Source: an uncultured Bacilli bacterium
GTDB lineage: Bacteria > Bacillota_I > Bacilli_A > RF39 > UBA660
DNA length: 64,000 nucleotides
Assembly: GCA_910580135.1 (NCBI GenBank)
Contig: CAJTXC010000001.1
Location: forward strand, 2,425 to 66,424
Direction of reading: 5' to 3'
Shown here: positions 1 to 64,000 of the stretch, in pieces
How the letters are laid out: the number at the start of each line of letters is the position of its first letter
Numbering within the stretch: position 1 is the stretch's first letter
Translations under genes and position numbers: made by a program
Notes under the pieces: generated by a model
What the model saw: the letters and a program-made list of their open reading frames with translations, nothing else
The model's database searches: none
What the model was told of the DNA's origin: nothing

Positions 1-499
1 TATTAAAAGAAATGCTCCTCGTATCACTACGAAGAGCATCTAAATAAACCTTAAATCTAATACCATGAAAAACACATTAAATAAATCAATTAATAAATCA
101 ATAAATAAACCAATTAAAAATATAAAATCTTTAATATTAAAGAGTATCTTTAGTACTATTATTTAATATTATTAAGAGTAATATAATTAATTCGTGTTTC
201 ACTACGTTCAACACTCATTGTAAGCATATTATCTTTGATTTCTCCTTTGTAGGAGCAAAGGTAATAGAATTTGCCTGAATATACAAATTTTTATATATTT
301 TTAACTTATATGTTAAAGTTTGTAGAATTTTACAATTTTTAAGATTATATCACTACTATCTGGAATATTATTATTATATTTGCCACGAATATGAATTGTA
401 ACACCTCTTTATATAATATATTATATATTAGATAATAGTAATAATAACAATAATTTTAATATTAATCTTAATGTTTAACATTTAATTAAAAGTAATAGT

Positions 500-1075
500 A
501 TGCTAACACTTGAAGTAAATAGCAAACAAGGAGTTTTCCAACTCAATCTGCCTACTTCTCTTAATGAGATTGACGAATCTTATATAATGGAAGTAACAAA
601 TCACGTTAAAGTTGATGCTAATTATACTCTTATTGGAGTTGTTTTTAGAGAAAAACTTTCTACTCTTGTTCTTGCTGCTCGTAAAAGTAAGAAAAATTCT
701 GATATTCCTGTAATTCCTATATTTGTTAAGGCAGGAGAAACAGATAGTAAACTTATAAATTCTCTTAAAATTCGCGATAAACTTATTATGTCAGCTAGTG
801 ATATAATGATTGGTTATCACATTTCTGCTCCTAATAATCTTATTACAATAAATACTATTTTAGATTTGCTTGATGGTGATATAAAAGTTTATAATCAACT
901 TATGGCAAGTCAAGAAATGTGTTATTTTATTGAATTTAAACTTGTTCCTAATTGTAATATTCATGGAGCATACGGACTTACTGATGTAGCAGGTTTTAAT
1001 AATCCTTTTGTTAAGAAACTTGCTAGTTCCACAAAGAGTAATATAATTATACCTAATAGTGGTATTATAGTTTAA
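500..1075 (+). CDS. hypothetical protein
   Basis: ATG-initiated 191-aa ORF after about 500 bp of AT-rich non-coding leader; no recognisable motifs. Confidence 0.45.
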   Translation: MLTLEVNSKQGVFQLNLPTSLNEIDESYIMEVTNHVKVDANYTLIGVVFREKLSTLVLAARKSKKNSDIPVIPIFVKAGETDSKLINSLKIRDKLIMSASDIMIGYHISAPNNLITINTILDLLDGDIKVYNQLMASQEMCYFIEFKLVPNCNIHGAYGLTDVAGFNNPFVKKLASSTKSNIIIPNSGIIV

Positions 1076-1084
1076 TAAAGTTCA

Positions 1085-1103
1085 TTTCTACGGGGGAGCT
1101 AAT
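1085..1103 (+). repeat. GC-motif copy 1 (TTTCTACGGGGGAGCTAAT), intergenic
   Basis: exact core TTCTACGGGGGAG; GCTAATA-type tail. Confidence 0.8.
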
Positions 1104-1145
1104 ATACTTAGTTCTCTCGTAGATATTACTTTTAATAATATAAGT

Positions 1146-1649
1146 ATGGCAGATACTTTTAAATTTCCTAATGGTGGATATGATGTTACAATATGTCGTA
1201 AACAAGATATATTAGATTGTATCGACAAAAATATCATTGATAAAGATGTAGCTTTAGCTATAGTTGAACATTGTGAGTTTCAAGCTGCATCTTTTATTCG
1301 TGAAGGTAGATGGACTGGTATTCCTTTTATTGGAAATATTAGAATACCTAAAACAGTTCAAATGCTTAAATCTGATGAACAGCAAGCTCTTATTCAAGAT
1401 GCTAAAGAACAACTTGGTAAAGAGCAATATATAATGTTCAGAAAGAAACTTAATAAAGAAAACGCTAAACAAATTTCACAAGATAGATATTATAGATATA
1501 TAACAAGTATTGCAGTAAATAATAATAGAAAATTATTTAGAAAATTATGTGATACTAAAGGTGAAGTTTATGCTAGACTTTTTCTTTATTGTTCTCATGA
1601 AGTTGTAGCAGTTAGTAATGAGTATATTAATTTAGAAGATTATGAATAG
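1146..1649 (+). CDS. hypothetical protein
   Basis: ATG start; 167-aa ORF tightly packed with its neighbours; no recognisable motifs. Confidence 0.45.
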   Translation: MADTFKFPNGGYDVTICRKQDILDCIDKNIIDKDVALAIVEHCEFQAASFIREGRWTGIPFIGNIRIPKTVQMLKSDEQQALIQDAKEQLGKEQYIMFRKKLNKENAKQISQDRYYRYITSIAVNNNRKLFRKLCDTKGEVYARLFLYCSHEVVAVSNEYINLEDYE

Positions 1650-2253
1650 TAAACTCCTTATAGATAGTCTTATTGTTATTGATGATAATGGTATGCCTAA
1701 GCCACCTACTACTCGTCAACTAATAGACAGAGATATTAGAGAGCTTTACACACGAGATAAAACACCAGATAAGAAAAATTATATAGCTGAATGTATTATT
1801 ATTTATTATCTTGGTGACCCAAAATCACCTGCAAGACAAGCAGGACTTAGTGACCCAGAAGCTCTTAAAATGGCTATTGAACAAGCCGGTCTTGATAAAA
1901 AATATATTCCTGATAAATTAGTTATTCGTCTTATAAGTCGTTATTATGATGAAAATATAACTGAAGCAGGTAAAGTTGTAGAAAACATTCTTAAAACTAT
2001 CCATAATATAAATTTAAGTGTTGATGTAGTAAATAATCTACTTAATGAGAAACTTAATTCAACTATTACACTTGAGGAAATTCCGAATATTATGACTCTT
2101 ATAGATTCTGTTAAAAAGCAAGCTGGAGATATTCCTTCTCTTCTTAAAAAACTTGAAGAGGCTAAACAGAATCTTATGTATGAAAAAGAAACTGAACTTT
2201 CTCGTGGTGGTCAAGCAGTACTTAGTAGTATGGATGCTGAAGAATATAATTAA
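1642..2253 (+). CDS. hypothetical protein
   Basis: ATG start overlapping the upstream stop (ATGA-type coupling); 203 aa. Confidence 0.45.
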   Translation: MNSKLLIDSLIVIDDNGMPKPPTTRQLIDRDIRELYTRDKTPDKKNYIAECIIIYYLGDPKSPARQAGLSDPEALKMAIEQAGLDKKYIPDKLVIRLISRYYDENITEAGKVVENILKTIHNINLSVDVVNNLLNEKLNSTITLEEIPNIMTLIDSVKKQAGDIPSLLKKLEEAKQNLMYEKETELSRGGQAVLSSMDAEEYN

Positions 2254-2255
2254 TT

Positions 2256-3257
2256 ATGAGAGATACAAGATACGACGAGATATTTCTTTATTTTAAAGAA
2301 GAAGGTCATAAATATAATGATTCTAATGGTAATAGTTATACTTCTGTTACTACTTTAATTCATGATAATTATGTTCCTAAATTCAATAAGAAATATTGGC
2401 TTCATAAGAAAGCTAAAGAACTTGGTATAAGTGAGAAGCAACTTGAAGCTCAATGGCAAGCTATAACTGATGAAGCTTGTGCTCGTGGAACTGTTACTCA
2501 TAATGGTCTTGAAGATGCTATCAAAGAAGTTAGTATGTTTAAGAAAGCTATTCAATATCTTACAAAGATTGACGATGGTAGAGTAGTAACAGTTGCTGAT
2601 ATTCCTTATCTTAAAGTTAAACCTCTTGATATAGAAGAATTTAAGAAAGCTACTAATTATAAATACGAAGAGATTTATAGAGTATTTCAATTCTATATTG
2701 ATAAAGGTTATACTATTTATAGTGAAATTGGAGCTTTTCTTATAGACCATCTTATTTCTGGAACTATAGATATTCTTTGTATAAGAGAACAAGATTTTGT
2801 TATTCTTGATTGGAAAACTAATCGTGATGGTCTACAATTTCAAGCAGGTTATTTTAAGAAAGATAAAACTTGTAAACCTGCTCAAAGAACTAATGAATAT
2901 GTTCTAAAATCAGAATATATGCTACCTCCTCTTAATTATCTTCCTAATTGTAACGGTTATCATTATACTATGCAATTATCTTTATATGCAAGAATGGTAG
3001 AACTTATTCTTGGTATTCCTTGTGTTGGACTTGGACTTTGTCATATTGCTAGTCCTTTTGTTAAGAACCGATATGGTATGCCTTATAGAGATGAACATAA
3101 TCAATATCCTATAGACCCAAATGGAGTTGAAGTTCCTACTTGGTATAGAATCGGTTATCGTAGAAAAGAAGCAGATTTAGTTCTTGCTGATAGACTTGTT
3201 AAAGTTAGGGCTAATAAAATTAATAATATATCTCAAAAAAGTTTATTTGATTTATGA
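2256..3257 (+). CDS. PD-(D/E)xK-family nuclease-like protein
   Basis: 333 aa; segment GTIDILCIREQDFVILDWKTN fits the D...(D/E)xK nuclease core pattern (D-x(n)-ILDWK); phage recombination-exonuclease-like context. Confidence 0.35.
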   Translation: MRDTRYDEIFLYFKEEGHKYNDSNGNSYTSVTTLIHDNYVPKFNKKYWLHKKAKELGISEKQLEAQWQAITDEACARGTVTHNGLEDAIKEVSMFKKAIQYLTKIDDGRVVTVADIPYLKVKPLDIEEFKKATNYKYEEIYRVFQFYIDKGYTIYSEIGAFLIDHLISGTIDILCIREQDFVILDWKTNRDGLQFQAGYFKKDKTCKPAQRTNEYVLKSEYMLPPLNYLPNCNGYHYTMQLSLYARMVELILGIPCVGLGLCHIASPFVKNRYGMPYRDEHNQYPIDPNGVEVPTWYRIGYRRKEADLVLADRLVKVRANKINNISQKSLFDL

Positions 3258-3880
3258 AAACTCAGTTGTACGCAAAATGTAAAGTTTGTGATTTTGAAGC
3301 ACTTCTTAAGAAAAAAGGTTATGCTTATTTTAATAAAGGTAACTATAATCTTAATATTATAGGAGTTCGTAGTAATCAAGGTAATAAAGTTACAAATAAA
3401 TATGATGACTGTCTTGTAGTAATATATAATACAGATTCTGGTTGGAAACGTCAAATATATACTATTACTACAGAACCTGGACTTAAACTTATGAAAGCTC
3501 CAAGTAATAGTAAAGGTACTGCTATTCTTGCACCTGGTCAATATCGTGGAGCTTATAAAATAGATAAACATCGTGGTAAATATGATGCTCTTTGTCAAAG
3601 GAATAAAGTTGTAAAAGTTTATCGTGATAATAATCGTAATGAAATTTATGATTATAAACCTGAGAATATTGATACAGGAATGTTTGGTATTAATATTCAT
3701 CGTTCTAATGAGTTTTGGACTCGTACTACAATAGATGGTTATTCAGCAGGTTGTCAAGTATTTAACGACCCTAAAGAATTTAATTCTTTTATGACTCTTG
3801 TTAAAAAGTCCGCTGCTATTTTTGGTAATTGTTTTACTTATACACTTATTAATGAAGAAGATATAGATGAAATGGTCTGA
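3254..3880 (+). CDS. putative peptidoglycan-active enzyme (endolysin candidate)
   Basis: 208 aa; IHRSN...YSAGCQVF resembles a His...Ser-x-Gly-Cys catalytic arrangement of YkuD/L,D-transpeptidase-like cell-wall enzymes; immediately followed by two overlapping membrane-protein genes. Confidence 0.25.
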   Translation: MKTQLYAKCKVCDFEALLKKKGYAYFNKGNYNLNIIGVRSNQGNKVTNKYDDCLVVIYNTDSGWKRQIYTITTEPGLKLMKAPSNSKGTAILAPGQYRGAYKIDKHRGKYDALCQRNKVVKVYRDNNRNEIYDYKPENIDTGMFGINIHRSNEFWTRTTIDGYSAGCQVFNDPKEFNSFMTLVKKSAAIFGNCFTYTLINEEDIDEMV

Positions 3881-4157
3881 TATAAAGAAAGGTTTAGCAG
3901 ACTGGTTTGCTAAACTATTTTTGGTAATTGGAATACTTGCTACTATTGGTGGTTTTGTTTATACTTGTTGTAGAGATAAAGAGAATACCACACCCCCCGT
4001 AGAAAGCAACAAAATAGACTCAATTATTAAAGAGAATGATAAACTTATTATTGAAGTTGAAAATTTAGATAGTATTAAAGATGCAAAAGTTATTGAAGTT
4101 AAGAGTTTGGATAATGATAGCACTCTTAGATTGTTCTATCAACTTATCGGCAAATAA
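3867..4157 (+). CDS. N-terminal TM-anchored coiled-coil protein (i-spanin-like)
   Basis: 96 aa; N-terminal hydrophobic helix FLVIGILATIGGFVYTCC followed by a charged helical region; carries a reverse-orientation GC-motif copy. Confidence 0.3.
   Translation: MKWSDIKKGLADWFAKLFLVIGILATIGGFVYTCCRDKENTTPPVESNKIDSIIKENDKLIIEVENLDSIKDAKVIEVKSLDNDSTLRLFYQLIGK
3988..4006 (-). repeat. GC-motif copy 2 (reverse complement CTTTCTACGGGGGGTGTGG), degenerate G6 variant
   Basis: inside ORF 3867..4157, read as TTPPVES. Confidence 0.7.
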
Positions 4158-4461
4158 TACTGATGTAGATAGTCTGAACCTTTCTACGGGGGAGGTAGTT
4201 CAACCTAAAGATTCTGTTCTTATTTCTTATGATGATTTAAGACTTGCTAATTCTAAACTTATAGAACTTGATTATGAAAAACAAATTAATAATAACTTAC
4301 GTTGTGTTATCGCTAATGATAGTATTATTATCCGAGATTATCAAGTTCTCAATGATAGAATTAATAAAGATTGTAAGAAAGTAACTCGTCAAAGAAATAT
4401 AGCATTTGGTGGAGCAGCATTTCTATTTCTTACTACTATTATTACATTACTTATAAAATGA
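4081..4461 (+). CDS. overlapping small membrane/lipoprotein-like protein (o-spanin-like?)
   Basis: 126 aa in another frame, overlapping the 3' 77 nt of the previous gene; N-terminal signal-like segment ending MIALLDCS (atypical lipobox) and a C-terminal hydrophobic helix; carries a forward GC-motif copy. Confidence 0.2.
   Translation: MQKLLKLRVWIMIALLDCSINLSANNTDVDSLNLSTGEVVQPKDSVLISYDDLRLANSKLIELDYEKQINNNLRCVIANDSIIIRDYQVLNDRINKDCKKVTRQRNIAFGGAAFLFLTTIITLLIK
4177..4200 (+). repeat. GC-motif copy 3 (AACCTTTCTACGGGGGAGGTAGTT)
   Basis: inside ORF 4081..4461, read as NLSTGEVV. Confidence 0.8.
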
Positions 4462-4462
4462 T

Positions 4463-6745
4463 ATGGTAAAACTTGAAGCTAATGTAGAAGAAGTTATTAG
4501 GACTTATCCTTTTTTGAATTATATTAATGAGGATAAAAGTCACTATAAAACAGCTACTGAGGCTGGTTATAATGACCCTGATAATTTATTTCTTGTTGGT
4601 GATAGTGGAGGATTTCTTCTTAATATACAACCTGGTGATAAATTTGTAAATACTCATTTATTTACTGAAATGGCTGATTTTTATCGTAAGAATAAGAAAT
4701 ATACTTTTCTTAAAGAAGATACTATTCCACATCGTCAATTAAGAAAAAGAGAAGAATATCGTAGGAAGCATGGTATTAGTATGCCATGCTTGCTGCGTAA
4801 TGGTAAGATTGAGAATGTAAGAATTACTGGTTCTCATTATAATTTTCTTAACTATACTATGATTGAACAGCTTGATGAAAGTACAACTCAATCTACTTCT
4901 AAGTCTAGTGTAGCTAAGAAATATTATGATTTTAGTAAATTTATAGATGCTCAATTTTGGACATTTCATGTAATGGAATTTGCTATACGTAACGGTTTTC
5001 ATCTTATTATAGATAAAACTCGTCGTGGTGGATTCTCTTATATTATGGCTGCTGATAGTGCTAATAATATAAATTTACAGCCTCGTAAAGTACAAATTCA
5101 CGTTGCTGCTGATAAGAAGTATCTTGTAGCTACTGGTGGTCTTACTGATTTTGCAATAAATAATCTTCGTTTCTTTGAAACTAAAACTCCTTTTGTAAAA
5201 GGTATTCTATCGACAGATAAAGAAAACTTTCGTCTTGGTTTTAAACTTCCTAATGGAGTTGTAAGTCCTAAAAGTTGGAACTCTGCTTTATTTACTGTAT
5301 CTGCAATGAACAATCCTGATTGTGCTATTGGTAAAGACGCAGTTAATGTTAAAGTAGAAGAACTTTCTACTATGGAAAACTTTGATGAGTTTATGTCTGT
5401 TACCGAACCTGCAATGCGTACTGGTAGTTATACTACTGGTAGTTTGTTTTGTTGGGGAACTGCAACATCTGGTAATATGCAAGTTTTTGAACAAAATTTT
5501 TATTCTCCACGTTCTTATAATTTTATGCCTTTTGAGAATGTTTGGGATAAAGATTGTCGTAATGAAATTTGTGGTTACTTTAAAAGTTATGCTTGGGGTC
5601 TTCAAGGACAAATTGGTGACCAATTTGCAATGGATGAAGATGGTAACTCTAATATAGAACTTGGTCTTCGTATTGCATATAATGAACGTAAAAAGAAAAA
5701 AGATACAGCTAAAACATTTGCTGATTATATAAACTATCTTGGTCAGTATGCTCTTATGCCAGCAGAATCTTTTAGTTCTGCTACTGAAAATCTTTTTAGT
5801 AGTGAAGAACTTATGGCTTGGGAAGAGCGTCTTAGAACTGATAATAGTTTTAAATTTTATGCAGATGGTTGGCTTTTTGAAGAGAACGGTAAAGTTGTAT
5901 TTAAAACTAATTCTCGTATAGCTGCTGAAGGTGGAAAACATAATGTAGATTTTTACGATTGGATTGAAGGTGTTCCTCGTAAAGGTCATGAACATCCTCA
6001 TGGTTGTATTAGGAAATGGTTTAACCCAATGCAAGTTCCTCATATAAATAAAGAGGGTAAACAAGTTATTGGTACTCCTCCGGGATTATATTCTATTAGT
6101 TATGACCCGGTTGGTGTGAATAAAGAAAATAAACTTATTACTAATAAACATTCTCACAACTCTATTAAAGTATGGATGAACCCAACTCCCTATAATGGTT
6201 TTAAAACAGCTTTAGTTTGTGCTTATTATGGTCGTCCTGAAAAACTTGAAGAAGCTGATAGAGTTTGTTTACTTCTTGCTAAATATTATAATTGTATAGG
6301 AACAACAGGAGTTGAGATTAACCGTGGTGAAACTGTAAGTAATTTTACTAAGTGGAAAGCTCTTAAATATCTTATGAAAGACCCAGTAGAAATTTGGGAT
6401 ACTTCTATTAAAGGTAATATTGTTTCTACTTATGGTGTTAATATGGGTGATGGAACAAAGAAACTTGAAGGTCTTCGATTACTTAAAGAAATGCTTTATT
6501 CGGTTATTGGACAAGATGATTTAGGTAATGATGTTTATTTGTTTCAAACTATATATGATTATCAATCTATTCTTGAACTTAAAAAATGGAATAGTCTTGG
6601 TAACTTTGACCGTGTTTCAGAAATGATTATTCGTGCTCTTCAATGGCGACTTTGTGATATAGAAGCAGCCAAAGAACTTGCACATCGTAAAAAATTAGTT
6701 ACAGATGATGATAAAAAGAATATATTAACAAGAGCTTGGTTTTAA
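4463..6745 (+). CDS. terL: terminase large subunit (candidate)
   Basis: 760 aa, directly upstream of a small gene plus a portal-sized gene (crAss-like order TerL-x-portal-x-MCP); DKTRRGGFS resembles the TerL Walker-A variant [ST]RQxGK[ST]. Confidence 0.45.
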   Translation: MVKLEANVEEVIRTYPFLNYINEDKSHYKTATEAGYNDPDNLFLVGDSGGFLLNIQPGDKFVNTHLFTEMADFYRKNKKYTFLKEDTIPHRQLRKREEYRRKHGISMPCLLRNGKIENVRITGSHYNFLNYTMIEQLDESTTQSTSKSSVAKKYYDFSKFIDAQFWTFHVMEFAIRNGFHLIIDKTRRGGFSYIMAADSANNINLQPRKVQIHVAADKKYLVATGGLTDFAINNLRFFETKTPFVKGILSTDKENFRLGFKLPNGVVSPKSWNSALFTVSAMNNPDCAIGKDAVNVKVEELSTMENFDEFMSVTEPAMRTGSYTTGSLFCWGTATSGNMQVFEQNFYSPRSYNFMPFENVWDKDCRNEICGYFKSYAWGLQGQIGDQFAMDEDGNSNIELGLRIAYNERKKKKDTAKTFADYINYLGQYALMPAESFSSATENLFSSEELMAWEERLRTDNSFKFYADGWLFEENGKVVFKTNSRIAAEGGKHNVDFYDWIEGVPRKGHEHPHGCIRKWFNPMQVPHINKEGKQVIGTPPGLYSISYDPVGVNKENKLITNKHSHNSIKVWMNPTPYNGFKTALVCAYYGRPEKLEEADRVCLLLAKYYNCIGTTGVEINRGETVSNFTKWKALKYLMKDPVEIWDTSIKGNIVSTYGVNMGDGTKKLEGLRLLKEMLYSVIGQDDLGNDVYLFQTIYDYQSILELKKWNSLGNFDRVSEMIIRALQWRLCDIEAAKELAHRKKLVTDDDKKNILTRAWF

Positions 6746-6749
6746 TAAT

Positions 6750-7151
6750 ATGGCTAAATTTAAAGTTATACCTATTGATTTATATAAACGTGACATTACT
6801 GTTTTTATAGGCACTCACGATGAGTTTAAACAATGGGTTGAAAGTTACAAAGTTCCTTCAAGTTGGGAACAGCTTATAGAAAGTATTGTTGAAAGTGATG
6901 ATAATGCTGTTGCATCATATTGGTATAATAACAATAACGGAAATGGTATAATAGAACTTTGTTGTCATCCTGAAAAGAAAGAAGAAATAGGTATAGCAGC
7001 ACATGAATGTTTACATTGTGCTATGCATATTCTTTCTTATGTTAATATACCTTGTATTCCTCATGGTGCTAACGAAGCTTATACATATCTCTTAGAATAT
7101 CTTCTTGTAAGAGTATTAGATTACAATGATTATGAACTTGTAAAACTGTAA
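6750..7151 (+). CDS. small HExxH-motif protein (possible minimal zinc metallopeptidase)
   Basis: 133 aa; AAHECLHCAMH contains HECLH (nt 7002-7016), with a downstream Glu (NEAYTY) about 18 residues later as in gluzincins; also a CCHPE Cys/His cluster. Confidence 0.3.
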   Translation: MAKFKVIPIDLYKRDITVFIGTHDEFKQWVESYKVPSSWEQLIESIVESDDNAVASYWYNNNNGNGIIELCCHPEKKEEIGIAAHECLHCAMHILSYVNIPCIPHGANEAYTYLLEYLLVRVLDYNDYELVKL

Positions 7152-7155
7152 TATT

Positions 7156-9570
7156 ATGATGCCTAAGTATGATGCTACTTTTCCTCAACAACGAGTTAGT
7201 GGCGCAATTAAAAGAACAGCAGATTGGTATGCTAATTGCATAGATTATGTAATTGATGCTGGTCTTAGTTTTAACGATAGAAGTGATACTGAATTAAAAC
7301 TTGGTATTCTTCGTGGTGATTTACCTAATGAATTTTATAAGAAAACTCTTAATCCTTATAATAGTACTAACGAGAAACATACTCGTTTTCCTGCTACTCT
7401 TCGTAATCTTGATATTATGTCAGATATTATTCGTAGATATGTATCTGAATATTTCAAAGGTGTTCACGAATTTGTAGTTGGTGCTAACAATCCAGATATT
7501 GTCATAAATAAAAATGCTAAACTCAAAGAAAAGATTGGAGAATTAGCCCAACAAGCTTTTCAACAAGAGTTTGAAAGACAATATCAAGCAATGGTTCAAC
7601 AAGCTCAACAACAAGGTCAAGACCCAAGTACTATTGACCCACAACAAGCAATGCCTGATGTTGAACAATTTATTGCTGATTTTAATGAAAAATATATAGA
7701 TGATGAGAGTAAACAAGGTCAAGATATTCTTGATTATATCAGAGCAATGACTCAAGATAATATTATTTATCTTTCTGCTTTCTTTAATTTTGTTTCTCTT
7801 GGAGAATGTTATTCTTATTCAGATGTAAGAGGAGATAAACTTTTTAAAGAGAACGTTCCTGTTCTTGAAGCTTTCCCTATTCCTAATGATAAGTTCTTTG
7901 TCGAAGACCATGATATGTTTGCAAGACGTATGCTTATGTCTTATCAGCAAATAGTAGATATGTTTGATGATATGCTTACAGATAAGGATAAGAAATTTCT
8001 TGAAGTATATTATGGTAGAGCTACTACAAATAACGGAATAACGCATCTCAACTATACTCAAATGTTTGAAACTTATCCTGATATTTGTGATAAGTTTTCA
8101 AAAAAAGAACGAGAGCTATTTAAAAAAGAACCTATTTGTATTCATGCTGAAAATAATAATCTATTTGAAGTTTGGCACGTTGTATGGAGAGGAGAAGCTA
8201 AAAGAGGTATTCTTACATATATAAACGAATTAGGACTTGAAACTACTCGTGTAGTAGAAGAAGATTATGAATTTAATGCAGAAGCTGGAGATATAAATAT
8301 TGAATGGGTTTATGAACCTCAAGTTTATGAAGGTTATCGTATAGGCGGAAGATATAATTCTATTTATCCTATTAAAGCCCGTCCAGTTACATTTAACCGT
8401 AATGGTAAACTCCCTTATAATGGTATTATGGAAGTTCTTCCTATGATGGGTAAATTTAGCATTATTAAACTTGTTACTCCTTATCAAGTTATGCGTAATA
8501 TATTTGCTTATCATAGAGAAATGGTTATAGCAAAGAATAAAATGCTAATTCTTCTTCTTCCAGAATCTCTTATTACTTCTAATGCAGAAGATAAGATTTA
8601 TAAGATGGCAGCTGATGGTGTTCTTCTTATAGATGATGCTGAAGATACTAACTCTCTTAAAATGCAACAAATAAGATTACTTAATGCTAATATGGGTGAT
8701 TATATTACTCAGCTTACTAATCTTATGGAAGCTACTAAACTTGAAGCAAGAGAGATGGTAGATATGAATATGCAACGTTATGGTGATATTGCACAATCTG
8801 CTGGAGCTGCTACAACACAAGAAGCTATTACACGTTCTTCTATGGGTATGGTTATTCTTGTTCAAATGTTTGATGAATTTAGAAAAGCAGATTATAATAG
8901 AGATTTAGATTATTGCAAACTTGCATTTGTTGAAGGACTTGATACTTCTTATTGGGATGAACTTGGTAAACGTAGATTTATTAGTCTTGATGTAAATAGT
9001 TTTGTCGGTTCTGATTATTCTACTACAGTTCGTAATGATTCTAAAGAACTTGATAAGATTCAACAACTTCGTCAATGGGCATTTAGTGCTGCTCAGAATG
9101 GTGACCTTGATATTGCTCTTGCTGCAATATCTGGAGACAATGTTTCTCAAATAAAAGCTACTGTTCAAAAGTTCATGGAAATTAAACGTCAGCATGAAGA
9201 ACAGATGCAGCAGATAGAACAAATGATGAAGCAGGAAGAGATGCAAGCTAAACTTCAAGAGATTGCTGCTAAAGGTGAACAAGATAGATTGACACAAGAA
9301 TTTAAATATTCTTATGAAATGCAACTTAAATATATTGATGTTGATATGTCGATGCTTGCTGCTAACAGCAATGATGAAGGTGCTAGAAATAGACTTGCTG
9401 CATTAGCTGAAAGTAATAAGCATAATCTTGAACAACAACGTATTCAACTTGAACGTGAAAAGATTATGGCTGATACTTATAGTAAAGCTGCTGATAGAGA
9501 AGTTAAACGTCATCAAATAGATACTCAATTAAAAATAGCTAAAACTAATAAAAATAGATATGATAAATAA
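7156..9570 (+). CDS. portal protein (candidate)
   Basis: 804 aa; position between the TerL-like and capsid genes; long Q/E-rich coiled-coil C-terminal region; size matches crAss-like portals. Confidence 0.45.
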   Translation: MMPKYDATFPQQRVSGAIKRTADWYANCIDYVIDAGLSFNDRSDTELKLGILRGDLPNEFYKKTLNPYNSTNEKHTRFPATLRNLDIMSDIIRRYVSEYFKGVHEFVVGANNPDIVINKNAKLKEKIGELAQQAFQQEFERQYQAMVQQAQQQGQDPSTIDPQQAMPDVEQFIADFNEKYIDDESKQGQDILDYIRAMTQDNIIYLSAFFNFVSLGECYSYSDVRGDKLFKENVPVLEAFPIPNDKFFVEDHDMFARRMLMSYQQIVDMFDDMLTDKDKKFLEVYYGRATTNNGITHLNYTQMFETYPDICDKFSKKERELFKKEPICIHAENNNLFEVWHVVWRGEAKRGILTYINELGLETTRVVEEDYEFNAEAGDINIEWVYEPQVYEGYRIGGRYNSIYPIKARPVTFNRNGKLPYNGIMEVLPMMGKFSIIKLVTPYQVMRNIFAYHREMVIAKNKMLILLLPESLITSNAEDKIYKMAADGVLLIDDAEDTNSLKMQQIRLLNANMGDYITQLTNLMEATKLEAREMVDMNMQRYGDIAQSAGAATTQEAITRSSMGMVILVQMFDEFRKADYNRDLDYCKLAFVEGLDTSYWDELGKRRFISLDVNSFVGSDYSTTVRNDSKELDKIQQLRQWAFSAAQNGDLDIALAAISGDNVSQIKATVQKFMEIKRQHEEQMQQIEQMMKQEEMQAKLQEIAAKGEQDRLTQEFKYSYEMQLKYIDVDMSMLAANSNDEGARNRLAALAESNKHNLEQQRIQLEREKIMADTYSKAADREVKRHQIDTQLKIAKTNKNRYDK

Positions 9571-9596
9571 ATAGTGCATTTCCAAACTATTCTTTG

Positions 9597-9636
9597 TCCT
9601 CTTGGTAGTCTTAATGATTATCAAGAGGATTTCTAT
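9597..9636 (+). terminator. possible hairpin terminator after the portal gene
   Basis: 8-bp stem TCCTCTTG/CAAGAGGA (9597-9604 / 9622-9629) around a 17-nt loop, followed by TTTCTATT; the large loop makes this weak. Confidence 0.3.
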
Positions 9637-9874
9637 TAAATACCACATATTTTCAAGCTGTTTCAGCCCGATAAATCATTGAGTAATAGGATTATTCATT
9701 TAGAATAATTCCGGCTAATACGGCGTAAATCTGAGGCTCATAGGGCATATTTTCGTTGGCAGTAGTCTATTGTAAATCGGCATTTCATTAACAATTATTA
9801 TACTTAGTGTTGGCAGTAATAATATAACATATCCTATTTTTAATAATATTCTTGATAAAATTATTGAAATTTAT

Positions 9875-9905
9875 TTTGCAGGTATCATTAAAAGAGTTAT
9901 CTTTG
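9875..9905 (+). promoter_or_regulatory. Bacteroides-type promoter (-33 TTTG / -7 TAnnTTTG) for the capsid gene block
   Basis: TTTG at 9875-9878 and TATCTTTG at 9898-9905 with 19-nt spacing, 48 nt upstream of the ATG at 9953, in a 380-bp non-coding gap. Confidence 0.45.
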
Positions 9906-9952
9906 TAACGATTAGATAATCTAATAATAACATTAAACTTAATATTAACATT

Positions 9953-11236
9953 ATGGCTGTACAAGACATTGATTTTGAAGGTGCAGATAACACAGGTGGT
10001 GGTTCAAATCCTGATACCAATACTGTTGTGCCTGATAACAAAGATGATGTTACTCATCTTAATGGTGGTGATGTAGATGATATTACAAATGGTTCTACAG
10101 ATGACAACAAAGATAAACCAGATGATAAAGGTGATAGCAACAATGATAATCACAACGATGACACTTCTACGGGGGAGCTAAATGCTGGCGACCAACTTGA
10201 AGTAGATGGTGTTGTTTATACTGTTGCTGAAAATGGTGACCTTGTTGATGACAAAGGTAATGTTTTTAAAGAAGCTAAAGATGTAGCTGAATGGCTCAAA
10301 TCTGTAGATGTTACAAACGAAAATGAAGATTCAACTCTAAATCTTGCTTCTATTCAGGAAGCTGTAGGTATTACAGTTACTGATGAAAATGGTAAAACTA
10401 TAGAGTTTACAGATGATGCTGATGGCGTTAAGTCATATATTGACTCTGTTATTGCTCTTAGGTCTACTGAACTTCAAGAAGCTGCTGTTAATCGTCTTTA
10501 TCAAGATAATCCTCTTCTTAAACAATTCCAAGATTATGTTCAGCTTAAAGGTACAGCTAAGGGATTTGGTGATATTCCTGACCGTAGTGGTATTAAACTT
10601 GACAAGAATAACGAAGCTCAACTTGTAGCTGTAATTAAGATGGCTGCTCAAGAATTTGGTAATAAGAGTCTTAACGATAATTATATCAAATATCTTCGTG
10701 ATAGTGGTGGTCTTTACGATGAAGCTACTAACCAGCTTGCTGCTCTTGTAGATAAAGATAAAGCATATCGTCAACAAATTGAAACGCAGGCTGCTGAACA
10801 GCGAAAACAAGAAGCTGATGCAAGAGCTTCTTATTGGGAGAAAGTTAATAATATGATTAATAGTCGTGTTATTAACGGTTATAAAATTCCTGATAGTTTT
10901 ACAAGAGAAGTTGACGGTAAGAAAGTTGTTATTACACCTAATGATTTCTTTACATATCTTTCTGAGGCTACTGTTGAACAAAAAGATGGTTCTAAGATTA
11001 CAGCTTATCAGAATGATTTAGCTAAACTCACTGATGATGAGTTTATGGCTCGTGAAATGCTTGATGCTTGGCTTATGTTTACAGGTGGAACATATAAAGA
11101 TTTAATTGATATGGCTGTTAAAGAAAACGAAGTTCGTCGTCTTATTGTCAAATCTAAACAATCACGTTCTGCTAAATCTGTTAAAGTTGTTAAAAAGCAA
11201 GACGGTAAGACAAGTATTGATGATATAGTTCTTTAA
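9953..11236 (+). CDS. putative scaffolding/head-assembly protein
   Basis: 427 aa directly upstream of the MCP candidate; N-terminal 80 aa D/N/G-rich acidic disordered region then Q/E-rich helical segments; contains a GC-motif copy. Confidence 0.3.
   Translation: MAVQDIDFEGADNTGGGSNPDTNTVVPDNKDDVTHLNGGDVDDITNGSTDDNKDKPDDKGDSNNDNHNDDTSTGELNAGDQLEVDGVVYTVAENGDLVDDKGNVFKEAKDVAEWLKSVDVTNENEDSTLNLASIQEAVGITVTDENGKTIEFTDDADGVKSYIDSVIALRSTELQEAAVNRLYQDNPLLKQFQDYVQLKGTAKGFGDIPDRSGIKLDKNNEAQLVAVIKMAAQEFGNKSLNDNYIKYLRDSGGLYDEATNQLAALVDKDKAYRQQIETQAAEQRKQEADARASYWEKVNNMINSRVINGYKIPDSFTREVDGKKVVITPNDFFTYLSEATVEQKDGSKITAYQNDLAKLTDDEFMAREMLDAWLMFTGGTYKDLIDMAVKENEVRRLIVKSKQSRSAKSVKVVKKQDGKTSIDDIVL
10164..10183 (+). 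repeat. GC-motif copy 4 (CTTCTACGGGGGAGCTAAAT)
   Basis: inside ORF 9953..11236, read as TSTGELN. Confidence 0.8.
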
Positions 11237-11271
11237 TAAATTTTATTGTTTAATTTTTAACTTTAATAAGT

Positions 11272-12747
11272 ATGTATAAACTTAGAGAAGTATCTCGTGG
11301 CAACTATGATGACCGTGGTTATTCTAATGAAGAAACCATTGCTCATCTTATGCTATCTAAACCTGAGGAACTTAATAACACTCTAACATACACTTATGGT
11401 ATGGATGATGATAGGTTTCCTCTTACGTTCCTTACTGAAGGTCAAGGAACTGCTGGTGTTAAAGATATTAAGACTGTTCAGTGGACTTGGAAGACTATGG
11501 GTCGTATGAAGTTCAATGATTATGTTCTTTGGTTTAACACTTCTAATACTACTCCGGGTAAAGGTGGTGCTATGTTCGATGTTGAGTTTGCTACTCACTG
11601 GCTTATTGAACAGTATGGTTTGATTGCTCCTGATGGTGTTACTCAAGTTCGTATTATGAAAGACCTTGGTGAAGGTCCTCATGGCGGTTATCTTTATCGT
11701 CTTAAACTTACTACTCCTGACCCCAATGCTTTTGTAGACCCTGATAATCTTAAAACAGGTAAGTATTGGTCTATGACTGCTCCTACTATTAGTGAATCTT
11801 ATTCTAAAGGTAATAGGAGTAATGTTATGGGGCCTGGTAAGATGACTTCTCAACTTGAGTTCCATCGTTATTCTAAGGAAATTGCTGGTAATATTTCTAA
11901 TGTTATTGTAACTTACGAATTTAAGACTAAGAATGGTGGTACTACCAATCTTTGGATTAATGAAGAAATGCGTCAGCATGATATTCAGCTTCGTATTATG
12001 GACGAAGAGCGTCTGTGGCTTGCTGAATATAACCGTAACGAAAATGGTGAAGTTCTTCTTATTGACCCTGACAACGGTCAGCCTATCCCTCATACTGCTG
12101 GTATGATGCAGATTTGTCGTGAGTCTAATTATGATACCTATGGTGAAGTTCTTACTCTGAATAAGATTGAACGTACTATTGGTGATATTCTTGATAAGGA
12201 TACTGATACTGGTTCTATGGAAGTAGTTCTTATGGGCGGTAAAGGTTTTATGGAAGACTTTGACCAAGCTATTCGTAATGAAGCTACTGCTAATAACTTT
12301 GCTACTCCTCTTGGTGACAAGATGATTGAAGAGTTTGAAGGTGGTCTTTCTTATGGTAAATACTTCCGTCGTTATAAGACTGTAGATGGTCATATCATCA
12401 CTGTTAAACATCTTCCTTTCCTTGACACAGGTACTCTTGCAGAGAATGCTAAGGCTAATGGTATGATTCATCCTCGTACTGGTAAACCTATGACTTCTCA
12501 CCAAGCTTTCCTTATTGACCTTTCAACTTATAATGGTGAACGTAATGTTCGTAAAATCCGTCAGAAAGGTCAGATTTATAAGATTGGTATTCTTAAAGGT
12601 CTTACCGATATTCCCGCTTCTTGGGGTGCAGTTCCTAATAATGCTATTTCTACTGAGATTGATATGTCTCGTTATGAAATTAAGAATAGTTATGGTCTGC
12701 AAGTGAATAATGCAACTAAGATGTTCCATCTGAAGTGCGTACTCTAA
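11272..12747 (+). CDS. major capsid protein (candidate)
   Basis: 491 aa; position downstream of the portal and scaffold-like genes; strongly biased high-expression codon usage (cgt/ggt/ctt) and locally higher GC; size matches crAss-like MCPs. Confidence 0.5.
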   Translation: MYKLREVSRGNYDDRGYSNEETIAHLMLSKPEELNNTLTYTYGMDDDRFPLTFLTEGQGTAGVKDIKTVQWTWKTMGRMKFNDYVLWFNTSNTTPGKGGAMFDVEFATHWLIEQYGLIAPDGVTQVRIMKDLGEGPHGGYLYRLKLTTPDPNAFVDPDNLKTGKYWSMTAPTISESYSKGNRSNVMGPGKMTSQLEFHRYSKEIAGNISNVIVTYEFKTKNGGTTNLWINEEMRQHDIQLRIMDEERLWLAEYNRNENGEVLLIDPDNGQPIPHTAGMMQICRESNYDTYGEVLTLNKIERTIGDILDKDTDTGSMEVVLMGGKGFMEDFDQAIRNEATANNFATPLGDKMIEEFEGGLSYGKYFRRYKTVDGHIITVKHLPFLDTGTLAENAKANGMIHPRTGKPMTSHQAFLIDLSTYNGERNVRKIRQKGQIYKIGILKGLTDIPASWGAVPNNAISTEIDMSRYEIKNSYGLQVNNATKMFHLKCVL

Positions 12748-12776
12748 TTAGTAATAATCAGTAAATTGATAGAACA

Positions 12777-13865
12777 ATGGATATAAAAACAAGTATTGCT
12801 GCTAATCCTGCTAAAGTTCAAGAGGAACAAATAGCAAATGTTGATAAAGATGAAGATTTGAGTAAAGAATATGTAGACAATCGTACTATTATCATTAGTC
12901 TTGTTCATAACTATTCAAATTATCGTAAAGCTAATATGAAAGTTCTTGGACAACGTAAAGAAACTATTGGTAGTTCTATTAGTTCTTGTCGAATTCTTTC
13001 TTCTAATGCTGGAGAAGTTAATGCTTATTTCCCTGCACTTGTTGGTTTGTCGCCTAATCATGCTGATTTTACAACTCGTGTTAAAGCTTGGCTTAGTAAC
13101 ATTCAGTGGGTTGTAAACGAAAATGATGTTCCTTTGAATATCTCTTTTGTTTATAAAACTAAACAGGATTATTTGAATTTCAAACGTAGAGAAGATGCTA
13201 TTGACGAAGAGTATGCTAAAGTTGATAGGACTAATCTTTCAGCAATTAAAGAAGCAATTAAGCGTCGTGTAGATGCTCTTAATACTCTTGAAAGCGAAAA
13301 ATATAAGGTTGGACATCCTGTTAATGTTGAACAGTATATTATCTATCGTCATTGTCTTCTTTATCGTGATGTAGCAAAAGATACAGCAATTGTTAATTCT
13401 GACCCTTCTATTCGTTTCTATATTAAAGACGAAGCTAAAGAAGCTGAAAAGCAGAAGAAACTTACTGAATATCGTATGCAGGCTATGCGTAATTTCATTG
13501 AACTTAACGCATCTCCTAGTAAACGTAATTCACTTTATATTGCTATTGTTGCATCAAGAAATGAAAATGTATCTGAGGCTCTTCTTAAATCAGATGTTGA
13601 AAAGAATTCTTATCTTATGGATTATGTCAATACTAATCCTGACAAATTTAATAAGATGTATTCAGATAAGAACATTACTACTCGTGCTTTCATTGAAACT
13701 TTGATTGTTCGTGGTGAACTTGTTCGTTCTGAATTTAATCAGCAGATTTCTACAGCAGATGGTACTCTGATTGGGTCTAACATGAATGGTGCTATAGCTT
13801 TCTTTAATAATCCTGATAATAAGGATATGAAAGAACTTTTTGAAAATAAACTTAAAATGTTTTAA
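12777..13865 (+). CDS. head/structural protein
   Basis: 362 aa inside the capsid operon between the MCP candidate and the terminator at 16062. Confidence 0.35.
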   Translation: MDIKTSIAANPAKVQEEQIANVDKDEDLSKEYVDNRTIIISLVHNYSNYRKANMKVLGQRKETIGSSISSCRILSSNAGEVNAYFPALVGLSPNHADFTTRVKAWLSNIQWVVNENDVPLNISFVYKTKQDYLNFKRREDAIDEEYAKVDRTNLSAIKEAIKRRVDALNTLESEKYKVGHPVNVEQYIIYRHCLLYRDVAKDTAIVNSDPSIRFYIKDEAKEAEKQKKLTEYRMQAMRNFIELNASPSKRNSLYIAIVASRNENVSEALLKSDVEKNSYLMDYVNTNPDKFNKMYSDKNITTRAFIETLIVRGELVRSEFNQQISTADGTLIGSNMNGAIAFFNNPDNKDMKELFENKLKMF

Positions 13866-13880
13866 TTAAATAGTTAAGTT

Positions 13881-15164
13881 ATGACTACGCCCGAAATGCA
13901 CGTTATGTTTAGACAGTATGCCCAACAAATGGGTATGCAAAATGTTCGGGCTATCCTTCCTGAACAGATTGATTTGTTACTTAATACATCTATTATGGAT
14001 GTTACAAATCAAGTTATCAAGGAAAATATTGGAATTACCAATGATAGAGTTATAACTGACAATTCTAAAATCGGTCAAATTAATGCACTTCGTTCTCTTT
14101 ATCATGTGCATTATATTGAAATGTCCCCAGTTCCTAGTCAGATAGAAGAAAAACGTACATTTAGTTTTTCTGCTTCTGACAGGAATACAGGACGTATGAC
14201 AACAGATTTTAAGAGAGTTAGTAATAATAATCTTCTTCCAGAGTATATGTTTCTTGTTGATTTCTCTCTTAATTATAAGAAAGTAATCAATGGTCAAGGG
14301 TACAATGGAAAAACTGGGGTTTCAATTAAAGGAACTTATAATGTTCTTACACCTAATGGTTGTATTAATGCTTCTGAAGAATATCTTGTTAAAAACAAAA
14401 ATATAACCAGCGAAGTTATAGTAGAAGTTTATTCTGTCAACGATGAAGATTTTATTAATCTTAAGTTTATTGTAGATATTTCTATTACCGACAATCCTAG
14501 ACTTAAGTGTACTTCCGAAGGATATACTACTTATTTTCTTGGAGTCGAAGGAACTAACATAAATGATAGTTCTTATGGTGGAAAACATTATGTCTTAACA
14601 AAGACTTTTAACGATGGAGATTCTTATTGGAATAATGGAGTCATTTATAATCCTCTTGTTATAAATTCCAATGTTAGAACTTCTGAATATGTAGCTCCTT
14701 CTTTTGAAGTTGATGGACTTGAAACAAATTATTTTCCTGTTCGTATTATAGACGATGCTTATTTAGCAGATACTCTTAACGACTTTGTTCTTAAAAATCG
14801 ACTTAGAAGTCCAATTATAGTTACCTATAATAATAATAATAATAATGTATTTGATTTATATATAGATAAATTTAATAAGACTTCTGATAATCGTTATGTT
14901 CTTGAAGGTGGACTTATCCCATACATGCTTCGTATGTCTTATATTGGTAAACCTGCTAAAGTTAAGTATGGTGAAGATATTGGACAAGAGAATGTAGATT
15001 GTGATTTGCCTGAATATATGCACATTGATGTGGTTAAACACGCTGTTGATTTATATCGTGTTGCTCTTAATGGTTCTATGATGGCAGCTCAACAACAAGA
15101 ACAAAATGCTCGTCAAGAAAATATGAGAAATAATTATCGTAATGAAGGTAATGCCCAACAATAA
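13881..15164 (+). CDS. head/structural protein
   Basis: 427 aa in the capsid operon; contains an (AAT)6 Asn-codon microsatellite. Confidence 0.35.
   Translation: MTTPEMHVMFRQYAQQMGMQNVRAILPEQIDLLLNTSIMDVTNQVIKENIGITNDRVITDNSKIGQINALRSLYHVHYIEMSPVPSQIEEKRTFSFSASDRNTGRMTTDFKRVSNNNLLPEYMFLVDFSLNYKKVINGQGYNGKTGVSIKGTYNVLTPNGCINASEEYLVKNKNITSEVIVEVYSVNDEDFINLKFIVDISITDNPRLKCTSEGYTTYFLGVEGTNINDSSYGGKHYVLTKTFNDGDSYWNNGVIYNPLVINSNVRTSEYVAPSFEVDGLETNYFPVRIIDDAYLADTLNDFVLKNRLRSPIIVTYNNNNNNVFDLYIDKFNKTSDNRYVLEGGLIPYMLRMSYIGKPAKVKYGEDIGQENVDCDLPEYMHIDVVKHAVDLYRVALNGSMMAAQQQEQNARQENMRNNYRNEGNAQQ
14829..14846 (+). repeat. (AAT)6 trinucleotide microsatellite encoding poly-Asn
   Basis: six perfect AAT repeats inside ORF 13881..15164 (VTYNNNNNNVF). 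Confidence 0.6.
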
Positions 15165-15189
15165 TATTAACATATAAATTTAAATAATA

Positions 15190-16050
15190 ATGAAACAATT
15201 GTTTATTAGTCAGAAAAAAGCTTATGCTACTACTACTGCTAAGTATACTGACCTAACTACTGTTCCAGAGGGCACTGTTGCTATTTTCGACCTTGCTACA
15301 GGTGCTCTTCTAACAGCAGCTGCTAAGGCTACCGGTGATTTTTCCCTTGTTGTAGGTCGTGCTAGTGGTAAGATGCCTCTTATGTTCCCTGAAGTTAACA
15401 TTAAAACACTTCAAGTAACTAAGGCTACTTATCAAGCTGGTGCTACTTTTACTTCTAAGATTACAGTTCCTACTCCTAAAAAAGGAACTCACTATACTGT
15501 TGTGATTACTAAGAAAGGTACTGTATTTAATGAGCGTAATAATTGGACATTTACTACTATGGCAACAACTACAACTGCTGCCGATGTAGCTAAACAACTT
15601 ACTGCTCAGATTAATGGTAATAAGTATCAGCTTGGTGTTAAGGCTGAATATACTGGTGGTGCTATTACAATTACTGCTCTTGAGGCAGGTAAAGACTATG
15701 AAGTTCTTGGAGCTGATGGTCTTATGGGTGTAGCTCCTACAGATGTAACTAACGGTAAGAAAGCAGAGCTTGATAAAGCAGATATTCAAGACCTTGCTTC
15801 TCGTTGTGCTGCTGGTAAAGGCTTTAATGATACTTATCGCGATGGCGATAGTATTTATCCTGGCTACCCTGAAGTTGTAGATGAAGACCAATACGTTCTT
15901 TATACTCTTCGTTTTGCTGTTCCTCGTGTTGCATCTAAACAGCGTGATGAAATAGTTTATCAGATTGTACATCTTGCTGTTCCTGTTGGTTCTGACTCTA
16001 TTGCAGCTCTTGATGTAATTCTTGGTATCAGTGAACCTACAAAAAACTAA
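15190..16050 (+). CDS. auxiliary capsid/decoration-like protein
   Basis: 286 aa, Thr/Ala/Gly-rich with high-expression codon usage; last gene before a strong terminator. Confidence 0.3.
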   Translation: MKQLFISQKKAYATTTAKYTDLTTVPEGTVAIFDLATGALLTAAAKATGDFSLVVGRASGKMPLMFPEVNIKTLQVTKATYQAGATFTSKITVPTPKKGTHYTVVITKKGTVFNERNNWTFTTMATTTTAADVAKQLTAQINGNKYQLGVKAEYTGGAITITALEAGKDYEVLGADGLMGVAPTDVTNGKKAELDKADIQDLASRCAAGKGFNDTYRDGDSIYPGYPEVVDEDQYVLYTLRFAVPRVASKQRDEIVYQIVHLAVPVGSDSIAALDVILGISEPTKN

Positions 16051-16061
16051 TTTAAAACTCT

Positions 16062-16110
16062 GACATACTTCTCTTGATTGTAATGGTTAAGAGAAGTATG
16101 TTTAGTTTCT
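16062..16110 (+). terminator. rho-independent terminator closing the capsid operon
   Basis: 13-bp perfect stem ACATACTTCTCTT (16063-16075) / AAGAGAAGTATGT (16089-16101) with a 13-nt loop, extendable by a G-U pair, then a T-rich tail. Confidence 0.6.
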
Positions 16111-16116
16111 TTAACT

Positions 16117-16740
16117 ATGGATGAACTACAAGCAGTAAATGATATAGTAAGTAACGCAGTTAAAGATTCTTCCTATACTACAGTTTTAATTTCAAGTAGT
16201 GTTTTTATTTTATATACTCTTATAATTAAAATTGTAGATTATTACAAATCTAAAGACAAACATAAGCCATTACTTGAAATGGCGTCTGCTATAAAAGATG
16301 TTAGTGAAAATGTAGTTAAACTCAATCAAGTCTTAGACAAGACTATTCAAGATGTTGAACAAAAAGAATATGATAGAATAGCTAATGTTATTGTTGTATC
16401 GTTTCTTAGTTTTAAATCTGCTATATTAGACCAATGTATAGATACGATTATACACAATAATATTAATGCTAACAAAGATAATATTACTCAAAATATTTAT
16501 AAAACAGTAAGTACTGAGTATTATAAACTTTATTCTATCTTTTCAGCTTACGAACATGATTCGATTAGTGTAGCTACTAAAATAAAAGAAAATTGGATAG
16601 ATGACGTAACTGACGAATGTATAGCCGTAATGTATAACGGCAGTGATGCCCTTACACGAATAAGACAACTTAACCATAAACTTGGACTTATTTCTGAAGA
16701 GTATTCTATATATCTTAAAAATAAAATTCTAAATCATTAA
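16117..16740 (+). CDS. membrane-anchored hypothetical protein
   Basis: 207 aa; one N-proximal hydrophobic helix TVLISSSVFILYTLIIKIV. Confidence 0.4.
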   Translation: MDELQAVNDIVSNAVKDSSYTTVLISSSVFILYTLIIKIVDYYKSKDKHKPLLEMASAIKDVSENVVKLNQVLDKTIQDVEQKEYDRIANVIVVSFLSFKSAILDQCIDTIIHNNINANKDNITQNIYKTVSTEYYKLYSIFSAYEHDSISVATKIKENWIDDVTDECIAVMYNGSDALTRIRQLNHKLGLISEEYSIYLKNKILNH

Positions 16741-16752
16741 TAAGATGTTCTT

Positions 16753-16986
16753 ATGTATGATGATGTAATTAGAAAGAATATACTTGATGACCTTGAGGGC
16801 AAAGTTATGAGTATTGTTAATACTTCTATAGCTTTAGCCTCTCAAGGCTATCTTGTTAATAAAAGTAAGTATATTAGACTTGATTGGTCTAGCTTGCTTC
16901 TTCATGCGTTTGAAAATATAGATGTTCTTAAACCTGAACAACAACATTGTGTAGAACTTCTTTATAATAGACTTTCAACAATATGA
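16753..16986 (+). CDS. hypothetical protein
   Basis: 77-aa ATG ORF overlapping the next gene start by 4 nt. Confidence 0.35.
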   Translation: MYDDVIRKNILDDLEGKVMSIVNTSIALASQGYLVNKSKYIRLDWSSLLLHAFENIDVLKPEQQHCVELLYNRLSTI

Positions 16987-17738
16987 GTGAATTAAAACCT
17001 ATTGAACCAGAATATATTTATGTTACAATTCCAGCTGAATATATTTGTGTTTATCATCGTATTCTTGCTATGATGGCTGATTATGGTGAAGAAATGCTTA
17101 AAGATTGTAAAGCTAGTTGTACAGATAAAAATTCTGGTGTGATTGAATGTTTTAATATGTTTAATTCTGCTGTTGCAGCAAGAAAACTTGGAAAAGACAA
17201 ACTTGCTTCAGTTATTATTACATATGTTAAAGCTAAAATCAATCAAATATATAAAGGTAAAGATAATAGTACAAGTTTTGTTTTTCCTGTAGATGAAACA
17301 GGACAACTAAAAGCTTTTGTTAGTTGCGGAGAACGTCCTCGTTTTGAGATTAATGCAGACGATGGAGAACTCTATGAACATAAACTTGGAAACGGTTTTG
17401 ATGAGCATTTTCGTCTTGGTCCTGAAGATGAGTCTAAAGATGATATAAATACTAGCTCCCCCGTAGAAAGTTTGGGGCTTGATATTATTATGACTCCTCG
17501 TTATGAAGAAATAGATGGTGAAATGCGTCCTTGTGCTGATATTACAGTATTGTATAATGGTTATCCTATAAATGTTAATAATACTTCTTATCAGTATTAC
17601 TTTGATGATAAGCCTGTGATTAGGTTTAACGATGTTGTGAACCTTTCTACGGGGGTGCATAATTTCAAAGTTGTTGTTACTTATAATGGTCAAACTAAAA
17701 TAGAAAGTGTAGATAAATATTATGCAGCTACAAATTGA
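16983..17738 (+). CDS. hypothetical protein
   Basis: 251 aa; carries two GC-motif copies in opposite orientation 188 bp apart. Confidence 0.4.
   Translation: MSELKPIEPEYIYVTIPAEYICVYHRILAMMADYGEEMLKDCKASCTDKNSGVIECFNMFNSAVAARKLGKDKLASVIITYVKAKINQIYKGKDNSTSFVFPVDETGQLKAFVSCGERPRFEINADDGELYEHKLGNGFDEHFRLGPEDESKDDINTSSPVESLGLDIIMTPRYEEIDGEMRPCADITVLYNGYPINVNNTSYQYYFDDKPVIRFNDVVNLSTGVHNFKVVVTYNGQTKIESVDKYYAATN
17453..17472 (-). repeat. GC-motif copy 5 (reverse complement AACTTTCTACGGGGGAGCTA)
   Basis: inside ORF 16983..17738, read as SSPVES. Confidence 0.8.
17640..17660 (+). repeat. GC-motif copy 6 (AACCTTTCTACGGGGGTGCAT), degenerate variant
   Basis: same ORF as copy 5, 188 bp away in opposite orientation; read as NLSTGVH. 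Confidence 0.7.
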
Positions 17739-20310
17739 AAAACTTGGAAAAGTTTCTATTACTGTTGAAGAAGATTATTGGGATATAAATAAAGATTACG
17801 ATAAACTTACAATAGTAGAGAAAGAAGGTACTTTTGGTACTTTTATAAGTCGTAAACCTGTTCCTGCTGGAACTGTTCTTACTGACAGAAAATATTGGAT
17901 TCCGTTTAGTTCTCTTAAAGAAGAAATAATTCTTAATTTTAATAAATGGGTAAGTGATTATGGAGCTTTACTTGGTTCACAAGCTGAAACTCTTAATCAT
18001 ATTCAAGAATTAATTAATAGTATTTATGTACATCTTCCTAATGGAGTTGTCTTTAAAGGAGATGTAGATTCTGTTAGACCTGGATTTGAAAGAGAAATTA
18101 TTCTTGAAGGAAAAACTATTAATGAAGAAAATGCTCAGTTTATTCTTTATAAGAATAATGAAGAAATTTATAGAAATGAAAATAGTAATAATTTTAGCAT
18201 TTCTGATATAGTTAATGAAGATACGGAATATAAACTTGTTACTATTCAAAATGGTTATAAATATATTTCTACTTGGAATGTTGCTGTAGCTCTTCCTCTC
18301 TATGCAGGTGGCGGACAAACGTATCAAGATGCTGTTGGAGATAACAAAATAGTAAAAGTTTCCAATGATATTTCTGGTATTTATTCTATTGTAATAGATA
18401 AAGATGGAGATTATATTTTCTTTGTAGCTCCAAAAGGATATTTAATTAAGTCTATTAAAATGAATGGACTTGACGTTCCTATTAAATCTACAAAAGAAGT
18501 TTATCTTGGAACTGATTATGTTATTTATCAATCAGATTATCAATATAAAGCTGGAACTTATCCTATTCAAATTAATGATTATACTGGTTTGAATGGAGAA
18601 GATTTTCTTGGTATTCTTAATTCTTTAGGAGATACAGCATCTGCTGTAGACGTAGCTAATCTTAAAGAGAGAATTGATAATCTTCCTGTTAATGAACTTA
18701 TAGATAAGGAGTATTCTCCTGCTAAGTTCAGCGGAATGGGACGAGTATATCTTCGTAAGAATATCAAGAATAGTAAGAATATTCTTGAGCAAGATATGAT
18801 GCTTAAGAGTAATACTATTTATATTATTCAATATGATTTTGATGCCGAAGACAAAATAATAAATGTTCCAGATAATAGCATTATTATTATAAAAGCTGAT
18901 ATTACTCATTGTAGTTTTGCTTTATCTGATAATACAACAATATATGGATATGGCAAATCTATATATTGTTCAGAAAATAAATCTGCTATAACAATAAAAG
19001 GGAATAATTGTAAAATATATAATATTAATATTTATAAACATACTAATAATTTTTATGGTATAGAAATAAAAGAAAATTCTAAAAATACTATTATATCTGA
19101 ATGTAATGGTTTTGATTTATCATATACTTTTATATCTAATGATGGTATAAATACTATTATTTCTAAATGTAAAGCATATAACTGTAATTGGGACTGTGTA
19201 AATAATTATAGTAATTCGTATAATGCTATAATAGATAATTGTATAGCAGAACTTTGTGGTAGACATGGATTTTCAACAGATGAAGGTGCAAAGTTTATTA
19301 CATTTAAAAACTGTACTGCTATAAATATAGGAAAAATATTAGGAGAAGGTCATACTTGTTTTCATTTTGAAGGAGCTATAAATTCAACTATTATAAATTG
19401 TAAAGCAGTTTATAATTCTAATCATCCTATATTAACAGATGATATAGATTCTATTTTTATAGGAGCAAGAATAGAAACAGGAACTAATAATAAAATAAAC
19501 GGGTTAAGTATAAATTATGATAACAGTTTTAACGAAATTATATCATTATACCCAATTTATATAAACAATACAGATATAGTTAATATATCTAATTTAGAAA
19601 TAGTAAATGATTCTAATAATAAAAAGTGTTATTTAGGAAAAGCAAATGTGATATTAGATAATATAAAAATATTAGGGTCTATAACATTTGAACAAGCATC
19701 TATTAACGGACTTATTTTATCTATATCCAATTCATATATAGACTTAAAAAATACAAATGACGTATTTTATAATGCTAAATATATAGGAGATAATATACTT
19801 ATAAATAATGTTACCTTATATAATGCTAATGCGTTAGTATCAGGAAGATTTATAAATTCTTTATTTCAAAATTGTGTTATAAAAAATTGTGTTACATCTT
19901 TTATATTAAAACAGCAAGAAGGTAATTCTAATGAAAAAAGTGAAAATAATGTTATAAAAAATAATATTTTTATAAATTTAGTAAATGGTGTAACATTAGG
20001 TTGGAATAGTAAAAATTTTAATAGTATTATAACAAGTAATATCTTTGTAGGACATTTTAGTGCTTTAGTAAATGGAAATAATGATAATGCTATATTTATA
20101 AACAATAATATAGATAAAGCAGAATTCGATGTTTTTGTAAAAGATATAACTTTAGTAAAATATCATGGTACAACAAACAAACGTCCAAATGTTATTAATG
20201 AAATAGGATTTCAATATTTTGATACAACTCTTGGTAAACCTATCTATTGGACAGGAACTAAATGGGTAGATGCTACTGGTTCTGATGTTACTACAACTCA
20301 AACTGAATAA
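17722..20310 (+). CDS. tail spike/fibre protein with right-handed beta-helix (pectin-lyase-like) region
   Basis: 862 aa; centre has repetitive N/I/K/C-rich turns (NCTAINIG, NCKAVYNSNHP, IISKCKAYNCNW) typical of parallel beta-helix repeats; very AT-rich centre. Confidence 0.4.
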   Translation: MQLQIEKLGKVSITVEEDYWDINKDYDKLTIVEKEGTFGTFISRKPVPAGTVLTDRKYWIPFSSLKEEIILNFNKWVSDYGALLGSQAETLNHIQELINSIYVHLPNGVVFKGDVDSVRPGFEREIILEGKTINEENAQFILYKNNEEIYRNENSNNFSISDIVNEDTEYKLVTIQNGYKYISTWNVAVALPLYAGGGQTYQDAVGDNKIVKVSNDISGIYSIVIDKDGDYIFFVAPKGYLIKSIKMNGLDVPIKSTKEVYLGTDYVIYQSDYQYKAGTYPIQINDYTGLNGEDFLGILNSLGDTASAVDVANLKERIDNLPVNELIDKEYSPAKFSGMGRVYLRKNIKNSKNILEQDMMLKSNTIYIIQYDFDAEDKIINVPDNSIIIIKADITHCSFALSDNTTIYGYGKSIYCSENKSAITIKGNNCKIYNINIYKHTNNFYGIEIKENSKNTIISECNGFDLSYTFISNDGINTIISKCKAYNCNWDCVNNYSNSYNAIIDNCIAELCGRHGFSTDEGAKFITFKNCTAINIGKILGEGHTCFHFEGAINSTIINCKAVYNSNHPILTDDIDSIFIGARIETGTNNKINGLSINYDNSFNEIISLYPIYINNTDIVNISNLEIVNDSNNKKCYLGKANVILDNIKILGSITFEQASINGLILSISNSYIDLKNTNDVFYNAKYIGDNILINNVTLYNANALVSGRFINSLFQNCVIKNCVTSFILKQQEGNSNEKSENNVIKNNIFINLVNGVTLGWNSKNFNSIITSNIFVGHFSALVNGNNDNAIFINNNIDKAEFDVFVKDITLVKYHGTTNKRPNVINEIGFQYFDTTLGKPIYWTGTKWVDATGSDVTTTQTE

Positions 20311-20313
20311 ACT

Positions 20314-20775
20314 ATGGCAAAGAAAATTATAATTCCAGGTAGACTTCATGCTGGTACTACTGAACAAATAGTTACTGGCTCTAATGAAGTCTTTGATGAT
20401 AAGAGAAACAAAACTCAAGAAGCTGTAAATGATGAGCTTTATGAAACTCAAGAAGTTGCTAATAAAGCTGCTGCTGAGTCTAAATACTATAATGAGCTTA
20501 CTCAAAAAGCTATTGAGGGAATGACTGTTACAGAACAAGAAGTTCTTAAATATTCTCAAGATGTTGTTAAACACGGTAGAGCTATAGAAAAGATTGCAGA
20601 ACAACTTGGTTCTATATATGATAATGATGGTAGAGAAGAAGATGACGAATATCATGGTGGTATTAAACTTAAGCCTATAGAAGAATCAGAAATGGATGTT
20701 ATTCTAGGAGCTGGCACTGCTGCTGATGATACAGTTTATCTTGTTCTTGAACCTGAAACAACTGATAATACTTAA
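20314..20775 (+). CDS. hypothetical protein
   Basis: 153 aa, acidic C-terminus. Confidence 0.4.
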   Translation: MAKKIIIPGRLHAGTTEQIVTGSNEVFDDKRNKTQEAVNDELYETQEVANKAAAESKYYNELTQKAIEGMTVTEQEVLKYSQDVVKHGRAIEKIAEQLGSIYDNDGREEDDEYHGGIKLKPIEESEMDVILGAGTAADDTVYLVLEPETTDNT

Positions 20776-20777
20776 TT

Positions 20778-20936
20778 ATGAGTATATTTGTAAAAGATAG
20801 AGAAATAGATGGTGCTTACTTTGGAAATCGTGTTATCTCTGCTATTTATAAAGGTGGTAGAATAATATGGGAAGCATCTATTCGTTTATGGAAAGGTAAA
20901 CGAGTTTGGAAAAATAAAGCTAAATGGAAGTATTAA
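20778..20936 (+). CDS. small basic protein (52 aa; below the ORF-track cutoff)
   Basis: ATG at 20778, TAA at 20934-20936; MSIFVKDREIDGAYFGNRVISAIYKGGRIIWEASIRLWKGKRVWKNKAKWKY; fills an otherwise non-coding gap between two tail genes. Confidence 0.3.
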   Translation: MSIFVKDREIDGAYFGNRVISAIYKGGRIIWEASIRLWKGKRVWKNKAKWKY

Positions 20937-20961
20937 TATTAATGTTTAATTTTATACTTAT

Positions 20962-23900
20962 ATGATTTATAACAAAGGTGAAGAACATATGGATAATCCT
21001 ATTCCTGTAACTGAGGAAAATTTAGGATTTAACACTCCTTGGGAAGGTCATACTTCTAAAGAGATTGAAAGTTATGTATGTTCTGTTTTTGAAAAACTAT
21101 CTGAAAGTTCATCTGCACGATTTACTCTCACTCTTGTAGATGGAAATCTTATTAACTTTGTTGATGGAGTAGATAACATTGTATTCCGATATAAAGTTAA
21201 GTATGCTTCTTCTGAAGAAGTCTTTAATACGTATCGTTTGAGCATTACAGTTAATGGTCAGATTATTCAAGATGGTTATCAGTCTTCTTCTGAAGATGAA
21301 ATTCTAACATCTCCTAATCTTGCTCAGTATCTTAATTCTACAAATGAAAGTACTGTAATAGTTCGTATTCGTGCTTACGATTTGGATGAAAACAATAATG
21401 TAATTGCACAGTCGAGTAATACTATTACATTTAACCGAGTAGTTGGTACACTTGCCCTTCAAGGTATGGTTTTTGGTGCAGTCAATCCTAATGGTATTAG
21501 ATATACTGCTGATTTTGTTCCAACTACTGCTGCTCCTGTAGCTTATCTTAGGTATAAAGTAACTCAACCTGATGGTAGTCTTGTTACATTCACAGACTCT
21601 TCTACGGGGGAGGTAAATAACTATAATGAAATTCCTGTTAGTGCTTCTGGTACTGTAACTGTTCCACTACCAGATAATCTGAGTGATGGTGTTCATACTA
21701 TAACTGCTAAATTAATTGTAGGTAAAACTCAATCTGTTGAAGGTATTTCTACTAACACAATAGTTTACAATTTCCTTACTGTTTCAGATACTGTTGCAGA
21801 TGGAACTCCATTTATTATTGTGGATAGTGTAGATAGTCCTGTTCAGAATGATTATACTCCTGTTAGATATCTTGTTTATATTAAAGGAAAAGAAGCAAGT
21901 TATACTACTCCTCTTCTTTTACAAGATTATTTTAATAATAAGTATAATACTCAAGCTATTAAGAATGTAAAAAATGGAACTATTTATACTTGGAATTATT
22001 TTGTTCCTAATCTTACATCTCTTGGAATGATTACTTGCCAACTCCGTTTTGCTCTTCCTAAAATGCAAAATGGACAAATTGTTTATAATAATAATGGTGA
22101 ACCTCAAATAGACGGTACAGCAGGCACATATAAATCTATTTCTTTTACACCTAAACCAAGTACTATTCCTTGGAATCAAATGGAAGATACATTCCATCTT
22201 TCTGTTAGAAATAAAAGTAATGACGATTATGACGTTGGTACTCTTAAAGATAATGGATATGAAATGGAATTTGAAGATTTCCAATGGAATACTTCTGGTA
22301 GTGGTTATACTCAATTAACTATTGATGGTGTTACATCTAATGTTCTTAAATTTGTAGGTAACAGTAAAGCTACTATTAAAAATTTCTTCCCGTTCTACGA
22401 TACTACTCCTTATAATGCTGCAAATTCTGTAGGTGGTGGTATTCTTGCTACAGGTCGTACTCTTAAGATTAAGTTTGCTGTATCTAATGTTTCTAATGCT
22501 GAAGCTAAAGTTATAGATTGTTATGATGATAGTAATCCTGGTATGGGTTTCTATATTACTGGTAACGGTATGTATCTTAAGTTTGTAGAAGAACTTGTAA
22601 GTAAACCTGAAGAGTATCAAACTGCATCTGGTCATAACGATAGACGTTTTAGTGAAAATAAATGTATTGAACTTTGTATTACTATTCAACCATATTGGGG
22701 TGCTGGTAATATAGAGTCTGCTCATGAAGTTCGATACTATATTAATGGTGAGCTTGCTGGTTTCCGTAAGATTGCTGCTACAACGTCTTTGAGTCAAGTT
22801 GTACCTAAAACTATATCATTTGGAGGTAAAGGTGCTATCTTGTATCTTTATGAAGTTAAATATAAGAATAAATGTATTACTCCTTTTGAAGTTCTTCAAG
22901 AATATGGTATGAGTCAAGATAGTTCTAAGGCTCTTAACAACTTCTATGAAAAGAATAGTTTTTATACTCTTCGCACTAATTCAAATGGGGAAACTTATCC
23001 TGAAATTACTCTTAAGGATGCAATTAACTATGGTAAATATTTAGCAAGCAAAGGAGTAACTGATTTTGCTGTTTTTGTTACTACTAATGATTGTAACGCT
23101 GAACGATATACTGCTAATGGTGGTAAAGCTAACACAAAAGAGTATGCTCAAGATGCTGAATCTTTATATATTTATAGATTCCGTCAAAATGAAAAAGGAG
23201 AAGGTGAAATTGACCCTGATATGACTTTCTATATCGAAGGTCATGATGATAATGAAGAACAAACTTGGTATCTAGGTGAAGAAGATGGTGAAACTAAAGG
23301 CGCTCTTCGTTTTCGCCGTCAAGGTACATCAACAGCTGATGGTACTAAAGGTAATATTCGTTGGGATGTTCGTGCAACTTGTCTTCTTCATAAGTTTAAT
23401 CCTGCTACTCAGAGATTCTTTGATGAATATACTAAGATTAAGAAAAAATGGGAAGGATTTTATATTCCTGATAAAAATGCTATTCCTTGTTTCCTTGTAA
23501 CAGCTAAAAAGAATGTTAATGAGTCTACTCATACTCGTAACGTTCCTACAGCTAAATGGTTTGAAGCTTGTTCTCGTGCTCTTGCTAAAGCAGATGAGAA
23601 ATATGAGGATATTCTTACTCCTCCTCAAAGGGCTGAATTAAAGAGTATTCAAACTGCTTATCCTAGTCTTAGTCGTTCACAGCAGATTGACAGAATTAAG
23701 ACTCGTCAAGTTATTGACGGTATTACTTCTTTAGGATTTAGAATTCAATATTCTAAAGACGCTGCTGGTAAATATCTTCCTGTTACTGACCCAACTCTTT
23801 CTACTCTTGAATGTGAATTTATAGGTCAATATGATTTGACTACTGATAAAAAGAATATGAAAATATTTGGTTTTGGTGGTCATATTGAACATAATTCAGA

Positions 23901-25827
23901 CGGTAGTTTTGATTGGGTTAAAGATACAGACGATGAAGATTTCTCTTTAGAGTATGGTAATAATACCAATCCTCTGTCTTCTTTTAAGAGTCAAAACTGG
24001 GGAACAGCTGCTGCTCGTAATGATTTTGAATATAGGTATCCTGAAGATATAGATACAATTCCTGGTCTTGGAGCTTCAAGTACTGAAACTCCTAGTATCG
24101 GACTTGAACTTGATGGTCCTATGCAAGCTCTTTATGATTTTGTTGCTACTTGTGACCCTAATAAAGAAGAAGGTATTTATTATAGGAATGGTGGTAAATA
24201 TACTGGTCAACTTCCTTTCTTAAATGGTGGACAAAATCTAATTGACCCATTTACTAAAAATCCTATTAGTCTTGGAAGTTCAGCAGATGATACTGTTGCT
24301 AACCGTAAGATTAAATTTTATAATGAACTTAAATATTACGGAGTAGTTAATCAACTTCTTATTTATTATATTGGAACTGTAGATACTCCTCTTGGTGTTG
24401 ACCAAGAAGCTAAGAATATCTTTATGGGTCGATATGGTGATAGAAAACTTTCAAGTGGAGAAATAGTTGCTGGTGATGTTATTCAAGTTAGTAATAATAT
24501 AAATAAGCTTCTTCGTATTCTTGGTTACGACTATGATACTAACTGGCGACTTGATAATAATAATAACTTTAAGTTCCTTTATACAGTTCTTTATCAAGAC
24601 CATCTTTATGATGCTGGTGGTTCTGTTCTTTGGGATTTAATCAGAGAATGCTTTGCTACTGAGATTGCTGAAATGAAGAGTCGTCTTTATGGTACTCTAC
24701 TTTCTAAATCAGTAATTAACAATAACGGAGATATAACGAATGGTGTTCTTTATTATCTATTTACTAAACATATAGATAATTATAACTCTATTCAATATAA
24801 TGCTAACTCTGAATTCTGTTATACTTCCAAAGCAAGTGATTATCCTAAATCTCACGGTTCAGCTCGTGAAGATATTGAATGGTTTGTAGATGGTCGTCTG
24901 AGATTTGTATCTGGTCTTGATTTTAATCCTGATAAAAACAGTAATGATACAAGTTCAGACTTTGGTAAAGGACGTTTCTATGGAACTCCTACTCTGCCTG
25001 CTAACCTTGATGACGGTAATTACTACAATATGTTAGGATATACTAAAGATGAAATTGGTTCTAATGGTAGTCCTATAACTCCTGTAGTTAGTAAAGAAAA
25101 TAGATTTGCTGTTACTGTAACTGCATATGAACGTACTAATTTGGCATTTGCTAAAGGTCGTCCTGCAAGTACATTTAATAGTGTATTTATTAATGTAACT
25201 CCTACTGTAGTAAACGGTATTATAACAGGTTACACTCGTCCTGAAGTCACTCTTAAAGCTAAAGAATTTTATAATCCTGGCATTTCTGATGCTGCTGTTT
25301 ATCTTCATGGTTGTAAACAAATTAAGACTATTGTAGGTCTTGAGAAATGGTATCTTGAAACTATTAACTCTTGGGGTGATTTAACTAATGTTGAAGAACT
25401 TAATCTTGGTAGTCTTGATGAAATTACTCTTCCTGATGGTACAAAAGCAGCTTACAAAAATCCGAATTTAACTTCGCTTAACTTGGTTGCTGACGGAAAA
25501 CCTGTTATATTTGGGTCTTGTAAAAAGCTAAATCTTGCAGGTATTTCTAATATGACTCAAGTATCTCTTCTTGAATTTCCAGTTCTTGAAGTATTTGAAG
25601 GTCGTAATATGCCTGGTACTTCTGAAGTTGTACATCCTGTAGGAAATAGTCTTAGTGAAGCAAATTATGGAGATGGTCTTACTAAATGGGAAATAAGTAA
25701 TAAGCCAAATCTTGAAATTATTACTTTCCAAAGTATAGATGATATAAATACAATCAGTGTTACTCAATCTTCACAAACTGCTTCTGTTAAAGCAATTAAT
25801 ATGCTTATAGAACTTGTTAATAATTAA
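20962..25827 (+). CDS. large tail/receptor-binding-module protein
   Basis: 1621 aa immediately upstream of the DGR target gene; contains a GC-motif copy. Confidence 0.4.
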   Translation: MIYNKGEEHMDNPIPVTEENLGFNTPWEGHTSKEIESYVCSVFEKLSESSSARFTLTLVDGNLINFVDGVDNIVFRYKVKYASSEEVFNTYRLSITVNGQIIQDGYQSSSEDEILTSPNLAQYLNSTNESTVIVRIRAYDLDENNNVIAQSSNTITFNRVVGTLALQGMVFGAVNPNGIRYTADFVPTTAAPVAYLRYKVTQPDGSLVTFTDSSTGEVNNYNEIPVSASGTVTVPLPDNLSDGVHTITAKLIVGKTQSVEGISTNTIVYNFLTVSDTVADGTPFIIVDSVDSPVQNDYTPVRYLVYIKGKEASYTTPLLLQDYFNNKYNTQAIKNVKNGTIYTWNYFVPNLTSLGMITCQLRFALPKMQNGQIVYNNNGEPQIDGTAGTYKSISFTPKPSTIPWNQMEDTFHLSVRNKSNDDYDVGTLKDNGYEMEFEDFQWNTSGSGYTQLTIDGVTSNVLKFVGNSKATIKNFFPFYDTTPYNAANSVGGGILATGRTLKIKFAVSNVSNAEAKVIDCYDDSNPGMGFYITGNGMYLKFVEELVSKPEEYQTASGHNDRRFSENKCIELCITIQPYWGAGNIESAHEVRYYINGELAGFRKIAATTSLSQVVPKTISFGGKGAILYLYEVKYKNKCITPFEVLQEYGMSQDSSKALNNFYEKNSFYTLRTNSNGETYPEITLKDAINYGKYLASKGVTDFAVFVTTNDCNAERYTANGGKANTKEYAQDAESLYIYRFRQNEKGEGEIDPDMTFYIEGHDDNEEQTWYLGEEDGETKGALRFRRQGTSTADGTKGNIRWDVRATCLLHKFNPATQRFFDEYTKIKKKWEGFYIPDKNAIPCFLVTAKKNVNESTHTRNVPTAKWFEACSRALAKADEKYEDILTPPQRAELKSIQTAYPSLSRSQQIDRIKTRQVIDGITSLGFRIQYSKDAAGKYLPVTDPTLSTLECEFIGQYDLTTDKKNMKIFGFGGHIEHNSDGSFDWVKDTDDEDFSLEYGNNTNPLSSFKSQNWGTAAARNDFEYRYPEDIDTIPGLGASSTETPSIGLELDGPMQALYDFVATCDPNKEEGIYYRNGGKYTGQLPFLNGGQNLIDPFTKNPISLGSSADDTVANRKIKFYNELKYYGVVNQLLIYYIGTVDTPLGVDQEAKNIFMGRYGDRKLSSGEIVAGDVIQVSNNINKLLRILGYDYDTNWRLDNNNNFKFLYTVLYQDHLYDAGGSVLWDLIRECFATEIAEMKSRLYGTLLSKSVINNNGDITNGVLYYLFTKHIDNYNSIQYNANSEFCYTSKASDYPKSHGSAREDIEWFVDGRLRFVSGLDFNPDKNSNDTSSDFGKGRFYGTPTLPANLDDGNYYNMLGYTKDEIGSNGSPITPVVSKENRFAVTVTAYERTNLAFAKGRPASTFNSVFINVTPTVVNGIITGYTRPEVTLKAKEFYNPGISDAAVYLHGCKQIKTIVGLEKWYLETINSWGDLTNVEELNLGSLDEITLPDGTKAAYKNPNLTSLNLVADGKPVIFGSCKKLNLAGISNMTQVSLLEFPVLEVFEGRNMPGTSEVVHPVGNSLSEANYGDGLTKWEISNKPNLEIITFQSIDDINTISVTQSSQTASVKAINMLIELVNN
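21597..21618 (+). repeat. GC-motif copy 7 (CTCTTCTACGGGGGAGGTAAAT)
   Basis: inside ORF 20962..25827, read as SSTGEVN. Confidence 0.8.
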
Positions 25828-25834
25828 TCAAAAC

Positions 25835-28090
25835 ATGGCATTACAAAACTTTACTTGGAACAATGGGACTCAAAGTAGTCCTATTGTTCTATCCTTTGAA
25901 CAAATTGCAGCTCTCTCTGCTGCTGGTAAAAATCCTGATATTACTACAGATATTGGCGGATTTATTACAACGAATAGTCATAAAATTCAAAAGTTTCTTA
26001 AACTTTCTCTTGAAGAGCAATTTCCTAAACTTACGGTTGTTGTCGATGAAGAACTTGCTGATACTTTTGGAGTTAATGTTAGTAATCCTAATATAAATGA
26101 AGGAAGTTCTATCCCTATTAATATAACTGGAGATTCTGGTATTACTCATGATTATCTTCTTTGGAATCTTAATTATAAGAGTGTAACAATAGATGGAGAT
26201 ATATCTGAAGCTATTATCAAATCTCGTATTCATATTACTAATGGACAAATAGTAGTAGATGACCCTCAAGAAAATGCTAGTTGGCAAGTTGTACTTGAGA
26301 TTACTGCTTATCCTAGTTATTATGAAGGAACTAATCTTTCTTCTATTCCTGAATCTAGTCGTCCTAGCTTTACTGTAGCTATAAATGCTAAAGCTATTAC
26401 AGCAATTACTGCTACAACTAAAGAAGAAATTCCTATTAATTCTAGTGTAGAAATAAAAGTAACTCCTACTCCTTCTGATTCTACTAAACTTAAAGGAGCA
26501 ACTTACACTTATACTACGAGCACTCCTAATACAGTGTTTTGTGCTGGTGATTATATTAGAACTCAAGGAAATTCAGGTGCAGGTGTTGTTACTGTAAATC
26601 TTAATACCTGTGGTGGTAAAGTTAAACTTAATACTACAGTTAATTTTACAGTATATGATTTACGTCCTATGACTTTCATTATAGACCAAAGGTATCTTTC
26701 TAATCTTAGTGACCCTGTTGGAATGGTATCTGAAAACTGTATTCTTAATGCAGATGGTAGTCTTACTAGTATTTCTAATACAGGTAAAGATGGTAATCCT
26801 AACAACAATACTCTTACTTGGATTAGGCAAAATACTCATGCTTTTGTTAGTCGCTATATGGGTTTTTCTGGTCTTAGACTTAAACAACTTAGCGATACTA
26901 CAAGAAAGAAATTTGCTGATGGTACAAGTTCTGTAGACTATATATCTAACGAAAGCGGAGAATTTGACGTTTTCCTTAAATTTGGTAGTGATATTTTCTA
27001 TAAAACCGAAGCATTTACTCCTCAAGGACAAGCTAATCCTAATGTAGATTATGTTGCTGTTACTATAGCAAAAGAACTTTCTGAAGGAGAAAGTGAAGCT
27101 AATTGGGTTAAATGGAGTCAATATAAACTTATTGGAGTTTATCCTGCTTGTCAAATTGGTAATAAACTTTATAGTCTATCAGGAAAACGTTCTGTAAATA
27201 ATATTTCACAAACTAATAGTATAGCTAGAGCTAAAGCTCGTGGAACTAATTTTAATATTTGTGATTATGATATGACTAAATTATTTGCTTTCTTATTCTA
27301 TGGATATTATAGTTCTTTAGGATGTCAGCAAATATGCGGTTATGGTACTTCTAATCTTGTAAATAATGTTTATTATCCTAAGATTACAGGTGGTACTGAC
27401 GAACTTGCTATGACAGATACTGATACCACTACTGGTAATGGTGCTGCTACTCCTGATTCTGACCAAATTAAAGCAGGTACTGGTTCTGATATTAAATCGG
27501 TTAACTTCTGGGGTCTTGAAAAATGTTGGGGAGATTTATCTGAGTGGATTTCTAATCTTAGAGTTATGGAAGCTGCTCGTCCTGAAAGTAACAATACTCC
27601 AAATGTATCTGATTATATAGCTGATTATCTTGATGAGTATATTAGTATAACTATTACTAAACAAGATGGTACAGATGTAACTTATACTTCTAAAGCAGAT
27701 TTCCTTGCAGCTTATGATAATCCTGCTTCTCGATTCTTAGCTATTACTGATAAGAACAATGTAATTGTTCGAGCTATTGATGTAGGTAAAACTGCTAATA
27801 GTGAAGGATATATTAAAAAGATGATTTTTGGTAAGCACGCGGATATTATTGCAAAAGAGTATAATAATGGCGCTGGAGCTGATACTGGTTTTTGTGATTA
27901 TGGTCGCGTTAGTTCTGCTGGTCGTGTTGCGCTTCGGTCTGATTATTCCGCTAGTCCTGCTGGTGGGGTTGGTTGTCTCCATGCTTGGGCTGCGGCTGGT
28001 AGTGCTTATTCGTATGTCGGTGCTCGTTTGCTTTATGACGGAGATGAGAATACTGTTTATATTATAAACGACGCAACAGAAACTCTTTAA
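25835..28090 (+). CDS. DGR target protein (tail-fibre-like) with a C-terminal variable region
   Basis: ATG at 25835 (the track's 25814 start is a TTG); the 3' 135 bp match the downstream TR with adenine-specific mismatches; the VR ends 18 codons before the stop, as in C-type-lectin-fold DGR targets. Confidence 0.7.
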   Translation: MALQNFTWNNGTQSSPIVLSFEQIAALSAAGKNPDITTDIGGFITTNSHKIQKFLKLSLEEQFPKLTVVVDEELADTFGVNVSNPNINEGSSIPINITGDSGITHDYLLWNLNYKSVTIDGDISEAIIKSRIHITNGQIVVDDPQENASWQVVLEITAYPSYYEGTNLSSIPESSRPSFTVAINAKAITAITATTKEEIPINSSVEIKVTPTPSDSTKLKGATYTYTTSTPNTVFCAGDYIRTQGNSGAGVVTVNLNTCGGKVKLNTTVNFTVYDLRPMTFIIDQRYLSNLSDPVGMVSENCILNADGSLTSISNTGKDGNPNNNTLTWIRQNTHAFVSRYMGFSGLRLKQLSDTTRKKFADGTSSVDYISNESGEFDVFLKFGSDIFYKTEAFTPQGQANPNVDYVAVTIAKELSEGESEANWVKWSQYKLIGVYPACQIGNKLYSLSGKRSVNNISQTNSIARAKARGTNFNICDYDMTKLFAFLFYGYYSSLGCQQICGYGTSNLVNNVYYPKITGGTDELAMTDTDTTTGNGAATPDSDQIKAGTGSDIKSVNFWGLEKCWGDLSEWISNLRVMEAARPESNNTPNVSDYIADYLDEYISITITKQDGTDVTYTSKADFLAAYDNPASRFLAITDKNNVIVRAIDVGKTANSEGYIKKMIFGKHADIIAKEYNNGAGADTGFCDYGRVSSAGRVALRSDYSASPAGGVGCLHAWAAAGSAYSYVGARLLYDGDENTVYIINDATETL
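27900..28034 (+). repeat. DGR variable region (VR)
   Basis: 135-bp match to 28182-28316 at a constant offset of 282 with no indels; 35 mismatches, every one at a TR adenine, none elsewhere; locally GC-rich because A is replaced by G/C. Confidence 0.85.
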
Positions 28091-28181
28091 GATATAATTA
28101 ATAAAGGTAAGATTGGTCTATATAATGATAGGTATTTCTAACACAAGATACGAGGTAATGGACTTGCTTAGTTAAAAAGAG

Positions 28182-28316
28182 ATAGTAACGTTAATTCTAC
28201 TAGTAATGTTGCACATCAGTCTAATAATTCCACTAATCCTAATAGTGGAGTTAGTTGTCTCAATACTTGGAATACAGCTAGTAATACTAATTCGAATATC
28301 AGTACTCGTTTACTTT
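28182..28316 (+). repeat. DGR template repeat (TR)
   Basis: adenine-rich cognate of the VR; encodes AAY (Asn) codons at the diversified positions; followed by a 170-nt spacer and the RT gene. Confidence 0.85.
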
Positions 28317-28488
28317 CCTGTTGGTTCAACAGAACGTTGATATAATTATTGTAGTAAACATAATCTTACCTCACCTCTTGGTGGAAAATAAAGTATGGGT
28401 TAGTAAGTATAGTAAAAGTTCACTTGAAACTGATGAAGTTAGAAAAGAACTTTCAGGTAAAGAAAGCCGGTGACCAACAGAAATTAAA

Positions 28489-29742
28489 ATGAAGATTTAT
28501 AGAAATCTTTGGGATAAAATTGTAACCTTTGAAAACTTTAAGCTTGCTTATAAAAATGCTACTAAAGGTAAAAAGCATTATAAAGAAGTTAAGATTATTG
28601 AAAGAAAAGGTGTTAACCGTTATCTTCGTAAACTACTTGAAGAAGTAAAAGGTAAAACTTATAAAGTTTCTGCTTACGATATATTTACTCGTTTTACTGG
28701 AGAAAAGTATAGAGAGATATATCGTCTGCCAATGAAAGATAGAATTGTTCAACACGCTCTTATGGTTATCATAGAGCCTATCTTTAGAGAAACTTTTATT
28801 AAAGATACTTATTCTTCAATTAAAGGTAGAGGGATACATAATGGTTTAAAAGCTATTAAAAGAATTGTTAAATCTCGCAAGTATAGATATTATCTTAAGA
28901 TTGATGTACATAAATGTTATCCGTCTCTTGATAAAGAAATATTAAAAGCTAAACTTGCTCGTAAATTTCATGATAATGATTTACTTTGGTTATTATTTAC
29001 TATTATAGATAGTTGCGATAAAGGAGTTCCTATTGGCAATTATACTTCTCAATATTTTAATAACTTTTATTTTAGTGATTTAGCACATTACTTAAAAGAA
29101 GAGTTAGGTTTAGATACTATTTGGTATTGTGATGATTTAGTTGTCTTTGGTGATGATAAAGATAAACTCCGTGAAGTTTTAAATACTATTAATAGAAAAA
29201 TGACATTACTTAATGTTCGTATCAAAGAAAACTATCAAATATATAATATAGAAATTCGTAGTGTGGATATGCTTGGTTATAAAACAAGACCTGATTATAT
29301 TCTTATTAGAAAGAATACTAAAAAGCGTTTTATAGCTAAAGTTTCCAAAATGGATTTTAATAATCTTACTAAGAAAGATATAAATACACTTGGTAGTTAT
29401 TGGGGAATATTTTGTCATGCTGATTGTAGACATCTTTGGTTTAAATATACTGGTGTGAAAACATTTAAAGAACTTAATATTAACGTTCATAAACGAGATT
29501 TTGTTAAAGATTTACTTGGAGTCAAACTTGAAATTAAAAGTTGTATGTGCTTTAGTAAACGTGGTCAAGAATGGCTAAGAATTGAATGTTGTTATAATAT
29601 AAATGGAGAACAACATGATAATGTTTATATAAGTACAAGTGCTGAAAAACTTGTTGAAGCAGGTAAACAACTTAATGCAAGTATGTTTCCTTTTGAAACT
29701 AAAATAATCGTTGATGATAAAGGTTTTTATGAATTTACTTAA
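28489..29742 (+). CDS. DGR reverse transcriptase
   Basis: 417 aa; KDRIVQHAL (RT motif 1/2), IGNYTSQYFNNFY (the DGR-type replacement of QGxxxSP; nt 29032-29052) and WYCDDLVVFGDD (YxDD, nt 29125-29136). Confidence 0.85.
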   Translation: MKIYRNLWDKIVTFENFKLAYKNATKGKKHYKEVKIIERKGVNRYLRKLLEEVKGKTYKVSAYDIFTRFTGEKYREIYRLPMKDRIVQHALMVIIEPIFRETFIKDTYSSIKGRGIHNGLKAIKRIVKSRKYRYYLKIDVHKCYPSLDKEILKAKLARKFHDNDLLWLLFTIIDSCDKGVPIGNYTSQYFNNFYFSDLAHYLKEELGLDTIWYCDDLVVFGDDKDKLREVLNTINRKMTLLNVRIKENYQIYNIEIRSVDMLGYKTRPDYILIRKNTKKRFIAKVSKMDFNNLTKKDINTLGSYWGIFCHADCRHLWFKYTGVKTFKELNINVHKRDFVKDLLGVKLEIKSCMCFSKRGQEWLRIECCYNINGEQHDNVYISTSAEKLVEAGKQLNASMFPFETKIIVDDKGFYEFT

Positions 29743-29754
29743 ATTGAAAATAAT

Positions 29755-30303
29755 ATGCGTTGGATAAATATTAAAAGTGAAGAACTTGTTGGACTTGAAT
29801 GTATTAATCCGAAAAACGATAAATATATTCTTAGACTATCTCCTAATTCTAAGAATATAGTTCAAGATGAACAAGATAGTAATGATACAAGGATTGTGTC
29901 AATAATTGTTAATAATAAGCCGTCAATAAATGATATTAAAAAACATTTGTTATATTTGCAAAAAGAATATGATAAAACTTCTGAAGTAGATTGTTTTATA
30001 CTTAATGGTAAAAAAGTTTGGATAGATAAAAATACTCGTATTGGACTTTTCAAACTTCTTGATATAGAAAAACAATCTAATACAGAAACTACTATTCTTT
30101 GGTTTAATACTACATCTATAGAAATAGAAGTTGATAAAGCTATTACACTTCTTACTACTGTAGAAAAATATGCTAAACAATGTTATGATAATACGCAAAA
30201 ACATTATGCTGAAATAAATCAACTTAGTTCTATAGAAGCTTGTTTACAATATGATATTACCGCAGGTTATCCTGCTATTTTAAATATTACATTAACAGAT
30301 TAA
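29755..30303 (+). CDS. hypothetical protein immediately downstream of the DGR RT
   Basis: 182 aa; no Avd-like features. Confidence 0.4.
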   Translation: MRWINIKSEELVGLECINPKNDKYILRLSPNSKNIVQDEQDSNDTRIVSIIVNNKPSINDIKKHLLYLQKEYDKTSEVDCFILNGKKVWIDKNTRIGLFKLLDIEKQSNTETTILWFNTTSIEIEVDKAITLLTTVEKYAKQCYDNTQKHYAEINQLSSIEACLQYDITAGYPAILNITLTD

Positions 30304-30306
30304 ATT

Positions 30307-30435
30307 ATGGCAAATAAACGTAAAAGTCTTGAAACAACTAAAGGAAGAGATGTTTCTCGTAGACCTAAACCTATGGTTCTTAAAGCAGGTGCAACTCGTA
30401 AACGTACTCCTTATAAAGATGGCGGCAAAGTTTAA
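30307..30435 (+). CDS. possible small highly basic peptide (42 aa)
   Basis: ATG at 30307 to TAA at 30433-30435; MANKRKSLETTKGRDVSRRPKPMVLKAGATRKRTPYKDGGKV; cgt-rich codons; below the ORF-track cutoff. Confidence 0.2.
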   Translation: MANKRKSLETTKGRDVSRRPKPMVLKAGATRKRTPYKDGGKV

Positions 30436-30787
30436 TATACCAATGAGAATATTCGTGCTAGTAACAAAGGTAACACCTATGTTACTAGCATTATTTCATT
30501 TACTTAATACAGTATTAAGTTATTTCTATATAGAATGTATATTTCTAAATTATCTTGCAGGTATTAGTATTATAACTGTAGCTTATCTTTATTTTACAAG
30601 TTATGCTCTAAAACTTTGTGAATATTATAGAATGTTCCTACATTATTGTCTTGTATTAGATATTATAAATGCTATAGACTATTATATTACTTTACCTATT
30701 ACAGATATAAGTTTATATTTGCTATTAGTAATTATAAATATAATATTCATGTTCTTAATAATTTATTTCAAATTCTTTAAATCATGA
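30419..30787 (+). CDS. small four-helix membrane protein (holin-like candidate)
   Basis: the track ORF 30329 starts at a TTG; first in-frame ATGs are at 30350, 30419 and 30443; four hydrophobic helices, very AT-rich. Confidence 0.3.
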   Translation: MAAKFNIPMRIFVLVTKVTPMLLALFHLLNTVLSYFYIECIFLNYLAGISIITVAYLYFTSYALKLCEYYRMFLHYCLVLDIINAIDYYITLPITDISLYLLLVIINIIFMFLIIYFKFFKS

Positions 30788-31083
30788 TTAGGTCTAAGAA
30801 AGCTATTGCTGCTATATTTAGACAAATAGTAGATAAAATAGAAGCAGGTACTTGTGAAGTTGATGATAGAGAGTTAACTGAAATTGCTAATACATTAGTT
30901 CATCGCAAACTTAATGCAGAACAACTCGCTCATCATCTTGGAGTATCTCGTTCTACTATTACTCGTATGGTTACTGATGGTAGAATACCTCATCCTCGTA
31001 AAACTCTTGGTGGAGATAAATATTGGTGGCAAGATGAAGTTGAAAATCATATAGCCGATTATAATGCAAAATATGGCTTGTAG
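30784..31083 (+). CDS. AlpA/Xis-family helix-turn-helix DNA-binding protein
   Basis: 99 aa; EQLAHHLGVSRSTITRMVTDGRIPHPRKTLGGDKYWWQDEVENHI matches the AlpA-family HTH (LGVSRSTIxRxxxxGxFP ... W...E...WI). Confidence 0.55.
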   Translation: MIRSKKAIAAIFRQIVDKIEAGTCEVDDRELTEIANTLVHRKLNAEQLAHHLGVSRSTITRMVTDGRIPHPRKTLGGDKYWWQDEVENHIADYNAKYGL

Positions 31084-31117
31084 GCTTTCATAGAAGCTCT
31101 CAGAGCGTTGCAAATTT

Positions 31118-31163
31118 GCCGTCTGTCTAATTCATTGATAATTAGGCAGACGGCTTTATTTTG
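31118..31163 (+). terminator. strong rho-independent terminator
   Basis: 15-bp stem GCCGTCTGTCTAATT / AATTAGGCAGACGGC (one G-U) with a 7-nt loop, then TTTATTTT. Confidence 0.7.
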
Positions 31164-31195
31164 ACCAAAATAATGTGAACTATTCATTAGTGCTG

Positions 31196-31203
31196 TAACT
31201 TTG
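31196..31203 (+). promoter_or_regulatory. candidate Bacteroides -7 box (TAACTTTG)
   Basis: exact TAnnTTTG 60 nt upstream of the ATG at 31264 and just after the terminator; no TTTG at the canonical -33 spacing. Confidence 0.25.
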
Positions 31204-31263
31204 CATCGTACAAATACCGGTAAAGTACATTTAAGTATTAACAATTTAATTAAACAAAGTTTT

Positions 31264-32253
31264 ATGAGTACTAATGAAGTATTTATGATTCCTGACAACC
31301 GTGGTGGTCAGAATAGTTTTGACCCTAATCTTCTTCTTGCCTCTATGATGAATGGCAATAACGGATTTGGTGGTAATGGTAGTTGGATGTGGGTAATCTT
31401 CCTCTTCTTCCTTTATCCTCTTATGCGTAATGGTGGTCTTTGGGGCAATAATGGTTTTGGCGGTGATGGCAACCTCGGTAGTCTTGGTAATCTTGTAAAC
31501 AATGATGCAGGTCGTGAACTTCTTATGCAGGCTATCAATGGTAACAATGCTGCTATTCGTGACCTTGCTAGTATGACAGGCGCTCAGACTTCTGCTATCC
31601 AGCAAGCTATCTGTTCTGTTAACAATTCTATTACTGGTCTTAGCGGTCAGGTTGGTATGAGTGGTCAGCAGATTATTAATTCTATTCAGCAAGGTAATAT
31701 GGGTCTTGCTTCTCAACTTGCTCAGTGCTGCTGCGACCTTCGTACTGCTGTTACTACAGGAAATTACGAAAATCAGATTGCTACACTTAATCAGACTAAT
31801 ACTCTTCAGAGTGGTCAGAACTTTATTAATCGTTCTATTGAGCGGGGTTTCTCTGATACTGCTTATGCTTTCCGTGACCAAACTTGTCAGATTGGTTCTG
31901 CTATTCAAGGTAGCACTCAGGCTCTCAAAGATGCTGGTACTGTTCAGACAAATTCTATTCTTAGCAAACTTACTGAAATGCAAAATGATGCTAAGCAAGC
32001 TAAGATTGACTCTCTGCAAGAAGCTAATTCTACACTTCGTACACAGATTAACATTGAACATCAGAACGCCCTTACTCAGCAAGCAATTGCTGCTGCTGTA
32101 GCTCCTATAAATGCTCAGCTTGCAGAAATTAAATGTGCTCAACCTAATACTGTAACTGTTCCTTACTATCCTTTTAGTATTCAGCCTAATTGTGGTTGCA
32201 CTCATAACTACAATAATGGTTGTGGTTCATGTCAAAATCAATTTTGGTATTAA
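31264..32253 (+). CDS. membrane-anchored Q/N-rich coiled-coil protein with C-terminal Cys cluster
   Basis: the track start 31201 is a TTG and the first ATG is 31264; TM helix WMWVIFLFFLYPLM flanked by two copies of GNNGFGG[ND]G (a 33-nt direct repeat, 31351-31383 and 31443-31475); C-terminal CGCTHNYNNGCGSC; high-expression codon usage. Confidence 0.45.
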   Translation: MSTNEVFMIPDNRGGQNSFDPNLLLASMMNGNNGFGGNGSWMWVIFLFFLYPLMRNGGLWGNNGFGGDGNLGSLGNLVNNDAGRELLMQAINGNNAAIRDLASMTGAQTSAIQQAICSVNNSITGLSGQVGMSGQQIINSIQQGNMGLASQLAQCCCDLRTAVTTGNYENQIATLNQTNTLQSGQNFINRSIERGFSDTAYAFRDQTCQIGSAIQGSTQALKDAGTVQTNSILSKLTEMQNDAKQAKIDSLQEANSTLRTQINIEHQNALTQQAIAAAVAPINAQLAEIKCAQPNTVTVPYYPFSIQPNCGCTHNYNNGCGSCQNQFWY

Positions 32254-32272
32254 TCTTTAAATAACTAAAGTT

Positions 32273-32593
32273 ATGGCAGAATGTTTTAATGGATACATTG
32301 GCAATCGAGGTGGTATTCCTATAGTAGAAGCTGCTCAATCAAGTGCTGGTAGTGCAACTACTAATGCTATTTATACTCTTCCTTGCCATGTCTTTGGAAA
32401 AGGTTGTAAAGGTATTATAGTAGTTAATTTCCTTGGAGCAACAGCTGCTACTGTAACAGGAGTTACTCTCTCAGTAAGCGGTTCAACACGTGAACTTCTT
32501 TCAAGTGCAGGAGAGGCTCTTACTACTCTTACAACTGGATACCATATAATTGTATTTGATAAACCTAATAACCGATTAAATTTGATAGTATAA
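32273..32593 (+). CDS. hypothetical protein
   Basis: 106 aa, Gly/Ala/Thr-rich. Confidence 0.4.
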   Translation: MAECFNGYIGNRGGIPIVEAAQSSAGSATTNAIYTLPCHVFGKGCKGIIVVNFLGATAATVTGVTLSVSGSTRELLSSAGEALTTLTTGYHIIVFDKPNNRLNLIV

Positions 32594-32594
32594 T

Positions 32595-33107
32595 ATGTTT
32601 TCAGCATTAAGTCAAGGTAGTCCTATCTATATTATTGATAAGACTGATGGTCTAAAATATAAAACAGGAGAAGTTGTTGGTGTTGTTCAAGGAAATGCTT
32701 TTGGTGGTACATTTGGTACTGCATCTTTTGCTCCTAATGGCACTGTCACTCTTAAAGTTAAAGTAGACAATAACGTTATAGATTATCCTGAAGTTCCTAT
32801 CAATGGTTCTGTAATGACTTACAACAATGGTGCTACTATTGTTTGCGAAACAAAACAAGGATTAATCTCAGAGTTGGAAAATACTCTTCAACAGACTAAA
32901 CAAATACTTGCAGACCGTCCTAAATATGAACAAATTGTAAGTGATTGTGAAAGTCTTCTTAAAGAGATAAATCCTGTATTTGCTAAGGATAAAGAACGTG
33001 ATGATAGAATAAATAGTTTAGATACTAAAGTTACAAGTATGGAAGGAAAACTTGATAAAATTCTGAACGTATTGTCTTCTAATAACAATCCTAATATTAA
33101 ATTGTAA
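32595..33107 (+). CDS. hypothetical protein with C-terminal coiled coil
   Basis: 170 aa; contains KTGEVVGVV and an amphipathic helical C-terminus. Confidence 0.4.
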   Translation: MFSALSQGSPIYIIDKTDGLKYKTGEVVGVVQGNAFGGTFGTASFAPNGTVTLKVKVDNNVIDYPEVPINGSVMTYNNGATIVCETKQGLISELENTLQQTKQILADRPKYEQIVSDCESLLKEINPVFAKDKERDDRINSLDTKVTSMEGKLDKILNVLSSNNNPNIKL

Positions 33108-33110
33108 GTT

Positions 33111-33350
33111 ATGTATTTAGTTATAAAAAGAGAAAAATCTGAGCATCTTAAACATAAAGTTCATGAACTGAAAGAACTTGCTTGTGATGTTCTTGAATGT
33201 CTTGAAGAGGCTTACTCTGAGAGTCATGAAAGTGAAAGTCGTGAACGTAGTCGTCGCGAAGATAGATATGAACCTCGTAGACGTCATGATGATTATGATG
33301 ATTATGAGCGTGATGAAGCTCGTGGTCGTGGTGGTCGAGGACGCTACTAA
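33111..33350 (+). CDS. small highly charged Arg/Asp/Glu-rich protein
   Basis: 79 aa; ERSRREDRYEPRRRHDDYDDYERDEARGRGGRGRY; last gene before a strong terminator. Confidence 0.4.
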   Translation: MYLVIKREKSEHLKHKVHELKELACDVLECLEEAYSESHESESRERSRREDRYEPRRRHDDYDDYERDEARGRGGRGRY

Positions 33351-33365
33351 TCTAATAATTCTAAT

Positions 33366-33400
33366 GGGAGAGGAGAACAATCTCCTCTCCTTTTAATTTT
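33366..33400 (+). terminator. rho-independent terminator
   Basis: 9-bp GC-rich stem GGAGAGGAG / CTCCTCTCC with a 6-nt loop, then TTTTAATTTTT. Confidence 0.65.
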
Positions 33401-33407
33401 TAATGAT

Positions 33408-33830
33408 ATGAAAAGAGATAGTCTTGATATATACGACGATATGCCTGAAGATATGAAACATTATCTTCGTTATAATGGTAGGCATTTTAATAGAAAACTA
33501 TGTGATTTTGCAATAAGTCAAATGTCATCTACCAACCCTTCTACGGGGGAGGTGGTTCATGTAGTTAAACTTGATAAAGAAGCTGTAGATGCTCTTCTTA
33601 AAACATATCGAATTGAAATTAAGAATAATCAACTTTATGATTATGTATATGTTGCAAATATGTGTAAAGCTGATTTTCTTGGTAGAAGTGTACCTGATGA
33701 ACAACATCTCTGTTTATATATTAAAGATGTGATAGATGATGTAGACGGTTATGATGGTCTTGTGTTTAATCGTTGGTATGCTGATATGTGTAGAAGTGGT
33801 GTTGCAATAGATTGGGAAGCGATGTTATAA
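33408..33830 (+). CDS. hypothetical protein
   Basis: 140 aa; contains a GC-motif copy (NPSTGEVV). Confidence 0.4.
   Translation: MKRDSLDIYDDMPEDMKHYLRYNGRHFNRKLCDFAISQMSSTNPSTGEVVHVVKLDKEAVDALLKTYRIEIKNNQLYDYVYVANMCKADFLGRSVPDEQHLCLYIKDVIDDVDGYDGLVFNRWYADMCRSGVAIDWEAML
33534..33557 (+). repeat. GC-motif copy 8 (AACCCTTCTACGGGGGAGGTGGTT)
   Basis: inside ORF 33408..33830, read as NPSTGEVV. Confidence 0.8.
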
Positions 33831-33868
33831 TTAGTTAGTTGTTAATAAGATTGATGTTAATTTTAAGT

Positions 33869-33912
33869 ATAGTAGTAGTAATTGTGAAATTGCTACTACT
33901 ATTGTTTTATAT
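33869..33912 (+). terminator. rho-independent terminator
   Basis: 15-bp stem ATAGTAGTAGTAATT / AATTGCTACTACTAT (one G-U) with a 4-nt loop, then TTGTTTTAT. Confidence 0.6.
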
Positions 33913-33960
33913 GATTATAAAGATGATGTAGATAATAGAAAAGTTAAAAATATATAAAAA

Positions 33961-33992
33961 TTTGGCTTATTTGAGAATTTTTTATAAGTTTG
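33961..33992 (+). promoter_or_regulatory. Bacteroides-type promoter (-33 TTTG / -7 TAAGTTTG)
   Basis: TTTG at 33961-33964 and TAAGTTTG at 33985-33992, spacing 20 nt, 43 nt upstream of the ATG at 34035. Confidence 0.45.
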
Positions 33993-34034
33993 TCAATAAT
34001 AATAAGAGATATATTAAAAGTAAAGCTAATCATA

Positions 34035-34352
34035 ATGGAAGAAGCAATATCTACAATAGTTAATAACACAATAAATAGTTTTGACTTTCCTTTTTGTATT
34101 ACAGTAAATATAGCTACTTATATTACAATTAAGACTATTACTGATTATAAAAAGAAAAGTAAAGTTAGTACTTGGAATAAACGTCTTATATTTCTTATTA
34201 TAAGTGCTATTATTTCTACTATTTATTGTCTTACAGGAAGTGATATTAAAACAATCTTTAATAGTTTTATTCTTGCTCCTGTGTCTTGGTCTTGGATATT
34301 CAAACCTATATGTGATAAACTTAATATTGGTTATAACGCTAAACTTAATTAA
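34035..34352 (+). CDS. small two-helix membrane protein (holin-like candidate)
   Basis: the track ORF 33990 begins at a TTG and the first ATG is 34035 (106 aa); two hydrophobic helices; very AT-rich. Confidence 0.3.
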   Translation: MEEAISTIVNNTINSFDFPFCITVNIATYITIKTITDYKKKSKVSTWNKRLIFLIISAIISTIYCLTGSDIKTIFNSFILAPVSWSWIFKPICDKLNIGYNAKLN

Positions 34353-34496
34353 AATATTAATGTTAAGTTATTCCATATATTTTTATTCGGTTTCAGCCAG
34401 TCTAATTTAATAGTGATTAAGACATTAGACAATAATACAAAATGGAAATTAGGCTATCCCCTGCGCGTCAGAGAGCCTATCACATATTAAATAAAT

Positions 34497-34518
34497 GCGC
34501 TCCCCCGTAGAAAGGTTG
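34497..34518 (-). repeat. GC-motif copy 9 (reverse complement CAACCTTTCTACGGGGGAGCGC), intergenic
   Basis: 108 bp upstream of the HNH gene; a partial CGGGGGAG copy lies at 34584-34596. Confidence 0.8.
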
Positions 34519-34625
34519 TGAAACTTAATTGTTATTATTAAGGTGTTAGTATAATAATTAGTAAGTGTACTATTAATCAACCTAATCGGGGGAGTGTTCT
34601 TAATAATAAAATCAATAGTAAATGT

Positions 34626-35168
34626 ATGAATAAATTTAATTTTGGAGTAGGAACTCCAACAAAAGGAATTATAGATAGTTCTTTTGTTCCTATAAAATAT
34701 AATAATAATTATAAAATAAATAATAAAGGAGTCATAATAAATAAGAATAATATTGTTTGTAAACCTTTTGTTAATAATAGTGGTTATTATTGTATTGGAC
34801 TATGGGAAAACAATGTCAAAACTACTTATTGTGTTCATAAACTTGTTGCTGAACATTTTATGAATAATTACGATGATAGTTTAGATATAGACCATATAGA
34901 TAATAATAAATTAAATAATGATATAAATAATTTACAATTAATAACTCATAGAGAAAATTGTAAGAAAAGACTAACTCCAAATATTTATAATGTTACTTTT
35001 GAAGGAAATATTATAAAACAATATAAATCAATAAGAGAAGCAGCAAACGATTTACATATAGGATATAACGGTTTAAGAGAATTACTTTCTAATATTAATG
35101 ATGAAAGTGTTATAATTAAAGTTTATAGTAAAATAAATAAAACTTATTTATATTTTAAGAGATATTAA
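34626..35168 (+). CDS. HNH homing endonuclease (AP2/HNH_3-like) with C-terminal NUMOD-like HTH
   Basis: 180 aa; VHKLVAEHFMNNYDDSLDIDHIDNNKLNNDINNLQLITHRENC (His-Asn-His core) plus a C-terminal IKQYKSIREAANDLHIGYNGLRELL DNA-binding helix; AT-rich, free-standing between structural genes. Confidence 0.7.
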   Translation: MNKFNFGVGTPTKGIIDSSFVPIKYNNNYKINNKGVIINKNNIVCKPFVNNSGYYCIGLWENNVKTTYCVHKLVAEHFMNNYDDSLDIDHIDNNKLNNDINNLQLITHRENCKKRLTPNIYNVTFEGNIIKQYKSIREAANDLHIGYNGLRELLSNINDESVIIKVYSKINKTYLYFKRY

Positions 35169-35170
35169 TT

Positions 35171-35857
35171 ATGGCGTCAATATCAATGTTAGTGTCGGAA
35201 TTTGCACATTCTCTAAAAAGTCCTAATAATAAAGCTCTCAGAGAAAATATTAAACTTCTTATAGTTCATACACGTAACGAGATTATTCGTAGAAGTTATG
35301 AAAATCACGGTTATGTAGATAAAGGTCTTGTTCAAAGATTTAAAGTTAGTCTTACTGATGTTTATGATGGAGAGATAACTCTCCCAGAAGGTTGTGAGGA
35401 TATAGATATTACAAAGATTAAGCGTAGTCTTCAAAAAGTTCCTACTCCTGTTAGACTTACAAATAATCTTCCTTTTGATAGAATTAGTTCTGTAGGATAT
35501 AGAACATCAAGAGAATTTCCTTTTATTAAGGAAACTACTGCTCGTTTTAGAAGTTCTGTTCCTGGACTTTGTGGTATGCCTTGTTACGATTATATAAATG
35601 GTTATATTTATATATTTCCTACAGATAATAAAACTTTTGATATTAATCAAATAGTTATAGAGTCTGCTTTTGAACATCCTACTGAAATTCAAATCGCTAA
35701 TAACGAAGTTGATAGTATGGATGTTCTTATGGATGAAAATGAATTTCTTTTGTCTGAAGATATGATTGGACAACTTAAAGAAATCATATATAAGCGAGAT
35801 TTACTTAGTACTATTCGTGAAACTAATGAAATTCCAGATACTGTAAAGTTTAATTAA
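35171..35857 (+). CDS. hypothetical (virion/tail module) protein
   Basis: 228 aa. Confidence 0.4.
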   Translation: MASISMLVSEFAHSLKSPNNKALRENIKLLIVHTRNEIIRRSYENHGYVDKGLVQRFKVSLTDVYDGEITLPEGCEDIDITKIKRSLQKVPTPVRLTNNLPFDRISSVGYRTSREFPFIKETTARFRSSVPGLCGMPCYDYINGYIYIFPTDNKTFDINQIVIESAFEHPTEIQIANNEVDSMDVLMDENEFLLSEDMIGQLKEIIYKRDLLSTIRETNEIPDTVKFN

Positions 35858-35858
35858 T

Positions 35859-36803
35859 ATGGCAATTAAAGAAATACCTACTAACTTTAGAGTATATTAT
35901 AAATTGTTTATTGAAGACAATAAACAAAAACTTGAAGATGCTCTTAAACAAAAAGAAGATTTAGAAGAATCTGTTAGAGTTAAGCATATTACTATTTCTG
36001 CATGGAAAGATATTTATGAAACCCAGTTTAATATAAAATTAGATGATTATATAGAGTTTAAAAGAAATACATATATTACAGGAAGTTTTTATAGAATGGC
36101 TAAAGGTCTACTTATAAATAAACAAAATAATTATGAACTTATAGCTGATTCTTTTAATCTTTTCGATTTAGCTGATACTCAAAAACAATTAGATAATTGT
36201 ATTCAACGTATCACCTTTTATAAGAAATGTATCAAACTAACTCTTAAAGAATATACTGAAATTCTTAGAGTTTATTATACTGAAGTTCATAAGAAACTTA
36301 TTCTTGAAGGACAAGGATATGCTTTTAGTAATGGTATAGGTTGGATTTGTGTTAATCGTTGTCTTTTTGATAAACGACATCCAATGCTTGATTATGCTGC
36401 TACTAAAAAGAAAGAGAAAGAACTTAGAGAAAAAGGTGAACGTATTTATGATAAAGAAGAAGCTGAATGGTGTGCTCGTAATGGATTAGAATACGATGGT
36501 AAAGATAAAAGAGTATTTGTTTGCAATGAATATTGTTATCAAATTCCTCTTATAGATTGTAAACTTCCAGGTAGTAATCATCTTAAATTAGAAATAGGGG
36601 ATTATAGACATAGAAGTTTGCGTGGAAAGAGTAATGATGAAATTATAGAAATGTGTAATAGTGATACAAAGAAAATTTGTGAACTTCCATTAGATTTAAA
36701 AACTAAAGTTACTCTTTGTGACAAAGCTGATAAAATTTTATATACTAAATTTATAAGAAATGAAAATCAAAAACCAATTACCTTTAGCAAGACTAATAGG
36801 TAA
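35859..36803 (+). CDS. hypothetical protein
   Basis: 314 aa; 3' end overlaps the next ORF by 44 nt. Confidence 0.4.
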   Translation: MAIKEIPTNFRVYYKLFIEDNKQKLEDALKQKEDLEESVRVKHITISAWKDIYETQFNIKLDDYIEFKRNTYITGSFYRMAKGLLINKQNNYELIADSFNLFDLADTQKQLDNCIQRITFYKKCIKLTLKEYTEILRVYYTEVHKKLILEGQGYAFSNGIGWICVNRCLFDKRHPMLDYAATKKKEKELREKGERIYDKEEAEWCARNGLEYDGKDKRVFVCNEYCYQIPLIDCKLPGSNHLKLEIGDYRHRSLRGKSNDEIIEMCNSDTKKICELPLDLKTKVTLCDKADKILYTKFIRNENQKPITFSKTNR

Positions 36804-37506
36804 AATAGATAATGATTTTAATATAAGTGAATCTGATTGGATTCCGCGAGTAGCTGCTTGGACTATTGATGCACTATCTCAAATGCAAGTTCTACCAATG
36901 GAAAGAAAGCGTAGAAAACTTGAAGTTAGTAATAGAATTGCACAATTTCCTTGTACTATAAACGCTACTGAACTTAAAGTCTATGATAAAAATGGTTGTG
37001 AAATACAAGAACTTAATAGTATAAATTCTTGTGGTTGTAGTAAATCTGGTAAAACTACTCCACAAGAAATTGCTGTTATAGATGACACCAATAAAACAGG
37101 AGTAAACTTTATGAAAGTTGGAACTATTGCAGTAAATGGTGGTAATCGTAATTTTGTTCTTGATGGAAATAATATTGAACTTAGCTTTGATACAGATGAA
37201 ATTGAAGTAGAAACTTATGAAACTGCTACTTATTTTGATGAATATTATCAATGTGAAGTTCCTTATATTTACGATAATGGAATATTGCTTGAAGCTCTTG
37301 CTTGGTATGTTTTATTTAAATATTTAAGTAGAGGTAGTAAGCATCAAGTTTACAGTCTTGCAAGTAATAGTCCAGTTACTAATCCTTATCTACAATGGAA
37401 TGTTCTTAGACCTAAAGCTATGGCTGCTGTTAAAATAGCAATTAATAATAGTCATGATGGTTGGAATAATTTCTTTTATAATAGTACATTTCTTCCAAGA
37501 GGTTAA
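36760..37506 (+). CDS. hypothetical protein
   Basis: 248 aa; start lies inside the upstream ORF, in the +1 frame. Confidence 0.35.
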   Translation: MKIKNQLPLARLIGKIDNDFNISESDWIPRVAAWTIDALSQMQVLPMERKRRKLEVSNRIAQFPCTINATELKVYDKNGCEIQELNSINSCGCSKSGKTTPQEIAVIDDTNKTGVNFMKVGTIAVNGGNRNFVLDGNNIELSFDTDEIEVETYETATYFDEYYQCEVPYIYDNGILLEALAWYVLFKYLSRGSKHQVYSLASNSPVTNPYLQWNVLRPKAMAAVKIAINNSHDGWNNFFYNSTFLPRG

Positions 37507-37509
37507 CTT

Positions 37510-40500
37510 ATGGCACAGATAATTCCTAAATTAAATCTTAATAAAACTCCTTCTATAATAGAATCTAATAGTTTAGTATTTGCTAAAAATATCAGACTTG
37601 ATATTGATGGTTCTATTCATAAAGATTATGGGGTTTTCCCAATGAGTATTCATAAGGGAAAAAATACAGATAATCTTGTTAATTATAAAACTATTCTTAA
37701 TAGGATTATTTCTGATATAGAAGAAAGTACAAAAGGAACAGAAACTCCTGAAGATTATATTCTTCTTAGTTATGTTCATCTACAATGGATTTCTGGTAAA
37801 GAAATAAAAGATGAAGATAATAATGTAATTGCCAGTAAAGGAACTCATAAAATTGTTGGTATTATATCTAACAGTAATGAGTTCTATATCTTTATTAATG
37901 GTAATTGTGTTAGAGGTACTGATTCAAATGGTAAAGATATAACAGAAGTATATAACTTTATTATTTGTTATGACGAAAAAGAAGATAGATTTTATCCTTG
38001 TAACTGTAATTGGAATTGGTCTGGTGGAACAATAACTGGTTGTGTTATAAATAATCTTCTTGGAGAAAAGATTCTAAATATTGGAGAAAAAGATGCTACA
38101 ACATTAGTTCCTTTAAAGTGTATAAATTTAAATACATCTACTATAGGTGATGATGAAAGAATTTATACACAAACTTCTAATATTCCTATTACTAATCTTA
38201 ACTTTATAGGTTCTTTTAATTATGTTATTCCTAATGGAGTATATCAATTCTTTGTAAGATATAAAATTAGAGATAATTTTTATACTGATTGGTTTCCTGC
38301 AAGTAAAGAATTATTTGCTGGTAATAAGAATATAAATAATACAAGTTTTGGTACTGTTAAATTTGTAAATACTCATAGAGATTCTGATAATAGTTTTAAG
38401 TTTTCTGTTGAACATCTTTTCATTAATCAAAAATATAATTATCAAAGTTTCCAAATAGGTTTCATTATTTCACATGATGATGCTATAATGGCTCGTGCTT
38501 GGAAACATTTTGATTTTAATGTAAATACTATTAATTTTGATTATAATGCAAGAGATGCTTATGAAATAGAAGTTATAGATTTACTTAAGAGTGCTTATCA
38601 ACTTTATGATGTAGGTAATATTACAAGTTTTAAAAATAGACTTTATATAGCTAATTATAAAGAAACTGATTTTAATGAAGATTTACAAGATAAAGCAAAC
38701 GAAATAAGAATTGAAATTACTGACCAAAGTGCTACTAGCGGTTATGATGGTTATCCCATTATAGAACGTACTCTTAATGGAAAAACTGTTATTGCTGGTC
38801 TTAAAATAGGAGAAGAAGAACTTTCTTTTAGTGGTTCTAATGGTATAATAGATAAACTTTTAAGATTAAAAAATAATTATAATGATGAAAGTGTTAAAGA
38901 TGCTATAATAGATGCTATAGGTAGTAATTCAAGTAATGGTTATAGATGTGGTGCTAAACAATGGTCTATTCAAATTAGTGGTAATAAGCAATCTTTAACT
39001 GGTGCTCAAAATCAGTTTAGATATAGTCATTCAGGAAATGATTATAGTGGCTTTATTTTTCAAATAGCTATTCAGAATATAAAAGTAGGAGGTAGTTATA
39101 TTAATACTTTTACTATAGATGCTATTCTTTCTGCTATTTATAGTAAAACTAGATATTTAAATGAAAGTTGCATTTTCATAAATAATTCTGGAGCTGAAGA
39201 TTATCAAGTAGATATTGAAATAATAAGAAAATGTTCTTATACTCATAAACATTGGGTACCTAATGGAATGAAACCTTACGACCCAAGTTTAGGTGATGAT
39301 TATATAGATGTAAATCCAGGTGGTGATAATTTAGGAAGACCAAGTGATACTATTATTGGTGGAAGCGGTGGTCATTACGAATATACTACAGTAAATTCTA
39401 CATATACTCAAACTATTTCTCTTAGATTATGGGGAGATAGAAGTAAATATAAATCTACAGATTCTAATCTTCTTTTAGGATATACTACTCTTATTCCTTA
39501 TCAAAAATATAAATTTTATATTCATTATGTTAAACAAAATGGTGAAATAACTAATGGATATTATTGCAATGGTAGAACTGGAGGAATAAAAACTGTTCCT
39601 TATAAAAGTGCTGTTGATTCTGTTATATTTCCTAAATTTACTAATATTAATCTTCCTAAAGGATATGTAGCTTGTTTCTTTAGTATAGTTCATGTTGAAA
39701 ACACTGTTGCTACAGTATACGACATTAATACTGATAATACATACGGAGAAGCAAGTTGTATGGATATTAATGTTGGTCTTATGCCAGGAAGTGATAACAT
39801 GACTATTAAACAAGGTTTTACTTCAGCCTCTGGTGGTATAGGTGACATAGGTGGCGTAATAATAAATCCTGATTTTCCTATAATAAAAGACCCTATTATA
39901 ACTGCTAGTGAAAATAATGAAGAAGAACAATCTGATATAACACCCACTTTACCCCCAATATCAACAACTCAAACTGAAATTAAAACAAATAGTGCTAAAT
40001 ATTATTATAGTAGTGATACATCTAATATAAGATATTTTGGTGCTGACGGTATTATTCAGTTTGATAAAGATTCTAATATAGTTAGCGGAAAAGTAGCTTA
40101 TCTTGTTAATGATTATACTATATCAGATGCAGAAGATACACAATTAACTAAATGTACTCCATTTATAAATCCTCTTACTCTTTCAAAAGAGAATAATGTT
40201 ACAGTTTATTCTTCTTTTGATAATATGAATTTATTAGGATTTATTTGTGCTATAAATCCTTTGCATAGAGAAAGAACTATTAAATATTATACTGATGGTT
40301 CTTCTGTTTATCTTAAAAAAAATATAGAAGAAGCTGAAGATGGTACTGGAGCATATTTTTCTCTTGTTGAACTTAAAAATCATTTATTAGATGCTTCAAC
40401 TTATGATGAGAAACTTACAGCTTTAAGTATCATAAACACAGATATAGAATATATTTATTCTAATTATAACTTAAATTATATGGGTCTTAATGAAGACCCT

Positions 40501-41973
40501 GTTGAAACATATAAAACTTATTATAATAATACTTCAGAGCAAACTACAGATAATTCTACTCCTACAGGAAGTGTAGTTCTTAGACTTTTTAAGAGTCTTA
40601 TGATGAGTTCTACTTATATGCTTCCTGCAATGTATAAAACTTATACAAAGAAAACTTATAGTATTTATAGAAGAAATGAAGTTACAGAATTTAATAATAC
40701 TATTCGAGCAAGTAAACTTGAAGGTGACGAATCTTCTATAAATATTTATAAATTTGAACCAAATGACTATTATAATGTGCCAACTAATAGAGGTTTAATT
40801 ATTAATCTCATATCAGTTGGTGATGCTATTTTAGTTCATACAGAAGATAGTATGTTTAGATTTTCTGGTAGTAATACAATTCAATCTTCTGATGGTGAAA
40901 TTCAACCTGCTGAAAATAATGTATTTGACACAGGTGTTTCTGAAGTTTTTGGTAGTGATTTTGGTTTTGCCGGACTTCAATATAAAACAGACCATATAGT
41001 TACTGAAAATGGCTATATCTTCTTTGATAGAGATTCTCGTATAGTTTATATGTATTCTGGTCAAGGTCAAATTGTCAAACTTAGCGATTCTATTGAAAAA
41101 CTTTTTAGACATAGACCTATTGAAAGTATTAGATTTGCTAATGATTATTATAATAATCGTTTCTTTATGTCTATTTTGTTTTATGAAGACTATACTGCTA
41201 CTGAGAACGGTAAGCCTGTAATTAAACAAAGATATTATCCTGTTACTCTTTCATTTAATATTACAGAAAACGTTAGGTCTTTTGTTAGTCTACATGATTT
41301 TTATTATGGTTATGCTTTTAATACTAAGACTAAATGCTATTTCTTAGCAGATGATATGCAAGATATTTGTACTATAGATAAAGAATATAAAGGCTGTTAT
41401 AGTAAACTTGAACTTTATAACGATAAACTTTATCTACAAAAAAGAGAAACGCAGATAATTAAGTTAGTAGATACAGATACTGCTGGAGCAGCTATTGTTA
41501 ATTATATTATTAAATTATATGATTCTATATTAGATATTATAGATAACAATAATTACGAAACAGTTAAAACATTAAATTCAATAAATTGGTGTGGAAATAA
41601 AGTAACTTCTGAATTTAGAGATATAGCTCAAAATAATGAAGTTACTCTCAATATGGTTGAAGAAGTAAATGATGTAGTTCCTTGTAAATACATAAGAATT
41701 TATTCTGATACTTGTATGAGCAATCTTTTACCTTGTACTTCAAGGTCTAATGATAAATCTATTTCTGCATTAGACTACACTAAATATCCTTTTTATAATC
41801 AAGGTACTTGGACTTTTAATTATTTTAGGAATATTCTTAATTCTAAAAATAATAAAACAAGATATTCTGGAGATAATAATAGTCTTATAGAAGGTAAATA
41901 TTTTGTAGTAAGATTTGTTTTCGATAGTGATTTTAAACTTGAAACTTTATATTTAAATTATAACGCAAAATGA
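37510..41973 (+). CDS. large virion (tail/cargo) protein
   Basis: 1487 aa; N/I/Y-rich with beta-rich low complexity; contains an A8 homopolymer at 40315-40322. Confidence 0.4.
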   Translation: MAQIIPKLNLNKTPSIIESNSLVFAKNIRLDIDGSIHKDYGVFPMSIHKGKNTDNLVNYKTILNRIISDIEESTKGTETPEDYILLSYVHLQWISGKEIKDEDNNVIASKGTHKIVGIISNSNEFYIFINGNCVRGTDSNGKDITEVYNFIICYDEKEDRFYPCNCNWNWSGGTITGCVINNLLGEKILNIGEKDATTLVPLKCINLNTSTIGDDERIYTQTSNIPITNLNFIGSFNYVIPNGVYQFFVRYKIRDNFYTDWFPASKELFAGNKNINNTSFGTVKFVNTHRDSDNSFKFSVEHLFINQKYNYQSFQIGFIISHDDAIMARAWKHFDFNVNTINFDYNARDAYEIEVIDLLKSAYQLYDVGNITSFKNRLYIANYKETDFNEDLQDKANEIRIEITDQSATSGYDGYPIIERTLNGKTVIAGLKIGEEELSFSGSNGIIDKLLRLKNNYNDESVKDAIIDAIGSNSSNGYRCGAKQWSIQISGNKQSLTGAQNQFRYSHSGNDYSGFIFQIAIQNIKVGGSYINTFTIDAILSAIYSKTRYLNESCIFINNSGAEDYQVDIEIIRKCSYTHKHWVPNGMKPYDPSLGDDYIDVNPGGDNLGRPSDTIIGGSGGHYEYTTVNSTYTQTISLRLWGDRSKYKSTDSNLLLGYTTLIPYQKYKFYIHYVKQNGEITNGYYCNGRTGGIKTVPYKSAVDSVIFPKFTNINLPKGYVACFFSIVHVENTVATVYDINTDNTYGEASCMDINVGLMPGSDNMTIKQGFTSASGGIGDIGGVIINPDFPIIKDPIITASENNEEEQSDITPTLPPISTTQTEIKTNSAKYYYSSDTSNIRYFGADGIIQFDKDSNIVSGKVAYLVNDYTISDAEDTQLTKCTPFINPLTLSKENNVTVYSSFDNMNLLGFICAINPLHRERTIKYYTDGSSVYLKKNIEEAEDGTGAYFSLVELKNHLLDASTYDEKLTALSIINTDIEYIYSNYNLNYMGLNEDPVETYKTYYNNTSEQTTDNSTPTGSVVLRLFKSLMMSSTYMLPAMYKTYTKKTYSIYRRNEVTEFNNTIRASKLEGDESSINIYKFEPNDYYNVPTNRGLIINLISVGDAILVHTEDSMFRFSGSNTIQSSDGEIQPAENNVFDTGVSEVFGSDFGFAGLQYKTDHIVTENGYIFFDRDSRIVYMYSGQGQIVKLSDSIEKLFRHRPIESIRFANDYYNNRFFMSILFYEDYTATENGKPVIKQRYYPVTLSFNITENVRSFVSLHDFYYGYAFNTKTKCYFLADDMQDICTIDKEYKGCYSKLELYNDKLYLQKRETQIIKLVDTDTAGAAIVNYIIKLYDSILDIIDNNNYETVKTLNSINWCGNKVTSEFRDIAQNNEVTLNMVEEVNDVVPCKYIRIYSDTCMSNLLPCTSRSNDKSISALDYTKYPFYNQGTWTFNYFRNILNSKNNKTRYSGDNNSLIEGKYFVVRFVFDSDFKLETLYLNYNAK

Positions 41974-43847
41974 GTAGAATAAGACTTAAAGATGATGGTA
42001 AGCCTCGTCATAAAGCTTTATTTGGTGCAGATGGTGCTGTGATGGCTGCTGCTACATTAGCTGCTGCTGGTATTACTGCTGGTGCTACAGCTGCTGCTGC
42101 TAAATCTCAAGCTAAAGCTATGGTAGAAAATGCTAAAACTCAAGCACAATCTATAAAAGACCAAACTACTAATAGTAATAATCTTCAAAAAGAACAACTT
42201 GCTTTTACTCGTTCTCAAAATCAAGAGAACAGACAACAACAGCAAGATATTCAAACTACTCTTCAGCTTATGGCTGGACAAGAGAATATGAATGATAGAA
42301 TGGAACGTAATAAAATGCAAGTTAGACTTGGTGGTAAACCTAAACGTAGAACTATCACTGCACCTTTCTACGGGGGAGGTCAATTCCAAGTAACTGATGG
42401 TGGTGGAGTTATTCCACTTTCTGTTACACCTGACGGTTATGGTCTTTATGAGCTTTATGGTAATGACCACGAACATTATCATAAAACTTCTGGTGGAAAG
42501 AACAAAACCGGTGTTGGAATTAAATTCAATGACGGTTCTGTTGTAGAAGGAGAAGGCAACCAAAATACTAATCAAGGTGAACTTCTTTATGTTACTCCTA
42601 ATGATGCTATGTTTATTTCAAAACATAGCATTGGTGGTTTTAATCCTACTCAAGCAGTTATGAGTGGTGTTCATCCTGAACAAGCTTTTGCTATTCAAGA
42701 AACACTTAAAGATGAAAAAGGACTTAATGATGATGGTAGTAAATCTAAACGCCGTAGTCTTAAACGTATGCTTGGTGGTCCAACTCAATATCCTGAACAA
42801 GTTAATATGACACAAAATCCTAATAACGGTACAGGTTCTGTTGCAGGTGGTGTCATATATGGTATAAATAATTCAACCACCTCCCCCGTAGAAAAGCTAA
42901 AATATAACAATGCTATTGCTAAACATGGTGGTCGTATTCATCTTAAATGTGGTGGTAGACGTAAAGCTGCTTGGGGTGATTATGCTGGAGCAACTTATAA
43001 TGCAGCAGGTAATCTTCTTGGTGCTGGTATTTCTACTTGGGGAAATATGTGGGCTTCTAATAGACTTGGTAAAGCATATAATGAAGCTGGTAATATTCTT
43101 GCAGATGCTTATTCTCAAATGCATGGTATTGATATGAGTGAACTCAAAATGGAAGATTATGCTGCTCCTCATACTTTAGCTGTTGTTAGAGATGCAAATA
43201 ATATAAGTTATGACCCACAAAGAGAACGTATTCATCGTAATTCTGCTTCTGAACGTAGAGAAATAAATCGTGGAACTTTAAGTTCTGCTGCTCGTCAGCA
43301 AAGACTTGCTGCTACTAATGATAGAATGTTCCAACGTATTAGTGAAGTAGATGCTACAGAAAATAATGCAAGAGAATCTATACGACAAGGTAATGCTGAA
43401 CGTATAACTCAAACTGCTCAAGCTAATGCAGATAGAGATGTTCAAGCTCGTAGAGATTTTGGTAATCAAAGACTTTCACTTCTTCAATATAATAATAATA
43501 TTGAAAATGCTAAGATAGCGGGTATGGCTCAAGCTCGTGCTGATGCGCTTACTCAGTCTTCTATGGCTCATGCACAAGGTATGCAAGCAAGTATGTCTGC
43601 TATTGGTTCAGGACTTGCTAATTCAGGTCAAGGCTTTGCTTCTGCTTTTGATGCTGCAAGAAAAGAAAAAACAGATTTTACTAATACTTATATAGGATTA
43701 GGAGATATAGATAAAGTAAATGCTGCTATTCTTAGATATAAGCAAACAGGAGACAAATCTTTTATAAATAGTTTATTAGCTGGTAATACAATAAGTGACG
43801 AAGCTAGAGCTAAATTACAAGATACACTAACTAAAAAGAAAAGTTAA
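41970..43847 (+). CDS. virion protein with Ala-rich N-terminal hydrophobic segment
   Basis: 625 aa; GADGAVMAAATLAAAGITAGATAAAAK then Q/N-rich coil; carries two opposed GC-motif copies. Confidence 0.4.
   Translation: MSRIRLKDDGKPRHKALFGADGAVMAAATLAAAGITAGATAAAAKSQAKAMVENAKTQAQSIKDQTTNSNNLQKEQLAFTRSQNQENRQQQQDIQTTLQLMAGQENMNDRMERNKMQVRLGGKPKRRTITAPFYGGGQFQVTDGGGVIPLSVTPDGYGLYELYGNDHEHYHKTSGGKNKTGVGIKFNDGSVVEGEGNQNTNQGELLYVTPNDAMFISKHSIGGFNPTQAVMSGVHPEQAFAIQETLKDEKGLNDDGSKSKRRSLKRMLGGPTQYPEQVNMTQNPNNGTGSVAGGVIYGINNSTTSPVEKLKYNNAIAKHGGRIHLKCGGRRKAAWGDYAGATYNAAGNLLGAGISTWGNMWASNRLGKAYNEAGNILADAYSQMHGIDMSELKMEDYAAPHTLAVVRDANNISYDPQRERIHRNSASERREINRGTLSSAARQQRLAATNDRMFQRISEVDATENNARESIRQGNAERITQTAQANADRDVQARRDFGNQRLSLLQYNNNIENAKIAGMAQARADALTQSSMAHAQGMQASMSAIGSGLANSGQGFASAFDAARKEKTDFTNTYIGLGDIDKVNAAILRYKQTGDKSFINSLLAGNTISDEARAKLQDTLTKKKS
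42362..42384 (+). repeat. GC-motif copy 10 (ACCTTTCTACGGGGGAGGTCAAT)
   Basis: inside ORF 41970..43847 in a different frame, read as APFYGGGQF. Confidence 0.8.
42874..42897 (-). repeat. GC-motif copy 11 (reverse complement GCTTTTCTACGGGGGAGGTGGTTG)
   Basis: same ORF as copy 10, read as TTSPVEK. Confidence 0.8.
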
Positions 43848-43853
43848 TATATT

Positions 43854-45137
43854 ATGGCAGATATACCTACTATGAGTCTTAAAGCAGCACCTATGCAATT
43901 TGCTACTTTTACTCCTGTACAATATACTCCTCAAACAGCTGATCCAACACTTCTTTCGAGGTCTATGGCTGCTCAAGAGGCTAGACAAGAAAAAGCTAAT
44001 CAATATTTATTAGCTATAGATAGTACATTAGCTGAAAAAAGAAAACTTCTTAATAAAGCTGATTATGATTGGATGGCACAACAAGCTAATGCTGTTAGAT
44101 CTGAAGTAGATAGACAATTAGAACTTGGTAATTGGCAAAGTGCTATTCGTGTTGCTCAGCAATCTGCAAGAGATTTGACTAGAAATACAGAATTAGAAGA
44201 TAGAATAAGAGCTAATGAAGCATATACAACAGAACGTAACAAAATACAATCTGGTAATTATAGTTCTTATACTAAACGTAGATGGGATGCTATAAACCAA
44301 TATCAATTTAATGGAACTGCTGATTGGACTCCTACTTTTCGTCCTGTAACAGATATGTCTGTTGCTGATATTTGGAATATAGCTGTTAGTAGAACTCCTA
44401 TTAGAAGTAAATCTTCTTCTTGGTCTAGAACTGGTAATACTCATACTTTTTTAGACAATAATGGTAATTTAATTACAGATATAACGGAACAACATACTGA
44501 TGAACAAGGAAATACAAACATACGAGTAGCAGACGGTGTTATAGGTACATACTCTACTACAACAGAAACTCATGGTGGAAGTAGTTCTGTTCAAGAAAAA
44601 AGAGAATCTGATATTATCGCTATATTTAACAATATGTTAAAAGATGATAATATTAGAGGAGCTTTACGACAAGAATATGATAATATGCTTTGGCTATATG
44701 ACCAAGCAACTTCTATTATAGCTAATCCTAATGCTACAGAAGAACAGTTAAAACAAGCTAGAGCTGATTTAGATGTTGCTACTAGTAGTTTATCAAATAA
44801 AGATGGCTTTATATACGCAGGAAATGATGAAGATTTTAATGCTTGGGTAAATGCTCAAGCGGCGCAATATGCTAAAGATAGTGCATATAGACATACTTCT
44901 ACGAGTAAAAATGATAGTGTTACTACTTCTTATAGCGATGGAGCATTAGGTACAGTAAATTCTAATAGAAACGTTCAAGCTATTAATATGTACAGTCCTG
45001 GTTTTGCTACAACTGTAGGTCCTAATATTACTTATACAGCTGTTCCTTATTTAGGAAATTATAATGCGGCTAATATTATGCCTTTATTATATCCTGTACA
45101 AAATACTGTTCCTACTAATTCAAATACTACTAATTAA
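43854..45137 (+). CDS. virion protein
   Basis: 427 aa. Confidence 0.4.
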   Translation: MADIPTMSLKAAPMQFATFTPVQYTPQTADPTLLSRSMAAQEARQEKANQYLLAIDSTLAEKRKLLNKADYDWMAQQANAVRSEVDRQLELGNWQSAIRVAQQSARDLTRNTELEDRIRANEAYTTERNKIQSGNYSSYTKRRWDAINQYQFNGTADWTPTFRPVTDMSVADIWNIAVSRTPIRSKSSSWSRTGNTHTFLDNNGNLITDITEQHTDEQGNTNIRVADGVIGTYSTTTETHGGSSSVQEKRESDIIAIFNNMLKDDNIRGALRQEYDNMLWLYDQATSIIANPNATEEQLKQARADLDVATSSLSNKDGFIYAGNDEDFNAWVNAQAAQYAKDSAYRHTSTSKNDSVTTSYSDGALGTVNSNRNVQAINMYSPGFATTVGPNITYTAVPYLGNYNAANIMPLLYPVQNTVPTNSNTTN

Positions 45138-45149
45138 ATTATAAATATT

Positions 45150-46919
45150 ATGGCTGATATTAATCAAGAAATATTACAACAATATTATGATAGTAGAAAT
45201 TATGCAGCTGCTGCTGAATATTTGAAAACAGCTACTGCTAAAGATTATCGTTCACAACAACAATTAAATGCTCACATAAGACAACTTGAACGAGATGCTG
45301 CTATTCAAAATTCTATATATACTGGACTAGATGCTAATCAAAAAGAAGCATATGTTTTTATGCAAGGAATGAATGGAGCAGGTACTATTCCTCGAAATAG
45401 AACTATAACAATTAACGGAGTACAAACTCAAGAAGTTAATAGTTATGGTACTAATTATTTGAATTATATGAATTCTCTTAGAAGTAATGATGGAACTGCA
45501 TTAGACAAGATTGCTATAAATGTAAATAGCGATGATGATTTAGCTCTTTTAACTTCTAGTTTAGGTTTTCAAAATATTAATTCTAATGACCTTGGTATTT
45601 CTTATCAATCTTTAGGAGAAGGAAAACATAGAATTCTATTAAGTAGAGATAATAAAAATTTATATAAAGTATTAAATGCTGTAAACAATATTTCTTCTAG
45701 AAGCGGATTGGATATAGCAAATAATATAGCAGGCAAAACTGCTGTTATGGCAGGTATAGGTGGAGCAGGAGGCGCAATGTTTGCTGGTGTAGGAGCTATT
45801 CCTGGAACTATTGTAGGTGGAGCTGTAGGTCTTGGTGGAGGTATAGTAGAAGAAATATATAATGCAGTGACTAATTCAAATAGATTTGATATTTACGGTG
45901 TAGCACCAAGTGGTAAAGTTTATTCTACAGATGAATTTAATTATAATAATCTTGAAGCTGCTATGTCTGAAGTAAATAAAGCTAATGAAATTTATTCTTC
46001 TATAAATGCAAATAAAGAAAAAGAACAAACTTTTACTACAGAAACTGTAGTTACCCAATTTTTAGGTGCAGGTCATGCTGAAGCATTTAAAGCTCTTCAA
46101 CAAGGTAGAATTGACCAAACTACTTATGATAAAATTACTAAAAATTGGGAAGATGCTTATGACAGACTTATAAGTGGAGCTGATTTTACTAAACATGAAA
46201 TATATGCTTGGTCTGCTGATTCTGGTGAAGGTGTTAATCTTACTAAAGTAGATAATGCTAATGTTCCTGATTTAAAAGGAGAAGTTTTATTAGCTATGAA
46301 AGAAGGAAGAGTTGCTAAATCTCTTTGTGTTAAAGATGGAGAAATAGGTACTCTTCTTACTATAACTCCTCAAACTGATAAAAATGGCGAATGGTCTGAA
46401 GGAAAAGGAGATGTTCAGAAAAAAATATTCATTCAAGGTCTTTTTGAAGGAACTGCTGAACAAGCATTTGAAGCTGATACAAAAAGTAAAGCTGCAAGAC
46501 AAAACGCCGATATGAAACGTTGGAATTATGAACAAAAACTTTCTAACGGTGTTACAGTAGGGTATTCATCTGGTTCTCCTTATATTAAAGCTCCAGATTC
46601 TAATGGAAACATGGCTATATCTGCAATAACAGAAGAAGATATGGTTAGAAATCTTAATGAATCTGTTATTCTTGAAAATAGTGTATTAGAAGTTTTATCT
46701 AATTTAGATGAAAATGGAGAATTACCGTATCAAACAATAAATGGTCGTAGAATTAGACCTACAGTAGAATCTATGCTTAATGCTTATTCTATAGCAGCTA
46801 CTAATGAAATGTATCCAAAAGGTTCTACTACAGAAAGAGAAAGAATACAATATCAAAATAATATGTATAATGCTATGAAATCGTTATACGATAGGTATTA
46901 TAATTATCAACATAATTAA
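45150..46919 (+). CDS. virion protein with Gly-rich hydrophobic segment
   Basis: 589 aa; AGIGGAGGAMFAGVGAIPGTIVGGAVGLGGGIV glycine-zipper-like stretch. Confidence 0.4.
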   Translation: MADINQEILQQYYDSRNYAAAAEYLKTATAKDYRSQQQLNAHIRQLERDAAIQNSIYTGLDANQKEAYVFMQGMNGAGTIPRNRTITINGVQTQEVNSYGTNYLNYMNSLRSNDGTALDKIAINVNSDDDLALLTSSLGFQNINSNDLGISYQSLGEGKHRILLSRDNKNLYKVLNAVNNISSRSGLDIANNIAGKTAVMAGIGGAGGAMFAGVGAIPGTIVGGAVGLGGGIVEEIYNAVTNSNRFDIYGVAPSGKVYSTDEFNYNNLEAAMSEVNKANEIYSSINANKEKEQTFTTETVVTQFLGAGHAEAFKALQQGRIDQTTYDKITKNWEDAYDRLISGADFTKHEIYAWSADSGEGVNLTKVDNANVPDLKGEVLLAMKEGRVAKSLCVKDGEIGTLLTITPQTDKNGEWSEGKGDVQKKIFIQGLFEGTAEQAFEADTKSKAARQNADMKRWNYEQKLSNGVTVGYSSGSPYIKAPDSNGNMAISAITEEDMVRNLNESVILENSVLEVLSNLDENGELPYQTINGRRIRPTVESMLNAYSIAATNEMYPKGSTTERERIQYQNNMYNAMKSLYDRYYNYQHN

Positions 46920-46928
46920 AATTTTAAT

Positions 46929-49900
46929 ATGGATATTCAAGCTATTTTTAATGCAGGAGGAACTGTTATTAAAAATCCTAATTATAAAAAAAGAAAAAAG
47001 AATACTCAACCAGAGTATATAACAGTTTCTGATTTAGATTCAGGAATTGCTCCTGATGGAAGTATTGTAGCAGATATAGCGTACAAAGCTGCTGCAAGTG
47101 GAAATCAAGATATATTAGGAAGAAATGGAGAATTAGATAAATATATAGAACATGGTCTTACTCCAAATGGTTGGGAAGATTTAGATGTTCAACTTGCAGA
47201 ACAACAAGGTAATTGGACTAAATTAGGTAACGCTCTTGCTCAAACTCTTGTATCTGAATTAGCTCTTGGAACAGTTAAAGGTTTCAGTGATTTAGGAGAT
47301 TTAATAGGACAAGCTGTTGGACTAAGTGACGGTGATTATTCAAATCCTGTTAGTCAATATCTTGAAGAAAAACAAGAAGAATTTCGTAATTTTGCTCCTA
47401 TATATACAAGACCTGGTGTTAACATAAGTAATGGAGGATTACTTGATGCAGGTTGGTGGACTAGTAATATACCAAGTATTATTAGTTCATTAACTCTTCT
47501 TATTCCAAGTACTGGTATTACAAAAGGTTTATCAGCTATAGGAAAAGCAGCTAATGTAGGTGCTCGTACAAGAAACGCTATACGTGCTGTTAGTGGTGTT
47601 AATCGTAAAATGGTACAAGCTGAACGTCTTAGAGAAGCAGGCAGAACTACTGAAGAAATTGCTGAACTTACTAGACTTAATGGAGTTCAAAAGTTTCTAA
47701 CAAGTGCTAGTACAGCTAAACAAACTTCTCTTTTCTTAGAAAATGCTACAACTGCTGCTCTTAGTAGAGCAATGGAGAATTATCAAGAAGCTCGTCAAAC
47801 ATATAATGATATGTACGCTGAAGCTTCAGAATATCTTAAAGATGATAATAATTATCAGACATTTCTTCAGCAAAATAGTGAATCTCTTAGGCAAGCAGGT
47901 GTTGATGTAAATGATAGAGATGCTGTAGCTAAATATATTTCTTCTTCTGCTGCCGATAGAACCTTTCAAACTGACTGGTTTAATGTTAGTTGGGATGTTA
48001 TTCAAATGTATGGTCTTAGAAATGCTTGGAAAGGACTTAGAAATGCTAAAGATACTCCTTCTGCTGTAAGACGTGCTGAATTAGATGCTCGTAAATATTT
48101 TGGTAAAAAGCCTGAAGAAATAGCTAAACTTAAAGCTCAACGTTCTTTTGGTGAAAAAGCACGAGAATGGGCTAGTGATAGACTTTATGGTTCTAAACTT
48201 ATTGTTGGTTTTGAATTAAGTGAAGGTGCTGAAGAAGCACTTAACTATATTGCTACAGAAGAAGGTATGCGATTTGGTCGTGTTCTTCTTGGAACAGAAC
48301 AAGGAGAAAATAAAGGTGTATGGAGTAACATACTTAATGGATTTGATGGTCGTTTGAAATCTTATCTTCAAGCTCCAGAACTTTATGATGCTGCTTTTTG
48401 GGGTGTTCTTGGTGGTGTAGTTTTTCAAGCTGGTGGTAGTTTTATTAATCGTGTAGGTCAAAAGTTTAATAAATCTGAAGCTGACAAAAATGCTGCAAGT
48501 AAACTCCCGTGGTATCAACTTGACCAACTTCCTGAAAATCAAAGACGTATAGCAGAAATAGAAGCTCGTTCTACTGATTTTGCTAATTACAAATCTCAAC
48601 TTGATAAAATTAATCAAGGAATTGATGTTTATAATTCTACAGAGAATAATGAAGTAAGATTTAATTCTGAAGAAGAAGCTAATGTAGCAAGAGAGAAACT
48701 TAAAGATGAATTTATTGCTAGTATGACTCTTCGTGCAATGAATTCTGGTAATTATGATATGCTTAAAGCTTTTCTTCAAGATGAAAATGTTCGTAAAAAT
48801 TTAATTGAAAGTGGTGTTTTTGGACATGAAAGTGAAAATGGTAAAACATCTGCTGAAATAGAACAAGAAGCTAAAGAATACGTTGATTCTGCTGTTAGAC
48901 GTATGGATGAAATTGCTGATATGTATGAGCAAGAACTTACAGCAGTCGATTACGCTTCTTCTCGTATTGGCAAAGATATGTTAGCCGAATATATGCAAAT
49001 TATAGCTAACAATAATGTTAATACACAACTTGCTCTTAGACAAAATCAACTTTCACTTGCAGGAACTAATGCTAGAATTGCTCAATTAGAAGAACAATTT
49101 AGAGATAATCTTGACCCTAGTATTAATCATGCAAATAATATTAAAGTAGGTCTTATTTCTTCTGAATTAGGTAAACTTTATGCTGAGAAAAAGAAACTTA
49201 CTGAACAGCCTAATAGTCTTAGCAAAACTATAGCACTCGAAAACATTAATAAAAAGATTGAAACTCTTGAAAATGAACTTTCAGATAGTGAACTTGTTTT
49301 TGCTACTTCTTTAGCTCTTCGTTATGTAAAGAAAGAAGATGGTTCTTATGCACAAGAAGATACTGAAGATTATTTTAGATACAGAGATAATCAAATAATT
49401 AATCATACAGAAGATAATGTAGGTTTAACTTTTGACGATACTTTAATAAGTGTTGGACTTTCTCGTCGTGCTAGAACTGTTCTTAGTGATGTAGCAATGC
49501 AAGAATATAAAGTTCTTGAACAAGATGCTGGTAGTAGTTTTGCTACTCTTCGTCAAATTAGTCCAGAACTTAACGATTTGTATGCTGTTCGTGCTGCTAC
49601 AGAATTATCTTCTAAAATGCTTAATTCTGAACTTGTTCGCACTGTAGATGAAGTAAGAGATTATTCTGCTATGCTTCATAATACAATGAGTGAAGCACGT
49701 ATTACTGCAATTGAACAATCCAATAAAACTATACTTGATTTATATAAGAAATATGGTAGAGATATTGAGTTCTATGTAACTGATGATTATAGCAGTAAAA
49801 ATGAAGTACTTAGAAAACTTTCTGAAAGTGAACGTAAAAATCTTGATGATGCTCTTAAAGTTTTAGCACTTACTAAATCTTATAATCGTTCTCTTGGTTT

Positions 49901-52900
49901 ACAACTTGAACTTATGTTTAGAAATCATGATGCAATAGTTGCTAGTCAAGATAGTGCTTTTATAGATGAAGAAAGTGAGGAAAACTCCACAAATTTAGAA
50001 GGCGATACAGACACTATTAACCCAGACCTTGACAATTACACAGGAACAACCGAACAAGACGACACAGAGCAAGTAATCGGGCAAAATGACGATATTACGC
50101 AGCCGAATGACCCCCAAAATATCTCAAACCGAACTCCTGCTTATTATGCTAAATTTTGGTTTCCAAAAGGTGTTCTTTCAAGTAGTAGACATAGTAGCAC
50201 AGATAACGGTGGAGCAGCAGTTTACGATAATGGAGATGGGACATTTACTTTAGATGTTCGTGATGATAAAAAAGCTCTTAACGATTCTCGTTTCTTTGCT
50301 AATGCTGATGAAGTAGATTTAACTCGTCCTTATGAAATAGTAGAAAAACCTATTCTTAAAAAGAATAAAAAAGGTAAACTTGAAGTTTATAAACAAGGTA
50401 GACTTGTTAATACTGATACATTAGAATATCAAGCTGCTCAACAAGCAGAAACTCAAGAAGAAGTTCAAGATGAAGTTCAGACTGAGGAAACTCAAGATGA
50501 AACAGTTGAACAACCTATTGAACATACTACTGAAGAAGAAGTTGAAGAAACTACTCAACCTGAGCAAGTAGAAGCTGACAACCCTTCTACGGGGGAGGTA
50601 GTTGCTGAAACTACTTCAGTTAATACAGAAAGTTCTGCTCCTGTTTCTGTTTATGATGAAGTTGTTCCAGATGAAGTTACTACAGAAGATGAAATTCGTA
50701 TGGCTAGTCTTGGAAGATTTCAAAAAGAATTTAAAGCTAATAATGATGTAGATTTAGATTCTATTGCTAGTGAAATCATAAACGAAGAAGTTAGAAAAGG
50801 TAGAGATAGACAAATGGTAGAAGCAGCTGTTAATAAATCTCTTTCTATTATTAAACGAGTAATAGAGCGTAAAAGAGGAAAAGCTGCTGATTCTGTTATG
50901 CAAAGTTCTGTTGATGAAGTTATTGTTCAATCAAGTATTGTAGAGCTTACAGCTAGAAATCCTTTTATTAAAGATTATACTGATGCTGTTAAGTCTATGA
51001 TAAATGAATTTTGTAAGGAAGTAGGTATAAATGAATATAATGGCAAAAAGTATATCAATCTTGAAGATTTACTTAGATATGTAAATACTATAACAAATGA
51101 TAGTCAAACTTCTAATATGATGTTTGACGCACTTAAAGTTTATCTTACTACAGACGAAGCTAAAAAAGAGTTTATAACAACTGATGAAACTCAGAATAGT
51201 GATACTCTTAAAAAGAATATAGCTAAGTCTGCTGCTCAACGTTATCAAGAAAGACTTTCTGATACTACTACACAACGAGTAGATATTTGGAGTCTTCGTA
51301 GAACTATGTCTTCTAATAAAGAACTTCAAGAATTTGAAGAAGCACTTGAGGCTATACAAAAAGGAGATAAACTTACTTATGTAAAAGAAGATAAAAGAAT
51401 TGTTCTTAAAGATTCTAAAGGTAGAATTGTCGGTACTTTAGCTATTCCAAGTATCAATCCTAAAACTGGTGCTTATGAAATAGCTAATGATGGTTGGAGA
51501 TATGATATTATTTCTCAAACTGGTGGTAATATAAATAGTAATCTTAAAACCCTATTTTCTCGTTGGCTTAATGAAGTGAATGATGCAAGTAAAGAACTTA
51601 ATGCTATTATTTACGAATTAGCATTTGAAAATGTAAGTCCTGAAAGAAAGAAAGAACTTCTTGTTAAATTTGCTAATAATTCTGAAATTAAATCTGCCAG
51701 AAATAATGGTTTTATAGATGCTGCTGCAACTAATGAAAAACTTATTAATGGTCTTGTTAAACTTTGGAGATACCAAAATTATACAGATGGAGATGTTACT
51801 ACTTTACGTAATAAACGTATTGATAGAACATTGAATACTTGGTTTAGCAAACTTCGTAATAGTTATGATGGAGTTAGTTATCTATTAAATGAAGAAAATG
51901 GAGAAATAGAAGTAACTAATATTAGTGATGGCGAGATAATTAGAGCTTCAGAAACTAATGGACAAGAAGCTGCTCTTCCTGTTAATAAGGCAATAGCTGG
52001 TGGTGTAAATCCTTCTATTCATAAATTAGCTATAGCCTCTAATAACGCTAATCATCTTACTGTTTCAGGTATGCCTGATATTCATTTTTCTGGTGTAGGT
52101 AAAATGAATACTTTTGTTCTTTTACCTAATAGAAACGGAAGTTATGAATATGTTCAAGCATATCCTGCTGATATTACTGATGATTATATAGGAAAAGATG
52201 CCAAAGAAATAATTAAAGCAATTCAAGATAGAGTAGAACAACTAATTGAAACTCATGTTAAACAACCTACTCAAGAAAGTTTCGAAGCTATTAAATCTTT
52301 TGTTAAATCTGTTCTTAGTAATCATAATGGTAATAGTAGTCTATTTTGGAATCTTACTCTTTTTGAACAAGGTAATACTTTTGGTATTTCTTTGAATAAA
52401 GATACTAAGATTGTTATAAATGCTACAACAGGGCAAGTAGATATTTCTAAATCAGAATATAAACCTAATAAAAAAGGATTTAGACAAATAAGGGTTGATT
52501 TAAATAGTAAACAAGCTAAAGATGCAATATCTGAACTATTAAATAATCTTAGATTTAATCTCAATCCTACTTATATAGCTTCAGATAATGCTACAAATAC
52601 TATTTTAAATGGTATAGTTAAACGTAGAAATGGTAAATTTGAAATAACTATTGGAGATAGGACTTGGTCATACGATAGTTTCAATGATTTTATACTTTCT
52701 AATAATCTTGTTAGACTTAATACCAAACCAAATGAAAGAGGAACAAGTAATTTTACTCCTCGTGGTAGTCGTAGTCAAAGTGGTAATCAAGTATTAGAAA
52801 TTAGAATTAATAGTACAACCACCTCCCCCGTAGAAAACCTCATAGAAACTCAATCTACTGAACCTGTTATTCCAGATACTAAAAACATTTCTATTCCTGA

Positions 52901-53894
52901 AAGAGCTATTGCTATTCTTAACGGAACACAACAAAGTAGTCATAAAGGTAATGATATTGCTGCTTTAATATTTAATGAAAAACAGTTAAAAGCGTTCAAA
53001 GAGTTGCAATTATTACCGGAAAATATTATATTTGACGAAAATTTCAATAATAAAGAAGGATATGAAACAATTAATGCTGAATATAATGTTAAGACAAGAC
53101 AAATAACTGTAGGTAAACGTTGGCTTGATATGTTTAATAATCCTACTACTCGTAATCAAGCTATTCGTAAACTTATTCATGAGCAACTTCACTATAAGAT
53201 TGGACGAAACAAAGGATATGTTAGAAGTGTTCAAAGTATATATGATGAATTTAAGGAATATCTTGATAAAAATAATGTTCCTAAAGATGCACATATTAGA
53301 GCTTATCTTTTTGAAGGAAAGAAAACTCAACTTGAAACACTTGAAGAATTTCTTGTTGAATCTCTTACAAGTCAAGAACTTGCTCAGTATCTCAATAATA
53401 TAGAAACTACTGTTCCAATTAAATATGGTGCTAAGAACCTATGGCAAAAAATAATGAAAGTTCTTAGTGATATATTTGGTTGGGGAATAAATAAAGGTAG
53501 TCTTTATGAGAAAGAACTTAATACTATTCGTAATTTAAAACTTGAAGATTCCGCTGCTGAAACTTCTACAGAAACAACTGAAACTGAACAAGAACAACCT
53601 GCTACAACAGAAGAAGTTGAAACTAAAGAAGAAAAAGTAGAAGAAAAGATAGAAGTAACAGACGAAGAAGATAGTTCTACAAATGATGACGATTTTGTAG
53701 ATATAAGTGATGATTTAATAGATGAATTTGATAGTAGTGTTACAGAAGAACCTATTGTTAATAGAGATGGTAGTACAAATCTAATGTCAAATGTTCCGTC
53801 TATTCAGTCTATTACTGAAACATTACCGTTAGACCAACAGCCCGAATTTGCCTCTCTCGTGGCTTCTGCTGAGATTGAAACCTCTTGCCGATGA
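46929..53894 (+). CDS. giant virion (ejected cargo-type) protein
   Basis: 2321 aa directly upstream of the vRNAP-like ORF, as in the crAss-like giant-protein block; acidic Thr/Glu linkers; HEQLH motif at 53178-53192; two opposed GC-motif copies. Confidence 0.45.
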   Translation: MDIQAIFNAGGTVIKNPNYKKRKKNTQPEYITVSDLDSGIAPDGSIVADIAYKAAASGNQDILGRNGELDKYIEHGLTPNGWEDLDVQLAEQQGNWTKLGNALAQTLVSELALGTVKGFSDLGDLIGQAVGLSDGDYSNPVSQYLEEKQEEFRNFAPIYTRPGVNISNGGLLDAGWWTSNIPSIISSLTLLIPSTGITKGLSAIGKAANVGARTRNAIRAVSGVNRKMVQAERLREAGRTTEEIAELTRLNGVQKFLTSASTAKQTSLFLENATTAALSRAMENYQEARQTYNDMYAEASEYLKDDNNYQTFLQQNSESLRQAGVDVNDRDAVAKYISSSAADRTFQTDWFNVSWDVIQMYGLRNAWKGLRNAKDTPSAVRRAELDARKYFGKKPEEIAKLKAQRSFGEKAREWASDRLYGSKLIVGFELSEGAEEALNYIATEEGMRFGRVLLGTEQGENKGVWSNILNGFDGRLKSYLQAPELYDAAFWGVLGGVVFQAGGSFINRVGQKFNKSEADKNAASKLPWYQLDQLPENQRRIAEIEARSTDFANYKSQLDKINQGIDVYNSTENNEVRFNSEEEANVAREKLKDEFIASMTLRAMNSGNYDMLKAFLQDENVRKNLIESGVFGHESENGKTSAEIEQEAKEYVDSAVRRMDEIADMYEQELTAVDYASSRIGKDMLAEYMQIIANNNVNTQLALRQNQLSLAGTNARIAQLEEQFRDNLDPSINHANNIKVGLISSELGKLYAEKKKLTEQPNSLSKTIALENINKKIETLENELSDSELVFATSLALRYVKKEDGSYAQEDTEDYFRYRDNQIINHTEDNVGLTFDDTLISVGLSRRARTVLSDVAMQEYKVLEQDAGSSFATLRQISPELNDLYAVRAATELSSKMLNSELVRTVDEVRDYSAMLHNTMSEARITAIEQSNKTILDLYKKYGRDIEFYVTDDYSSKNEVLRKLSESERKNLDDALKVLALTKSYNRSLGLQLELMFRNHDAIVASQDSAFIDEESEENSTNLEGDTDTINPDLDNYTGTTEQDDTEQVIGQNDDITQPNDPQNISNRTPAYYAKFWFPKGVLSSSRHSSTDNGGAAVYDNGDGTFTLDVRDDKKALNDSRFFANADEVDLTRPYEIVEKPILKKNKKGKLEVYKQGRLVNTDTLEYQAAQQAETQEEVQDEVQTEETQDETVEQPIEHTTEEEVEETTQPEQVEADNPSTGEVVAETTSVNTESSAPVSVYDEVVPDEVTTEDEIRMASLGRFQKEFKANNDVDLDSIASEIINEEVRKGRDRQMVEAAVNKSLSIIKRVIERKRGKAADSVMQSSVDEVIVQSSIVELTARNPFIKDYTDAVKSMINEFCKEVGINEYNGKKYINLEDLLRYVNTITNDSQTSNMMFDALKVYLTTDEAKKEFITTDETQNSDTLKKNIAKSAAQRYQERLSDTTTQRVDIWSLRRTMSSNKELQEFEEALEAIQKGDKLTYVKEDKRIVLKDSKGRIVGTLAIPSINPKTGAYEIANDGWRYDIISQTGGNINSNLKTLFSRWLNEVNDASKELNAIIYELAFENVSPERKKELLVKFANNSEIKSARNNGFIDAAATNEKLINGLVKLWRYQNYTDGDVTTLRNKRIDRTLNTWFSKLRNSYDGVSYLLNEENGEIEVTNISDGEIIRASETNGQEAALPVNKAIAGGVNPSIHKLAIASNNANHLTVSGMPDIHFSGVGKMNTFVLLPNRNGSYEYVQAYPADITDDYIGKDAKEIIKAIQDRVEQLIETHVKQPTQESFEAIKSFVKSVLSNHNGNSSLFWNLTLFEQGNTFGISLNKDTKIVINATTGQVDISKSEYKPNKKGFRQIRVDLNSKQAKDAISELLNNLRFNLNPTYIASDNATNTILNGIVKRRNGKFEITIGDRTWSYDSFNDFILSNNLVRLNTKPNERGTSNFTPRGSRSQSGNQVLEIRINSTTTSPVENLIETQSTEPVIPDTKNISIPERAIAILNGTQQSSHKGNDIAALIFNEKQLKAFKELQLLPENIIFDENFNNKEGYETINAEYNVKTRQITVGKRWLDMFNNPTTRNQAIRKLIHEQLHYKIGRNKGYVRSVQSIYDEFKEYLDKNNVPKDAHIRAYLFEGKKTQLETLEEFLVESLTSQELAQYLNNIETTVPIKYGAKNLWQKIMKVLSDIFGWGINKGSLYEKELNTIRNLKLEDSAAETSTETTETEQEQPATTEEVETKEEKVEEKIEVTDEEDSSTNDDDFVDISDDLIDEFDSSVTEEPIVNRDGSTNLMSNVPSIQSITETLPLDQQPEFASLVASAEIETSCR
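50580..50604 (+). repeat. GC-motif copy 12 (AACCCTTCTACGGGGGAGGTAGTTG)
   Basis: inside the giant ORF 46929..53894, read as NPSTGEVV. Confidence 0.8.
52816..52839 (-). repeat. GC-motif copy 13 (reverse complement GGTTTTCTACGGGGGAGGTGGTTG)
   Basis: same giant ORF, read as TTSPVEN; 22-nt identity with copy 11. Confidence 0.8.
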
Positions 53895-53960
53895 TTTATA
53901 TTAGTCGGCTAACAAAGTGGCTCAAATTAGATAAAAATAAATTAAATAAATTATAATATT

Positions 53961-56900
53961 ATGAGTTGTAATCTTTTTATAGATAGCACAGAAGTTAATA
54001 ATGCTATTGTAGCAGCAAGTAAAGGAAATAGTATTCTTGCTACAAGATATACTCTTGAATTTAAGAGTGAAGCGTTTGCTAAAGAACTTAAAGATAAATT
54101 AGGATTAAGTATTGATGAAATTCCTAAAAATAAACTTAATGAAGTAGTCAAACTTCTGCAAGAATATCATAATAGACTCTATCCTGATATTAATTATAGT
54201 ACCAAGCTTAATACGAGTGATTCTCCAATCACTCGTTTCGGGTATGATAGTGTTGCTACTCGTGAATTTGGTAAGAAACTTGCAGCTAATTTTATGTTAA
54301 GTGCTTATCATCAACTTGTTCATGATAAAGGTAAAACAATACAACAAGCTCTTAAAGAAATTAAAGAGAAAACAAAGAAAGATATATCTCCAAGAGATTA
54401 TTTTGCTAATACTGTAGTAGCTAAAGTTAAAAAACTTATTATTGAAAGAATTGTAAGTAGAAAATTAACTACTAAAGAAGAAGTTTTGCAATTAATGAAA
54501 ACAAATAATACTGCAAAACTTGAAGAACTATTTGCAAAAGATAATCGTATTGAAGATGCCAATCTTCTTGCTATGTATAAAGAAATACTTGGCAATAGAC
54601 GAGCTTTCTTTGAAGAAGTATTTCGTAATAACGCTCTTGGAGAACTTAGACTTAAGAAACAGCCTATAGCAGAAGATACTTCTTATGAAGCAATAGATGA
54701 ACAAGTAGAAGAAGAACTAGATTCTGAAGAAGGAAATGATTCTCCTACTGATGATAAAAACAATTCTATTAAAGAATTGAATGAAAAACTTGGTGACTAT
54801 AATAACTTTATGACTCATGTTGGAATGAGTATCAGAGGTTATTTTTCAAGTCTTCCTAGAATTATAAATGGTGAAAAATCTAACGGTAAATATGTTCAGG
54901 ATACCAATAATCCTTTTGGCATAGCAGATACAATGTCTGCTGCTCAATGTATTGCTGTTCTTTATTCTTATGGTAACTTCACTAATACAAAAACTATGAT
55001 AGATAGTATTCGTGAAATTGCTGATAATGTTCCGGGAATGGCAGCGTTTCATCAAGTTGCAGATTATCTTGACACTAATATTAGTTTTGCATTTGAAGTA
55101 TATAGAACTTTTGGTAAAGCTATTGTTAGCAAAATAGAAACTACAGATGCTAGTGGAGAATTTGGTAGTAGAACAAGTAATAGAACTGCTGATAAACTTA
55201 CTACACTTAAATTTGAATTTTTTAATAGTGCTAAGTCTACAAGTATTCGTTCTGAAGTAGAACATAGTAGTGATATATTTACTTCTATAAGTAAAAGACT
55301 TAAAGATTTACGTCAATTTAAAAAAGATATTGACTCAGATAGTTCTGTAAGTCCTGAAGATATAGAGGATTTCAATGAAGAAGTAAAGAAAGTTGCTACA
55401 GATTTATATAATCTTCTTAAACGATATTATCCTACTCTTTCAGATAAAGCTATAATAAATTATGTTAATTCTGGAAATCAAGTAGATAATCTTGCTAACT
55501 TAAGTAATATAGCTCAGCTTACAATAAAAGGAGCAGAGAAGAGTAAATTTACTTATGACAGCCGTCAAGCTGACCTTAATGCTCTTTATAGTAAAAGATA
55601 CCAACTTACACAAGCTCTTGAAAATGGCGAAAAGATAAGAAATGGTGCTTTTGAAGAAATTGAAAATCAACTTAATCAGCTTTATTCTATTGATTATGTT
55701 AGCAAAGAAACTCAAGAAGCTGCTTATCAATTAGCTGATGCCCTTGTTAAATTTAGTCTAATTAAGACTGAACTTAATTCTCGTAACGTACATGGTAATC
55801 AATCATCTGATGTTATTAACAACAGTATGATTACTAATATTATAAATACTCTTAAAGACCAAACAGCATTAGAGAATTTTGGTAAATATAAAGGACAATC
55901 CAAACAATATGATTTCAGTAATATTATGATTGAGCATCGTGATGAAAATGGAAATCTTATTAATTATGGATTGTTTACTCAGAATCCAGATAGTAAAGAA
56001 CTTACTCCTACTCCTTATGCTTACAGACTTCTTCAAAATACTTTATTTAGTGGTGCTGGTAGTGTAGTAGATGGTAAAAATGTTCTTTATTCTGAAATGA
56101 GTAGAGGTGACTATACTACTACAGCTTTCATTAATTTCTTTAGAACTGAAGATGATTTTAGTCAACAAACTGAAGCTGATAAAATAGCTTTTGCAGAATA
56201 CTTTATGCGTATTCCATCTGATGCTCCTAAGAATTTTATTATTAAAGCTCCTAAATATTCTGTTAATGGATTGTTTACAAAAGACGGTGTTAATACAAAT
56301 CATCCTATTTTCCAACAGTTTAGACAAGTATTTATACAAGAGCTTCAAGATATGGCTACAGCTATAAATGTTCTATTTGAACATGAAAGTGGTAAAGTTC
56401 GTCTTGATACAGATGAAAAATCACCTACTTATGGTATGCCTATATTTAAGCCTGGATTTGCTAATGATGCAGAAACTGCTCGTAAACTTTATAATAACTA
56501 TCATACTAAGAAAGGTAAAATTCTTAAAAAACTTTCTACAGGTCAATATAGTCTTTTAGGAGATGTATTTACTTCTGATAGGTTTAAAGTTACTATTCTT
56601 AATGAAAATGGTAAACTTGAAGCTGTTAATTTTGCTGATGAGATATTAAAACATTTCAATCTTCTTTACGGGGGAGCTAATAATACTTATCTCCATACAA
56701 CTACCACAAGCAATGGCGTGACTGTTCAACTTACCGATGAACAAAGTGCTATTATAAATGAACAACTTTCTAAGTTTATTATAGCTTACTCAAGTAGAGC
56801 TGTAAATGAGCTTAATGTTTATAGGAATTTTATTCCTGAAGGACTTCTTACAAAACGTAATGCGGCTGAATTTGCTCTTAATCATAGACTTATGTATATT

Positions 56901-59900
56901 AACTTCAATGATTTATTTGAGGGAGATACTAAGTTTTATAAAGATACACAAACTTTTCTTAAACGTGCTAAAGAAGCACAAGGTTCTGGTGTTCCTTATG
57001 GTATTGTAAATTATCAAATGGATTTATCCGAAGAACCTACTCTTGTTGAAAGTCCTCTTAATAATATAACATTTAATCACATATCTGTTGATGGAGTTAC
57101 TTCTCAAGTTAAAATAAATCAATATAGTAAATTTAGAGGAGTAACTATTAAAAATACTATTAGAACTGGTGATACAATTGGTACATTTGTAACTGATAAT
57201 AATGGTAATCCAGTTAAAGACGAAAATGGTAATTATAAGTTTGAAAAGCCTGGAGTTTTAGCTAAGACTCTTATAGATGCTCTTGTTGCATCTGGCATGA
57301 GTAAACCAAATGCTAAAATTCATGCTGCTAATATGATGGTGGGTTATACTAACACTACTGTCAATGATGCACAATCTTATATTACTTTTGAAGAATGGGT
57401 TCGTCGTATAACTGCTCGTGGTCAACTTCCTCAATATAAAGAACTTATAGATGCTGTACTTGATGAAACTAAGCCCTTAGATGCTAAAACTATTGGTCAG
57501 TTTATTCAAGTACAAAAGAACTTTTATTATGACCAACATTATAATGCTGAACTTGGAGTTATAGCTCCTCGTCAGATTAAAAATGCTGAATTTGTTATCG
57601 TTCCTCGTCTTGTTCGTGGTACACAACTTGAACAAGTTTATAACTTAATGCGAGAATTTAATATCGACCAGCTTAATACAGAAGAAACTTCTAAAGCAGG
57701 TAAATGTAATGTTCTTATATTATGGGATAATGAAGGAAATTTGACTGACGCTAATATAGCAGATTTTAGAGCTAATGCTGTTCATGCTACAGAATATTAT
57801 AATTATAATTATCTTTATACTCAACAAGAAACTCCTCAACATCTTGCAGCTGAGAACAAAGCTGGTATTCAGATAATGAAGAAAATTATAGATAACATTG
57901 ATTCTAATAGTGAACTTTATCCTCTTAAACAAAAGTTCTTTAATTTATATTCTCAAAATATTGTAGATAGTTATGAGAATTTAATGCAAGAACTTCATAT
58001 TAAACAAGATGAAAATGGAGAAATAAGTGCTTTTGACCAAGCTATTCTTTATGATATGCTTAAAGAAGAAGTTGGTCGTCTTGGTCTTGATAGTAATATG
58101 ATGGATTATGTTACTCTTGACAGGGATGGTGTTCCTATGATGCCAACTTATATGAGTAATGTTTCTACTAAACTTGAAAGTATTGCTCAAAGTTTGTTTA
58201 ATAATCGTATTACTCGTCAGAAACTTCCTGGTTGGCATGCTGCTCAGATTACAAATGTTGGTTGGACTGCTCTTAACGATACAGTTGATAAACGTAGTTA
58301 TAGTAAAAAACTTCAATATCATCCTGATGGTAAGCCTTATGTTGAAATAATGCTTCCTAAGAGCAATTTCCAAAATCTTGAATATAATAAACCAGATGGT
58401 ACTACTAAAACAGATGAAGAACTATTAGCAGAACTTGCTGAATCTGGACTTGATACAATGATTGGTTATCGTATTCCAACTGAAGGTAAACAATCTGTTT
58501 GTATTATGAAAGTTGTTGGGTTTACAGATGATGCTCTTGGTTCCACTATTGTAGTTCCTGATGATTGGGTTTCTCAAACTGGTTCTGACTTTGATATTGA
58601 CTCTGTTTATGGTATTCATTTTAGTGGAGAAGTAAATAAAGAAACTGGTAAATTAGAAAAAGTTCAATATAATAAAGAAGATAAACGTTCAGATAGAAAA
58701 ACAAAAGGACGTAATAATGAACTTCTTCAAACTATGATTGATATTCTTTCACATCCAAGTTCTTTAGAGGAAAATCTTTCTCGTTCTAACTTTGAAGATA
58801 TTATCAACGATAGAGATGAAGTTATAAATTCTGAACTTGCTAAACTTAGAAAAGCTCGTTCTCCTTATGATTTCTTCGACCAAGCTGCATATCAAGAAGA
58901 TGTAATGAGTGGTGCTAAACTTAAAGCATTTAGTGTTACTCGTGATACTTTTTGTTCTATATGTAATACAGTTCGTCCGAACATTAGTGTAGGTAAAACT
59001 GTTTCTGTTATTTATAAGAAAGATGACGGTTATACTGAAGCTGGTCTTAAGAAACATTTTGGAAATATAAAAAGACTTAAAGATGGTAGTGGTTGGATTG
59101 TAACACATGATACTTTAGGTTGGACTTTAGATAATAAAAATGTTGTTGGAAAGATTCTAACAGCTTATTCATCTCAAACTACAGCTCATATTCTCGATGC
59201 TGTAAAAGAAGGTTCTATCCCTAATGTTAATGATTTTACTTTCCAAGTATATAAGTTATTTCCTGATATAGGTTCTGATTATAAAACTGCTATTGCATTT
59301 ATGATGCAACCTGGTGTTACTAGAATAGTAAATATTTATAATGCTAATAAATCTATATATGGAGAAGAATCTGGTAATGCTATAAATGAAGCTATTAAAC
59401 AAATAGCTACAGAAATACTTAAGCTTGATGGAATTTCTATTCCTAAAAATGCTAGTGTAAAAACACTACTTAATAAACTTAAAAATATTTCTTCAGAAAT
59501 AGCAGAATTATTTGATGTAGTTGAAGCTGATAAATTTAAAATAGAAGATACAGCAGCAGCTAATATGCTTAATATTTCTGCTTCTAAACTTAGAGATAGA
59601 ATTAATCAAACTGGTGAGTTTAGCACTACCTCCCCCGTAGGAAGTAGAAATCAATTACTTTATGATTTAGGTGTTATTCTACAATATAATAAACTTAATA
59701 TTTTAGCTAATGATATTTCTGCTTATGCAAGAGTTTGTAATCCTGATAAGTTTGGTGCTAAGCAAACTATTTATGCTACTGCTAAAGTATTTGATGATAT
59801 TCAAACTCTTGTAACCGCATCTAACCCTTCTCTTACTGTAAATGGTAGAAGTTTTATTGCTGCTATTTATCCTGAAGTATTTAGAGGTATAGATGGTTAT

Positions 59901-62900
59901 ATGAAAGAAACTTCTATCGCAGAATCTGCTTATCCTCCTCTTAATGCTTTTTTACGATATGCTACTGCTCCTTCTATTAAAATAAATAGGGGTTTGTTTG
60001 CTACACAGTCTGATGAATTTAGGCGTGAAGTGGAAAAACTAGCTACTCTTTTTAGTAATGGTAGAACTCTTTCTGAAAAAGAATATAAAGATTTTCAGAA
60101 TTATATTCTTAATTATATTTATAGTCAAGCAAAAGCTATAAGTAACGCTGTTACTTATAAAGATGGAAATTTTGTTTATACTCAGACTGATACTCTTGAA
60201 GAATGTAGTCGTATTTATGGATATGGTAAAACTCCTAATCTTGAAGTAACAGATAAACATGGAGAAATTGTTGAGTTTAAAGTAGAAGATATAAATGATC
60301 CTACTGAATTAGAAATTCAACAGTTTGCTAGTCTTAGTCCTGCTCAAAAAATTCATTATATTCAACAAACTTTTGAAAATAGTGGTGTATTTAAATATAT
60401 AAATGTATCCCTTTATAATAGAGGTTCAAATGCAGGAAAACAGACTATTCAATATGTAGAAAATAATGAAGATATTGAAACTGTTTATAATGAATTTGAA
60501 AAATGTTTCTTTAATGATAATCCTTTAGTAGCACTTGCTGCTATGGATATTGTTAAATACGGTTTTGTTGTTGAAGGTTTTAAAATGAGAAAGAATGCTG
60601 TTAATAAAGTAATTAAAAATAGTGTTCTATTATCTGACAAAACAGGTATAATATCTGATATTTCAACAGCAATTGCTACAATTAAAGATAATGCTATTAG
60701 TACAAATCAACTTAGAAGAAATTATATTCGTAGCCATTCTAATAGTACTTTTATTTCTGGTAAAAGAGTTTATAAAAAGAAAGATGAACATGGTAATTGG
60801 AGATTTGAACTTACTCCTAGAGCTGATGGTATAATTCTTATAGACAATGCTGGTTTAGCTTCTAAATATGGAGTTATATATGACCCAGAACCTAACAATA
60901 GGAATTATCATCCTTATGAAACTAATAGTTATGTTAAGTTATCTTTTAATGGTGTATCAAATCTTTATAGGATTGTAAGTGTAAATGATACTTATATTCT
61001 ATATCCTGTAAACAAACTTGAAGAGAATGAAAATTCTGATTTCTCTGTAAATCCTTTAAATAATAAATTTTTAAGTGAAGAATATTACTTAGGAATTATT
61101 AATGATTTTCGTGACCAACTTAGAGAAAGAGATAGAATTGTAGAAGAACAATTACAAAGTGCTCAAGAAGCTGCTAAATTAGAAAGTAGAGATTTAACTA
61201 AAGAGGAGTATAATGAAATTACAGAAAATGCTCCTACTGTAGATTTTTCTGCTGTTTTAGAAAAACATAAACTTGAAAGGGATAAATATAAACCTAAGAC
61301 AGTTAAACGAGCAAGTGGTTTCTCTAAATCTTTTGATATTAATTCAAAAGATACAGTTAATACTGGAGGTTTTGAAGATGTTATATCTAAAGTAACAGAA
61401 AGATTTAGTGAAAATCCTTTTAGCACTCTTTATCTTCGTAGCACAGCTTTAAGTAATTATATAACTTCTACAGGTATTCATGGTAGTAGTATTCAAACTA
61501 TTAATGGAAGACGTTATGTAATTCAAAAAGTTAATCTTTCTCGTTTAAATAAAAAATATATAGGAGAAGAAAATAAAGATGTAGTTGTAAAAGAATCTAA
61601 TGCAGATATTCAAGAAATAATGCAAAAAGCTAAAGATGCTGGATATACTGTACATGATGTATTTATGATTACTCCTTATGAAGAAAATGTAGAAGTTATG
61701 CAATCTTCAGTTACTGAAGATATAAATGAACTTCCTAATTCTACAACATTAGGAGTTCAAGCTATGGCTACTATGTTTTCTCGTAGAAAATCTGAAGGTG
61801 ATATTGAAGCAGCTAAAGCTCTTAAGTTTCTTCAAGATAAACAAATAACTGGTTCTGCTCCATCTGTAAGCGAAAATACTAAAGATGTAATTCAAACTAC
61901 TGCTGAATATATAGATTGCATGGTTAGTAACTTGTTTACTGACATGAAATATTTCATTAAAGATGATAATTTACAACCATTTGCTATAAATAGTCCTGAA
62001 GCTATTGTTGCAATTAAAGCAGACCCTGCTATTAGACAGAGATTTTTGAAAACTCTTCTTGATGCTCGTGCTCTTGTTAAAAACTTTGCTATCATAAATG
62101 AACTTGATATTCAAGCTGAAGATGATAGTCTTAAACCTTTCTTGAATAAAATTAAAGAAAATATAAATAGACTTCAAAATGCTACAATTATTGCAGAAAC
62201 TGAAAGACTTTTTGCAAATGAGTTTCTTGCTAAACTTAGTAAAAATCCTTTAATTCAACAAGATATTATTAGTGTTCTTGATGGTTATCATAGTGCTTCT
62301 TCTTTTGATGCTTGGGTTGGAGATTTACAAGAAAGTTCTTCTCCTCTTATTCAAATTGTATCTAAAGAAGTAATGGCTGATATTCGTTCTAAAGAAATGA
62401 TGGCTATTAAACGAGTACAAGAATTTAGAAAGAAACTTGCTGATATTAAACGTAGAGCTAAAGAAGCAGGAGTAGATATTGATTGGAAAAAGATTATAGA
62501 TGAAAATGGTAGATTTATTCAAAATTATAATCAAACTTTCCTTGATAAACTTGCTGAACTTAGAGAAAATATATCTGTAGCTAAATCTGAATACGGTGTT
62601 GGAAGTATAGAACATCTTAAAGCCAAACTTGCTTATGATAAATGGAAATTAGCTAATATAAATCAACCTGTTGTAGATGAATATTATCGTCAAAAGATTG
62701 ATATAGAAGAACGTATGATTAATCAGTATGGTACTATTTATTCTGCTTATAAAAAACTTGCTGATAAACGTAGAGAACTTCTTAGTCATACAAGTAATGG
62801 AGTATTAGCTGATAATTATAAACAAGAACTTGAGGAAGTTAAGCGTGATATAAACAATCTTATTAATGATTGTGTTTATGACCAAGCTACAGGAACTTTC

Positions 62901-64000
62901 TTAGAAAAGTATCAAGTTGATGACCCAAATAATCCTTTTAGAGGAGAAGATAGAATTCTTTATAGTATAGATAATGCTTATGCTCTACAAGGGTATCTTA
63001 AGCAAATGAAAGAACTTAATGATAAGTATTTTGATGTAGATACTAAATTTGGTTTTCAAGAAGAATTAGATAGAAACCTTGACATAATTAATAATTATGA
63101 AATGAGGGATGCTAATGGGCATATAACTACTCCTATGGTAGAACTTATGAAACATGAAGATTATGTTAGAGCTAAAGAATGGTTAGCAAATAATGCTCGT
63201 TATGTAGCTACAGAAGAAGTAATGGATGTTGTTAATTCTGCTTTTAAGATATTTAGAGAGAATAAACAAGGTCGTAAACTTCTTTCTATGATTGCTAAAA
63301 AACAAGATGCTTATGACGAAAGAGGCATAATTGATGGACGTAAACTTACTGAAGAAAATATTCGTCAGTTATATGAAGAGCAACTTATAAATTATGGTAT
63401 TCGTGAAAATCAAGTATTTAGCGATAGAACTCTAATTAGTAATTCTCCTACTGATGATACTATATTTACAGCAGCATTTTATAAAGGAATGACTTCTGAT
63501 GGTGCTAAAAATAGTGAATATATTGCTAAAATAAATGAAATCAATAGAATACTTAAACCTCATTTTACTACACATGATGGAACTCTTCATACTGCTGAAC
63601 TTTCTGAAGATGAAATAAGAACTCTTCGTAGACTTTATGAAGAACTTGATGAAATTAAGAAATATGTTAAAGGCAGTGCTACTAATGGAAGTAGTGTTCG
63701 TAAATTTATAGATGAACACGTTGAATTTGTTTATGATGAAGAGAAATTCCAACAGCAAGAAGATTTAGCTAAACAAAGAGGAGAAAGATATTATCGTATG
63801 TGGCTTTCTCTTAATACTCAAATAGTAGAAGATGAAGATGGCAACGATATATCTGTTCCTAATAGATATATCTATGGTTATGCTGTTCCTAAAGGATACA
63901 AGAAAGATGGAACTGGTGATAACACTTTCGTAGATAGTAGAAAAACTGGTGCTCTTCATACTATTCGTAGCTATACTCGTAGTAGAAAAACCCAATATTA
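53961..64000 (+). CDS. virion-packaged RNA polymerase-like giant protein (3'-truncated by the window)
   Basis: ATG at 53961 with no in-frame stop through the window end (more than 3346 codons); not in the ORF track because it lacks a stop; SDFDIDSVYG at nt 58587-58601 matches the DxDxD catalytic aspartate triad reported for crAss-like vRNAP. Confidence 0.55.
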   Translation, partial: MSCNLFIDSTEVNNAIVAASKGNSILATRYTLEFKSEAFAKELKDKLGLSIDEIPKNKLNEVVKLLQEYHNRLYPDINYSTKLNTSDSPITRFGYDSVATREFGKKLAANFMLSAYHQLVHDKGKTIQQALKEIKEKTKKDISPRDYFANTVVAKVKKLIIERIVSRKLTTKEEVLQLMKTNNTAKLEELFAKDNRIEDANLLAMYKEILGNRRAFFEEVFRNNALGELRLKKQPIAEDTSYEAIDEQVEEELDSEEGNDSPTDDKNNSIKELNEKLGDYNNFMTHVGMSIRGYFSSLPRIINGEKSNGKYVQDTNNPFGIADTMSAAQCIAVLYSYGNFTNTKTMIDSIREIADNVPGMAAFHQVADYLDTNISFAFEVYRTFGKAIVSKIETTDASGEFGSRTSNRTADKLTTLKFEFFNSAKSTSIRSEVEHSSDIFTSISKRLKDLRQFKKDIDSDSSVSPEDIEDFNEEVKKVATDLYNLLKRYYPTLSDKAIINYVNSGNQVDNLANLSNIAQLTIKGAEKSKFTYDSRQADLNALYSKRYQLTQALENGEKIRNGAFEEIENQLNQLYSIDYVSKETQEAAYQLADALVKFSLIKTELNSRNVHGNQSSDVINNSMITNIINTLKDQTALENFGKYKGQSKQYDFSNIMIEHRDENGNLINYGLFTQNPDSKELTPTPYAYRLLQNTLFSGAGSVVDGKNVLYSEMSRGDYTTTAFINFFRTEDDFSQQTEADKIAFAEYFMRIPSDAPKNFIIKAPKYSVNGLFTKDGVNTNHPIFQQFRQVFIQELQDMATAINVLFEHESGKVRLDTDEKSPTYGMPIFKPGFANDAETARKLYNNYHTKKGKILKKLSTGQYSLLGDVFTSDRFKVTILNENGKLEAVNFADEILKHFNLLYGGANNTYLHTTTTSNGVTVQLTDEQSAIINEQLSKFIIAYSSRAVNELNVYRNFIPEGLLTKRNAAEFALNHRLMYINFNDLFEGDTKFYKDTQTFLKRAKEAQGSGVPYGIVNYQMDLSEEPTLVESPLNNITFNHISVDGVTSQVKINQYSKFRGVTIKNTIRTGDTIGTFVTDNNGNPVKDENGNYKFEKPGVLAKTLIDALVASGMSKPNAKIHAANMMVGYTNTTVNDAQSYITFEEWVRRITARGQLPQYKELIDAVLDETKPLDAKTIGQFIQVQKNFYYDQHYNAELGVIAPRQIKNAEFVIVPRLVRGTQLEQVYNLMREFNIDQLNTEETSKAGKCNVLILWDNEGNLTDANIADFRANAVHATEYYNYNYLYTQQETPQHLAAENKAGIQIMKKIIDNIDSNSELYPLKQKFFNLYSQNIVDSYENLMQELHIKQDENGEISAFDQAILYDMLKEEVGRLGLDSNMMDYVTLDRDGVPMMPTYMSNVSTKLESIAQSLFNNRITRQKLPGWHAAQITNVGWTALNDTVDKRSYSKKLQYHPDGKPYVEIMLPKSNFQNLEYNKPDGTTKTDEELLAELAESGLDTMIGYRIPTEGKQSVCIMKVVGFTDDALGSTIVVPDDWVSQTGSDFDIDSVYGIHFSGEVNKETGKLEKVQYNKEDKRSDRKTKGRNNELLQTMIDILSHPSSLEENLSRSNFEDIINDRDEVINSELAKLRKARSPYDFFDQAAYQEDVMSGAKLKAFSVTRDTFCSICNTVRPNISVGKTVSVIYKKDDGYTEAGLKKHFGNIKRLKDGSGWIVTHDTLGWTLDNKNVVGKILTAYSSQTTAHILDAVKEGSIPNVNDFTFQVYKLFPDIGSDYKTAIAFMMQPGVTRIVNIYNANKSIYGEESGNAINEAIKQIATEILKLDGISIPKNASVKTLLNKLKNISSEIAELFDVVEADKFKIEDTAAANMLNISASKLRDRINQTGEFSTTSPVGSRNQLLYDLGVILQYNKLNILANDISAYARVCNPDKFGAKQTIYATAKVFDDIQTLVTASNPSLTVNGRSFIAAIYPEVFRGIDGYMKETSIAESAYPPLNAFLRYATAPSIKINRGLFATQSDEFRREVEKLATLFSNGRTLSEKEYKDFQNYILNYIYSQAKAISNAVTYKDGNFVYTQTDTLEECSRIYGYGKTPNLEVTDKHGEIVEFKVEDINDPTELEIQQFASLSPAQKIHYIQQTFENSGVFKYINVSLYNRGSNAGKQTIQYVENNEDIETVYNEFEKCFFNDNPLVALAAMDIVKYGFVVEGFKMRKNAVNKVIKNSVLLSDKTGIISDISTAIATIKDNAISTNQLRRNYIRSHSNSTFISGKRVYKKKDEHGNWRFELTPRADGIILIDNAGLASKYGVIYDPEPNNRNYHPYETNSYVKLSFNGVSNLYRIVSVNDTYILYPVNKLEENENSDFSVNPLNNKFLSEEYYLGIINDFRDQLRERDRIVEEQLQSAQEAAKLESRDLTKEEYNEITENAPTVDFSAVLEKHKLERDKYKPKTVKRASGFSKSFDINSKDTVNTGGFEDVISKVTERFSENPFSTLYLRSTALSNYITSTGIHGSSIQTINGRRYVIQKVNLSRLNKKYIGEENKDVVVKESNADIQEIMQKAKDAGYTVHDVFMITPYEENVEVMQSSVTEDINELPNSTTLGVQAMATMFSRRKSEGDIEAAKALKFLQDKQITGSAPSVSENTKDVIQTTAEYIDCMVSNLFTDMKYFIKDDNLQPFAINSPEAIVAIKADPAIRQRFLKTLLDARALVKNFAIINELDIQAEDDSLKPFLNKIKENINRLQNATIIAETERLFANEFLAKLSKNPLIQQDIISVLDGYHSASSFDAWVGDLQESSSPLIQIVSKEVMADIRSKEMMAIKRVQEFRKKLADIKRRAKEAGVDIDWKKIIDENGRFIQNYNQTFLDKLAELRENISVAKSEYGVGSIEHLKAKLAYDKWKLANINQPVVDEYYRQKIDIEERMINQYGTIYSAYKKLADKRRELLSHTSNGVLADNYKQELEEVKRDINNLINDCVYDQATGTFLEKYQVDDPNNPFRGEDRILYSIDNAYALQGYLKQMKELNDKYFDVDTKFGFQEELDRNLDIINNYEMRDANGHITTPMVELMKHEDYVRAKEWLANNARYVATEEVMDVVNSAFKIFRENKQGRKLLSMIAKKQDAYDERGIIDGRKLTEENIRQLYEEQLINYGIRENQVFSDRTLISNSPTDDTIFTAAFYKGMTSDGAKNSEYIAKINEINRILKPHFTTHDGTLHTAELSEDEIRTLRRLYEELDEIKKYVKGSATNGSSVRKFIDEHVEFVYDEEKFQQQEDLAKQRGERYYRMWLSLNTQIVEDEDGNDISVPNRYIYGYAVPKGYKKDGTGDNTFVDSRKTGALHTIRSYTRSRKTQY
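56661..56689 (+). repeat. GC-motif copy 14 (CTTCTTTACGGGGGAGCTAATAATACTTA), variant
   Basis: inside the vRNAP-like ORF, read as LLYGGAN; its 3' part matches copy 1 (GGGGGAGCTAATA-TACTTA). Confidence 0.7.
59624..59644 (-). repeat. GC-motif copy 15 (reverse complement CTTCCTACGGGGGAGGTAGTG), variant
   Basis: inside the vRNAP-like ORF, read as TTSPVGS. Confidence 0.7.

Follow-up and report, generated by a model that had tools for sequence, protein, structure and literature searches.

A dispersed, asymmetric G-rich motif with lineage-specific dialects looks like an undescribed DNA signal of crAss-like phages

Introduction

Several kinds of dispersed DNA signal have been described in bacteria and their phages. 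Chi sites occur in E. coli at a density of about one per 5 kb, and dialects of the DNA uptake sequence (DUS) occur in Neisseriaceae. The stoperators of Cluster A mycobacteriophages are 13-bp asymmetric sites, present at 20-30 per genome, whose dialects vary with the repressor, and promoters of the T7 group combine a variable upstream part with a conserved initiation region. Nick-associated motifs are a further class: 61 tf-like phages share a conserved 9-mer, WACTRTGAC, found mostly within genes at 13 per 45 kb, and the known nick motifs are found on one strand only, without intergenic enrichment (PMC11780129). Here, we analyzed a motif dispersed along the genome of a crAss-like phage and compared it with these systems.

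Results

A discrete motif present in 15 copies

In the window, i.e., the whole 64,000-nt stretch of crAss-like phage DNA analyzed here, TTCTACGGGGGAG was found in 15 clean copies (Table 1), nine on the + strand and six on the − strand; 11 are exact, two carry one mismatch and two carry two. The initial annotation had reported 15 copies (9 forward and 6 reverse), and mismatch-tolerant counts recovered the same sites at the same coordinates. Their excess over a composition-matched null was also verified, since 100 dinucleotide shuffles gave an expectation of ~0.01 and a maximum of one copy. A weight matrix built on copies from three genomes retrieved exactly these 15 sites in the window, at 23-33 bits, and no site between 12 and 23 bits. 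All ten GGGGG runs on the + strand of the window, and six of its eight CCCCC sites, are part of the motif or of a partial copy. Of the extended consensus first proposed, ~15 nt, TTCTACGGGGGAG.T, proved to be conserved, but the remainder is looser than claimed; the partial copy is real (AACCTAATCGGGGGAGTG, 34579-34598). The observation is thus confirmed and is larger than first reported. No description of such a motif was found within the literature that could be searched, and it looks like an undescribed DNA signal.

Table 1. Copies of the motif in the window, with their gene context and orthologous positions in related genomes.
Feature	Position	Strand	Mismatches	Context	Peptide	Orthologs
Copy A	1086..1098	+		Intergenic, 48 nt upstream of ORF starting 1146; 5' arm of hairpin		MH552500.1 44928; cr271_1 3523
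Degenerate inverted partner of copy A, TCTACGAGAGAAC	1111..1123	-		3' arm of hairpin		Partners in relatives too
Copy B	3992..4004	-	2	ORF 3867..4157	TPPVE	MH552500.1 47830
Copy C	4182..4194	+		ORF 4081..4461, just upstream of TerL	LSTGE	
Copy D	10165..10177	+		Scaffold-like ORF 9953..11236	TSTGE	
Copy E	17456..17468	-		ORF 16983..17738	SSPVE	MH552500.1 60897
Copy F	17645..17657	+	1	ORF 16983..17738	LSTGV	MH552500.1 61086 (variant GGGGGTG common to both)
Copy G	21600..21612	+		1621-aa tail protein	SSTGE	
Copy H	33539..33551	+		ORF 33408..33830	PSTGE	MH552500.1 69718
Copy I	34500..34512	-		Intergenic; left half of divergent pair with degenerate copy 34579		MH552500.1 70671; cr271_1 31904
Degenerate copy, AACCTAATCGGGGGAGTG	34579..34598	+		28 nt upstream of HNH start codon		Intact + member in cr271_1 (31983) and cr8_1 (37796)
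Copy J	42366..42378	+		ORF 41970..43847; other reading frame	FYGGG	MH552500.1 77745; cr271_1 39079
Copy K	42881..42893	-		ORF 41970..43847	TSPVE	
Copy L	50585..50597	+		2321-aa cargo/zincin protein, 0.53 of gene	PSTGE	
Copy M	52823..52835	-		Cargo protein, 0.85 of gene	TSPVE	
Copy N	56664..56676	+	2	vRNAP ORF	LYGGA	MH552500.1 2773; cr271_1 55545
Copy O	59630..59642	-	1	vRNAP ORF	TSPVG	MH552500.1 5787; cr271_1 59060

Conservation at the nucleic acid level

As first described, 13 copies lie within ORFs and two outside, the intergenic ones starting here at 1086 and 34500; none was found in the TerL, portal, or MCP genes. The encoded peptides are roughly those claimed, but the exact STGEV, attributed to six copies, is found in four: in the main frame, forward copies encode xSTGE in five cases and LSTGV in one, and those read in the other frame encode FYGGG and LYGGA. 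Similarly, TSPVE, assigned to all five reverse coding copies, is encoded by two of them, the others specifying SSPVE, TPPVE, and TSPVG.

Selection acts on the DNA rather than on the protein, because the copies use the rarest codons of the genome. ACG, GGG, CCC, and TCC each account for 2-3% of their own codon family, and the probability of TCT ACG GGG GAG, given STGE, is ~3e-5 per site. Among 31 ortholog pairs from relatives whose genomes are 65-80% identical, the motif is 80-100% identical, versus 30-60% for its flanks, and in these relatives the word is kept at 13 of 15 orthologous sites, the flanks diverging freely. Rare codons, intergenic copies, and a conserved island in diverged flanks therefore support the conservation at the nucleic acid level that had been deduced from the window.

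In favour of an element acting in the RNA, the intergenic copy A forms a strong hairpin with its degenerate inverted partner (DNA fold of -10.5 kcal/mol, z = -6.0). Sense and antisense copies could also pair within a long transcript, as a duplex or as RNase III sites, and along the direction of transcription the copy after a sense one is usually antisense. We nevertheless judge an RNA element, by long-range pairing or by local hairpin, to be very unlikely. Paired copies showed no covariation; in crAss002, sense copies carry TAC and antisense copies TAT, which would leave a C-A mismatch, and pairs in p-crAssphage mix the forms GGGGGGTC and GGGGAGTA. Coding copies showed no local structure (z = +1.1 and -1.0), and a cut within the mRNA for the vRNAP, the cargo protein, or the helicase would destroy the message.

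Dialects at shared gene positions

Six Intestiviridae genomes from three subfamilies, including p-crAssphage (the prototypical human-gut crAssphage), were compared. Whole genomes carry 19-31 copies, compared with 15 in the 64-kb window, and each of the three subfamilies sampled has its own dialect at shared gene positions (CCTTTTACGGGGSGG in cr8_1, CATCCTCYACGGGGRGT in p-crAssphage, and CTCCTYTAYGGGGGAA in crAss002), with 13-22 informative nucleotide positions. The position of copy C is orthologous in all six genomes, each with its own dialect, and that of copy D is the same in five (0.15-0.20 of the gene). The cargo gene has a sense copy at 0.45-0.53 and an antisense copy at 0.76-0.85 in 6/6 genomes, corresponding to copies L and M, and the SNF2 helicase gene has an antisense copy at 0.36 that is conserved across the family. 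An ortholog of copy G was searched for in the relatives and none was found. Such dialects at shared positions amount to concerted change, as would be expected of sites tracking one reader. The family-wide dialects, the positional orthology, and the even per-strand spacing described below had been missed in the initial annotation.

Beyond Intestiviridae, Steigviridae have the words CTTCTGGAG and CTTCTGGTG. The phages crAss001, DAC15, and crAss002 all infect Bacteroides, yet have different words. In phi14:2, another crAss-like phage, a search found no such motif, so that not every member of the order requires the signal. A search of 185,579 bacterial and archaeal genomes for the 18-mer form gave just three stray single matches, and the form is thus not a host repeat.

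These comparisons bear on the proposal that the copies are an in-frame miniature mobile element, comparable to RPEs or MITEs, or the targets of the neighbouring HNH homing endonuclease, either of which is now highly improbable. The motif is short, dispersed, tolerated in frame, and present in both orientations, as a mobile element would be, and one full and one partial copy adjoin the HNH gene at 34626, which is of the homing type (HNH_3+NUMOD1). However, orthologous copies occupy the same codon positions across three subfamilies and differ by substitution, not by indels: in MH552500.1, copy K has decayed to ACC TCG CCT GTA AAA (TSPVK) without an indel. Because sites are gained and lost by substitution and not by insertion, the mobile mini-element is rejected. 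In the genes for primase and SNF2, the motif coincides with conserved peptides ([FL]YGG, PVEE) instead of being inserted. No insertion relative to orthologs and no related interiors were found; the two segments of 190 nt that lie between inverted copies share no internal sequence. The suggested link with the HNH protein is not supported either. This homing-type gene is an extra one, and cr271_1 retains the intergenic motif pair at a location where its annotation shows no HNH gene, so that by this annotation motif and endonuclease gene do not co-occur in that genome.

Orientation and spacing along each strand

The orientation of the copies alternates beyond chance in 7/7 genomes (permutation P 0.0003-0.03). 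Copies on the same strand are evenly spaced, 5-13 kb apart, with a coefficient of variation of the gap of 0.31-0.43 on 10/14 strands versus ~0.9 for random placement; P was <= 0.006 on nine of these ten even strands and 0.027 on the tenth (− strand of the window, n=6). Since the site architecture is inherited, these statistics are not independent across related genomes. The minimum same-strand gap is 1.5-6.8 kb, and opposite-strand copies can be as near as 30-190 nt. Such close pairs are mostly back-to-back, with ~10 divergent loci versus three convergent ones; in the window, copies B and C (190 nt apart, B on the left) and copies E and F (189 nt apart, E on the left) are divergent pairs. In the genomes compared, orientation is unrelated to gene direction, ~40% of copies being antisense to genes. 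About one third of copies are intergenic versus ~10% of non-coding DNA, and across genomes these are about half sense and half antisense.

A transcription signal seems unlikely on these grounds, whether a promoter of a phage RNA polymerase in the style of T7, starting in the G run and with antisense copies making primers or regulatory RNAs, or a set of stoperator-like sites, where a bound monomeric repressor acts as an orientation-dependent roadblock. The strong enrichment between genes is in its favour, as is an architecture that resembles T7-group promoters, in which a conserved, initiation-like ACGGGGRG follows a variable upstream part. Most copies with a hairpin are sense, a back-to-back pair of p-crAssphage occupies the gap that separates divergently transcribed blocks, and the window encodes a 99-aa HTH_17 protein (30784..31083). 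However, the absence of orientation bias relative to genes, also among intergenic copies, argues against ordinary promoters. Several antisense copies lie deep in essential genes and are conserved across the family, as in the SNF2 helicase gene, and transcription offers no obvious reason for copies to be evenly spaced on the non-coding strand. Early transcripts of the phi14:2 vRNAP reportedly have no common upstream motif, and stranded RNA-seq of crAss001 has been reported to show three modules whose direction matches that of the ORFs (PMC8375218).

A self-identity signal of the Chi or DNA-uptake type would suit the even per-strand spacing, although we consider it rather improbable. The reader would be a translocating phage enzyme that follows one strand, whether the packaging machinery or a helicase-nuclease degrading DNA that lacks the mark, and the motif would make it protective or permissive; a copy would thus be needed on each strand within travel distance. 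The per-strand spacing of 5-13 kb resembles the density of Chi in E. coli, orientation is independent of genes, and there are dialects, as with DUS, and intergenic inverted pairs forming hairpins, as with USS/DUS pairs. A mark of self requires near-absence from the host, and so long a word would be essentially absent. The Steigviridae words also resemble the cores of known Chi sites. On the other hand, known Chi sites are 5-8 nt long, against the 13-22 nt conserved here, and the excess of back-to-back pairs is not predicted. These phages carry annotated Gam-like nuclease inhibitors and so may not need Chi, and their annotations include no enzyme of the RecBCD or AddAB type.

Discussion

Enrichment, selection at the DNA level, orthology, dialects, and regular per-strand spacing were demonstrated for this motif. 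Tentatively, and at less than even confidence, we favour a cis signal that is strand-specific and recognized by a phage factor co-evolving with it, most probably a nick or priming site. Among the candidates listed in the initial annotation, nick sites and self signals of the uptake or packaging type remain viable.

We infer a phage-encoded reader, and nicking or priming as the event. The specificity of this putative factor would drift between lineages, and each genome strand carries one copy per ~5-13 kb. Where there is no intergenic space, the signal would be written into loop or linker codons, or onto conserved peptides that are compatible with it, the price being use of the rarest codons. 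It would serve a process acting on single DNA strands, i.e., replication, recombination, or packaging, and not gene expression. As a specific guess, each copy may mark a cut in one strand or the start of strand synthesis: a site-specific nick, as known from T5, phiKMV, and tf-type phages, or a fixed point at the AC-GGGG junction where a primer or a new strand begins. Back-to-back pairs with close spacing would be bidirectional sites in this scheme, and their excess fits outward-directed starts. No literature report of physically demonstrated nicks or primer starts was found for any crAss-like phage, and we know of no primase requiring 13-22 nt of sequence.

Some opposite-strand copies lie very close together (22904/22935 in p-crAssphage and 28711/28751 in crAss002); cuts 30-40 bp apart on opposite strands would weaken the duplex, which counts against nicks.

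Comparison with known systems

Promoters of the T7-group polymerases are likewise asymmetric, of ~20 bp, with a lineage-specific upstream part, a G-rich start, and ~15-30 copies per genome. Unlike these intergenic, gene-directed elements, ~40% of the crAss copies are antisense and many lie deep within ORFs (in the window, 13/15 intragenic and 6/15 antisense), and the crAss vRNAP belongs to a different enzyme class. Stoperators bound by the L5 repressor in Cluster A mycobacteriophages share the asymmetric 13-bp format, the dispersal of ~20-35 copies per genome, and dialects co-evolving with the binder. They are oriented with transcription, in temperate phages with a known repressor, whereas the crAss motif ignores gene direction, sense and antisense copies alternating within single-orientation gene blocks, and its phages are not known to be temperate.

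Chi is also asymmetric, G-rich, intragenic, variable between lineages, read on one strand in one direction, and present about once per 5 kb. It is, in contrast, a host-encoded recognition sequence of 5-8 nt, over-represented in the host and common to phages of one host genus; the crAss motif has 13-22 informative positions, its 18-mer form is absent from bacteria, and it differs between phages of the same host genus, Bacteroides. The DUS of Neisseria and the USS of Pasteurellaceae, words of 10-12 nt or more, occur in both orientations, with dialects tracking the receptor, intergenic inverted pairs forming hairpins, and coding copies in tolerated frames only. All of these features were found here, as a resemblance only: DUS and USS are bacterial chromosomal transformation signals with thousands of copies, whereas a lytic phage carries 20-30 copies of the crAss motif, with positional orthology and regular per-strand spacing, and no uptake process applies. 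To our knowledge, DNA uptake through a competence receptor is not a process of lytic phages.

Nick motifs of the T5-, phiKMV-, and tf/LUZ24-like phages differ in being confined to a single strand and clustered in part of the genome, while crAss copies are evenly spaced on both strands (9 + and 6 − in the window, the strands alternating in all genomes tested), are enriched between genes, and have dialects that differ by lineage. Their nicks have been shown physically, and the crAss motif is known here from its sequence. Like WACTRTGAC in Rembedalsseter/tf, it is nonetheless a short, asymmetric, enriched, and strand-specific word, conserved across an otherwise diverged group and mostly intragenic, whatever the gene context, at about one per 3-4 kb.

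A discrete motif under selection at the DNA level

The word TTCTACGGGGGAG was found in the window as 11 exact and two one-mismatch matches, against 0.01 expected from dinucleotide shuffles, and two more copies at two mismatches brought the total to 15 (nine on the + strand and six on the − strand). With a weight matrix derived from 55 copies in three genomes, a scan recovered exactly these sites, which scored 23–33 bits; no sequence scored between 12 and 23 bits. The number, strands and positions of the copies in the initial annotation were thus confirmed by both approaches, and the partial copy that it had placed near 34584-34596 was also present, as a degenerate sixteenth copy. Runs of five G in the window were nearly exclusive to the motif. 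All genes of the window lie on the + strand; 13 copies fall within ORFs and two are intergenic.

The phage is a crAss-like member of the Obtuvirinae subfamily. The records closest to it, MH552500.1 from mouse and cr271_1 from pig, share only 65–80% nucleotide identity with the window; for locating recombination breakpoints, available relatives came no closer than about 84% identity. The motif recurs in both records (21 copies in MH552500.1, 19 in cr271_1), and for 13 of the 15 window sites a copy stands at the orthologous position in one or both. Over 31 ortholog pairs, identity was 0.8–1.0 across the 13 nt versus 0.3–0.6 in the flanks, the conserved block comprising these 13 nt and, two bases further downstream, a T. 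At site L, in the cargo gene, the motif was kept inside a low-complexity stretch that has otherwise completely diverged. In window ORFs, the codons used by the motif rank rarest within their families (ACG, 2.0% of Thr; GGG, 2.5% of Gly; CCC, 2.7% of Pro; TCC, 1.9% of Ser codons), so that, given S-T-G-E, the spelling TCT ACG GGG GAG has a probability of about 3e-5 per site under window codon usage. Selection on the motif acts at the DNA level, where the initial annotation had proposed from the sequence that the DNA or RNA is conserved, and both the rare codons and the conserved island within diverged flanks support this. Many further crAss-sized contigs, with several copies each, were found in an IMG/VR scan.

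It had also been suggested that the motif is a miniature element inserting in frame, or is associated with the neighboring HNH endonuclease gene; neither idea withstood comparison with relatives. At site K, the MH552500.1 ortholog reads ACC TCG CCT GTA AAA, decayed and in perfect codon register, and in enzyme genes the motif overlies conserved peptides with no insert. A MITE was rejected as well, since the two 189–190-nt segments bounded by inverted copies share the motifs only, their interiors being unrelated. The HNH gene, a homing-type extra gene, lies between an intergenic back-to-back (close, divergent, opposite-strand) motif pair and a tail ring protein gene. The same pair is present in cr271_1, with no HNH gene annotated at that place, and cr8_1 likewise has an intact pair. 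The + member of the window pair is degenerate, possibly from the HNH insertion.

Lineage-specific spellings at shared gene positions

Sites were orthologous, by their positions within genes, across all compared Intestiviridae genomes, with a spelling specific to each lineage. The crAss002 form is CTCCTYTAYGGGGGAA, and every YACGGGG in the p-crAssphage genome belongs to the motif. This result is solid for the Intestiviridae: a discrete signal was retained through family-level divergence, including p-crAssphage and the cultured crAss002. The joint respelling of twenty-odd orthologous sites is thus the signature of sites tracking a single trans-acting reader. A host factor is unlikely in this role, because bacterial genomes lack the 18-mer form, apart from three stray matches, and because the words differ between phages that share a host genus. 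The same scan led us to reject a host repeat.

Spelling is also bent by coding pressure. In crAss002, TAT-GGGGG was found in six of the seven compared intergenic copies and in most antisense copies, and sense coding copies have TAC, which avoids ATG. In p-crAssphage, intergenic copies read GGGGAGT and sense coding copies GGGGGGT.

Features of the window and of related genomes. Positions in genes are fractions of gene length.
Feature	Genome	Position	Strand or orientation	Remarks
FopS-like sRNA	window	3..75	−	60.5 bits (gathering score 56)
Copy A	window	1086..1098		intergenic
Back-to-back pair	window	3992-4194		190 nt
Back-to-back pair	window	17456-17657		189 nt
Inverted repeat	window	34449-34483		TAGGCT..AGCCTA around CCCCTGCGCGTCAGAG
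Copy I	window	34500..34512	−	intergenic
Degenerate sixteenth copy	window	34579-34598		AACCTAATCGGGGGAGTG
HNH endonuclease gene	window	34626..35168		homing type, HNH_3 + NUMOD1
Tail ring protein gene	window	35171..35857		CrAss_Ring_2
Site K	window	42881..42893	−	
Site L	window	50585..50597	+	cargo gene
Small gene upstream of TerL	Intestiviridae	about 0.25-0.32	sense	orthologous site
Scaffold-like gene	Intestiviridae	0.15-0.20	sense	orthologous site
Primase	Intestiviridae	0.68-0.73	sense	overlies conserved [FL]YGG in 4/5 genomes
SNF2 helicase	Intestiviridae	0.35-0.37	antisense	overlies PVEE
Cargo/zincin protein	Intestiviridae	about 0.5; about 0.8	sense; antisense	orthologous sites
vRNAP	Intestiviridae	about 0.2; about 0.45-0.6	sense; antisense	orthologous sites
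UDG	MH552500.1, cr271_1 and cr8_1 only	0.34	sense	
Spelling	cr8_1 (Obtuvirinae, another genus)			ACATACCT-TTTACGGGG-SGG-CTAGAG, about 28 copies
Spelling	p-crAssphage (Crudevirinae)			(TC)CATCCTC-YACGGGG-(GGTC or AGTA), 31 copies, about 20 nt
Spelling	crAss002 (Churivirinae, cultured)			CTCCTYTA(C/T)GGGGGAA, 28 copies
Copy past vRNAP stop	MH552500.1	12767	−	antisense
Copy past vRNAP stop	cr271_1	66207	−	antisense
Copy past vRNAP stop	cr8_1	3397	+	antisense
Copies with inserts, examples	p-crAssphage (BK010471.1)	6029+, 28080-, 28180+, 44956-, 58730-, 93670-, 95872+		
Copies with inserts, examples	crAss002	4217+, 47847+, 86215-		
45-nt element, examples	cr127_1	11356+, 11912-, 28698-, 28871+, 42040-, 42232+		

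Architecture on the two strands

The arrangement of the copies on the two strands is a new observation. Orientation alternated above chance in all seven genomes (permutation P 0.0003–0.03), and same-strand gaps had a CV of 0.31–0.43 on 10 of 14 strands, versus about 0.9 for random placement. This regularity reached P ≤ 0.006 on nine of these ten strands, the tenth being the − strand of the window (n = 6, P 0.027; CV 0.33, with 0.38 on its + strand). The alternation follows from per-strand regularity, since two interleaved regular series automatically alternate, and, the layout being inherited, related genomes do not give independent P values for either property. Mean same-strand gaps were 5.4–13 kb and the smallest per strand 1.5–6.8 kb; opposite-strand copies came as close as 30–190 nt, mostly back to back. 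Two such pairs in the window have spacings of 190 and 189 nt, equal to some 18 helical turns, which are also kept in MH552500.1 despite unrelated interiors. About one third of the copies are intergenic versus about 10% non-coding DNA (our own ORF calls), and copies also sit within giant genes, as a spacing requirement would force. That spacing stays even on both strands, although this takes the rarest codons, shows with unusual clarity a DNA-level architecture overriding coding preferences.

Spacing and word length would be explained equally well by the main rival to the function favored below, a phage-owned self signal resembling Chi or DUS, which we consider unlikely. Ranked after it, and quite improbable, is a transcription signal in the form of a T7-like promoter or of stoperator-like sites. 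Motif orientation was independent of gene direction, and intergenic copies, about half sense and half antisense, lacked the sense bias of promoters. Moreover, stranded RNA-seq of crAss001 tracks ORF orientation (PMC8375218), and phi14:2 early transcripts share no common upstream motif (bioRxiv 10.1101/2020.03.07.982082). For these reasons, an ordinary promoter function is unlikely.

Structure and RNA-level tests

No Rfam family was found at the motif, and the window contained no tRNA genes. The only Rfam match was an sRNA of the FopS family (Bacteroidetes), on the − strand, which carries none of the genes; this match suggests a Bacteroidales host, or else the capture of a host-like sRNA. Local folding of coding copies was no better than that of shuffles. 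The sole copy folding better, intergenic copy A, forms with a degenerate inverted partner a hairpin of −10.5 kcal/mol (z = −6.0), and similar inverted partners occur in relatives. Partner copies in crAss002 and p-crAssphage showed no covariation; long-range RNA pairing is therefore not under selection and was rejected.

A GC-rich inverted repeat just upstream of copy I folded no better than shuffles. Beyond the end of the window, an antisense copy lies 10–24 nt past the giant vRNAP gene's stop codon in three Obtuvirinae relatives; as judged by eye, its 5' flank and a nearby partial copy pair into an 11-bp hairpin. In p-crAssphage and crAss002, GC-rich inserts such as GCGGAGCGAAGCGGAGC lie about 4–8 nt after some copies; none were found in Obtuvirinae. 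These inserts, mostly sense and some within ORFs, hold GCGAAGC-type mini-hairpins with 3-nt loops that recall the hairpin promoters of N4 vRNAP.

Beyond the Intestiviridae

Outside this family, the pattern is only suggestive. The two gut Steigviridae, crAss001 and DAC15, lack the G-run motif, and ACGGGG is absent from the crAss001 genome (MH675552.1). The most enriched crAss001 10-mer belongs to the word YC-TTCTGGAG (CTTCTGGAG), with 32 copies on alternating strands; in DAC15 (MT074136.1), the most enriched word is CTTCTGGTG, with 24–28 copies of weak regularity, and the DTR ends are without it. Both words look like the window motif minus ACGGG and resemble Chi cores. In cr127_1 (Crevaviridae, NC_055886.1, 26% GC), a GC-rich element some 45 nt long (..TAATGGCCACAAGGGCGAGAGGTGTTCCGAAAT..) occurs in ten very evenly spaced copies, five per strand, with back-to-back pairs 173 and 192 nt apart. 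No comparable word was found in the controls, phi14:2 (marine host) and Bacteroides siphovirus B40-8. The Steigviridae words and the Crevaviridae element hint that the signal could be widespread in gut crAss-like phages.

Candidate function and relation to known signals

The evidence fits a strand-specific DNA signal that is spaced regularly along each strand, has a co-evolving phage factor as its reader and would serve replication, recombination or packaging. As its function, we tentatively propose strand processing. The primers of T4 and T7 start with pppAC, and primer or strand synthesis might start at the invariant AC-GGGG junction. Alternatively, a site-specific nick would be made at each copy, for which the motif-associated nicks conserved across tf-like phages offer a precedent (PMC11780129). 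Back-to-back pairs would then be bidirectional sites. More broadly, the motif may be a lineage-specific identity code of the Intestiviridae, written on both strands at fixed intervals of about 5–13 kb, within essential genes too, and read on each by a phage enzyme, as a phage-owned Chi/DUS equivalent or as fixed start or nick sites for strand synthesis. We regard this as somewhat unlikely; if true, viruses would have a genome-architecture signal of a new class.

In the human gut virome, crAss-like phages predominate, and the Intestiviridae are the family of its most abundant phage. The motif offers a direct experimental handle on them, as bait for its reader, for nick or start mapping in existing long-read data, and for recoding. 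The lineage spellings could double as lineage markers and may set compatibility barriers between co-infecting phages. Searchable literature on the motif and on crAss nicks, repeats and promoters, including the 2014 crAssphage paper, the 2021 Yutin paper and a 2023 review, held no description of it, although an earlier mention is possible. Nick motifs, Chi, DUS and stoperators are akin to it in kind, as dispersed cis signals. With DUS this is a resemblance only, no uptake process being known for a lytic phage, and nick motifs, Chi and stoperators each differ from it in a defining feature that was tested.

Follow-up and report, generated by a model that had tools for sequence, protein, structure and literature searches.

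The locus examined here, in which a tail-fibre-like gene is followed by a pair of repeats and a reverse transcriptase (RT) gene within a stretch of 64,000 nucleotides (hereafter, the window), raises the question of whether it constitutes a working diversity-generating retroelement (DGR) and how such an element would operate without Avd. The initial annotation had read it as a complete, apparently active DGR varying the receptor-binding tip of the tail fibre, and this reading is supported by the RT, the predicted fold of the target, the absence of Avd and the diversity of the variable repeat (VR). We consider it highly probable that the locus is a functional Avd-less DGR of a crAss-like phage (Crassvirales, Intestiviridae, near Obtuvirinae). 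Concerning the phage itself, TerL, portal and major capsid proteins of crAss type were found (phrog_6681, phrog_6547 and phrog_11589, with E values of 1e-113 to 1e-138), and the tail-ring proteins were recognized by Pfam as CrAss_Ring_1 and CrAss_Ring_2. TerL shares 88% identity with that of Wotdevirus murinus and 82% with that of Hacihdavirus animalis, both belonging to the Obtuvirinae. The kind of element is already known, as the initial annotation had stated: crAss-like Avd-less DGRs have been published, with the order target-VR-TR-RT in crAssphage LMMB (Morozova et al., 2020; PMC7290462). The present data add evidence of its operation in nature and the folded RNA about the template repeat (TR).

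Repeat pair, target gene and reverse transcriptase

The VR (27900..28034) and the TR (28182..28316), both on the + strand as are all the features described below, match over 135 bp without gaps, and their homology ends at both of these boundaries. Thirty-five mismatches separate them (26 A>G, 5 A>C and 4 A>T), all 35 at TR adenines; 35 of the 44 TR adenines are altered in the VR, and none of the C, G or T positions (hypergeometric P = 2.5e-24 for 35/35 mismatches on 44 adenines). Realignment with the mismatches tabulated by TR base thus reproduced the initial description of the pair in all its counts, with zero non-adenine mismatches. The TR is non-coding and rich in AAT codons. The final 16 bp of both repeats are the same except for one A>G, and no GC-rich IMH-like block was found at the repeat 3' ends. 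A hairpin like that of BPP-1 downstream of the VR was not supported, the DNA fold 3' of the VR (z = -0.06) being no better than that of shuffled sequences. No further VR was detected on either strand of the 64-kb window. The gap of 147 nt between VR and TR is gene-free, in agreement with the earlier statement that no Avd-like gene lies there, and a spacer of 172 nt separates the TR from the RT gene. As a separate observation, TR adenines preceding G or C become G in about 90% of cases, synonymous sites included; at fourfold-degenerate positions, protein-level selection was rejected as the source of A>G in AG/AC contexts.

The target gene (25835..28090), delimited from its ORF, translation, PHROGs matches and position in the tail module, encodes a tail-fibre-like protein of 751 aa plus the stop (752 codons), with an in-frame TTG upstream at 25814. 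Residues 420-736 match the PHROGs tail proteins phrog_5302 and phrog_14959. The gene is located after a 1621-aa ORF (20962-25827) and before the crAss tail-ring genes, and 53 nt, about 18 codons, separate the end of the VR from the stop codon; the coordinates initially given for a 752-aa target behind a 1621-aa protein were therefore confirmed. The VR-bearing C-terminal 353 aa (27029..28087) are predicted to adopt a C-type-lectin fold, which had been suggested as a check on the annotation, and the predicted structure matches those of TaqVP, TvpA, Mtd and AvpA. The VR lies at the 3' end of a gene whose product has a predicted lectin fold, a fold tolerant of variation.

The RT (28489..29742; 417 aa) carries VPIGNYTSQ and WYCDD and retains all the catalytic motifs, including the [I/L/V]GxxxSQ of motif 4 and the YxDD of the DGR clade. 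bRT is by a wide margin its best RT match in both sequence and fold, which confirms the assignment to the DGR RT family first made from IGNYTSQ and YCDD. The structural model contains an extra beta-rich C-terminal domain (aa ~335-417; 29491..29739), missing from bRT, with strands at residues 346-357, 360-371, 374-383, 402-408 and 414-416 and a helix at 386-394; a profile search against the PDB and a Pfam scan to E 10 gave no significant match for it. RT homologues occur in a long form of 414-427 aa and a short form of 325-340 aa.

No Avd was identified among the 47 small ORFs of the window (Pfam scan, E < 0.009) nor in precomputed Pfam matches extending 10 kb to each side. Since bRT has no activity in the absence of Avd, and Avd was not found here, the ribonucleoprotein (RNP) of this element must differ from the sole structurally known one. 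Avd is missing from about a quarter of DGRs and from the published crAss-like ones (PMC7290462).

RNA structure around the template repeat

The TR lies in a conserved RNA scaffold whose helices are backed by covariation. The initial annotation had placed a spacer between TR and RT; this spacer exists and, as a refinement, is found to be a conserved RNA with covarying pairs, related to Rfam RT-17. The TR is enclosed by a duplex between an upstream strand, US (GGUAAGAUUG, 28106..28115), and a downstream strand, DS (UAAUCUUACC, 28361..28370), the latter immediately 5' of hairpin P2. Helix P1 is formed by CUGUUGGU (28318..28325), which begins 2 nt past the TR/VR homology, and ACCAACAG (28473..28480), a candidate cis-primer strand ending 8 nt before the RT start. 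Between them are located P1a (28326..28340), a hairpin whose presence is kept while its sequence varies in single-sequence folds of the window and its relatives; P2 (28371..28384), with the sequence CACC-UCUU-GGUG followed by an A-rich tract; and P4 (28398..28468), in which GGU (28398-28400) pairs with GCC (28466-28468) and encloses the conserved block UAGUAAGUAU, the variable hairpin P3 (28416-28452) and GAAAGCC.

For the scaffold, 98.9% of the alignment cells are paired versus 19-54% with slid partners, with 14 double-sided changes and 0/500 shuffles equalling the result. P1 was predicted independently by RNAalifold and shows double-sided changes at 3 of its 8 pairs; its 5' strand begins 0-3 nt past the end of the homology in 7/10 loci and overlaps the homology in 3/10, and its 3' strand precedes the RT start codon by 0-13 nt in every locus. 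CCUCUUGG of P2 is invariant in the close clade, relatives have the compensatory combinations AACC/GGUU and UGCC/GGCA, and the hairpin aligns with the first one of both Rfam RT-17 and RT-18. The middle pair of P4 is AU in five sequences, GC in four and GU in two, and P3 covaries between AAGUUC/GAACUU in the window and AAAUUC/GAAUUU in locus L102. As for US:DS, runs of 9-13 bp were found by a positionally anchored search, with per-locus shuffle controls, in 14 of 17 related loci. In an alignment of 11 sequences 99.1% of the cells are paired, 34 of them double-sided, 8 of the 10 pairs have double-sided changes, and 0/500 shuffles reach the score, these counts being inflated by the choice of the US strand for its complementarity in a 135-nt window. 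The anchored search replaced a generic RNAduplex comparison of a 96-nt segment preceding the TR with the whole spacer, which returned long, meaningless duplexes. Of 9 loci above the Rfam RT-17 threshold, 7 have the US:DS pairing as well, and the long-range duplexes occur there too.

Covariance-model scores of the region 28367..28449 remain below the Rfam thresholds, with 28.7 bits for RT-17 (RF03020; gathering score 40.4, E 7e-4) and 28.1 bits for RT-18 (RF03021; 41.3). Relatives whose RT is at least 52% identical all stay under the RT-17 gathering score, and RT-17 is found above it, at the same position between TR and RT, in 10 more distant DGR loci (L013, L027 and eight others). The RNA of the window is best described as a divergent relative of RT-17: it shares with RT-17 and RT-18 the position immediately upstream of the RT gene and a core that begins with a hairpin of 4-5 bp, whose loop is NCUU/UCAU, and continues through an A-rich linker and UAGUA to a further hairpin and GAAA; it differs from the Rfam RT-17 model in that the latter lacks the two long-range duplexes described here. 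RT-17 and RT-18 come from the 'RT motifs' of Weinberg et al. (2017; PMC5737381), who tied RT-10 alone to a DGR and considered that the others only might work in DGRs. The orphan motif RT-17 is now linked to DGR function. No match to RT-10, which those authors located in the BPP-1 spacer, was found in the window, and no sequence similarity between the spacer RNAs of the window and BPP-1 could be detected.

The positions of these helices suggest, by analogy, priming and stop roles: P1 would be the primer duplex, and US:DS may act as a stop or scaffold element. The functional RNA would then begin upstream of the TR, at about 28106. Matches to sigma-70-like promoters were not enriched (15 versus 12.1 expected, Bacteroidota-type promoters being outside the scope of the tool), and a terminator scan of the stretch from the target gene to the RT found none on the + strand.

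Natural variation and rival explanations

The initial annotation had proposed looking for VR heterogeneity confined to adenine-templated positions. This was done with assemblies instead of reads, namely the window and four independent, near-identical assemblies having the same RT and TR. The VRs of these four differ from that of the window at 8, 18, 10 and 20 positions, and all 56 differences are on TR adenines. They amount to 59-148 per kb versus 0.19-1.35 per kb across 13-21 kb of flank, that is, a per-base difference about 100-300 times higher (binomial p from 1e-15 to 8e-35). The RT is intact, with 100% identity across assemblies drawn from 57 or more data blocks, and all five assemblies have the same TR. 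Since the VR varies at such an excess over the flanks while RT and TR are fixed, the element is or recently was active, and at the level of consensus assemblies the data point to ongoing mutagenic retrohoming. The locus had no megablast match among GenBank phages, and the exact TR-derived pattern had none in IMG/VR. The VR of the window and that of assembly L016 have many non-A states in common, and their differences are limited to two patches (27905-27912 and 28001-28016); partial conversion, or recombination of existing alleles, could therefore account for some of the VR diversity in place of fresh full-length events.

This last observation also bears on the possibility that the DGR is a relic and that the VR differences are standing alleles shuffled by recombination between co-infecting phages. 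The same A>C and A>T states mid-VR in the window and L016, with two differing patches, fit a mosaic or recombinational history, and incomplete DGR cassettes are frequent in published crAss-like genomes (PMC7290462). We nevertheless regard a relic as very improbable: the invariant RT has complete catalytic motifs and is accompanied by an unchanged TR, the VR differs about 100-300 times more per base than its flanks, and 0/56 differences are non-adenine, whereas decay would add non-adenine mismatches. In addition, the RNA helices are maintained by compensatory change and therefore appear to be under continuing selection on function. An ordinary duplication whose adenine bias arose by chance or protein selection, next to an unrelated RT of retron or group II intron type, could appeal to the NCBIfam matches of the RT, which are all sub-threshold and point to a group II intron RT, at 86 bits where the cut-off is 300, and to a retron RT. 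That explanation is already refuted and has practically no probability left, given the chance value of 2.5e-24 for the mismatch distribution and the DGR-type GxxxSQ motif of an RT best matched by bRT in sequence and fold. Moreover, the VR-TR-RT layout with adenine-only mismatches is repeated in 14 of 15 IMG/VR loci from a first RT search (four of these 14 contigs start within the VR), and the same adenine signature in 76 of 80 loci from an RT profile search.

It is also conceivable that the spacer structure serves mainly for translational or transcriptional control of the RT gene and is not a priming or scaffold RNA. The proximity of the P1 3' strand to the RT start in all loci would allow P1 to hide the initiation region. 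On the other hand, the other P1 strand adjoins or overlaps the 3' boundary of the TR and US:DS spans the whole TR, neither of which is needed by such a switch, and the topology is like that of the BPP-1 RNP elements (bioRxiv 10.1101/2023.10.23.563531). RT control as the main role is for these reasons unlikely, although it is compatible with priming and scaffold roles, as they are not mutually exclusive.

Proposed mechanism and related systems

For a functional Avd-less DGR, the following course may be proposed. A transcript starting at or before about 28106, probably by read-through from the tail-fibre gene, would carry the TR in the folded scaffold, with 28106-28115 paired to 28361-28370 beside the conserved UCUU hairpin and A-rich tract, and with the bases just 3' of the TR (28318-28325) paired to 28473-28480. 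The RT would bind this scaffold RNA and most likely be cis-primed from P1, so that copying would start at the 3' edge of the TR and yield cDNA with misincorporation opposite adenines. This cDNA would replace the VR within the terminal 64 codons of the tail-fibre gene, and the new VR would alter the ligand-binding face of the C-type-lectin domain and hence, presumably, receptor specificity and host range.

Among the closest known systems, the LMMB DGR was placed by PMC7290462 in lineage 3 / CLec3 as defined by Wu et al. (2018; PMC5758913). Both share the gene order, the lack of avd, a tail-fibre-type target with the VR at its extreme C-terminus and ending in ...SRL/ARL, the placement of the cassette where the structural module ends, and its sporadic presence among close relatives. 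However, the RTs are only about 35% identical, the window phage comes from another subfamily, the target has 751 aa here and 486 aa in LMMB, and the RT here has an extra C-terminal domain of ~85 aa. With respect to the BPP-1 DGR (mtd-avd-TR-brt; bRT-Avd-RNA RNP, PDB 8ub7), the window lacks Avd, shows no GC-rich IMH and no predicted cruciform after the VR, uses AAT instead of AAC codons and encodes an RT of 417 instead of 328 aa; in most loci P1 is situated immediately beyond the edge of the TR/VR homology and not within it. The scaffold topology does match the elements of the BPP-1 RNP, which has a TR:Sp duplex (bioRxiv 10.1101/2023.10.23.563531). TaqVP, the variable protein of a Thermus aquaticus DGR (PDB 5vf4), has only 13-18% sequence identity with the target; it is of bacterial origin, not a tail-fibre protein of a phage, and the window protein is ~400 residues longer at the N-terminal side.

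More tentatively, and with clearly less confidence than in the element being functional, it may be speculated that this RT clade uses an Avd-independent RNP in which an RT-17-type RNA and the two long-range duplexes wrap around the TR as a substitute for the Avd barrel, with the putative function of the beta-rich C-terminal domain of the RT being to aid in this. Under the same conjecture, A to G would be near-deterministic before G or C, and only adenines before A or T, mostly in AAT codons, would be truly randomised; AG/AC adenines would then be silent 'G-equivalents', free to drift in an AT-rich genome.

For this abundant and uncultured lineage of crAss-like phages, the locus narrows the probable determinant of host range down to 44 codons within a single tail-fibre gene, a determinant that appears to be being rewritten in nature and may be of use for host prediction and phage engineering. 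It also offers a compact Avd-less system for the study of DGR mechanism, consisting of an RT and about 390 nt of RNA with explicit elements, and a natural-population readout of context-dependent adenine mutagenesis comparable with recent bRT context maps.

Finally, the 182-aa ORF downstream of the RT (29755-30303) was rejected as a DGR accessory because it is a tail-module gene of DUF4376 type and is also present in ctcc615, a DGR-less relative that keeps the synteny without TR and RT. It has no PDB match, and its matches to tail-fibre PHROGs are only weak. The ORF comes after the RT in every close relative, and in ctcc615 the DUF4376-type gene directly follows the tail-fibre homologue.

Variable repeat, template repeat and natural variation

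The ungapped alignment of the variable repeat (VR, 27900-28034) with the template repeat (TR, 28182-28316) covered 135 bp and contained 35 mismatches (26 A>G, 5 A>C and 4 A>T), all of them on TR adenines, of which 35 of 44 were changed. The probability that 35 of 35 mismatches land by chance on the 44 adenines is 2.5e-24. The similarity ended at both boundaries given by the initial annotation, and a search of both strands of the 64-kb window found no second VR-like copy. The target gene (25835-28090, 751 aa) directly follows an ORF of 1621 aa, and the gene for the reverse transcriptase (RT, 28489-29742, 417 aa) carries the IGNYTSQ and YCDD motifs. The repeat coordinates, the gapless match, the adenine-only mismatches and the three ORFs had been described in the initial annotation and were all reproduced, and both its observation and its interpretation as a diversity-generating retroelement (DGR) were correct. 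All the testable defining features of a DGR were found, namely an adenine-specific TR/VR pair, an RT of the DGR clade, a VR that lies in a predicted lectin fold at the C-terminus of the target and a VR that varies in nature while the TR stays constant.

The element lacks Avd, the accessory protein in the DGR that Bordetella phage BPP-1 carries. Published crAss-like DGRs present the same target-VR-TR-RT order, also without Avd (PMC7290462), and the element belongs to this already published class. What goes beyond it, modestly but concretely, is the assembly-level evidence of activity, the RNA scaffold with its tie to Rfam RT-17 and the near-deterministic A>G outcome at AG and AC sites.

An exact-sequence look-up located the RT in 57 data blocks; four distinct assemblies with an identical RT were retrieved, which showed 12-46 differences from the window over 13-21 kb of common sequence. 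The population test proposed by the initial annotation was run on these assemblies instead of reads. Their VRs differed from that of the window at 8, 18, 10 and 20 positions, and all 56 differences were at TR adenines, the TR being identical in the five genomes. Per kb, the VR had 59-148 differences and the flanking sequence 0.19-1.35 (binomial p between 1e-15 and 8e-35), and 28 of the 44 TR adenines were variable in the VR among the five genomes. This assembly-level evidence supports that the element is active now or was so very recently. In addition, 14 of the 15 IMG/VR loci (RT 42-66% identical) showed the VR-TR-RT layout with mismatches only at adenines, the fifteenth being only an RT fragment, and loci with a common TR carried different VRs. 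Four contigs among these 15 loci start inside the VR, as would be predicted if assemblies break on VR heterogeneity.

Several metagenomic contigs of related phages have their start within the VR or where it ends (contig ends of L001, L004, L006 and L011; contig start of L101), which is consistent with assembly-graph confusion caused by VR heterogeneity and the TR/VR repeat.

The VR differences between the window and one of the identical-RT assemblies (L016) were confined to two patches, 27905-27912 and 28001-28016, between which the same infrequent states, A>C and A>T, occur in both sequences. Together, these patches and common states indicate that partial conversion or recombination between VR alleles also contributes; the pattern points to partial-length conversion or allele recombination and not to whole-VR replacement at each event.

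Mutation spectrum at TR adenines

The spectrum was compiled from the window, the 15 IMG/VR loci, the four identical-RT assemblies and the more distant loci L020-L099. Within the clade of the window, 89-95% of the TR adenines preceding C or G (n=226) had a G as their VR counterpart, and those preceding A or T gave a broad range of outcomes. At third codon positions in AG or AC context, 40 of 43 were G in the close clade, and most of these sites are fourfold degenerate (e.g., GCA>GCG, GGA>GGG, GTA>GTG and TCA>TCG). As the A>G changes occur at degenerate positions and the genome has a G+C content of 30%, protein selection and codon bias do not account for the excess. The same was observed in DGRs whose RTs are only 35-46% identical (90 TR/VR pairs), in which adenines in AG context had become G in 92% of cases and fourfold-degenerate sites were G at 53 of 57 AG and 9 of 9 AC positions.

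For the BPP-1 RT (bRT), a template G located 3' of the adenine biases errors to A>G but lowers the error rate (bioRxiv 10.1101/2025.03.24.644984), and a separate context map of this enzyme gave around 30% misincorporation overall, with A>C over-represented where the adenine precedes C (PMC12875486). Our natural data agree with bRT in the A>G direction, but the effect is far nearer to complete, and the outcome in AC context differs. The near-deterministic A>G outcome at AG and AC template sites is a modest but concrete addition to what was known; the bias may lie with the enzyme, with the repair of G:T heteroduplexes or elsewhere.

RNA scaffold around the TR and RT C-terminal domain

The 172-nt spacer between TR and RT is more than an inert stretch. 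Applied to 11 loci of graded divergence, both RNAalifold and a separate count of pairs supported helix P1 (28318-28325 with 28473-28480), hairpin P2 (28371-28384, CACC-UCUU-GGUG, followed by adenosines) and helix P4 (28398-28400 with 28466-28468). In these three elements 98.9% of the cells were paired, versus 19-54% with slid partners, there were 14 double-sided changes, and the score was reached by none of 500 shuffles. Hairpins P1a and P3 were kept in presence but not in sequence. The 5' strand of P1 starts 0-3 nt past the end of the TR/VR homology in 7 of 10 loci; in the other three it overlaps the homology. A local hairpin competing with P1 for this strand is possible at 28318-28332 (CUGUUG-GUU-CAACAG) in the window and the further relative L101, the other relatives lacking it.

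A second long-range duplex, US:DS, encloses the TR. Its upstream strand (28106-28115) lies 76 nt upstream of the TR and 16 nt past the target stop codon, and its downstream strand (28361-28370) is directly 5' of P2. Of 17 loci, 14 contain such a run, 9-13 bp long, in which the sequence changes and the complementarity is kept; the observed run was reached by at most 21 of 500 shuffles in most loci and by 48 of 500 in L104. On the anchored alignment 99.1% of the cells paired, 8 of 10 pairs showed double-sided change and none of 500 shuffles reached the score, figures that are inflated because the upstream strand was picked by complementarity. Neither a GC-rich IMH nor a stable hairpin was found 3' of the VR. 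An explicit RNA scaffold with covariation support for an Avd-less DGR is a modest but concrete advance.

The Rfam RT-17 and RT-18 matches over P2-P3 were below threshold (28.7 versus 40.4 bits for RT-17), and 10 DGR loci of greater distance gave above-threshold RT-17 matches at exactly this place between TR and RT. Of the 9 RT-17-passing loci tested, 7 had a US:DS-type duplex of 9 or more consecutive bp, and several had a P1-like helix. Weinberg et al. tied only RT-10 to a DGR (PMC5737381); the scaffold ties RT-17, whose Rfam model contains neither long-range helix, to DGR function. In its topology the scaffold resembles the BPP-1 RNP as described by cryo-EM, and BPP-1-type RNA elements were surveyed in Avd-containing DGRs (bioRxiv 10.1101/2023.10.23.563531). 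By analogy, P1 would act in priming and US:DS as a stop or scaffold.

At its C-terminus the RT carries an additional beta-rich domain (29491-29739, aa ~335-417), missing from bRT and from about half of the close homologues (414-427 aa in the long form and 325-340 aa in the short one). No sequence relatives of this domain were detected in PDB or Pfam, and it may serve to bind RNA or to replace Avd.

Phage identity and distribution of the DGR

The window belongs to a crAss-like phage. Its TerL, portal and major capsid proteins matched crAss PHROGs (E from 1e-113 to 1e-138), and tail-ring Pfam families were found downstream. TerL was 88% identical to that of Wotdevirus murinus (isolate ctcc615) and 82% to that of Hacihdavirus animalis (cr271_1), both Intestiviridae, Obtuvirinae. 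No near-identical record was found among GenBank phages, and RT identity to any of them did not exceed 42%.

The closest classified relative lacks the DGR cassette. The tail module of ctcc615 is syntenic with that of the window, its tail-fibre homologue being separated by 8 nt from a DUF4376 gene, with neither TR nor RT in between, and the fibre homologue matches the window target only over aa 350-613 (30% identity). Therefore, the DGR together with the VR-bearing fibre end is a module present or absent within the subfamily, which agrees with published work on other crAss-like genera, where DGR occurrence is sporadic (PMC7290462). In close relatives the RT is in every case followed, at no more than about 13 nt, by a 182-aa ORF (29755-30303). 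Since this DUF4376-type tail-module gene is also present in ctcc615, the DGR module lies between it and the fibre gene. Many distant DGR loci (RT 39-46% identical; L039, L040, L042, L044, L050, L057, L060-L065, L068, L071, L077, L090 and others) had 2-3 VRs around 400-500 nt apart, all corresponding to one TR; these are multi-target cassettes, in contrast to the single VR of the window.

Other features were also observed. The RT ORF of L003 (633-1886), the same phage type as L106, contains six in-frame TAG codons at conserved positions (e.g., YTS*YF versus YTSQYF elsewhere) and terminates in TAA, which suggests TAG-to-Gln recoding in its crAss-like lineage. The code of the window is standard, its 31 long ORFs ending in TAA (25), TGA (5) and TAG (1). 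An above-threshold Rfam match to the Bacteroidetes sRNA family FopS (RF04319, 60.5 versus 56 bits) at 3-75 on the minus strand marks a small RNA motif of host type on the phage genome and hints at a Bacteroidota host. Within the tail module, just upstream of the tail-ring genes, an HNH_3 endonuclease ORF (34626-35168, Pfam E 1.6e-9) may encode a homing enzyme. Finally, past a 2321-aa ORF coding turns to the minus strand, and region 53900-64000, with only ORFs of up to 139 aa, resembles a cluster of small genes in divergent orientation.
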